Source: Rhizaria sp. SCN 62-66
Lineage: Eukaryota
Assembly (NCBI GenBank): GCA_001724265.1
Contig: MEDY01000061.1
Span: 62,001-100,381 of the forward strand
Reading direction: 5' to 3'
DNA length: 38,381 nt
In this document: positions 1-38,381 of the stretch, one piece after another
Layout of the letters: every line of letters begins with the position of its first letter
How positions within the stretch are numbered: position 1 is the first letter of the stretch
Position numbers and translations under genes: made by a program
The notes under the pieces: model-generated
The model's database searches: none
What the model saw: the letters and a program-made list of their open reading frames with translations, nothing else
What the model was told of the DNA's origin: nothing

Positions 1-1577
1 TCTCGTCCACGTCAGCAAAGTAGTCGCTTTGGGAGACATCGGGGTAGAGAAAAACCACAGGCCAGTGCAGACTGTTCTTGTCGTCGACGTACGGCTTCGC
101 GTCGTACTGGCCCACAGACTCCTTGAACTGGGCCTCGCCGATCGTCACGCCGCGCTTCTTGATCACCGCGTCCAGCTTGGCCTAAATACAATGCATGGGA
201 AAACAAGAGAATGAACATGAATGATGAGTTGTCATTCGAAACATTGACTAATAGATATATAGAATTTATGTCATCTAAAGCAAAAATATTATGGATAAAG
301 CATATTTGAAAATTAAACACTAATTTCATGATCATTCGTGCAAATATTTATCCGCAAGTATTGCGTTTAGTGGGATTTAGCGTACCTGCACGAGAGCCTT
401 GGCCTCCGCGTCGGCTTTCTTCTTGGCCAGACGGGCCCTCTCCGTGTCATCAGCACGCTTCCAGACCGGGACAATCTCCTTGGCAAGCGCCAGAAGCTGC
501 TTCTGCTCAGCGCTCATGCCGCCATGAGCAGCAGCAGCCGCAGCGGGCTTCGCGTCGGTCCCAGCAGCAGCAGCAGCAGCAGCAGCAGGAGCAGCGGCGG
601 CGGCGGTGGTGTCCTCAGGAGACTTCTCAGTCGTAGCCACCTCACCGTCTTTGGCAGCGGCGGCGCCGTTCTTAGCGGCGGCGACAGCCTGACTTTTGAG
701 CATCGCGAGTCCCTGACGGCACATGACGAACGCCTGGGGATACTTGTGGAGCTTGAACAACGCCAGCGACGCGCGGTAGTAGGCCTTGGGCAAGTGGGCG
801 TTCAGACCGAGGGCCTTGCCGCAGTCGCGGACGACGTAGCCGTAGTTCTCCAGGCCCAGGTGAGCCTGTAGATTAGCAAAGCGCAAGAACAAAGCAAGCA
901 GCGAGTTACACAAAAAGAGATGAGTTGAAGCCACAGATAAACACATCTTCAGTTCAAACAAATGATACCACAAAATAATTATTAAACGAAGACAAAAAAT
1001 GCAATATTGATATTTCAATTAAGAGTTAACTATCGAGGCGTACCTGAGCACGATTGCAGTAGAGTGTGGCCTTGAGCTCGGCCTCGGCAGTCTTCTCCTT
1101 GGGGCCAACTTCGAGACTCTGCGTGTAAAACGCAATGGCTTCTTCGAGCTTCGCCTTGCGCGTGACCAGGCGGCGCGCGCGGTCCTCGCGCGTCTCGTTG
1201 GGCCGCGGTTCGTTCATACGCAGAGCGAGCTTGTAGCTGCGGTTGCCAGACTCCTTGTACTGGTGCATGCGCTTCTCCACGGGAACACTGTCGACAATCG
1301 ACTTGAGGGCCTTGAAGGCGTCCGACTCCTCACCGGGCGCCGGCATGTGCGTCGCCGTGAGCGGCATCGACTGGATCAGCTTCTCGATCTCCTCCGGAGT
1401 CTCGGGCAGCGGCGCGTTGTTGTTGGCGTACCGCGCCACGGCCTCGAACAACGCGTCCGACTCGTCCGACTCAAAGTCAATAGTGCCGTCGGGCGTGTAC
1501 TGGTTAATCATGTCGTTCAGCGCCGCAATCGCGGAACCAGAGTCCGCGGGCGCAGCCGGGGAAGTGTTGTCACTCAT
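1..1577 (-). CDS. TTC4: TTC4/Cns1-like TPR co-chaperone (Hsp70/Hsp90); 3' end runs off the window
   Basis: Exons 1577-1044, 865-386 and 181-<1; both introns (1043-866, 385-182) are GTACGC...AG and keep frame. TPR repeats YKESGNRSY...AIAFYTQSL, LYCNRAQ|AHLGLENYG, KAYYRASLALFKL. The last exon reads LHWPVVFLYPDVSQSDY, typical of the Cns1/TTC4 C-terminal domain. Confidence 0.85.
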
Positions 1578-2388
1578 CAGGGGACGCTGGAGAGCGAAGT
1601 GAGAGGGTTGGAAAAGGTCTGCGGGAAGCGTTCGCAAATGCAAGAGTAGATTGGGTATATATGAGTGTTCCGTGCTATTAAAAAGTGAATGAATATTTCT
1701 CTATGGCGTGGTCTCTATAAATTCGTGCTAATGTTCACGTTGACGATCACTTCAAGGAAATCCTCTTGGTTTCGTAACAGCTTGCGGCCCGTAGCTTCCG
1801 GAACAAGCCGACAACCCGACTGAGGACAGTAACAATTGACAAAAGGAGAGTACAAGATCACATGTTTGTATTTTGGCGCTAAAACCGAGGAATCTAGATA
1901 AAGTACATTATTAACTATATAAATACCATGTTATTAGTATCACAAAGAACTTGAAGGACGAGGTATCCGACGAATTTTCAGTTTGGATGAGGTTGCGTTT
2001 TGAATGAGAGCCGTAGCGACCTTGCAGCGCAAACAGTAGAGGGACGCAGTCATGGACAACGCGTCTGCTTCACTGTCATCGTCAGCTATTCGCCGCACAC
2101 GCGCGCGTATAATAAGATTGAGGTCGCCTCAAGTGCCAGGCGGTTAAGCTTTAACGGACAGTGAACGCGACGTCGCCGTCACATTTCACTTCGAGCAATG
2201 TTGTGAACGCATATTGTTGTTGTTCTTACTCTTGTTGCCCACATGTGACTCGCATTGCTGATGAGACCCGCTATGCTGCTGAGTGAGGCTGTGACGATAG
2301 AGCGTGACAGTATTCAAGAATATGGCTGTTACTGAGCGTTGGCTTGATCCCCACAAGCATTTGATTAAAAGAAGATCGAAAGCTATCT

Positions 2389-3164
2389 TTACACGAGCTG
2401 CTGCGGCACAAACGCGCGCGACAACGGTAACAACCGAAAGACTTGATAGTCGCCATAGAGCAGTTTCCCCTCCCTGTCCCGGTGCAGAGCGTCGTAGCAC
2501 TGTTCGCAAAAATGCGCTGGCGACGCCGGAGCCAGCCGGTCGCCCACGGTCGCGACGACTGCGGTGTGCACGCTGCAGATGATGCATTTCAGCAGCGCGG
2601 CCTTTTTTCGGAACAGCACGAGCGGGTACGCGGCGCGGTTGTCGAGGTCGTCGGGAGCCCTCATGCGCATCTCGGTGAAGATGACGACATGCCGGCAGTC
2701 CCCTTGGTGCTGGTAGAGGTACTGCGCGCCCAGCCGCAGCCGCAGCGCCGATAACGGCGTGAGCTCCATGTTGGCCTGCTTGTAGGGGGCCAAACCGGGT
2801 CGCGCGTACCGCGAGTTCGCGCCGACCCAAGTCACGTAGGGGTCCGACAGCCGCGAGGCGCTGGGAGAACGCATGTCGTCGTAAAACGTGTTCTCGATGA
2901 AGAAAAACGCGCTGGGGTGCGGCAGCAAGTGGCGAGGCGCCCGGTCGCTAGCCACCGCGGCGAGGGAGAGCGATACTAAGGAGGCGGGGACGCTCGCGTA
3001 CGGCCTCGCGGTCGCGCTAGCCGCGGCATCGGCAGTGCTCGCAGTGCTCTTAGCGCCGGCCTTGCCCTTAGAACCACTACCACCACCACCACCAGCAGCG
3101 GCTGCTGTAGTCTTTGACTTCGCACTTGCCTTCTTTCCCTTTGCGTTCTTGGCGCTAGTAAACT

Positions 3165-3196
<32 letters not shown>

Positions 3197-3814
3197 TCGT
3201 CGCTGTTGTCGGTCATTGCGCTGCCCTTAGACTTAGAGCCCTTGCCCTTGTTCGACGGCTGCTTCGGTTTCGGCTTCGTGGTGAAACGGCCTGTGCCATC
3301 GTTCGTACGCGGCTGTTGCTGTTTCTGCTTTGCGCCACCTGCAGCGGCCTCGTTGCCTGACTCAGCATTAACACTCGAGTTACCGCCGCTACCGCCACTG
3401 CCACTGTTGTTGTTCTGAGCAGCAGTAATGACACTATGAGTGACAGCAGTCAAATGCGCGTTAAAACGCATTGCGCGCGGCAAAAAGCACACTAAACCGT
3501 CACCTGTCCCGTTAGCAGAGCTGTTGTTGTTGTTTGTGTAGGGGTTGTAACCGCAATGGATTTGCTGTTGTTGCCAGTTGACTGCGTCTGCGTCGTCAAA
3601 GTGGCAGTCCAAGCAGTCCCGGAGCGCCGTGAGGGGAAGATCGTCGGTCAGGAGTACATCTAGCACCCTTACCCGCGACTTGGGGCAGTAGGCCGTGGCC
3701 CTTAGAATGACTGTGTCGGCCGCTAAGGGGGCGCTGACGCACGTCTGGGCAGCGGCCGCGGCGGCCAAAGCCAGCTGTTGCTGCTCTTTGAGAATGGTCT
3801 CCTGCTGCTCCCGC

Positions 3815-3845
<31 letters not shown>

Positions 3846-4780
3846 CGTGAGCACTTGCACCAGCATTAGCACTAGAGCTAGCATTAGCACTAGAGCTAGA
3901 GCTAGAACGGACATTAGTGCTGGTATCGGAGCCAGTGTTGGCGTTAGCGCTGACGGCCGCGTTGCTGTTACTGTTGTTGTTAGCGGTGTGATGCGAGCTG
4001 AACGCAACGGGCTGAGTCGTAAGCACTTTCCCGACAGGCAGCGCCGCCACCGCCAATGACAGCCGCGCCAACGCCGACGGAGTCACGGCGTTCTGCGCGC
4101 CCTCAAACCGCTTGCTCTTGAGCGCCTCGCTGCGTTGGTGCTTCAGTGCGGCCAGTGGGGCGTCGAGGTCAGCCGCGGAAGGGATACGGGCGCCGAATTG
4201 CGGTAAGAGGGTGAAGCCTAAAGAGGCGGGGCGGTCTCGGGGACGCGAGCTCGAGGACGACGCTTGCAGGACCGTTAGCGCCTCGCTATAACAAGACGCA
4301 AACAAATTAAAAATGGTGAATATACATCGGAAATGAGCTTTGATATATGACATATAAGCGTTGTTTAACAGAAGTGAGATATCGCAGAGATCAATGATAT
4401 GAGACGGACCGATACTCTGAGATTTCTTCGCGAATGGCGCTCTCAATCACGTTGGCGGGGTTCTCTACCATGATGTCAGCGCAGGCTAAGTCGGCCGCGT
4501 CCGCCAGTGCCGACACGTCTGCGTTCATGGTGGAGCGGAACGCGGAGAATGCAGTGCGGAATTCGTCCGCTGATGAGAGGCGAGAGTAACCCGTGCGACG
4601 GTGGGCTGTCTCGACCCGGCGCTCGTTCATCAGTGCGAGCTCCCGGTAGTAAGCCTCGCGGGCGGCCGAGGCAGGCGCGGGGGGCTGGCCCGGTAGCGCG
4701 CCATCAGGATGCACATAAACCGGAAAGGTATCCGGCAGTTGAGATTGCGCCGAGGGTGACCCAGCGGTGGGCGCGCTCAT
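2389..4780 (-). CDS. SNAPC3: snRNA-activating protein complex subunit 3 (SNAP50), ~755 aa, with low-complexity insertions
   Basis: Exons 4780-4410 and 4285-2389; intron 4409-4286 (GTCCGT...ATAG) keeps frame. SNAP50 C-terminal motifs AFFFIENTFYDDMR, LGAQYLYQHQGDCRH, CxxC (CIIC), DRLAPASPAHFCEQCYDALH. Confidence 0.9.
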
Positions 4781-5703
4781 TGGCGATGTGGTCCGAAAGA
4801 TCGTATCGCGAACAAGCTACTATGATAGAGCAAGGTACCTTCAGAGTGGTTAAGTAGATGACAAATTAGAAAAATGTGATTCTAGTTGTAAGTTTGAAAG
4901 GCACGACCAAAGACGGAATATCCAACGCGCTTTTTGAAGCCTCGTTTTCCCAATCATCTTCTTGTTTTCTGCCAAATGGTATGGACCGAAAAAACGACCA
5001 CGTTAAGACCGACTTAACTTCCATCCGAGATCACCGCCAGTGACCGAGTCTGGGAGAGCTGATTGCGAAAATTGCCGCACCCACCTGGAGTCTCACCATC
5101 ATCGATTGTACATCCTATGGATATCCTGTGATAGGGTGCTCGGTGGTGCATATCTGTATTAGCTTCAGACTGATGAGAGATGTCGCCGTGCGGAGTTCAG
5201 AGAGTAAAATCGATCCCACCATAGGCTCTCGCTCTTCGAGGCATGCAGCTTTCTGCGACGTCGACCTCCGGCTCCTCAGGGCTACTACAGGTCGCGTTTT
5301 TTGCACATAAGAACTGCCTTCATCTTGATCAACCCACTTCATCAACCGCAGAATTACACTCGCTCACCATAACATCCATCCCCGCCTTCTTTCTCTTGCT
5401 CGCTCGATCGTGACACCCGCCCATTCGATGTTCTCGTTTCGCTCTTCATTTCTCGGCACTTCCCCGCGTTTACATCCCGTCCCTGTCGTGTTCCCATCTT
5501 TTTTATGCTCTGGTCAATCCACTTCTCTGATATCTCTCGGTGTTACTTCTGGATACCCCCGTCATTTCTTCTCTTTTCCACTCGCTTATGATCTCATCGC
5601 CCGTCCGACCGCGTCTAATCCCCTCGATGATTCTCTCGCTTGACTCGTACTCTCGTCATCACCCACATTCCCCCCGCATCTGGTATGCACCGCTCATGTA
5701 GAA
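4781..5703. promoter_or_regulatory. Divergent (head-to-head) promoter region between SNAPC3 and the SERBP1-like gene
   Basis: Inferred from gene orientation only. The same arrangement occurs at 25122-26411 (RCC1 protein/ABC transporter) and 37434-38298 (FAD synthase/beta-tubulin). Confidence 0.55.
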
Positions 5704-6822
5704 ATGAGCAACCGCTTCGCTTCTCTCGACGACGAGCCCTCTCTGCCTAAGGCTGCGCCCGTCGCTGCCAAGGCTGCCGCGCCCAAGGCCGCCGCCGCTG
5801 GCGCTGCGCCCAAGGCTGGTGCCAACGCTGGCAAGCCCCAGCACAAGAAGGACGCCCTTCACAAGGCCTCGATCGAGAAGAAGCGCCACGACGGCACTAA
5901 GGTGCCCCGTCGCGAGACTGGCTCGCACACCTCGGGCACTGGCAAGACCCGCTCTGCCACCAAGGTACGCTATTCAACGCTCTCCAGCTCCTGCACTCGC
6001 TGACATATTAAAAACTGTCGTTTTCAACTCGTTACACCCACATCTCAGCCCCAGCAGTCGCGGCGGCGGTGGCCTTGGCCAGAGTCTTGGGGTCGACCTC
6101 AACTCGGGTCACATCTCACTTCGTTCTTTACTTTCACTCACTTGTCTGTATTCCATTCCCTTGTCTGTCTCCTACCTGCCGTTCATGGTATAGGGCGGCG
6201 CTGGTCGCTTCAACTGGGGCAGCGCCAATGCTGACGTCGCCGACGCTACTGCCGCTCCTGCTGCTGCTGCCGAGGCCGCCGCTCCCGTCGAGGAGGTTGC
6301 CGCCGAGCCCGCTGTGCCTGAGCCCAAGGTCAAGGGTCTCGCTGACTTCCTGGCCGAGAAGGCTAGTGTGAAGGTCGCTGGTGACGTCAAGGTTGCCCGC
6401 CAGGTACGCAATTCAACGCTCTCTAGCTCCAGCTCATTCGCTCGTTGACCTATCCTAAACTGCCGGCTCATCTCGTCACCGTCCCCTCGTCTCACTCTTG
6501 TTCTCACTCTAACTCTTTCTCTCCTGTCTGCTGCGTTGTTTGCAATTCGACTCCTGTATTGTAGGTCGCCCCCATCACTGACCGCAAGTTCACCGAGGGC
6601 ACCAACTTCAACGCCGCCGCGGCCGCCAAGACCACCGCGCGCGTGACCGCCCCCGCCGTCGTCGCCGCCCCCTCTGTTGACAAGTCCAAGAAGGTCTTCA
6701 ACATCGACGAGTTCAACACCGTCACCGCCGCGCCCAAGAAGGCCGCCGCGCCCGCTGCCGAGGCCGAGAAGCCCCGTGGCGGCCCCAAGAAGTACTCCAA
6801 GAACGACTTCCCCTCCCTCTAA
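5704..6822 (+). CDS. SERBP1/HABP4/Stm1-like RNA- and ribosome-binding protein, 242 aa
   Basis: Exons 5704-5964, 6194-6403 and 6565-6822; both introns GTACGC...TAG. N-terminal NRFASLDDE, central SGTGK...K|GGAGRFNWG, LADFLAEK and C-terminal DFPSL* are hallmarks of the family. Strong codon bias suggests high expression. Confidence 0.85.
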
Positions 6823-7440
6823 GCGCTCCGCAGTAGCTCGTTGAGGCGATACGTCGCCGATCAGTTACTCTACTCAGACAGCAATCGCGCAACGCGCGGG
6901 CGCAGGTAACCTGCGCTCTGCGATGTGCGTGCGAATGAGTGAGCCTCAGTTGATGCAACGAGTCGTTGCTTTCAACACAAGGGACCTAGAGAGCTTATTT
7001 GCGTGTTTGCTGATGTGGTATCTGAGTATAATGCAGATGTTACGTCAGTGCGCCCGCGTGCATGCTCTTGATTGATGATGTTGGGTGTGAAATATGAAGT
7101 GATGTGAAGATAATAGCTTTGCTTTTCGTTTTATGCAAAAAATCATTGTTGTTGTTGTTGGTTGTCGTGGTACTCTGTAAGCTTCAGGGCTTTGCTCTTA
7201 GCTCTACTCTTAAGTCTACAAGCACCAAAATCTAATAAATACAGGTATATTAATTAATATAACTCTCACCAAGAATCAAGTGCGCGCAAGCTTGCTGAAG
7301 AACAAGGAAAGACGACGGAGTTCTCAAGCACTGAATTGAACAATCGTTGTATTTTAGCATAGCCCTCACATCACAAACGCCAACATCCGTTATTTATACA
7401 AAATCAGTGACATGGAGGTCTCTCAATTGCTCAAAACGTA

Positions 7441-10400
7441 TCACTCACTGCTACTCTCAGCCTCCTCACCTAGCACCGCCGCAACTTGCAGCTGCTGCTG
7501 CAGCAGACCGAGCGCCTTGCTCTCCCGCCGCTTCGCGCCGACCTTGTGCGCCGCCACCGCCAGCTGCCGCACATGCCCAGGGCCGGCGCCGCAGCAGCCC
7601 CCTAGCACGTCGACGCCCCAGTCGGTGCCCCAGCGCTCCGCCAGCGCGGCGAACGCCGACGCCGCCTCGCCAGCGGTCGCCGCAGTGCGCGTCTTGTGCA
7701 GCAAGGACGTCAGAGGCGCGGCGGCGCGGCGGGCCTCGGTGGAGGTCACCACGATCGTCTGTGTGTAGTCGTCATTACCGCTGCCTTCACTCGATACAGC
7801 TGTGCTTTGGGCAGTCGCAGAGTTCGCATTCATCGCACTCATGTTCGCTGTAGAGTTAGGGTTCGAAGGGTGAGTGTTATTGGCGCTGCTGGTGTTGTTG
7901 TTATTGTTGCGGGTGATATACGTATACGAGCAAATGGCATCTTCGTCGTATGGGATATGGATGTAAGTGCCCGCAGTGTTGTAAGTGTACGTCGTACTCG
8001 CGCTCGTTGCGTTGGTGCTGTAACTAACAGAGCTAGATTCTCTGTCGTTGATCTTCACGTGGTCACTGCCACTGCACTCGTGCTCAGAAACGCTTACATG
8101 GGTAAGTGGAGGGGGAATGTACGCGTCGGCAACGGCGCCCCCGGGGCCGAACGGAGAAAGGCCAAAGGGCACTTGCCACGACTGAGACAGCGACTGGGCC
8201 TGGGGTTGCGGAGACTGCGAATGCGACTGCAACTGAGACTGCGTGAACTTGGCACCGGGGTTCACATTGGCACTCGTCTGAGAACTCGTGCCCGCGTCGT
8301 CAGCCATAGCTTTCGTGACGAGCTCGTGAGCGTCCACAGCCCCGTTCACAGCTGCAGCGCCACTTGTGCCAACGCTGGCACTGTCACTTTCACGCTCACG
8401 AGCTGCACTCGCACTGATGTTGTTGCTGTTGTTGTTGTCGTTGCTCTTGCTAGTAGAGTTGTTGTTGCTCTTATTGGCACTGCTCGCCACACGGCCATTG
8501 CTGTTGTTATTGTTGTTGTTGTTGTTGTTAGTGTCAACGTCGAGCCAGTGCGGGTGTGAGACAAGTGGCGATGCGGGCGACGTCGACTTATGGGGGCGGT
8601 AAATGCCCGACGAACCCTTAGATCCGTCCGAGTGCCCCTTAGACCCGTCAGCGTGGCGAGATGAACTTTTGCCCCTGACACCGTTGTTACTCTCGCTTCT
8701 AGCGCTTGAGTTGGCGTTGTCATTAGCACGTACAGAAGAGCTAGCATTCTTGCTGTTGTTCTTCGCATTATTCGAGTCCAGGTGCGAGTCTTGATTACTG
8801 GACTCGGAAGACTTTGCACTCGCAGTGTTGTTGATGCTACAGACAGTGTTCGAAGCAGGCTGTCCCTCAGCAACAGGGTTCGAACCTAGAGTGAGGATGA
8901 TAAGACAGTTTGTAAAGAGACATGTGTGAGCCAGGAGAAAAAAAGTATGATCTGGTAAACAATTTCAATTAAATAAATCAAATATAGCAATTTCAGATTC
9001 TCGCCTTGAAACTGCCACTGGCTCCCGGTCAAATGTAAGGTCGCATTGTCATCCAAAGTGAAAGAATTGCCTGCAACCGCAGTAAGCTTCAAAACACCCG
9101 TTGCGGGTCTAAAATGGGCACCATTAAGCTTTGAGCTGAATGAATTTACATGTTTAATGTCATTAAACGCACCTAACTTCGACGGTAACTGTGTCTGCGC
9201 CTGTGCCTGTGGTCGTGACTGTAACCGCTGCGACTGCGGCGTCTGCGAGTGCGCGTGCGCGTGTGCATGTGGGTGTGCATGCGCGTGTGCATGTGAGTAC
9301 GACGGCGCGTGCGACAGCAGCGGCAGCTTCGCGTACGCGCCGATGGGCCGCTTCGTAATCTTCCGCAGCAGCGGCAGCGCAGCTGTGACGGCCGTCGGTG
9401 AAGAGCAGTTGAACAAGTACCCATCGACGAACCGCGGCAGCGAATTGAGCAGACGGTCAACGGCCTGGGCCAGTGTTTCGCACGAGTACAGGCGGGGCAC
9501 GCCGTAGTCGGTGTCGTTGAGGCGGAACGACACCCAGACCGGGATGGGGACCGCGGTGGTACCTGTGCGGGTACTCGTGCCGCCCACGGTCACTTGCTGT
9601 GGGTTTGCGCTGGCAGTCGCACTGGCAGTAACATCGACACCAGTGTTAGCGTCACTGCTGCTCTTGTTCAAGGTTTTATTATCGCTGGCTTTGGCCTTGT
9701 TGACGACGCTGTTGACGGTCATGGCCGCGAGCGCCGTGAGCTCGGCCTGCTGAATGCCGTGACTCGACTCGCACAGGAACGCGTCGCACCAGGGCGCCAA
9801 AGACACGGCGACGAGCTCCAGCCACAGACGCTGCACCGTCTCTTCGCTGACGCTGGCGTCCGAGGACGCGTCTAAAGGGGACTTGGGGGGATACCTAGTA
9901 GACGCTGCCGGGGGCGTCGCTGTCAGAGTGTCGTGTCTGAGGAGGTCGGCAGGGTGGGTCTCGGCGTAAGAATCAGTCGCGTTCGCGATTGTAGAACTGA
10001 TCGCACTATCGCAGCTCGCAGAATCACCGCTAGTGCTTGAGTTGTGGCTAGGAGTGCACAGAAGCGTGTGTTCTGCTAAGAGCTGCTGGTAGAAGAAAAC
10101 AAGAACTGCATCACTCTCACTCAGCCCCACATTGACACGCTCACGTGCATTCGCACTTGCACTCGTGCCACTACTGTCAGTGTCATGGCTACCACTGCTG
10201 TTAGTCGCGCTGGCAAGCACGGCGCTGTTGTAGTTGGTCACCGCAGTCGCCAAAGCCGCGGCAGCCGTCGCTGGAAGCGGGGCGACGTAGCCGACGACGT
10301 AGACGCCGTGGTTCTTGAGTATCATGTGCGCGTACCGGGCCAGCTCGGGCCGCTTTTCGCTCAGCTCGAGCAACGCCTTGCGCAGCAAGTTGTCCTCGCG

Positions 10401-12392
10401 GAAGGACTTAAGCCTAGCCGCCTCCTCTTTGAGCGTAGCCTCCTCTTCGGCAGCAGCGTCAGCGTGGTTGCTCTTGCCTTTCTTGGCGTTACTACCGCTG
10501 CTAAGATTAGCGTTTAAGGTACTAAGAGCGAGTGCTGTCTCGGTGTCATGCTGCTGCACGTATTGGCGCACGAATGTTAGGGCTTCGTCGGCGCATCTAA
10601 GAGCCTGCGCGCGCGCCTGATAAGCCGCCTCTCCAGTCTGTGAGATCATCGCGCTCAGCGTGGTACTTAGATCGGGGGATGTAAGTACACCGCCGTTGTC
10701 GTGGCAACGAAGCATCGATGCTGCAGTTGTAAGCGCGCTCCTGCCCTCTGTAAGTACCTCGACTAAGTACTCTGGCTGGACTGACAAATTCATCGTCGTC
10801 AGGACGTCTGCGCCCGAGGCTAAGTAGGCCAAGTGCGCATCCCGGAGGATGTAAGGGGGCGGCACGCGCTCCCCACTGCTGCTGCTGCTGCTGTCACCAC
10901 TGTAAGGGGCACTTAGATGCTGGTCAGTGAAAAGAGACGTCAGTGGCAGCGGCGGCTGGTGGTGGTGGTGACTATGACTGTGCGCAGTTGCAGCGGCGGC
11001 GGCAGCGGAGGAGATATTAGAGCTAATACTGTTGTTAGCGTTGATGCCGAACAGACTGTTCATCGCTGCACTGCCGTTGATCAAGGGGCTCGCGTTGTTG
11101 TTGTTCGTCGTGTTGCAGTTGTTAATGCAGCCACCAGTGCTGCTGCTCTGAGCCGGGGCATACGTGAAGTTCGGGATTGTAAGGGGCAAAGGAGACAGCG
11201 GGGGCAAGTCGTCGCTTGAGCTGCCCGAGAGATCCTCGTCGTAAGCGTCGGACACCCCCTTAGACGTCGCCTCACGAGAGCCGACACCGCCGCCGAGAGT
11301 GATGAGACCCAGCGCGGCCTTGGCTTCGTCGTTCAGACTGAGAACACCCTCGGAGCTGAGTGTAAGTACCTCGGTCAAGGGCCCGTCGAGCACTAAGGGC
11401 CGCAAGTCGGTGAAAGGGAAGCCACCAATCGCCGTTTCACCACCCACTGAACCAGCGCCAGAACCAACTACATTCCCAGCACTTAGGTTGGCACCCGTGT
11501 CACTCGTGACGCCCTTGTTGCTGTAGTTAATGTAGCCTGAGCGGAACGCTTGCAGGCGGGCTTCGGGGCTGGCCAAGCGTTGCGACGGCAGCGGCAGGGA
11601 CGCGTCGAGCAGAGAAGTTAGGCCGCCACCGGTGCTGCTACCCGTGAGCGCGTACGGGGCACCAACCCCACCAGAAGTGAAGCCGCCTGCAGTCGCAGTG
11701 CCAACGCTGTTAGTCGCCGTGCCCGACGAAAGAAGAGTCAGGATGAACGGAGACAGGTTGCCACCGCTGCTCAGGCCACCAACGCCACCGCCGCCGCCGC
11801 CGCCGCTGTTGATGTTGTTGTTGCTGTTGCTGCTGCTGTGGTTGATAAAGTCAAAGCGGCTGTGTTGCGCAGTCACGACGTCGAAGTGGCCACCGCCACT
11901 GTGGTGCGGCGCTGCTGCGGCGGCGGCTGCGGCGGCGTTGGCGGCCGCGACGGCGGCGGCGGCGGCGGCGGCCGTGACCGTCCCGGGGTGGCTGCTGCTC
12001 GAGGGCACGGTCACGGAGGGCTTTTTGCGCAGCATCGCGCTCACGCCGGCGCCGTGGTTGTTGGTGGAAGCCGAGCCGCCGCCGCTGCGGTGCGGGCTGA
12101 AGTACCGAGCAGGCTGCTGTGAGAGCACTGGCAACAGGGTGCCAAAGCTCGAGCTAAAGCTTGAGCGAAAGCTAGAGTGCAGCGATGCATGTTGCTGAGT
12201 CAGATCGCAATAAGCTTGCGTCTGCGCAGCGTATGCAGGCATAGCCACAGTTGCCACACTGCTTGCAAACGCATGTGCAGTCGCAAATGCCGTCGAAGTC
12301 GCAGTAGCTGTCGCAAGCGCAGCGGCTGTAGTCCGTTGCGTTGCTGCAGCGACACACCGTGTCGTTAACACGCGTGACCGTGCGCCCCACAT
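7441..12392 (-). CDS. Homocysteine S-methyltransferase-family protein, ~1554 aa, heavily expanded, with a putative mitochondrial presequence
   Basis: Exons 12392-9173 and 8885-7441; intron 9172-8886 (GTGCGT...CTAG) joins the two in frame. HMT motifs appear in order: LVLDG, AHLAYLASGADVLTT, LAPWCDAFLCES, PVWVSF, YLFNCSSP, IGAYA, VLGGCCGAGPGHV. The Zn-ligand cysteines are retained. Confidence 0.8.
9248..9295 (-). repeat. Purine-pyrimidine alternating repeat encoding HAHAHAHPHAHAHAH in the HMT protein
   Basis: gtgcgcgtgcgcgtgtgcatgtgggtgtgcatgcgcgtgtgcatgtga on the + strand; His-Ala repeat in the ORF translation. Confidence 0.85.
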
Positions 12393-12940
12393 GTCGGTAC
12401 CGCGATGTCACACTCACAAAAGTGTGGGGAGGCGTTAGTCAGCTATTCCGATGACAGTCTAGGCGAAAGAATTGTCGTCTTCAAGCTGTGCAGATCCGGA
12501 TCTGCTTGACCAGCATTCAAAGCAGAACAGCGCAATTAAAACCATAATCTGTAAGATATTATTTAGAGATCAAATAATAAACACCGTATTAAATCCACCA
12601 ATCCAAGTGCAGATCATATTTACGTTGCTGTCATGCGCAATCAACATCGTCTGCATTCGTCTCTCGGCCGACAATCAAATCTCGCTTGCAGTGTCGCTGC
12701 AGCCACAAACGTTCTTCAATCCCAACAAAACAGAGTTTATGCAAGCATAATCAAGAGACATAAAGCTTAATATAAAATATGTTGTATTTCAGTAACATCT
12801 CTAATCAATCGTATCATATATCTTCATAAGTCCTCCATCAAACACGACAACGGCAACTCTAAAAAACAAAATTGGCCTTCAGTAAACACGTCACTCCAGA
12901 TTTCTCACTTTGTCAGCGAAGCAGATCACACCAAGGCTGC

Positions 12941-15714
12941 TCAGTTATCGCGGAGACGGATGAACATCCGCTTGAGCATGCGCGCCTCGTAGGCCACCGT
13001 GCGCTGCGCCTTGCTCACGGTGCCGGCGAGCGCTCTCTCAGCCCGGCCGGCGAGCGCGGCCTCCGCGCCTACGGCGCTCGCGTTGTAGCTGCTGCTAGAG
13101 CCCGCGGAGCCAGAGCCCGAGGCGGCGCCCTCGGCGTCGTCGGAGCCGCCCAGTGCAGCGCAGATGGCGCCGCCGGCGGCCTCGCACGCGGTGAGGAAGT
13201 TGATGACGTCAGCAAAGAACGAGTCCTTCATGACGAGCATCTGCTTTGCCACGGTCTCTGCCAGCGCCAGGAAGCACCGCTTCGAGTGGAACCACGTCTC
13301 TGCGCTGAGTTTCTTGGATTGGGGCTCGAGCGCCTTCATCACGCGCTCAATGCCGAACTCGAAGTTGCCCTTGGAGCAGTAGAGCGTGCCGATGACGATG
13401 TTGACGATGCACAGATGGTACGACTGTGCGCCGTTGTTGAGCGCAGCATGGCGCTCCTCGGCGCGGTCGATCTGCCGCATGAGCTCCGCCGCCACGTCGT
13501 TCTGCGAGGTCATGATGTACGCCACGCACAGGTTCGCCAGCACGATCGCTGTGACGTTGAGGATGTCGGTCTCGCCGCCCTCCAAGTGGCGCCGCACGAA
13601 GGGCTCGTAGTAGCGGATGGCGTCGTGGTACTTGTCGCTCTGCATGAAGAACACGTGCGCCACGTTCAGCTTCCACGTCTCGTGGTCAGAGCAGAACTCG
13701 GCGGACTGGCGGAACACGCGCTCAGCCATGCTGTAGTTGCCGCGGTCCCAGTAGATGCGCGCCTATAGTAGAGTTAGTTATAAAAGAGAGATATAGAATA
13801 AAAAGTTGTGAGATTTTTGTTTGAAGTGTGATATATCTCTCATTTTCACATTTTTAAAATGAAAACAAATTGTTATTTGAATAATTGGCATAATAACCCT
13901 CAATATAGTCGTTGAATTCTGAATGAAACAGATCTTCTAATTGAAATCTTTGTTTTAGCGATGACGTACCTGTCCCATGAGGACGGGGATGTACTGGTCG
14001 AGCGCGGCGTCATACGCCGCCACCGCGGCCTTGATGAGCTCATCCGACCGGGCGAGACGGGCATCCTGGATGGCCTTTGTGCGTTTGCGCAGGACGTCGA
14101 CGTGGCGCGTGGCGAGCTGGTCCAGCGAGCGGTACGCCTCAGCCTGCGCCTGTTCACTGCCATCGCCTTCGACGAGCGCGCTGAGGTACTCGAACATGTC
14201 CTGGCTCAACACGCCGCCCGCGCTCAGCCCGCCGCCGTCGGCCGCGGCGGAGTCGGAGGCGTAGTCGGCGAGCACGTCGGCCGCCAGGTCCGTCACGCGG
14301 TGCTTGATGTAGAGCAAGACCAGGTTCGCCAGCGTCTCCGGCGGCCGCGGCGGGTTGCGCAACAGGTGCTGGAGCTTGCGGAACCCGCCTGAGGGATCGG
14401 TGGCCATGTTCGCCAGCGCGGTGTTGTGCAGTGTAACGTGGTCGAGCTCCTCCTCAAGCCGGGGCGGCATCTCACGCAGCGCCTCGCGCGCCGCCTCGGT
14501 GTTGTTTAGCGTCAGCTCCACGGCGGCCTTGAGGTTGAAGGCCTCCAGCAAACAGGTCTCGCGCAGCGCCTGCGAGTTGCCGACGGAGCGCACGTCGCCG
14601 TCCTCGAGCGCGCTGCCCACAGAGAGCTCGGGGTGTTCGCGTACACCGCGCTCGATGATGTCGCCGCAACCCTTGAGCGCCAGCGCCCACGAGCCCTGCT
14701 TGTAGTGGCACAGCGCGATGTTGTACAGCAGGTCAGGCTGCTGGCCGAGGAGACCCGCGGCCGTGGTGAAGCCCTGGCGCGCGGCGTCGTAGTTGCCCTC
14801 CTTGTACTGCACGGCAGATGTCGCCACGAGGGTCTCGGCCGTGTCGGAGGGGAGCAGGGAGATAAAGGTCTTTGTGCCCGCGATGTCGTCTTGTGCGTAA
14901 CGAATCGCAGCTATATATATGTATATAACGCGTCGTAATTGAAAATAAAATAGAAATAATTGTAAGATAAATGAGTGGGGTATCTTATATCTTAATTTGA
15001 TAGCGAAATGATTTTGTTAAGTCGGTCAAATGTTCAGTTTGAGAAGTTTCACTGTGAAGTGCATCTCTATTTTAGTCGACGCCTCTCTTTGATGTGGCGA
15101 TGTGGCTGAAGCGTACCTTGAAGCTGGATCATGCGCTGAGCGTACTGCGGGTCGGTAACGGTACTCGCGACCTTGTGTGCCTCGTCGTGCATGCCGGCGT
15201 TGAAGAGGGACTGAGCCCAGTGCACCGAGTACTCGGAGACGTGGGGGCACAGGGTCACGAGCTGCTCGTAGTGCTCGGACGCGGACACGAAATCCTAGAA
15301 TTCGCAGCAATTCACAACGACAACAAAGCAAAAGCAAGTGCAACCAGTGCCAAGAAAAGTAAGACAAGTGAGAATGAAAGAACGATACAAAGTTTGTTTA
15401 ACGGACGAAGATCAAGGTCTGAGACTGCGAAACGCAAGAATGACACAAAATAGTCACCAAAGAGTACCATTGAAACACGATTAGCTTTTTAATGTGCTAT
15501 ATAGCCGTACCTGGATGTAATAGTAGCAGTAGGCGAGGAGCGAGAGCGCGGCGCGCGACCCCGGGTGCGCCTGCAGCTGGTGGTGCAGAGCACGGATGGC
15601 GTCTCCATAGCGTTGGTCGGCGATAAGTCCGTAAACGTACTGCGTCGTGGAGGACGAAGAGGCCGAGGCCGAGGCGGAGGGGCGCATCATCGTGCGGTTC
15701 ATCATCGTGGCCAT
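12941..15714 (-). CDS. TTC30: Intraflagellar transport protein IFT70 (TTC30/fleer/DYF-1), ~714 aa
   Basis: Exons 15714-15511, 15294-15117, 14910-13970 and 13762-12941; all donors GTACG, frame consistent. Motifs SRAALSLLAYCYY, IIERGVREHPEL, EAFNLKAA, MPPRLEEELDHVTLHN, WKLNVAHVFFMQ, YHLCIVNIVIGTLYCSKGNFEFGI. Confidence 0.95.
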
Positions 15715-16831
15715 GGGGTGAGAGCAGAAGCGCCAGTCACTGCGGGAATGTTAGACGAGCGAGCGAGGCTGGGAGAGTGGGCTGGGTTGGGGGAGGAGAG
15801 TGCTGCGGGGCGCAGTCACTGAGTCGTGGAGTGCGACTAAACCGAGAGGCGTGCGCAGCGTGTGTAAACGCTGGAGTGCAATGGTTGCGTCTAGCGGGTA
15901 GACGAAAGAGGCTGGGGAAGCACGGGAAGAAGGGAGAGCGTGGGTGCAAACGGTTGTTTCTCAAGGTCAACTTGCAGTCATCAGAAAAAGGGGAATGTGG
16001 CATCATATGCAAAGTTTAACAAAATTTATATATTATATAAAAGGGTGGTATTATAATATTTGAACAAAATCCGATTTTGTCGTTGTAAATATCGTGAAAT
16101 CTGCGCTTACGATTTGCCCACATTTCAAACGGTCCAAACCAGGCAGCCGACCGACTGAGTCCTGGCCAACGGCCACAAAGCCACTGCAAGCGAGACGCAA
16201 AGTAACGCAAAATACAACTGCTGTCGCATTTAACAATCTCCGAATAAGCTGACTTTTGAAAGTGTTATATCTGTACATCTGTATTTCCTTATAGTGACAA
16301 ATAATCTTCATTATATGATCAAAATATTCACACTTGGTCCTCAGATTTGTTCCCGCCAACACTCGCATTCTGTTGCTATGCTACTCATGTGTGGATGGTG
16401 CTCATTACAAGCGCGCAATAGAGCAACCCGGTGACACAGAGAGCAGCATTGATAACAAGAAAGACACGTCCAATCAACAATCTGAAGGCCAAGAACAAAA
16501 AATACAGCAGCAGCAACAAAAACAATATCTTGATACAGATTCAAAAACTCATCATACTTTCTTCTCCTCTTTCCTACCATCATATCATCATCAAAGCTAT
16601 TACGAATTACATATACTATTGTCAAACAGTAAGCCTTCAATAAATCTTACTTCTTTACTTGAACAGAAGAGACAAACAAACACACACGAGCGAGCGCCAA
16701 CCAGCAGGACTAAGCTCGACGATGTTACTCAAGCCGCCATTGCTGTCTATCAGTTATTTTCTTATTCTTCCTCTAAGTACCCCCCTTAGAGCGGAAACTT
16801 AGACGACAACGCCCAGCAGCAGTACTTTAGA

Positions 16832-19800
16832 TTAGACAATGTCGATGTCATCGTCCTTCTCCTGAATACCGTCGTCCTTCATATTGCGCGGGAACTTCTG
16901 CAGCAGCCGCTTGAGCTTGGACTTTGAGAACTGGAACACGACAGACCGGCGGATCGGCACGTCGTCGCCGAGCGGGTCGTAGCTGATCTTGTGGCAGTGG
17001 CAGTCATCCGACGCCAGCGCCTTCATTGACACGAGCATCGAGCGCAGGATGACGAGGTTCTTGGTCGTGACGCCAGTCTGGTACGACAACTTCATGTGCA
17101 CCAAGTCCGGGTCCGCCGTCGTCAGAAGCACGAAGTGCACGTTGGACAGGAACTTGATCAGCCGCCCCTCGTCCTCGTCGACGCAGTGCATCACAGCCAG
17201 TGCGTTGAGACAGCCGAACGTGACGCACTGGAGGTACTTGCGCAGCGGCTTGACGCGGTACAGGATGCCCTTAGACGTGAGTTCCTCGTATGAGAAGCGG
17301 ACCACCTTGCCACGCTCGCGGACGACGTGTACCTTGTCCCACCGGTGCATGCGCTCGGAAAACCGCTTCAGTGCGCGCTGATCGGTGTTCTTATTGGCGA
17401 GCCCGAAGTTGGACTCGAGGTACTTGCTGTCGACCACCGTCGACGACGTGATGCTCTCGAAATTGCGCGACATCGCCTGCGTGGCCGCCGGCAAGTGCTT
17501 CAGCTCGTGGTCGACGGCGCGCTTGATGGTATCGAGCGCGGCGACCTTGCGCTGCTCCTCATCCATGTAGTGGCGCTTCTTGGTATCGCGCTCCGAGAGC
17601 TTCTCGCGCAGCAGCAGAGGCTCTACCGACGACGCGTCAGCGACGAACGACACGAGGTCGTGGCGCTCACCCAGCTCCACCTTGGTGCCTTTGAACACGC
17701 GGATCAGGCGCTTGAACGCGTAGGCCGCGATCTCATAGTCATGGCCGCCCTCTTGCTCCGAGTACTCGTCGATGCGGCGCTCGCGCCAAGCCTTGAGCTC
17801 GACCATGATGGCATGCCAGGCGGACTCGCCGTTGAGCTCTTCGAGAATGATGTTGAAGCTGGGCTCGACGAGAATGTCGTACATGAGATCGCACTCGAGT
17901 TTGTTGAACGTGAGCGTGATGTCCTTGCGGCCGTCGCCGGCGCCACTGCTGGTCATTGCGCTCGAGCTGGAGCTGGAGCCCCCGCCGCCGCTGTTGCTCG
18001 TGCCGCCCGAGTTTGTGCTCGCCGAGCGCGGGTGCATGCAGCGGCAGATTTCGCACGCGTCCTCGGCCGACTTGCGGCGCAGCTCGTAGTCGCAGCGCGT
18101 GGTGTCGAGCCGCAGGTTGACGCGCATCCAGTCGTGCCAGTCCTGTTCTTCGTGCTTGGACCGGTAGCCGAGGTCCTTCATCACCTTGCGCATGTCCTGC
18201 GTCGAGCAGAAGTCGCGCGAGCGGCACAGCAGCGGCAGCGATGAGCGAGGCACTTGGAGAATGCGGCGGGGGAAAAAGAACGGCATCTTGAGGAAGTGCG
18301 TCAGCAGGTCGAGCTGCATCTGCTTGTAGGTCGACGACTCGCCCTTGGACTCGTGGTACTCAGTCTCCGAGACGTGGTCAGCGATGCGCTCGAGGACCGA
18401 GTGGTTCATATTCTGCAGGACGCCGCTCGCGCTGCCGCCGCCGCCAGAGCCACCGGAGGCGTTGTTCATGTTGCCCAGCGCGGCCGCGGCGGCGGCGGCG
18501 GCGGCGGCGGCGGACGACATGTCGGCGCCGCCGTTGCTGCCGTTGCTCGTGCCGTTGTCACTCTGCTTCATGACGTAGTCGGGGATCTTGTAGCGGCCCG
18601 TGACGTAGAGCATCAAGTCCGTCACGTCGTCCGCGGTCAGCTCGGCGCCAACGTCACGCAGCTGCAGCAGCACCAGTGTCTCAGAAGGGCCGATCTGCGA
18701 GGCGCCCGAGCAGACGAGTGCGTCCATCGAGTTGGCAGTGTTCCAGCCGCGGCCGCCGCGCAAACGCAGGTTGTTCGGGTCCTCCAGAGGGTCGACCTCG
18801 GCGTTGACGTCCGTGTCAGCCTCCTATAGACGACAAGCAAAAGTTGGAACAAAAATTGTTGAGAAAAAAAAAGTAAGTTGATTGTGATATGATTAAAACA
18901 TTCAACAAGTGAAATTGACACAAATCGATATCAATATCAGTAAATAGTTTTTAACTTCGTCAATTGAAAGTCTAGAAAGCGTACCTGGAGTCCGAAACCG
19001 CGGCGCTGGAGCTGGCGGCGCTTGACCTCGAACTGGTACGTCTGGTCAGCTAGCATCACCTCGGCGAGAATGCGCATCACGACGCGGCCAATCACGTCCG
19101 AGGGATCGATCTTGTTGCGGCGCAGCGCGGAGCAGAGGACGACGAGTGGCCACTGCATGATGGACATGAGCTGGCTGAAGATCTGCTCGCTCTCGATGAT
19201 GCCCAGCAGCTGGTCGGCCTTGTGGCGGACCAGGCGGAAGGCTGTCACGACCGAGGACGGGGTCTTGTCCTGGAGGTACTTGTCAAGCCAGTCGACCGGC
19301 GTGACCTGTGGTTAATGTAACAACAATAAGCAAGGAGTGAAAAGTGAGTGAAGTAATCACGAAACTAAAGTAAAACAAAGTACAATACATAAATACACAC
19401 TGAAATAAATTGTCTCCAAATTAAGTCCGATAGTGGTCTCAATGTCACATGTTCATTTTGATACGTACGCAAGTGACTGTGCGGTCGTTCGAGGGCGCAA
19501 AGGGGGTCAACTCAGCCAGAGCCTTGGCCAAAAGGTCGGACAGCTGGCGGCGGATCTTTCCGTGAAGGAAAATGTCGCGGAAAACAGTCCACTCGATGCT
19601 GTCTTCGGTCAAAATGCTCTGCTTGGTCTTACCACGCGTGCTGTACTCGAGCATAAGCCGCAGGAACACGTGGAACACGCGGATATCTTCGTCGCGGTGC
19701 AGGTCGTAGATCGAAAAGACGAGATTGCTAAACCGATTGCGCAGACAGTTGGCCTTCTCGACCGTCTTGACGGACTTGGTCTTATCGCCGTCATCTTCCT

Positions 19801-22800
19801 CCTCTTCGTCGGCCTTGTTGCTGTTCTTGCCCTTGCGCTGCTGGCGCGGCGCCGCGTCCTGGCCGAAAAACACCGCCGACACGGCCGAGGAGTACAGCTG
19901 GTAGGACCGGAACATCAGACACGGCTGCATGTACAGGCGTGACACCAGGAGCTCGGCCGGGTTAAGTAGGTCACGCTCGAACGAGACCTTCTTGTTGAGG
20001 AGTTTCTCCTCGAGGAAGCCCTCCATGTTGTCGTCGACGTCACCGCGCGACTCGACGTCCACGTCCAGCTCCCAGTCGTCGGGACCTACAAATGATCATG
20101 TTCAAGCAAGTGCGCAAACAATGCGAACGAAGAGAAGTGAAAAATGGAACATGTAAGAAAAGCACTATCAGTGAGGATATAAACACATATGTAGCTAAAA
20201 TAGTAAACAACTATAAAAACACTAAGTCTCACAGAGAAATATATCAATTATATATACTCTGGCACTTTTGGCGATTTAGCGGTTTACGTACCGGGGAAGC
20301 AGCAGCAGACGAGCGCGCCGGTGTCGGGCCGATCCATGGGCACGTTAAGCTTGTGCCCATCTGCGTGGTACACGACCTTGGACTGCGCCTGCGTCCCAGC
20401 CGCCGTGTCTGACGTCTTGCGGCGCTCGCTCTCACCACCTTCACGCATCTTGATCTGGCGCCGCTCTTCGTTCGTCTCGCGGATGCGTTGCTGCGAGGTG
20501 ATCGAGTCGACGGCGTGCTGCGACTGGTCGACGCGCCGCGTGATTGCGGTGTGGATCAGCTCGATCTGCTCCAGAGCGGCCTTGAGGTGCTCGTGCTTGT
20601 GGATCTTGAAGTTGCGCGTGAAGGCAGCGCGCAGCAGACGGCTCTTCTTGGCCAAGTCAGCGGCCTCAGTACCTAAAGAAAAAACCGCCAAAAACATTAA
20701 GAGAAGATAAATAAAGGCGTTAGCGATTGACAGAAATCACAATATATAAGTATATAGAACGTGTTATCAATGCATCGAGTAGTGCCTGCGTGGCAGTCTT
20801 GCTATATAGTGTTTAAACAGTGCGTTTTCGCGAAACAACAATGGACTTGGTGAAGACATGATGAATATCACTTTACGACGAAGAGTTATTTGTTTAAGTG
20901 CTGTGGTTCAACGTACCTTCGACGTCGGTCTGTTGCTGCTTCTCCTCCTGCTGCTGCTTGACGCGGCGGCGCAGCACGCGCGCCATCTGACGCTCAGCCT
21001 TGTGGAAGATCGGAATGACCTTTGGCTCAGCCTAAAGAGCGCAAAGAGGGAAGAATCAAAATAAAAGAAAAGCTTTGTGTGAGTCTAAAGTACACTTAAA
21101 CGACACTTTTGAAAACAAAGCTAACACAACATATGTAACAGGGCACAATTCTCTTAAATAATACATTGTAGAACAAACTCATTTCATCCTAGCGAGATAT
21201 CGACGCTTTTGTTAACGTCAACATACCTCTGACTTATTCGCGCCGCTGCGGCCATCGCCGGTGCCGAGGCCGAGACGGCCGGAGTCACCATAACCCCACA
21301 CGTACGCCTCGCCCTCGTCGGTGCACAGCGCGTTGTGGTCGGCCATCGCGGCGATCTGGCGGATGCGGAGCGTGCGGAACGACTTGAGCAGCTCGGGCTG
21401 AACCACGGTCAGCGTCTCCTGTTTCTGCTCCTCGGCGGCCAAGGCGGCGGCGGACGAGTTGGCGGCGTCCTGCTCGGCGCCCGCGGACCGCTGCTGCTGC
21501 TCCAGCGCCTTCTCGGCCATGTGTTTGGCGACGTTGCCGACGCCGAGCTTGCCGTATTGCGTTTCGCCCCATCCAAAAAGCACGGGTGCGCGGCCGTGGT
21601 TGGCCTTTTCATTGTACCGGCAGAGCAAAAAGTGGTGGGAGCGGGCCGTGATCACCTTGAGGACCTTAAAATCGTTAATGGGCAGGTCGGAGGCCAGCTC
21701 GCGACGCAGGTCTTCGCCGTTGTTGAGCTTTTCGATGTACGTCGGCAGCGGGTTCGGGTCTTGGTTCAGGCCTAAGGAAAAAGTAAGCAAGAAACAAAAA
21801 TGAATATTATATATCGCGCATGTGTGAGTAAATGGAGCCTTACATCTAAACATTAATTTTTAATATCGAAGACATTGTAAACGTACCAGGCAGGACACCC
21901 CAGGTGTAGATGACTTCGATATCACTCGAGTTGGATACCGCAATGGTGGCCTTGTCACTTGCGGCGATCAAGTGCACCTTAGGCAGCATCTTGGTCGTCG
22001 CCGCGCCGCCGTTGCCCTTGCCCGAGGAGCCCGTATTGACGCCCTTGTCCTTGTTCTCACGGTTGAACTTCACGTCGTCCATGTGCAAGTCCCAGTCGTC
22101 AACGAGCACGGGTGTCGCGTACGTCAGCTGCGCGTTAGCGTACCGACCCAGCTGCCCATGCTTGCCCATGCCGCACGTGTACACGCGCGCGTCAATCACC
22201 TTCTTGCCGCGCACTTCGAACCGCTCGACGAGGATCGCTGTGTGGGTCGTGCCCAGCGCCAGTGAAACGCGCTCGCGCTGGACGGAGGCGCCCGTGCGCG
22301 GGATCGCGCTCGGCAGGCGCAGCGGCTTGGGGAAAGAGAAAAAGTTCGGGTAGCACGGGAACACGCCTGGGAATAGAGTTGGATCAATAACAAAAAGCGG
22401 TCGTTATATTTAATTAAAAAAAGGGGGGGGGGGTTGTTAGAGTTAGTATGAAATAGCGTGAAAGGTGTGAAAATATTAATTATTTTGTGGGGTTTTGATT
22501 AGCAGAGAACGTACCGGGCTCGTCTTCAGTGCCGACGCCGAGCTGTCCGTACTGGTGGTCGCCCCACACGTAGACGTCGTCGCGGCCGAGGCCGCCGTGG
22601 GTGTCGGTAGTGGCGACCGCGGCGACGTGCGACCAGCCGGCCACCAGGGAGGTGATGTAAGTACCTGCGGGGGGTGTAGGTGCCAGAGCAAGGGGGGAAG
22701 CATGCGATATGTTAAAGCGTGAGCCTCAGAGAATGTTACATGCACGATGACACGTTCAAACAACATCTAGCGTTAACTGCGGTCTGAACCACTTGATACA

Positions 22801-25121
22801 AGTGCAATATAACGCATTATGAAATGAACTTTCTTTGTTTTAAAGATAAAAATATTAATATACGTACCCTGGAGGGCCTTGACGACCTCCGGCTTGAAGC
22901 GAGAGACGGTATCGCCGAGACCCAGCTGACCGCGCTCGTTGCCACCCCTGTAGCAGTAAAACGACGAAATTGCGAGTATATACACGACGATGAGAGCATA
23001 TCAAAACAAAACTGAAATATCTCGTACAATATATAAAATGACATGCATAATAATTGAACTCATATTAAGACCATGGAGTTGCTGAAGCAATATATTACAA
23101 TTGCGTACCAAGCGAAGATGGTGCCGTGGTCAGAGAGGCACATCGAGAAGTTGCTACCGCACACGATGGCAGTGATGATGGTCGACGACGGCGTGGGCAG
23201 CGGCACCGGAATGGGCCGCGCCGACTGCGGCATCTTACCGACACCCATCTGGCCCTGTGCGTTGCTACCCCAGGCCAGGATCACATTGCGGTTACTCTCG
23301 ATGGAGAGTGCGAGCGTGTGGCGCTCACCGCAGGCCACCATGCGCGCTTTATAGTCGTCCTGCTTCACTTCCAGGTCCTTGATCTCGCTCGCCATCGAGC
23401 AGATGCGCTTGTCGTCGAAGAAGTCAAGCCGCGTCGGCACAGGGGCGCTGCCGGAGTCGGTGTGGATGCCGAGGCGCATGCCGCTCGTGCAACCCCACGC
23501 GTAGACCTGGGATAATTAATAACGAAAATTGAAGGCATATATGTGAGTCATTTAAAATAAAATAGACACACGTGTAAATAACTGAGTTATGTGTGATAAA
23601 ATCATTTTTAGCTGCATGTCATAGCATCTTGTGTTAAATAAATGTTTGGGCACTTAAAGTAAATCATTTCGCCTTCGCAAAGCTATTTTGGCTGTTATTG
23701 CTACTTGACGTACACGGTTGTCGAGCGAGATGGCGACGGTGTGGTGCTGCCCCGCGACGGCGCGAATCGCCCTCTGGGGCTTCTTGAATAGCTCCACAGG
23801 CGTCGGCGACAGCCGGTTGGCGGTGTCTCCGTGTCCGAGCTTGCCGTACTTGCCGCCGCCCCAGGTGTAGAGCGAGTAGTCGTCGCTGTCGGGCAGGACG
23901 AGTGCGAGCGAGTGGAAGCTGTTGCAGCTGACGTTAAGCACGCGGATGTTCTTCAAGTCGCCCTCGACGACCGTGGGCGTCTGGACGTCGATCTCCGTGC
24001 CAAGCCCGAGGCGGCCGTAGGCGCCGGAGCCCCAGGCGAAGACGGTGCCCTCTGCGGTCAGCGCCAGGTTGTGGCTGTCACCGGAGGCGATCTGCACGAT
24101 CTTCTGATCTTCGGAGAGCACGAGAGACTTGATCAGCGTGGGCGACTTGCAGTCGGCCTCGTTGCCGTGGCCGAGACGGCCGTTCTTGCCCTTGCCCCAG
24201 GACCACACCGCGCCGTCCGCGCACAGTGCAAGCGAGTGCTCCGTGCCGCAAGAGACCATGATGATCTTGGACGTCGCGCGGACCTAAAAAAGAGAGGGAG
24301 GGGGGCGCACATTGAGAACAAAAGTTCAAGAGTTAGGAATGAGCACAAAGATAAACTCGTTTCGACACAGAACGACGCAGGCCATAAGATTATTGAAGAA
24401 TACATCTAACAGTACAAGGGAATATTACTGAACTGATATCATTTAAGTCAAATCACACTTTGTTTGTGCGTACCTGTGTGACGGGGTCAAAGAGACGGAA
24501 CCCAATGGGCTCGGGGTTGGAGATGGAAGTATAGCCGCGTCCCCAAGCATAGATGGTGTTGCCATCCTCGGTAATCGCGAGAGACGAGTCGGCGCCGCAG
24601 GTGACGTAGCCGATGCGGTCCACGTTGGGGAACTTGATCTGGCCGTGAACACGGTGACTGTAGAGTAGAATAGCATAACATAAGCGACCCAATGTGAGTT
24701 CATATAGAAGCGCGAGATAAAGTTGTGTTGATATGAAACAGGTGAATTTAGATGTTTTTGCGTGACATTTCATTTCATTTGAACAATAAAATACTAACTA
24801 AACATTTTTGTGCTCAAGAGTTGTTACGTACTGTCCGAGGCGTCCGTCGTCCTGGCAGCCAGTCGAGTACACCATGCCGTCTGCGAGGATGATCGTGTGG
24901 CCAGAACCAACTGCAACCTGCACGGACTCGGGCCGCTTGATCGGGGGCAGATTGAAGTTGATCGGCGCTGCCTGGTACTCTGAGAAGGTGCCATGGCCGA
25001 GCTCGCCCTGCTTACCGAGGCCGAAACCGTAGACCTGGCCGTCATCAGAGACGAGAACTGTATGCACCCAGCCGCACGCGACGCGCGTCGAGAGGAACTT
25101 GCGGAACAGGTCGCGGTTCAT
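16832..25121 (-). CDS. RCC1-repeat protein with an IQGAP-like (RasGAP-related) C-terminal half, ~2040 aa, 13 exons
   Basis: Exons 25121-24832, 24657-24474, 24283-23714, 23506-23109, 22947-22868, 22664-22515, 22366-21887, 21771-21227, 21031-20917, 20672-20292, 20085-19469, 19305-18985 and 18823-16832 total 6123 nt with an open frame across all 12 GT-AG introns. The first ~900 aa carry many RCC1 repeats (VACGxxHT...VYxWGxxxxGxLG). The C-terminal assignment is less certain (see findings). Confidence 0.85.
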
Positions 25122-26411
25122 CCTCACAGGGGAACGCTAGAGACAACGACAAAAGGGGTCGGCTCGAGTTGCTTAGAAGGGAGAGCGAGAGGGCGACAAG
25201 ATAGTTTTGGGGGTGAAAAGAGGCAAGCGGAGCCTTTGCTTGGGAGGGCAAAAACGACGCCTGGCAAAAACGCGAGTGTGCGTTTAAGGGATGAGAAGGT
25301 GTGATGCGCGCTTTGGTAAGAAAACGCTGTCTTGGAGTAAGATAAAGAAGCAAGGGAGCCGTTCGAGATAAGGTTGGCGAGGGGGCGGCAGGGAAACAGT
25401 TGGTTGGGCGACAACAGGAGAGATGCAAGAGTGAGATAAATGACGCGGTTGAGCGGATATCAAAAGCTGAAAGAAAAAGACACGCAGGGGTACATCTAAT
25501 GAAGCGCATTCGTCGAAGAAGAAGTGGAGATACGGAGCATGGCATGTATGATAAAGGGCGAGAGGGTTGGGTGCGACGAGGGCGAAGCGGCGATGGCAAA
25601 AGAAGCATAGTTCGCGGGCATTTCATCGCTATCAGGGCCAAAATAAACGTATAACATGCACAAGAAGCGGAAACCATGCGAAGTTCAAATTATCCTTCAC
25701 CACTATGACGCTAGCTACCGCCAATGAGCTTTCTCGATCGTCAAAGGAGGAGAACTTCGCCGACTGCCAGCAGCGACAGCTGACGCATTTTTAGGAACCG
25801 TGTCTCGAGCGGCCTGGTTGAATGCGGATTTAGATAGCTTTCTAGCTGATAACCCTAACCATGTCAAACAACTCTCGGATATGTAATATAACCCAATGTT
25901 TCTTGTGTTTTTTAGGAAGAATATGCTGTCTAAAGTTCATTTTACTGATCTCTATTGACAGTTTTGGGAGAGACACAAATGGCAACAGCGATACGTTCTT
26001 CGAGATACGAAGGTATATGAAGAGGAAAGATCAATCAAGCCCACGTATCGTATAATATGTAATAGTTTAAATAATATGGCGCAGTTTCACCTCTCATGGC
26101 AAATATTTTGTCTTCAAATCAACTTGTTTTTTAATCTGACCACAAACTCCGTTTGAGTCAAAGCAGCGGGATGCGCGAATCTTTCATTCTATCTATCACC
26201 GTCAATTCTTCGTTATTGCTACTGTAAGTGGTGATAAACTGAAAGACCGTTTATTTTCTAACTGTTCTTAAAGTTTAGTTTTAAATGGGCAATGATATCA
26301 CGCCTAACCTACCATGCTGTTGTTTGCTCACTTCACTGTGTGTTTCGTCTTGCACTGTTATCGCTGCTTTGTATAGACAACCCCCGGTTGGTACAGCCCT
26401 CAAGCCCTTTC

Positions 26412-28682
26412 ATGGACCCCTCCACGCCGCGCGCAGCCCAGCGCGAACCGACGGGAGGTACCCTTCGTCCTCCGGACCCCCCACCACCGGATACAGGGCC
26501 TAATAGCTCTGGTACCAACACCAACACCAACCCGGTCACTAGCTCTGACACAACAAACCTCTCTGTCTCTGCTGCAATCAGTCCCAGCAGCAAAGACTAC
26601 AAGGCGGGCGCCCCGAACGGCGTTAAGAGCAAGAGTGGCGGCGGAAACGCGAACGACGGCAAGCACGGCTTCGAGCTCGAGCTGCAACCAGTCGCGTCAG
26701 CCTCTTCTGCCTCTGCTTCTGCTGCTGCATCTGCCTCATGTTTAAGCTCTAACCCTAGCTCTAGCTCTAATGCTAGCGCAGGCCCTTACATGGACCCTAG
26801 CTTTAGCCTTGGCTTGAGCAACAACCCCTTAAACGTTGCAACAGCAACTCCCAGCTACAGCAACAGCAACAGCAAAGTTGCTGCGACTGTTGATGCAACG
26901 AACAACAACACCGCTGGCTCTAGCGCTGCTTCTGCTGCTGCTGATCATAATCGCAACAACACTGCAAGCGATAGCCCTAACAACAACAATCGCAACACCT
27001 CTGTCTCTGTTCCTGTCTCCTCTTTTGTCGCTAATCCTGTCTCTCCTAATGTCCCTGTTTCTTCGTCTGTCTCTCCTAATGTCCCTGTTTCTTCGTCTGT
27101 CTCTGCTTCTGCTTCTGCCTCTGCTTTCGACACCAACCTTGTCTCTGTTCCTGCTTCTTCGTTATCTGTCTCTGCTTCTGCCTCTGTCTCTGCCCTGAAC
27201 CTTACTCCCAACAACAACAACAAGTCAAGCCGCACACGGCTCACAGTCACTTACACCAACCTCTCCCTCGACGTCCCTACCAACAACAACAACAACAACA
27301 ACAACACCAGCAACACGCAATGCGCGGACAACGGCGCGAACGTAAACACGGAGCATTATAGCACCATCTTCACTCCTCTCACCTCTCTGTGCCACCGCGT
27401 CTTTAGTCCTAAGCAAAACAGCTTGAACACGGGTGACCACGGTCACAATGCGGCCTTCTCTCGCATCGCCAACGCGACGGGGGTACTTACACCTGGCACC
27501 CTTACACTCGTGCTCGCTCCTCCTGGCCACGGCAAGTCGACGCTACTTAAAATTCTAAGTGGGCGCTTAGAGCCTTCGAGCGGCACAGTGCTCTACAACG
27601 GCCTCACCAAAAGTCAGGCCGCCGAGAACGGAACTCAAGCCGCGCCGAAGCAAACTCAAGCCGCAGGAGCATCACTCGCATCAACAACAGCAGCAGCAAC
27701 AACAACAACAAGGACCTTTCCACTTTCTGCAGTGGGCTGTAATATCAGCCGCATGGCACAGTACTGTGCGCAAGTTGATGAGCACTTGCCACTACTTACA
27801 GTCAAGGAAACCCTTACATTCGCCCACAAAGTCACCTCAACATCAACAACAACAACAACAACAACAACTCACGCACAGGGGGCTAAGCACCCCTTAAACG
27901 GCCCCTTAGACGACGGCAGCGACGGCGACGACAAGGTCGCGGTTGTGATAGAGCTGCTTGGGCTGACCGAGTGCGAAGACACCATCATCGGCAACGCTCT
28001 GATCCGCGGCATCAGCGGCGGTCAGCGCCGCCGCGTGACCCTGGGCGAGTGCCTGGTCACCGACGCCTGCGCGCTGTTCCTCGACGAGTTCACCAACGGG
28101 CTGGACGCCGCCACGGCGTTCGCCCTCACCCAGCGGCTGCGGCGGCGGGCCGTGGACAGTGGGGGACTGGTTGTGGCGGCACTGCAGCAGCCGACGCCGG
28201 AGGTCTTCGCGCTGTTCGACAGCGTTATCGTGCTGAAAGAGGGTGAGGTTGTGTTCAACGGGGAGCGGGCGCTTCTGGAGCCGTTTTTCGCGTCGATGGG
28301 GTATCTGTGTCCGAGCGATGTTGACTTATGTGACTTTATCATCGACTGCGTGTCGCAGCCGGCACTTACCCTCCAGCGCTGCGCCAATCTAAGTACACTA
28401 TGTACTCAGAACAACAGTGACATGAGAAACAACAGCGGCAGCAACAACAACAGTAGCAACAGCAACAATAACAACTGCAGTCGTGATGTGATCATGAGGA
28501 CGCCGACTGTTCATGTTACTCGTGAGGCAGACGGCTTAACTTACTTCGCGGCGTCACTTTCGCGGCAAGGGAGCGGAGGCTTAACTTCAGATGCGCGCGG
28601 CTTTACCTCTTTTGCTCGCGCAGCGACCCCGTGTGTAAGCACACGTGATATGGTCCAACATTTTCACGCAACGTCACTTTGC

Positions 28683-28756
<74 letters not shown>

Positions 28757-31700
28757 GAGCAGTAAGAGCAGCATTCGCGACGACAGCGGCAACTCTAGTC
28801 GGCTGCAACCAAGTGACTGCGAACAGCAGCAAGCTCATGCCGCCAGCTCTAGCTCTAGATCTAGATCTAGATCTAACTCTTGCTTAAATGTAGATCCGCT
28901 GTTTTATGAGCCGCTGCTGCCGTCAACAGAGTCTGTGGCGAAGTACAGGACCGGCTACTCTTTGCCCATGCACTCGCTGTTTCTTGTTGTGCTGGCGCGT
29001 CAGTGGCTCAACTTCACCCGCAACGGCAGCATCATCGTGCCCCGCCTTGTGCAGGCTGTGGTTATGGGACTGCTGTACGGCTCGATGTTCTGGCAAATCC
29101 CGTCGGACGCATTCTTCCTGCGTACGTCAATTTATATTTTATGTAGCACGTAACGACAGCGAACTCTCTTGAATAGTTTATGTATTTTATATGTATCGCA
29201 TATTCCAACAAAAATATGTCGAGATGTCATGTTATCTTTCTAATTTTATTTCGTCTACTCTCACTTTCCTCTTCGTTCTCGTGCAACCGTGGCTGTTTAG
29301 GCATCGCTGTTCTGCTCATGGCTCAATGTCAAGTCGGTTTCGGCTCCATGGTTGAGCTCACTGCCAGCATTGAGAATAACCACATCATGCTCAAGCAGCT
29401 CAATGCAAGCTGGTACCCGGTGCCACTGTTCGTTCTCGCTGCAGTCGCGGTCGGCATCCCCATTTTCCTCGCAGAAGCTGCGATTTTAACGTTATTCATC
29501 TACTTCATGTCGGGATTTGTGCTTGAAGTCGGGCGGTTCTTTGTGTTTTTCGCAGTGATGGTGCTGTGTTCGCTGATTATGTCGGTTTGGTTCCGTATGA
29601 TTGCAGCCATGAGTCGCGACGAACCAACTGCGCAGGTACGTACTATGATTTAACGACAATCCTCGTCAATCTTGAACTCGACATGCCATTTTATCGAGAT
29701 ATCTCTGTTACTCATTACTATAATGCTGCTGTTTAAGTCCTTTGTCGATACCATCATGTTATCACTTACGCGTTTCGACTTTCCTTTGTTATATGACTCC
29801 TCTCATAGGCGATTTCGAGTCCGACAACGTGCGTGTTCATCATTTTCGGCGGTTTCTTCGTCACCCCGCCCAACATCCCTGTCTGGCTGCGCTGGTTTTC
29901 TTATCTTTCCCCGTACTCGTGGTCGGTACGCGCGCTCGCCAACAACGAGTTTTTGTCCCCCCGTTACTCCGCAATCTCGGACACCGGTGAGACGCTGGGT
30001 GTAATGTATCTGCGCGCAGTCGACATGCACGTGGGCCAAGAGTGGATTGGTTACGGTGTGCTATTCTTGCTCGGGTTCACGTTGTTTTGCATCGTGGGCA
30101 ACTCGGTCCTGCTGCAGCGGCAGACGGCCTATGAGGCGCATCGGGGCACGGCACGCGCGGTTACTCGTGCTGCTCACGGTCACGCGCAAGCAGGCAAGCC
30201 AGCGTTCGTGTTTGTCTCTGATTTATCTCCGTATGTCACCTCGACGCTAACTGCAAGCGCGAACAGCGACGCTCATGCTAAGGCTAGCAGCGGCGTTGGT
30301 GGCAACGCGAAGGCTCAAGCTAGCAGCGGCGTCGATGTGAGTGCTGATGCGAGTGCTGACGTCGCTGCTGGTCATGATGAGACTTGCGGCGACAAGGATG
30401 GCAATGCTTCAAGAAGACTTGATGACAACAGTGACATTCTGAAGACCTTGCGCGAAGTTATCCCTTTCACCCCGCAATGGCTGACCTTCACGGACCTCTA
30501 CTACACTGTTCCAGTCACAACGACGCAACCAAAGCCACAGCTAGAGTCACAGCAACAGCAACAGTCCCAGTCACCTCAGGTTCAACCCCAGTCAAAGCCC
30601 CAGTCAAGCTCGCAGTCAAATTCGCAGCCACCACAGGCAAGCACACAATCGTCTTCAATCGCCATCCCGATCAACGAGCGCGTATCCGCCCAAAGCGCTC
30701 TCTTAAATCAGGACTTGGGCGGTGTCGACAGCAAGGTTTTGCTGTGCGGTGTGAGTGGATACGCCGAGCCGGGTACACTGACAGCGCTGATGGGAGCCTC
30801 TGGCGCGGGCAAAACAACTCTGCTTGACGTGTTGGCGGGCAGGAAAACGGTCGGCACTGTCGCTGGCGAGATCAAACTCAATGGCCGCCTCCTCACCCTC
30901 TACGGCAACAGCAACGATAACAGAGACAACACAAACATGAACATGAACGTGACTAACGCCAGCTCTATCTCTATTGCGAACAAAAACGACGCTGCTGCTG
31001 ATAACTCGAGCACTAGTATGACTTCGAGCAGTAGTAGCCACGTCGCTGCTCACGCGAACATGACTGCGAGCAAGAGTGATTTAGCGGTTGTCACTGGCTA
31101 CGTAGAGCAAAACGAGACCTTACTCGCGACAGACAGCGTCCGTGAAACGTTACTCTTTGCCGCCAAGCTACGTCTCTTGCCCTCCATGCAGAGCAGCAGC
31201 AGCAACAACAGCAGCAGTCATCTAAGTACCCCCCTAGACGACGTCATCGACCGTGTCGTCGACGAAGTGCTCGACGTGCTCGAACTGACCGCAATCCAGC
31301 ACAAACTCGTCGGCTCCCCCGCGACCACGGGTACCAGCGGTTCTCTCGCCATCCAGGGCCTGTCTCCCTCGCAGCTGAAGCGTGTCAACATCGGGCTCGA
31401 ACTCGTGACGAACCCTGCCATTCTGTTCCTCGACGAGCCCACCACGGGCCTCGACTCCCGCGCCGCGCAGACCGTCATGCGCGTCGTGCGCCGTATTGCG
31501 CGCTCCGGCCGGTCCGTTATCTGCACCATCCATCAGCCGTCGGCCGAGCTGTTCTATCTCTTTGACCGGCTCGTGCTGTTGGCGCCCGGAGGAAAGCAAG
31601 TCTACTTTGGCAATCTGGGTCAGAGGTCTAAGGGGCTGGTGGGGTACTTAGAGCGCGTTCCTGGTGTTGAGAAAGTTAGGCCGCGGCATAACCCTGCGAC

Positions 31701-32967
31701 GTGGATGCTTGAGCAACTGCAACGGCGCTTTGCAAGTGGCAATGGAAGTGACAACGCGGTCAGCAGTGCGACTGCACTAAGTACCATGCTGAATGAGGAA
31801 GAAGGGGGTCGTTCTCATCTAAGCAGCTCTAGTTTGACTAGTTTAAACGGTCCTGCCAGTACGGAGCCAACTGTTCTGCAAACGACTTCTAGTAGCCTAA
31901 GCCCACCTTATTCTGATCGCAACTCCGACAACAGCCTCAGTGATCGGTTAGTTTCTGCGTTTGAGTACTCTGAGCTTCGCACCAACACTCTTGCACGCAT
32001 TACCGACATGAACAGCAAACTGCTACTCGCTCATCAACAAAGCATCAACACGAGCAGCAACACTACTCATCTTGTTTCGAGTGCGAGCGGTATGTTGTGG
32101 TTCAAGTTTGCGCTTGTCTTGCGTCGCACGTGGCTTTCCTACTGGCGCAACCCAGGCATGCTGCTCGCCCGCTTCGGCGGCTTACTGTTCCTTTCCCTGC
32201 TCTTCGGCTGCGTGTACTTCGACCTTTCCCTCACAACACAGTCTTCGGTGACGTCTTTGATTGGCGCCGTCAGTGTCGTCGGCATCTACGGTGCCGTCAC
32301 GCACTCAAACAACGCGCTCCCGGCCAAACTCACAGACCGTGCAGTGTTTTACCGTGAGCTATCTTCCGAACTCTACCCGCCAGTGTACTGGGCCCTCGCC
32401 TCGTTACTATGCGACCTCGTCTGGGTCACGGCGGGTGCGCTTATCCTGCAAATCCCTCAGTACTTCATGATCGGCTTGCACAACTCGGCGGAAGCGTTCT
32501 TCAAGTTCTTCCTTGCTCTGTACATGTTTTGCATTGTTTTCGTCTCTGTCTCAGCCGCTGTGAGCAGCTTGAGCAAGAACCCTGGCGTTGCTGTAATGTT
32601 TCAGGGCCTATTTTACTCTCTCGCCTTCAATTTCGCCGGTGTTTCAGTGCCGTACCCCAAAATGCCCCGTGGTTACGTCTGGCTTTTCCGCATGTTACCC
32701 ATTTCGCACTTGACGGAAGCGCTGGCGATGCCGCAGTTTGCCTCGTGTTTCCCCTTACCCGACTGCTCCCCCTTAGTGCTCACGGTCACCGACACAGGCG
32801 CTTCCGCTCAGCCAGTGTTGCTACCGGCGGCAACTGTCGCCAGTGAGTACTTGGGCTTTGGGTTCCACGGGTACTGGCATGCGATCGGATGGATTACGCT
32901 GTTTTTGGCCTTTTTGTGGTTTGTTGCACTCTATTTCACTGCACGCGTGCGTTTCGATAAGCGGTAA
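26412..32967 (+). CDS. Full-size ABCG/PDR-type ABC transporter (NBD-TMD-NBD-TMD), ~2067 aa
   Basis: Exons 26412-29121, 29301-29635 and 29809-32967; introns GTACGT...AG. NBD1 has Walker A APPGHGKST, signature ISGGQRRRV and Walker B LFLDEFTNGLD. NBD2 has GASGAGKTT, a degenerate signature LSPSQLKRV and LFLDEPTTGLDS. Also CTIHQPS, NPATWML and two hydrophobic TMDs. The start ATG is inferred; the ORF is open upstream to 26292. Confidence 0.93.
27037..27104 (+). repeat. 30-bp tandem duplication (VSPNVPVSSS x2) in the ABC transporter N-terminal extension
   Basis: ctgtctctcctaatgtccctgtttcttcgt occurs at 27037 and 27067, followed by a partial third copy. Confidence 0.9.
28683..28754 (+). repeat. Perfect (AAC)24 microsatellite encoding poly-Asn in the ABC transporter
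   Basis: Read directly: 24 consecutive AAC codons in frame. Confidence 0.95.
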
Positions 32968-33914
32968 ACTGCTGGCTGTTGGTAAGTGTCACTTTCCACT
33001 AAATCAGGTTCATTACTCCAGGCGATGCGCATTTGTCGCTGGCACAGCATCTATGCCAATCGTACGGTATTATTGGTGATATATAGTAGTATATAGTGAG
33101 TGTTTTAGTGTTTCAAAATCAATAAGTGCTGATTAGTTTACTTTCCTCTTCTTATGCTTCTTTAGTTACGCATCGTTCTTCTTGGTGTGTACTGGAGATT
33201 TATTCGCCTTAATTGCTCCTTTAGTACTTCATATTGTTATGTGTGTTCAATGAACTATTTATTTACTGGGCCGTATTTATTTGTATTTCCAATTTTGTTT
33301 TTGTTTGTGCTTATGTGTGCTTTATGATACGGTAGTGTCGCTCTAACAAGTGAATGAGTTGCTTCAGTGACAACAGTTATACATTAACGAAGAAAGCATA
33401 CACAAGCATTAAACTACAAGTCTATTATAGCATGTGTGTTCACCTTTGTTATGGTGATGTATTCGTTTCATATCATAGTGATTAGAATTGGTTTTGTGCC
33501 ACTTGTGATTCAACTTGACTGACGAAGTAACTTATTTCTTTCAAAATTTTGGCAGGGACCTGCACTTGCATTTCAAACAAAATGGTATAATGATTGGCGG
33601 CAGCAAATTTAAACTGACATTTGTTCTGGTTTGCCGGTGTTTAGTTTGTATTCGCCAAGATTTGCTCTTGATAAGCACACGAACATGGGTTTTAGGCCGA
33701 TGCGAAGTATGTTTGTGGTGACTTCGGGTCAGGCCAAGAGGCGATCACTTGCACCAACTTTCGCCCTAGCTACCGATACGCAACGATCGTGCTTTTGTCC
33801 GAAACTGTTTTTCTGATGCTTATAGTGTGTATAGTATTCCTATTTTCAATAAAAGTATCTCAGTCTTCTCTTATCCTCCTGTATTTCTTCCATCTGCGTT
33901 CACAGCTTTGCGCG

Positions 33915-34731
33915 ATGGCGGACCGATACGCCACCACTGCTCTCAAGGCGACCATCTCGAACATCCTTGACGCGGAAGACGTCCGCGTCACGCGTGAGTC
34001 CTGCATGTCGACTCTTATGCACCTTGCAACGCAGCGTACGTCCTGTTCTCTCCCGCCATCCAACGCCTTCAAGAGGGCGCCGTCAGATCTCTTGTCTCTC
34101 TCGCCACTTGCTTTCCTGACTCATGGCTGTCGCCAAACCATCTTTCTAAAACGCTAAACTCGAACCAACGATGTAACAACATATGTTCTATCTATTTTAC
34201 TTGCTTTTAGACATCACGGAGCTCGCGCTGCGCGCCAAGGAGTCAACGGAGCTCTCTGGCCGCTCCCACATCAACTCGGCCGACATCGTTACCGCGATCC
34301 AAGATATGGGCCAGGACCCGGCGGATCTGTGCGAATTCGCCACGGCGAACCGCGCGCTGAACCCCGTGCCCACGGGGAGGTTTCCCGTGTACCCGGACGT
34401 GCTCCTCATCTCTGGCGACAGCAATAACAGCGTCAACACCACCGCTAACATTGCTGCCGTTGGTGCTGGAGCTATCTATCCGTCTCATATCCCCTCGTTT
34501 CTTCCCCCGCTACCCCCGGCGCACACGCTGACGCTCCCCACTAACACCGCCGCCAACAACGCGATCGCTAACGCTTCTTCTTCTGCTGTTGCTGTTGCTG
34601 GTGGTGGCGAGGCGACGATTGAGGATGCGAATATCCTTGAGCGCCGCACACTGGAGGCTGCGGCCACAGACGCGGCGCTGCTGCGGCTGTTCAGGGCTGC
34701 GGCGCAGGCCGAAGACGTGGGCAAAGAGTGA
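33915..34731 (+). CDS. TAF8: TFIID subunit 8 (histone-fold plus TAF8 C-terminal motif), 213 aa
   Basis: Exons 33915-34035 and 34211-34731; intron 34036-34210 (GTACGT...TAG). Histone-fold segment ELALRAKESTELSGRS...DIVTAIQDMG followed by the TAF8-type motif PSHIPSFLPPLPPAHT. Confidence 0.8.
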
Positions 34732-35132
34732 ACCATGCAACACACTAGGACAGGACAAAGTGACATTCCTACTGCTTCTCGATTTGAAACTAGCCAGAGA
34801 ATGGCCAACTTAACCACCATCGATGTTATCTAGCTCAAATACATTCGTTAATATCTACGCACGCTGATATAAACGCATTACTCTTCGACAAGATCAGTCT
34901 CAGCGAAGCAAAACGCAGTAAAAACTTGGAGAATGAAACACACTTGTGTATGAATGGTGTCACTGCGGACGTGATAACAAAGTACACTAATTAACAGTAT
35001 TATTTCAACCTTGTCGACTAAATAAATATCATATATAACTCTCAAAACGCAATACATCCCCGCAAAACAACAATTCGCTGCTGTAACTCAGCTAAATCGA
35101 CTCGAGTAGTATGTTTGCAATGCGCCTAGCAA

Positions 35133-37433
35133 TTACATCTTGGCCTCATTGACCTTCTCCGTCTTCTCAGCCTGGTTTGCCGCGTTGGCCTTGGGGGCGG
35201 GCAGCCGTCCTGATCGCTCATAACGCGCGTCCCGCAGCACCCATGCCGGTGCAAACGGCCACTCTGGCAGCGAAACGGGTTTGCCATTGACTGTGATGAC
35301 GCACGAGACCCGGGGCGCGCCGTCTAAAGGGATACTTACCCCGGGTGAGGGAGTGCTGAGCCCGGGCGCGGTGGGGTGCGTCGGTGTAAGTGCAGGCGGG
35401 TAAGTGGCGCTGGGCGCCGGCGACAGCAGCAACGATAACTCGGGAGGAGCGGGGCTCTTACTGCCGAGGCTACTGCAGCTGTTGTGCAGACAGCTGTTTC
35501 CGAGAGCGAGACTGTTGATGTTGCTACTAGCGCCGTCGTTGCTGCCCGAGATGCTGATGGCGAGCGTGGCGATGTTGTGCACGGTATTGCCGCTCCTCTG
35601 CTCTGTAGCAACAGCAGCTCCTGTTGCTGTAGTGGTAGCGTTTCCGGCTGCAGAGGCAGCGACAGCTTGAGCCTGTAAGTGCCTGTGTTCACAGTCACGC
35701 TGCGCCTTGGTAAGTACCCTGGGAATGTAAGTACCCGCCCCGCCCACGTTGTACGGAGAACGCATGTACGTGTTATAAAACCGCGTACTCGTGTCCACCA
35801 CGGGGCCCCATAGCGACGAGGCGGGAGCCGGCTCCCAAAGCGACGAGGCGGGGGTGATGGCCGCCAGCAGCGGGTGGTGGAACGGAGTCGGCGGCGCACT
35901 CAGCACATGCATACTTACATTGCTGACGCCACTTACATTCGCACCAGCAGCAGCCGCAGTCGCAGTGCTACTTGCGTTCGTGGTGTTGTTCTTGCTGTTG
36001 TTGCTGTTATTGTAGCCGCTGTTGTTCGTGGCAGAGACGGCGGCTGTGGCCTTGGCAGCGGCACAGGCAACGGCCCCGGCGACCTCTGGCGACGTGAAGA
36101 CGGACTCGGGACCGAAAAACTCATCGTCATTGTCTCCCTCATTCACCGTCTCACTACTGCCGTTGTTGCTGTTGCTCTGAGACAGCGAAGAAGATGAAGA
36201 CGCGGCTAGCTTTCGGTTCATCGCCATCGAGTGGTAGTGTAAGAGGTAGTCGCAGCTGTCCTGAAGGTAGTCGGGGCCGTAAAAAGCGCCGTCAGTACTG
36301 AAAAATAACTGGTTACTCATCACACTGCTCGTACCAGCGCAAGAGCTCGAGCTAGTAGCCTCTGTCTGTTGCGACTGGAGCTGCGCCTGCGCCCGCTGCT
36401 GTTGGACAGCGGCAGCAGCACTCGTACTCGCAGTGTTGTTACTAGCGTTAGCGTTCGTGCTAGGGCTCGGTGTAAGGGGCGGCTGCGGAGCGGGTGTAAG
36501 GGGCTGGTACGGCTCCGGCGCAGGAGGCACGCCCTGGGGGTACTTAGAGCTGAATTTGAGCGGACACTCGTTGAACTGCAGAGGGCAGTCTAAGTACCCC
36601 TTGGCGTCGGTCACAACAAGCTTACTGTGGTTCGCAGCGGCCTCACTACTACTGGCGCTGACCCGAATTGACTCAGAACTAGAACTCGAAGAGCTAGAGC
36701 CAGAGCTATAGCTAGAGCTAGAGCTAGAGCTAGAGCTAGAGCTAGAGTGGCTGTGGCTAGGATTGTTACAGTGACCGTTCTGACTGAGCGAGAGACGGAT
36801 GCCGCGCTCCTGCTTCAGTGCGTCGTCAATCGCAGCGCGGCACAAGAGCGGGTTCGGCACCGTCAGCGCGCGCGCGCCGAGCGACGTGTAGCCGAGATCG
36901 TAGAGCTTACAGTAGGGCAGGCGCATCGACAGGAGGAATTGCCAAACTTGCTGATAGGACCAGGTGAGGATCGAGTTGACGCGGTCTAAAGGGGGCCAGG
37001 TAGGGTCTGAGGGGGAGATCAGACTAAGGTACGCAGATCCGGGGTCGCCGAGACGCTGCCCCATGAACATGGCCTTTGCGTCGGGAAACTGCTGCAGCAG
37101 AGTGGCGATGCACGCCTTCATGGTGGGTCCGGTGATAGTGGTGAGGGTGAAGTTGTAGTAAGCGCCCATGTCGGCGATGAACGTGTCCAGCTCGGCCAGC
37201 TCGTCCTCGAATTTGAAGTACACGATAGGAATCGAGGCGACCGTCGTAGGCACACCGCGGTGCGCGAGCGCGGCGGCGAGCAAGTGGAGCAAGACGGTGC
37301 AGTCTTTGCCGCCGTTGAAGCAAAGCGAGACGTGCTTCGGACCGTATGTGTCGAGCACAGAGTCGATGTGCGCAAGCGTGGCGCGCGCAAAACAAAGCCG
37401 GGGATCGCGTTGGATCGCGTGGTAGAGATCCAT
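35133..37433 (-). CDS. FAD synthase (PAPS-reductase fold, FAD1/FLAD1-like), ~766 aa, with a very large insertion
   Basis: Single ORF. Motifs CFNGGKDCTVLLHL, FMGQRLGDP, SDPTWPPLDRVNSILTWSYQQVWQFL, PYCKLYDLGYTSLG, PNPLL and the terminal FAPAWVLRDARYERSGR. The start MDLYH at 37433 is inferred. Confidence 0.9.
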   Translation of the reverse strand: MDLYHAIQRDPRLCFARATLAHIDSVLDTYGPKHVSLCFNGGKDCTVLLHLLAAALAHRGVPTTVASIPIVYFKFEDELAELDTFIADMGAYYNFTLTTITGPTMKACIATLLQQFPDAKAMFMGQRLGDPGSAYLSLISPSDPTWPPLDRVNSILTWSYQQVWQFLLSMRLPYCKLYDLGYTSLGARALTVPNPLLCRAAIDDALKQERGIRLSLSQNGHCNNPSHSHSSSSSSSSSSSSYSSGSSSSSSSSESIRVSASSSEAAANHSKLVVTDAKGYLDCPLQFNECPLKFSSKYPQGVPPAPEPYQPLTPAPQPPLTPSPSTNANASNNTASTSAAAAVQQQRAQAQLQSQQTEATSSSSCAGTSSVMSNQLFFSTDGAFYGPDYLQDSCDYLLHYHSMAMNRKLAASSSSSLSQSNSNNGSSETVNEGDNDDEFFGPESVFTSPEVAGAVACAAAKATAAVSATNNSGYNNSNNSKNNTTNASSTATAAAAGANVSGVSNVSMHVLSAPPTPFHHPLLAAITPASSLWEPAPASSLWGPVVDTSTRFYNTYMRSPYNVGGAGTYIPRVLTKAQRDCEHRHLQAQAVAASAAGNATTTATGAAVATEQRSGNTVHNIATLAISISGSNDGASSNINSLALGNSCLHNSCSSLGSKSPAPPELSLLLSPAPSATYPPALTPTHPTAPGLSTPSPGVSIPLDGAPRVSCVITVNGKPVSLPEWPFAPAWVLRDARYERSGRLPAPKANAANQAEKTEKVNEAKM
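36691..36747. repeat. (GAGCTA)n hexamer repeat encoding poly-Ser (alternating TCT AGC codons) in FAD synthase
   Basis: Read directly. Related arrays occur at about 3868-3906 (SNAPC3), 26757-26776 and 28849-28875 (ABC transporter). Confidence 0.9.
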
Positions 37434-38100
37434 TGCAAAAACAGAAGAGGCTGCAACAGCAGAGTTCAGCAAGGCGGATTGGTGACTGGTGTGCTTCGGT
37501 CTTCGGAGTGGGTCGGGAGATGTAAATAAGAAGCGTTGTGTGGTAAGATAACCGTCACTAGAAGAATGAAATGGGCGCCAATTAAAATCACTCATTATAC
37601 ATAAAACTCGTGAATTGTAACTGTAACAACAATGAACAGCATCAGATATGCAGCTTTCCCATGTTTGCTGACCGTTCACTGTTGAGCGCTTGTGGTGAGT
37701 CCGGCTGTCGACTTGGTCACGCCTGTCTCACGGTCAGTTTATGGTGACCGTGGGTTGAGGGTGGCCCCCCTTAGAGCGAGATTCGAATCGGACGGGCTGG
37801 GCAGGGCTGACCGGGCGATTTCGACTTCGGTAAATATGCATTGTAGCAAGGCGACTGAGCTTTGGGAGATAGCAAAAAGGCTTTCTTGTGTTATTGTATA
37901 TTCGTTGTTTTATTCAGCGGAGCATTAACATGAGTTTCGTGTGCTCTTTTCCAGCGCTTGACCGCGAGGGGGGTGCAACTGCCGTTTTTTCCGTTCCCCT
38001 CGTTTTTCGCGTTTCCGACTGCATAGATCGACAATTGATAATCTTTCATTCCGTTTCTGATCTCGCAGTCTACTTTTTCTGCCTGGAAAATTTGCTGTAA

Positions 38101-38381
<281 letters not shown>

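What the first reader, a model, noticed from the sequence alone, without database searches (positions are those of the whole stretch)
182..34210. Near-invariant GTACG (+4C) 5' splice sites suggest a rewired spliceosome
Seen: of 24 frame-validated introns in 8 genes, 21 begin GTACG. The others begin GTCCGT (4409), GTGCGT (9172) and GTATGT (21226). So +4 is C in 23/24, +5 is G in 24/24, and none uses GTAAG or GTGAG. Meanwhile the textbook donor GTAAGT occurs on the sense strand inside the FAD synthase ORF at 35339, 35918 and 35936, apparently unused. Known: +4 is usually A, or U in budding yeast. It is read by the U1 5' end and faces the U6 ACAGAGA-box adenosine that METTL16 methylates. Inference: this lineage may carry a compensatory G in U1 or U6, or may have lost or altered METTL16/SNRNP27K-type factors.
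Basis: partly seen in the sequence, partly recalled or inferred. Interest (0 to 1): 0.75.

Follow-up and report, generated by a model that had tools for sequence, protein, structure and literature searches.

The report
GTACG splice donors, unmatched snRNAs
In this wastewater protist nearly nine in ten predicted introns start GTACG-like, with C instead of the usual A at the fourth base, yet the small RNAs that read this signal keep their standard sequence, a pattern already seen in a few other intron-poor microbes and still unexplained.

Summary
All 24 window introns restore open frames; 23 have +4C; 6 junctions appear in RNA contigs. In 820 kb from 21 contigs, 119 of 139 frame-obligatory predicted introns have +4C even under a fixed human-like donor model. 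GTAAG donors are rare but used (4 of 139). The proposed cause mostly fails: the single U1 (ACUUACC) and single U6 (UACAGAGA) found are canonical opposite +4, SNRNP27K keeps Met141, and METTL16 is present. Factors do look altered: METTL16 has no room for its KA-1 domain, and U1C changes conserved L13/H15. C-at-+4 donors with a standard U1 are known in Thecamonas and Mamiellales, and this scan noted +4C on other DNA. So this is a new, probably rhizarian, case of a known unexplained pattern. Two extras: U1 model position 1 is G, which could pair with +4C in a register shifted four bases (speculative, about 15%); and TAG reads as a rare sense codon, probably glutamine, while TAA and TGA stop. I found no report of UAG=Gln in Rhizaria.

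The parts
866..1043 (-). intron, TPR-type gene A, donor GTACGC
   Evidence: open frame after joining
182..385 (-). intron, gene A, donor GTACGC
4286..4409 (-). intron, SNAPC3 gene, donor GTCCGT
5965..6193 (+). intron, gene C (STM1/SERBP1-like, name recalled; no Pfam hit), donor GTACGC
6404..6564 (+). intron, gene C, donor GTACGC; first ~75 nt 73% alike to the previous intron
8886..9172 (-). intron, homocysteine S-methyltransferase-domain gene, donor GTGCGT (frame only)
15295..15510 (-). intron, IFT70/TTC30, donor GTACGG
   Evidence: frame and homologue alignment
14911..15116 (-). intron, IFT70, donor GTACGC
13763..13969 (-). intron, IFT70, donor GTACGT
24658..24831 (-). intron, RCC1-repeat gene, donor GTACGT with A at -1
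   Evidence: RNA joint in X1 and X3
24284..24473 (-). intron, RCC1-repeat gene, GTACGC
23507..23713 (-). intron, RCC1-repeat gene, GTACGT with T at -1
   Evidence: RNA joint in X1, X2
22948..23108 (-). intron, RCC1-repeat gene, GTACGC
   Evidence: RNA joint in X1, X2
22665..22867 (-). intron, RCC1-repeat gene, GTACGT
22367..22514 (-). intron, RCC1-repeat gene, GTACGT
21772..21886 (-). intron, RCC1-repeat gene, GTACGT
21032..21226 (-). intron, RCC1-repeat gene, GTATGT (the only +4 non-C donor in the window)
   Evidence: RNA joint in X1, X2
20673..20916 (-). intron, RCC1-repeat gene, GTACGT
   Evidence: RNA joint in X1, X2
20086..20291 (-). intron, RCC1-repeat gene, GTACGT
19306..19468 (-). intron, RCC1-repeat gene, GTACGT with C at -1
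18824..18984 (-). intron, RCC1-repeat gene, GTACGC
   Evidence: RNA joint in X1, X2, X3
29122..29300 (+). intron, ABCG/PDR-type transporter, GTACGT with C at -1
29636..29808 (+). intron, ABC transporter, GTACGT
34036..34210 (+). intron, gene H (TAF8-like, name recalled; no Pfam hit for exon 2), GTACGT with C at -1
35133..37727 (-). intronless open frame with PAPS_reduct domain holding exonic GTAAGT at 35339, 35918, 35936 (-1 = G, T, T)

Best explanation
An intron-poor, probably rhizarian protist with an ordinary major spliceosome has converged on a strong donor (G)|GTACG(T/C). U1 and U6 pair with it in the normal register through -2/-1, +1 to +3 and +5/+6, and +4C sits as a mismatch against U1 U5 and U6 A43. 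SHOWN: the genome-wide bias, canonical snRNA cores, the -1G/+6U trade-off, a KA-1-less METTL16 reading frame, and a divergent U1C. INFERRED: without KA-1, U6 is poorly m6A-methylated, so A at +4 loses its advantage; changed proteins around the U1/5'SS and U6/5'SS helices (U1C is the visible candidate) then favour C over U. Why C beats U is the weakest step.
For: +4C in 108, 119 and 122 of 139 strict introns under flat, fixed human-like and learned donor models, and the majority on most of 21 contigs. About 1.06 predicted introns per gene and 4.96 bits at +3..+6, close to the 4.8 bits of O. lucimarinus. U1/U6 canonical and single. Among +5G donors, 33 of 36 without -1G have +6U against 67 of 120 with it. 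In S. pombe a KA-1-less METTL16 has about 2% efficiency on U6 and fails to rescue splicing (PMC12371086, passages). +4 order C >> U > A fits loss of the A advantage. Same pattern with a standard U1 in Thecamonas and Mamiellales; a diverged U1C in Entamoeba (bioRxiv 10.1101/2022.06.08.495308, passages).
Against: Unmethylated U6 A should favour U, not C (PMC10581693, discussion), yet U is only 11 of 163. SNRNP27K Met141 and the METTL16 NPPF motif are kept. Some other eukaryotic METTL16 orthologues also lack KA-1. U1C contacts backbone, not bases, and single Ala changes in yeast had no effect on growth (PMC4383343, passages). +4C shows no trade-off with -1G (p=1.0, only 16 non-C donors). No methylation, crosslink or genetic data. 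KA-1 absence was judged from sequence and length, not from a fold.
Confidence: 0.5

Rival explanations
1. Hidden compensation at the U1 5' end. U1 model position 1 is G (GUACUUACC). Its first four bases GUAC pair Watson-Crick with donor +1 to +4 GUAC in a register shifted by four bases; U6 then fixes the cut site in the usual way.
For: G at position 1 in the only U1 found. In a published U1 set (file cut when stored) the G start occurs 9 times against 2037 for the A start (PMC2396436 supplement). Computed duplex energy favours the shifted register in 100 of 139 donors, but in only 11 of 139 if position 1 is set to A, and in 34 of 39 donors lacking -1G. Shifted and bulged registers exist in human donors (search listing and abstracts only).
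Against: The U1 start is unknown; transcription could begin at the A of ACUUACC and leave the G out. Energies ignore pseudouridine and proteins. The exon-side extension it predicts is absent (-3 U 17 of 139, -4 G 22 of 139). O. tauri, of a +4C lineage, has an ordinary A start. I saw no report of a four-base shift.
Confidence: 0.15
2. U6 stays m6A-methylated. m6A disfavours U at +4, and C fills the same non-Watson-Crick (trans Hoogsteen/sugar-edge) slot that A fills, so +4C is the form that a pyrimidine shift takes in lineages that keep METTL16.
For: METTL16 NPPF motif, U6 UACAGAGAA target and SNRNP27K Met141 are kept; +4U is rare (11 of 163); m6A destabilises A:U at +4. Similar shape of A-A and A-C pairs of this family is recalled, not from a call.
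Against: m6A should favour A, which is rarer still (5 of 163); no KA-1 domain; METTL16 status of the other +4C lineages was not checked.
Confidence: 0.15
3. A compensatory U1 or U6 exists but was not seen: a copy missing from this 714-contig assembly, or RNA editing (for example A-to-I at the U6 ACAGA adenosine, which would pair with C).
For: The assembly breaks at repeats (ubiquitin genes end at contig ends); a compensated U1 ACGUAC exists in Mastigamoeba; the order C > U > A > G resembles G/I pairing (inference).
Against: The canonical U1 and U6 lie on contigs with GTACG introns and in-frame TAG like the rest of the genome. Covariance, pattern and BLAST searches gave one copy each. No RNA reads of the snRNAs were examined.
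Confidence: 0.1
4. No selection on +4: the motif is a legacy of an introner (mobile intron) wave or of high GC.
For: Narrow intron lengths (interquartile 160-205 nt); genome GC 55-69%.
Against: Only 6 weak pairwise hits among 163 introns. Intron bodies hold 21.7% C and 13.5% G, and +4G is 2 of 163. Phase-0 excess 82:30:27. G|GTACG is under-represented in coding sequence (O/E 0.67).
Confidence: 0.07
5. Artefact of picking donors that match the motif.
For: Outside the window the introns are predictions; the coding, intron and acceptor models were seeded from the window.
Against: RNA joints, homologue alignments, and motif-blind or human-biased donor models give the same answer.
Confidence: 0.02

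Closest known systems
Thecamonas trahens and Mamiellales (Micromonas GYGCGY; Ostreococcus lucimarinus GTGCGTG) +4C donors with standard U1 (bioRxiv 10.1101/2022.06.08.495308; PMC2483917)
   Same: Intron-poor, strong donor, C at +4, standard U1 pairing region
   Different: Here +3 is A (144 of 163), there is no strong branch-point motif (CTRAC in 22 of 163), the lineage is probably Rhizaria, and U1 position 1 is G (A in O. tauri)
Mastigamoeba balamuthi GUGCGC donors with compensated U1 ACGUAC; Entamoeba GUUUGU with U1 AACAAAC and diverged U1C (same preprint)
   Same: Atypical +4; a diverged U1C as in Entamoeba
   Different: No change in the U1 pairing core here
Saccharomycotina +4A to +4U switches linked to loss of METTL16 / SNRNP27K Met141 (PMC10581693)
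   Same: +4 switch without U1/U6 compensation
   Different: Switch is to C, and both genes and Met141 are kept; only KA-1 appears lost
Trichomonas vaginalis type A introns GTAYGT (PMC13548475)
   Same: +4 pyrimidine, GTACGT occurs
   Different: U dominates there (10 of 11 new type A introns), with an invariant branch-acceptor motif
UAG-only reassignments: Iotanema spirale and some ciliates (Gln), rhizarian exLh (Leu) (PMC5304391, PMC11687900); side finding
   Same: UAG read as sense while UAA stays a stop
   Different: Gln in a probable rhizarian; very rare use (44 of 214,132 codons); no CUA tRNA found

Membership tests
+4C donor lineages without U1 compensation (Thecamonas/Mamiellales type) | C is the majority base at +4 genome-wide | tested here: met
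   108-122 of 139 predicted introns in an 820-kb sample (2.3% of the genome), plus 23 of 24 in the window
+4C donor lineages without U1 compensation (Thecamonas/Mamiellales type) | Low intron density with strong donor signal | tested here: met
   203 introns in 192 predicted genes; 4.96 bits at +3..+6
+4C donor lineages without U1 compensation (Thecamonas/Mamiellales type) | Standard U1 ACUUAC pairing region | tested here: met
+4C donor lineages without U1 compensation (Thecamonas/Mamiellales type) | Common canonical branch-point motif (an accompanying trait in those species) | tested here: not met
   CTRAC in 22 of 163 introns; no enriched branch 5-mer
Compensated-snRNA lineages (Mastigamoeba, Entamoeba, C. 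merolae U6) | U1 or U6 base facing +4 changed to pair with the donor | tested here: not met
   U1 ACUUACC and U6 UACAGAGA in the single gene copies; RNA-level editing not testable
METTL16/SNRNP27K-loss lineages (Saccharomycotina +4U) | METTL16 absent | tested here: not met
   PF05971 gene on C75 with NPPF motif; open if TAG is sense
METTL16/SNRNP27K-loss lineages (Saccharomycotina +4U) | SNRNP27K absent or Met141 changed | tested here: not met
   QYMNR aligned to human SNRNP27K
METTL16/SNRNP27K-loss lineages (Saccharomycotina +4U) | U6 central adenosine unmethylated | not testable with these tools
   needs modification mapping; KA-1 absence only suggests it
Introner elements | Families of sequence-similar introns | tested here: not met
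   6 weak pairwise hits among 163 introns
Major (U2-type) spliceosomal introns | GT-AG ends; U1, U6, U1C and an FBP21/WBP4-like factor present | tested here: met
Major (U2-type) spliceosomal introns | U2, U4, U5 snRNAs and LUC7 of standard form | not tested
Rhizaria (placement of the organism) | Marker proteins group with rhizarians | tested here: met
   RNR groups with Paulinella and Mataza (SH-aLRT 85); IFT70 with Lapot gusevi (FastTree 0.944); moderate support, two genes
Rhizaria (placement of the organism) | Insertion between polyubiquitin monomers (recalled marker) | tested here: inconclusive
   no tandem polyubiquitin found

The most novel reading that the evidence does not exclude
The A-to-G change at U1 position 1 is the compensatory change: U1 reads GUAC donors in a register shifted by four bases, a kind of snRNA co-evolution that searches limited to the ACUUAC core would miss, in an organism that has also lost the U6-binding KA-1 domain of METTL16 and reassigned UAG to glutamine.
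Probability: 0.15. Interest if true: 0.85.

Novelty: new member of a known kind. Interest (0 to 1): 0.52.

Why it matters
Why intron-poor lineages shift +4 without changing U1 is an open question (Roy and Bowser; Irimia and Roy). The METTL16/SNRNP27K model explains only A-to-U switches. This genome keeps both genes and Met141 yet has about 3% A at +4, so it is a counter-case that points to three testable levers: the missing KA-1 domain, a divergent U1C, and a G at the U1 5' end. Separately, UAG read as Gln with UAA as stop would be another independent origin of a rare nuclear code, and it changes gene calling: under the standard code METTL16 looks like a pseudogene.

Tried and rejected
A crude GC-drop screen ranked GTACG second of 64 pentamers and was too noisy to use. 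METTL16 as a pseudogene, from its two in-frame TAGs, was dropped once TAG proved to be sense genome-wide. A homologue search with METTL16 exon 1 found nothing at E<=1e-5, so the residue at its TAGs was not checked against relatives. The metagenome scan found no intermediate relative with introns: of 40 loci, two were near-identical to the window (100% and 99.96%) and the rest distant. So lineage breadth is unknown and no shared ancient intron position was shown. No CUA-anticodon tRNA was found: none in 30 tRNA loci plus 400 kb of loci, in 21 more genes, or by pattern; the tRNA search scored only 63 of 506 candidates. The U1C profile search gave only 7 hits, one unrelated. The coding-sequence avoidance test is mixed: GGTAAG O/E 0.50 and GGTACG 0.67, but GTAAGT is enriched 2.4-fold; codon-pair bias is not controlled, so it is not used either way. 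Run X3 also holds unspliced pieces, so its contig across 35918/35936 does not show those sites are unused. U1 folding z-score was uninformative. No shared U1/U6 promoter element beyond short AT-rich words. No structure prediction was run for KA-1. Literature searches found no report of +4C donors or UAG=Gln in Rhizaria; the library lacks most subscription papers. The preprint's figures and supplements (U1 sequences of Thecamonas and Micromonas) could not be seen and bear on the shifted-register idea.
Full report
1. Observation. I rebuilt the eight genes by script. All 24 introns give uninterrupted frames, with 21 GTACG donors plus GTCCGT (4409), GTGCGT (9172) and GTATGT (21226); +4 is C in 23 of 24 and +5 is G in 24 of 24. 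Against 21.7% C in intron bodies this is p about 1e-14. Contigs of four public runs (wastewater and activated-sludge metagenomes, two studies, X1 = X2 one sample) were laid on 16801-36800. Six of the 15 modelled introns there appear among the 15 joints listed, with exactly the modelled lengths; 19 further joints were not shown, and the DNA-like run X4 shows none of the six. The three IFT70 junctions align flush with homologues. The three GTAAGT sites in the last ORF are real, but two have T at -1, and window exons hold 26 unused GTACG against 13 GTAAG; they show nothing.

2. Genome-wide test. The window is part of a 34.9-Mb, 714-contig assembly. I fetched 820 kb from 21 contigs outside the window (2.3% of the genome) and wrote a gene finder. 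Its coding, intron and acceptor models were seeded from the window; its donor model was flat beyond GT, fixed human-like, or learned. I kept only introns that the frame requires, with flanking exons of 75 nt or more, length 90-400 nt and a GC drop: 139 of 197-229 predicted introns per run. +4 is C in 108, 119 and 122 of 139 under the three models. With the human-like model GTACG is 102, GTATG 10, GTGCG 7, GTCCG 5, GTAAG 4 and GTGAG 1. The flat model misplaces some donors next to a GTACG. +4C is the majority on 20 of 21 contigs and half on C30 (2 of 4); C75 is also lower, 16 of 25. The genome is intron-poor (203 introns in 192 predicted genes) with 4.96 bits at +3..+6. Introns are not a repeat family (6 weak hits among 163), have no strong branch motif and are phase-0 biased. 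These introns are predictions, not RNA-confirmed.

3. The machinery. U6 is canonical, UACAGAGAA; U1 has the canonical ACUUACC core, scoring 47.9 bits, below Rfam's 69.5 cut-off but full-length at E 6e-10. One copy of each was found by pattern and BLAST, on contigs that share the GTACG donors and in-frame TAG of the rest. SNRNP27K aligns to the human protein through QYMNR, so Met141 is kept. An FBP21/WBP4-like gene is present. METTL16 is present with NPPF and the other methyltransferase segments but ends about 44 residues after the last strand, and I saw no typical donor that could lead to a further exon. In S. pombe the KA-1 domain gives about 50-fold efficiency on U6 and is needed to rescue splicing (PMC12371086, passages); some other eukaryotic orthologues lack it too (PMC10581693 section 5). 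U1C reads FTTNDS where human has LTHDS at 13-17 and the six nearest U1C-like hits have [YF]L[TS]HDS. His15 contacts U1 snRNA and Tyr12 the splice-site backbone, but U1C touches no bases and single Ala changes were silent in yeast (PMC4383343, passages). That L13 changes weaken the U1/donor helix in yeast is recalled, not from a call. LUC7, U2, U4 and U5 were not searched.

4. TAG. METTL16 has two in-frame TAGs, so I tested the code. With TAG allowed as a stop, 16 of 170 complete gene models ended in TAG; the frame then ran on for 300 or more codons in 9 of 16, against at most 105 after TAA (83 genes) and 158 after TGA (71 genes). With TAG as sense it occurs 44 times in 214,132 codons. Neighbouring residues fit Gln best by 20 log units, and in a ubiquitin-domain gene TAG stands where paralogues have Gln. 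No CUA tRNA was found. METTL16 is therefore probably an intact frame.

5. Organism. Ribonucleotide reductase groups with Paulinella and Mataza (SH-aLRT 85; tree of 56 of 120 hits) and IFT70 with Lapot gusevi (FastTree 0.944; all 120 hits): probably Rhizaria, not an apusomonad or green alga. The SSU rRNA is very divergent with long insertions; a sainouroid is a recalled guess, untested.

6. Mechanism. Donors lacking -1G almost always have +6U (33 of 36 against 67 of 120, p=5e-5), the usual trade-off between exon-side and U6-side pairing; +4C shows no such trade-off, with little power. The simplest reading is normal-register pairing with a +4 mismatch, and a preference set by proteins and the modification state of U6 (0.5). 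Its weak step is C over U. One snRNA change could read C directly: U1 model position 1 is G, against 9 G starts to 2037 A starts in a published set (PMC2396436 supplement file 1, cut when stored). GUAC at the U1 end pairs with donor GUAC in a register shifted by four; computed energies favour it in 100 of 139 donors, and in 11 of 139 if that base is A. The U1 start is unknown, the exon-side extension is not enriched, and O. tauri has A there, so I give it 0.15. Retained m6A with C in the non-Watson-Crick slot (0.15), an unseen or edited snRNA (0.1), introner or GC legacy (0.07) and artefact (0.02) follow.

7. Known cases. Roy and Bowser (bioRxiv 10.1101/2022.06.08.495308, passages) report +4C with a standard U1 in Thecamonas trahens and Mamiellales, a compensated U1 in Mastigamoeba, and a diverged U1C in Entamoeba. 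Irimia and Roy (PMC2483917, passages) report GTGCGTG in O. lucimarinus. Parker et al. (PMC10581693, abstract, results part 2, section 5, discussion part 1) found almost only A/U switches, without U1/U6 change. Also seen as passages: PMC13548475, PMC5304391, PMC11687900, PMC9803359, PMC11732430; PMC6972860 was irrelevant. Two earlier scan notes describe +4C donors in other genomes; I had reached this reading and the preprint before seeing them.

8. Verdict. A real, genome-wide +4C donor in a new lineage; a new member of a known, unexplained kind. The proposed compensatory G opposite +4 and factor loss are refuted at gene level, and altered factors are supported. Interest 0.52: it is a counter-case to the METTL16 rule with specific testable levers, and it exposed a probable UAG=Gln nuclear code.

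Noticed in passing
genome-wide; L007 (METTL16, two sites), L166 codon 63: TAG is a rare sense codon, most likely glutamine, while TAA and TGA are stops: 44 of 214,132 codons; frames continue after TAG; Gln context; Gln in ubiquitin paralogues. No CUA tRNA found; eRF1 not examined. I found no report of UAG=Gln in Rhizaria.
   Followed up: partly
L002:1501-1651: U1 begins with G at model position 1, lacks the G after ACUUACCU, and has an odd U1A loop and a degenerate Sm site (AAUAGUUGG).
   Followed up: partly
L121:1501-5945 (G000:C706): Highly divergent SSU rRNA gene of about 4.4 kb with several long insertions, group I-like by recall; locus GC 41%; not shown to belong to the same organism.
   Followed up: no
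L173, L167-L170, L174: Ubiquitin is unusually divergent and occurs as single units or ribosomal-protein fusions, several at contig ends; no tandem polyubiquitin seen.
   Followed up: partly
window 5965-6193 and 6404-6564: Two neighbouring introns of gene C are 73% alike over about 75 nt from the donor, suggesting local intron duplication or conversion; a similar pair links C75 and C90 (86% over 43 nt).
   Followed up: no
G000:C75:1-60000 (L025-L030): This contig has fewer +4C donors (16 of 25) than the rest (106 of 114) and holds many of the GTATG and GTAAG donors.
   Followed up: no
window 1-38381 versus sampled contigs: The window is intron-rich (24 introns in 9 genes) and GC-poor (55%) against about one intron per gene and up to 69% GC elsewhere; many proteins carry long low-complexity insertions and several intronless or nearly intronless ORFs exceed 6,000 codons.
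   Followed up: no
L122, L123: The IFT70 region occurs at 100% and 99.96% identity in two other metagenome contigs.
   Followed up: no

Follow-up and report, generated by a model that had tools for sequence, protein, structure and literature searches.

The window analysed here is a 38,381-nt stretch of the genome of Rhizaria sp. SCN 62-66 (GCA_001724265.1 MEDY01000061.1:62001-100381). The gene under study lies at positions 16,832-25,121 on the minus strand (16832..25121), to which all the features given below also belong, and is adjoined by an IFT70 gene; the organism is probably a flagellate. The gene model comprises 13 exons (25121-24832, 24657-24474, 24283-23714, 23506-23109, 22947-22868, 22664-22515, 22366-21887, 21771-21227, 21031-20917, 20672-20292, 20085-19469, 19305-18985 and 18823-16832), which after splicing form a single open frame of 2040 aa, from the ATG at 25121 to the stop at 16832. 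All the peptides quoted in a preliminary description of this DNA were found in the predicted translation. The 12 introns are of the GT-AG type, 115-244 nt long, with a GC content of 0.29-0.41.

RNA-type contigs splice out eight of these 12 introns (1, 3, 4, 5, 7, 8, 9 and 12); introns 2, 6, 10 and 11 are bridged by none of the listed contigs, at a depth too low to count against them. For the single transcript proposed over 21226-20086, one RNA contig (X2, record 10) carries exon 8 (with RCC1), exon 9 and exon 10 spliced together. The remaining step is intron 10 (20291-20086), the junction into the GAP-like exon, across which spliced RNA is absent among the listed contigs; it is supported because two intronless homologs run through both halves unbroken. 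L002 (6667 nt) gives an uninterrupted match to aa 1-2033 with 82% identity, and L005, a 1986-aa ORF on a 164.9-kb contig, matches aa 13-2040. The gene is real, and the RCC1 half and the C-terminal half are present in one protein.

The N-terminal half consists of RCC1 repeats. Pfam RCC1 matches above the cut-off were obtained on 8 of the 13 exons (exons 1-8), and 13 blade motifs were picked up by a pattern scan over the stretch from aa 30 to aa 782. One more blade, the 14th, was recognised around aa 874 by eye and by the Pfam match on exon 8; a pattern-scan motif at aa 1449 was judged spurious. Structural comparisons, here and below, were made with models of a close homolog (about 82% identical overall) in place of the spliced protein of the window itself; the model of the C-terminal half was built without templates (pLDDT 81, mostly >85 in the GAP-related and C-terminal domains). 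In the model of the N-terminal half the 14 blades form two propellers, as had been roughly estimated beforehand. Propeller 1 (aa ~12-385, 23396..25088) has seven blades, and residues 12-382 of the model superimpose on UVR8 with Z 48.2 (rmsd 2.4, 350 aligned). Propeller 2 (aa ~400-905, 21014..23353) has seven blades with long insertions, and residues 419-889 match Kti13 with Z 30.3 (rmsd 3.1, 310 aligned). A seven-bladed propeller is common to the RCC1-like domain proteins (UVR8, HERC2 RLDs, RPGR, RCC1 and RCC2; Z 36-48), whereas here two propellers stand in tandem and are joined to a pseudo-GAP. RCC1, which has this fold, is a Ran GEF. Calling the propellers GEF-like, as had been done, nevertheless has nothing but the fold in its favour: propeller 1 comes nearest to the RLDs of HERC2 and to UVR8, with Z values of 44-48 at 30-31% identity, which are above those for RCC1 itself (Z 41, 25-26% identity).

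Only ~190 aa separate propeller 2 from the GAP-like domain, and neither a RhoGEF nor a BAR domain was matched by Pfam between the two on the 13 exons or on four long homologs. This linker contains long helices (aa ~912-1020, 20425..20995; helices 887-1015 of the homolog model) in which one Arg is invariant in 19 of 19 rows. The conserved helix sits at the place of the 'HN' helix of IQGAPs, as defined in the available text of PMC13299636, and may be its equivalent. Directly before the GAP-like domain, the sequence displays a hydrophobic Cys cluster (aa ~1058-1064, 20293..20313), a possible S-acylation site; Cys is found at the same place in the family members P0001-P0004.

A RasGAP-fold GAP-related domain (GRD) with an extra subdomain was assigned to aa 1098-1599 (18158..19987) by the homolog model and residue mapping; it is broken up by low-complexity Ala/Gly/Ser/Asn loops. 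Residues 31-516 of the model of the C-terminal half were superimposed on residues 961-1339 of IQGAP1 (3FAY) with Z 13.4 (rmsd 5.5, 323 aligned). The scores were as high with NF1 (6V65; Z 14.4, rmsd 4.9, 270 aligned), and Z 11.8 was obtained with 5CJP. The identities in these superpositions were 9-12%, and Z values of 12-14 with rmsd of 4-6 Å are near the usual level of the tool for helical bundles. In the structure comparisons, the best 17 entries of one search and the best nine of the other were all RasGAP-fold or IQGAP C-terminal chains, the first unrelated chain dropping to Z 5.7-5.8. Foldseek placed the IQGAP2 C-terminal domain and the IQGAP1 GRD on top, with E-values of just 0.04-0.12, i.e. 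>0.001.

The GRD is followed by a family-specific strand and CxxCxCxHP segment (aa 1611-1642, 18029..18124), whose Cys pattern is retained in part of the family only, and then by an RGCt-like region (aa 1680-1836, 17447..17917) made of a helical bundle and a 58-residue helix. The secondary structure of this region in the homolog model fits the H3 and HC layout given in the accessible part of PMC13299636. The RGCt Pfam family PF03836 was not matched on the exons of the gene or on the homologs, nor over the whole genome, but in the latter search the prokaryotic control was silent too. To our knowledge, no solved structure of RGCt exists for comparison. Matches of residues 592-726 of the homolog model to the STAT N-domain and winged helices (Z 4-5.7) were dismissed as generic helical matches. 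The IQGAP-type C-terminal (CT/RGC) domain proposed beforehand was borne out at aa 1875-2031 (16862..17332) by structure comparison of the homolog model with IQGAP2 (3IEZ; Z 10.7, rmsd 2.4, 90 of 94 residues aligned, 20% identity), IQGAP3 (3ISU; Z 9.5) and IQGAP1 (1X0H; Z 7.8). Within this domain, the family alignment uncovered a Cys-rich hydrophobic insertion (aa ~1908-1924, 17183..17233), which is a new observation. At least one Cys is present there in 37 of 37 rows and at least two in 27, and the C827 column is 94% conserved (33 rows). We consider this loop a candidate membrane anchor.

At the sequence level, the C-terminal half is silent. No significant RasGAP or IQGAP match was given by Pfam on the exons or the homologs (the best, on P0030, had an E-value of 0.035, below the cut-off), by profile searches of the PDB, for which alignments of 4 and of 46 rows were used, or by phmmer with P0030. 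Comparison by hhalign with each half of the RasGAP encoded in this genome gave a non-significant probability of 0.1-0.2, and full-length RasGAP/IQGAP sequences sought with that RasGAP as query were not returned. ESM Atlas features fell with RasGAP and RasGAP/RasGAP_C clusters (0.83-0.87), which is a lead only; with the RGCt and CT part, the Atlas gave unrelated clusters (<0.9) and a low-quality model of its own (pLDDT 0.35). The silence of the sequence searches, the low identity in the GRD and the Foldseek E-values would be expected if the likeness to IQGAP were a modelling artefact or a convergence of helical folds in an unrelated helical region. This explanation is highly improbable, since two domains of different class, the all-helical GRD and the alpha/beta CT, match one family in the same order, CT with rmsd 2.4 and 20% identity, in a model built without templates.

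The protein had been called IQGAP-like. Its predicted folds and their order, compared by structure on the close homolog, agree with this name: the animal IQGAP1-3 and Dictyostelium DGAP1, GAPA and IqgD display the same succession of long helix, GRD, RGCt-like helices and CT. The GRD fold with its extra subdomain (3FAY) and the CT fold are common to both, and the arginine finger is absent in both. The differences are that two RCC1 propellers stand here in place of the CH, repeat, WW and IQ modules, that the identity is 10-20% without any Pfam match, that the YYR..PA motif is absent and Thr is not conserved across the family, and that Cys-rich segments occur inside CT and between GRD and RGCt. 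The claim that the protein has neither a CH domain nor an IQ motif was confirmed. Pfam detected no CH domain on the 13 exons or on four long homologs, and the N-terminal half was modelled as propellers and helices. Scanning 14 proteins with IQ patterns gave no match for the strict pattern and three for the loose one, the window's protein not being among them. An N-terminal CH domain is missing from DGAP1 and GAPA as well.

The name is too narrow, however, because the RasGAP-RGCt architecture is common to IQGAPs and to fungal GAP1/Dictyostelium IqgC, the RasGAP-RGCt-CT order being found, according to the available text of PMC12871552, nowhere else, and because NF1 scores no lower than IQGAP1 over the GAP domain. 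GAP1 and IqgC, which are active RasGAPs, retain the arginine finger together with the (F/L)LR..PA motif, whereas here just 3 of 24 rows carry Arg, and PA is missing; RCC1 repeats, present here, are not mentioned in the parts of their descriptions available to us. Since the YYR/FLR..PA motif, the CH domain and the IQ motifs are all absent, the protein is IQGAP/GAP1-derived and is not a bona fide IQGAP.

Thr1224 (19607..19609) occupies the inferred position of the arginine finger, in a register given by a non-significant hhalign alignment and by the points at which the Pfam RasGAP matches begin on P0030 and on the canonical RasGAP of the genome, which keeps Arg there. The 3FAY sequence contains the IQGAP1 stretch quoted beforehand, which runs from 'SVIFTLY' up to 'RQILAPVV' and has Thr at the finger position. 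Thr had been taken as the signature of an inactive IQGAP; in this weakly aligned register the column is hypervariable over 24 family rows (A4, T3, K3, R3, N2, H2 and seven singletons), so that the match to the Thr of IQGAP looks coincidental. Arg1348 (19072..19074), placed by eye against weak alignments, is the probable equivalent of the FLR/YYR arginine; of the 26 rows in its column, 12 have R and 9 have K. The PA..P which should follow is absent, the corresponding helix reading VMRILAEVML. Neither YY nor PA of YYRxxxPAxxxP was observed in the 26 rows spanning the helix, and beyond the basic residue the rest of the FLRxxxPAxxxP of active RasGAPs is absent. The earlier view of a RasGAP-fold domain devoid of the canonical catalytic set holds, the fold by structure match, and the heavily diverged C-terminal half is, judging from its sequence, apparently non-catalytic.

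Three family members (P0023, P0031 and P0034) carry Arg at the finger column and form one clade (SH-aLRT 100) in a quick tree of family members (without IQGAP, GAP1 and NF1). Together with the basic residue that 21 of 26 rows retain at the FLR-like column and with the propeller fold known from the Ran GEF RCC1, they are what would be expected of a coupler of switches, in which the propellers act as GEF for one GTPase and the GAP fold binds or inactivates another, perhaps non-canonically, some paralogs being possibly active RasGAPs. Amoebae do combine RCC1 with RasGAP: in the available text of PMC7416115, Dictyostelium RGBARG (RCC1-RhoGEF-BAR-RasGAP) is a protist protein of ~2000 aa with RCC1 N-terminal to the RasGAP fold, as here, and its RasGAP restrains Ras. 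Nevertheless, RGBARG contains RhoGEF and BAR domains, neither of which is matched here, its GEF is that separate RhoGEF domain, its RCC1 part is dispensable, and the same text names no RGCt or CT; it is likely a separate precedent, arising from an independent fusion. Furthermore, IQGAP1 in which the Arg was put back gained no activity (PMC9408373, available part), so Arg alone is weak evidence of activity. With Thr at the finger and no PA..P in the window's protein, and a propeller 1 nearer to UVR8, we regard a switch coupler as quite improbable.

Conservation was examined on 37 of 46 rows. In GRD 228-300, none of the 73 columns is conserved at ≥70%, compared with 5 of 23 in the N-terminal extra part of the GRD and 23 of 147 in CT; the helices forming the Ras-binding groove are thus the least conserved folded part. 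This would suit a purely structural, cytoskeletal pseudo-GAP, a cercozoan cortical or ciliary-base building block binding no GTPase. A Toxoplasma ring chain (9YA0) matches the GRD with Z 12.4 (rmsd 5.9, 289 aligned) and presumably corresponds to PCR5, a GAP-fold protein of the SAR lineage; within the preconoidal ring, the GAP domain of PCR5 seems to be blocked sterically, apparently with no access for GTPases (PMC12819142, available text). This likeness is structural and makes no claim of homology; it is limited to the GRD, and the same text does not mention RCC1 for PCR5. The lineage-restricted family with its several chlorarachniophyte paralogs, the neighbouring IFT70 gene and the probable flagella also point to such a role, but adjacency to IFT70 says nothing on common function. 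Moreover, the RGCt-like and CT parts, whose IQGAP counterparts bind GTPases and lipids, have been kept with surface motifs conserved in the family, and the Cys-rich loop suits a membrane role. A purely structural protein is therefore fairly unlikely.

The reading which we slightly favour, at somewhat better than even, is a non-catalytic, membrane-tethered scaffold, probably specific to cercozoans, whose origin would lie in the C-terminal half of an IQGAP/GAP1-type ancestor. It would have retained the HN helix, the RasGAP-fold domain, RGCt and CT, the two RCC1-like propellers taking the N-terminal place of the CH/IQ modules of animal IQGAPs. The protein would not promote GTP hydrolysis on Ras. 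A coiled coil may form between the HN and RGCt-HC helices, bending the propellers back to CT; the Cys-rich loop of CT, possibly with the Cys cluster preceding the GRD, could be S-acylated and tether the protein to the membrane, where the propellers would bring in partners. Besides a Rac and a Ras-like GTPase, the genome encodes one canonical RasGAP, whose finger is intact. In IQGAP1, high-affinity binding of Cdc42 occurs via RGCt and not via GRD (PMC9408373, available part). Any binding of a small GTPase, such as Rac, would be that of an effector and, as in IQGAPs, would involve RGCt or the extra subdomain and not the GAP site. From the scaffold joining GEF-like propellers to a pseudo-GAP that was initially proposed, the fusion and the pseudo-GAP stand; GTPase binding and GEF activity may be envisaged. 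Tentatively, the family could further represent a third branch, found in cercozoans, of the IQGAP/GAP1 clan, with independent loss of the finger, twin propellers for targeting and an S-acylated CT anchor, serving as Rac scaffold of filose or reticulose pseudopodia. One paralog clade of this would-be branch still has Arg, and the branch is invisible to Pfam.

IQGAP-type proteins are known in animals, fungi and protists such as Dictyostelium, and it has been inferred that they arose no later than the last eukaryotic common ancestor (PMC13299636, available text). A Pfam-dark cercozoan family with the same C-terminal half would place the IQGAP/GAP1 clan in Rhizaria and would imply that standard domain searches, which do not detect this half, miss clan members. 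It would also be a probable second case of a GAP having become a pseudo-GAP, independently of the first, and sequenced chlorarachniophytes hold Arg-bearing and Arg-less paralogs together, which makes the transition testable. The protein is a candidate organiser of pseudopodia or of structures at the ciliary base in Rhizaria, the regulators of which have been little studied, and 'RCC1-like domain' and hypothetical proteins would gain a new annotation. No description of the RCC1 plus GRD-RGCt-CT architecture was found in open-access full text.

Altogether 46 relatives were found; 14 of the 15 long ones contain RCC1, and 8 of the 10 named clusters are cercozoan, the family being probably confined to this group. 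The RCC1-less P0013, P0041 and P0049 might be taken for stand-alone forms, but they are more likely truncated: the open frame continues upstream in the cluster mate of P0013, P0041 begins within the HN-like helix and P0049 within the GRD. Two members labelled 'Ploeotia vitrea' (P0009) and 'Dehalococcoidales bacterium' (P0016) fall among the other family members in the quick tree, and these labels probably reflect contamination or misbinning.

The gene, on the minus strand from 25121 to 16832, was built from GT-AG sites as 13 exons in one open frame of 2040 amino acids, with AT-rich introns of 115-244 nt. In contigs from three RNA-type sequencing runs (X1 and X2 from one sample, X3 from a second study), 8 of the 12 introns were skipped exactly. 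X1 and X2 are flagged as possibly DNA; the splice joints in their contigs were clean all the same. Among these runs, no contig bridged introns 2, 6, 10 and 11. The single transcript proposed across 21226-20086 was thus followed only in part: the last RCC1 exon, exon 8, was joined to exons 9 and 10 in one RNA-type contig, but no contig crossed intron 10 to reach the GAP-like exon. In spite of this gap, the fusion of both halves on one protein, as claimed in the preliminary description, is secure, because two homologs span them: L002 matches residues 1-2033 in a single frame (82% identity), and L005 is an intronless ORF of 1986 aa on a 164.9-kb contig. No second copy of the C-terminal half was found in the genome.

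Pfam RCC1 matches span exons 1-8, where 13 blade motifs were recognized by pattern scan and a fourteenth by eye. When the N-terminal half of L002 was modelled with AlphaFold2 (19 sequences, pLDDT 80), the two expected propellers were obtained. Residues 12-382 superimposed on UVR8 (Z 48.2, rmsd 2.4, 350 aligned) and residues 419-889 on Kti13 (Z 30.3, rmsd 3.1, 310 aligned); RCC1 itself gave a Z of 41. Long helices follow (887-1015).

For the C-terminal half, neither Pfam scans of exons and homologs nor PDB profile searches gave a significant sequence-level link to a known family. A template-free model of the L002 C-half (952 aa, 46-row alignment, pLDDT 81.1, pTM 0.68) was read at the level of fold. 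Foldseek placed the IQGAP2 C-terminal domain (CT) and the IQGAP1 GAP-related domain (GRD) at the top, at E values of 0.04-0.06 only. In an unbiased search against 48,161 chains, RasGAP-fold or IQGAP CT chains took the first nine places (Z 14.8-8.3; next row 5.8), and they also filled the first 17 rows after structural re-alignment. Model residues 31-516 matched the GRD of IQGAP1 (961-1339; Z 13.4, rmsd 5.5, 323 aligned), the match of the model to NF1 had a Z of 14.4, and residues 795-932 matched the IQGAP2 CT (Z 10.7, rmsd 2.4, 90/94 aligned, 20% identity). It could be argued that the likeness is a modelling artefact, since, by the structure tool's own caution, helical bundles may score as high as a Z of about 13, and no significant sequence link accompanies it; however, two domains of different class fit one family in its own order, which is hard to obtain by chance, and we consider an artefact very improbable. 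The RasGAP/IQGAP-like fold claimed for this half was accordingly recovered, its domain identities and their IQGAP order being those predicted on the homolog.

Between GRD and CT, the model shows a helical bundle and then a 58-residue helix. By description, this resembles the H3 and HC layout of the intervening RGCt region of IQGAPs, whose long upstream helix HN lies at the same place as the long helix preceding the GRD here (PMC13299636). An Atlas search with this RGCt-like region gave nothing useful. The overall layout is similar to that of truncated IQGAPs of the DGAP1/GAPA type. On the other hand, the CH, IQ and YYR features of IQGAPs are missing, in agreement with the earlier remark on CH and IQ, as are the finger and FLR motif of active GAPs. 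As RasGAP-RGCt is common to IQGAPs and fungal GAP1/IqgC (PMC12871552), "IQGAP/GAP1-derived" is the safe label.

When 1.84 billion representative sequences were searched with a profile of the C-half, 46 matches came up, including two of the profile's own source sequences and exon 11 of the gene itself (P0006). Pfam was run on 36 of them plus two more, the remaining 8 being pieces of 52-205 aa. RCC1 was detected in 13 of these 36 and in 14 of the 15 matches of at least 1000 aa; one member, P0030, gave a sub-threshold RasGAP match (E 0.035). Among the papers listed by searches of open-access full text, neither an RCC1-GRD-RGCt-CT protein nor a rhizarian IQGAP was found. The terms IQGAP, RasGAP and RCC1 had no match in PMC5455982 and PMC13746701, and the accessible portions of PMC3141262, PMC4374526 and PMC8305917 do not mention RCC1.

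The Thr at the finger position had been taken as a sign of an inactive IQGAP. In 3FAY, the IQGAP1 Thr is the residue that aligned with the finger Arg of the genome's one detected canonical RasGAP, and the Thr1224 column was equated with the finger Arg column by a non-significant hhalign alignment and by Pfam start positions. Over 24 rows of the family alignment (two near-duplicate pairs included), this column held A (4), T (3), K (3), R (3), N (2), H (2) and seven singletons. Owing to this variability, Thr1224 appears local to its subgroup rather than an IQGAP signature, and the earlier reading is not supported. The three Arg-bearing proteins grouped in one six-member clade (SH-aLRT 100) of a quick tree of 26 rows of at least 500 aa; in these paralogs, P0023, P0031 (GAB5362590.1) and P0034, the Arg at the presumed finger site lies within an (I)FRES / LIRED sequence.

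In an FLR-like helix placed by eye, Arg or Lys was kept in 21 of 26 rows, but the PA..P that belongs to the FLR motif as well as to the YYR motif is absent from the alignment (motifs as defined in PMC12871552). With 9 of the 46 rows left out (self, duplicates, short pieces, near relatives, long branch), none of the 73 columns of GRD residues 228-300 (homolog model) reached 70% conservation; elsewhere, 5/23 and 12/81 columns did so in the N-terminal part of the GRD and 23/147 in the CT. Because the finger is variable, PA..P missing and 228-300 unconserved, canonical Ras GAP activity is unlikely and GTPase binding in the GAP groove doubtful, as judged from sequence. A GEF/GAP coupler like RGBARG, which also joins RCC1 and RasGAP but with RhoGEF and BAR in between (PMC7416115), seems improbable. 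A purely structural pseudo-GAP, for which Toxoplasma PCR5 offers a parallel (PMC12819142), is a possible though not a likely reading.

Three features go beyond the preliminary description. The CT carries a hydrophobic Cys-rich insertion, with at least one Cys in 37/37 rows and at least two in 27/37, which would probably serve as an S-acylated membrane anchor. A CCC cluster stands just before the GRD; after this domain, some members of the family also have a CxxCxCxHP segment. We lean slightly towards a membrane-tethered, non-catalytic scaffold, in which the IQGAP/GAP1-type C-half would serve as chassis, tethering would occur through a putative lipid contact at a presumed membrane location, and the twin propellers at the N-terminus would bind putative partners.

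Organism names were available for 10 of the 30 clusters looked up. Eight were Amorphochlora (3), Bigelowiella (2), Lotharella, Gymnochlora and Paulinella, all of which we take to be Cercozoa. The other two, P0009 (EukProt Ploeotia vitrea, a euglenid transcriptome) and P0016 (MDO9333948.1, a Dehalococcoidales MAG), are probably misbinned or contaminant cercozoan sequence. Four of eight ubiquitin loci read (L007, L010, L011, L014) have two extra residues, Met-Ser, ahead of the usual start. Those read through are single monomers in which the di-glycine is followed by a short HPQ tail. Three of the genes stand in tandem on contig C3, and two of these three apparently have internal deletions. The source organism is probably rhizarian, since the Met-Ser start recalls the insertion at the monomer junction of rhizarian ubiquitin (PMC3014934), although no true junction was seen in the loci read.

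Among the small GTPases of the genome are Rac, a Ras-like protein and members of the Ran-like and Rab types (subfamily labels by eye). Another small GTPase, L028 (G000:C480), presumably resembles Spg1/Tem1, again by eye. In the canonical RasGAP (L001/L045, G000:C134, about 35800-41700), the arginine finger is intact and an LLR-type motif is present; the protein's best sequence match is the IQGAP1 GRD (E 5e-17), and about 1300 aa follow, mostly low-complexity and without Pfam match.

Directly downstream of the studied gene and in the same direction lies an IFT70/TTC30 gene (about 12944-15713, minus; exon 13958-15016, E 3.7e-97), whose presence suggests that the organism is flagellated. Two adjoining minus-strand ORFs (7441-12407; 507 and 1173 aa between stops) both contain a partial homocysteine S-methyltransferase match and far exceed the usual length of that enzyme family. 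Two long ORFs on the plus strand (26262-32967), divergent from the studied gene, make up a PDR/ABCG-type ABC transporter. The minus strand also carries a SNAPc subunit 3 gene (2389-4446) and, at 35133-37727, an ORF of 864 aa that includes a PAPS reductase domain.
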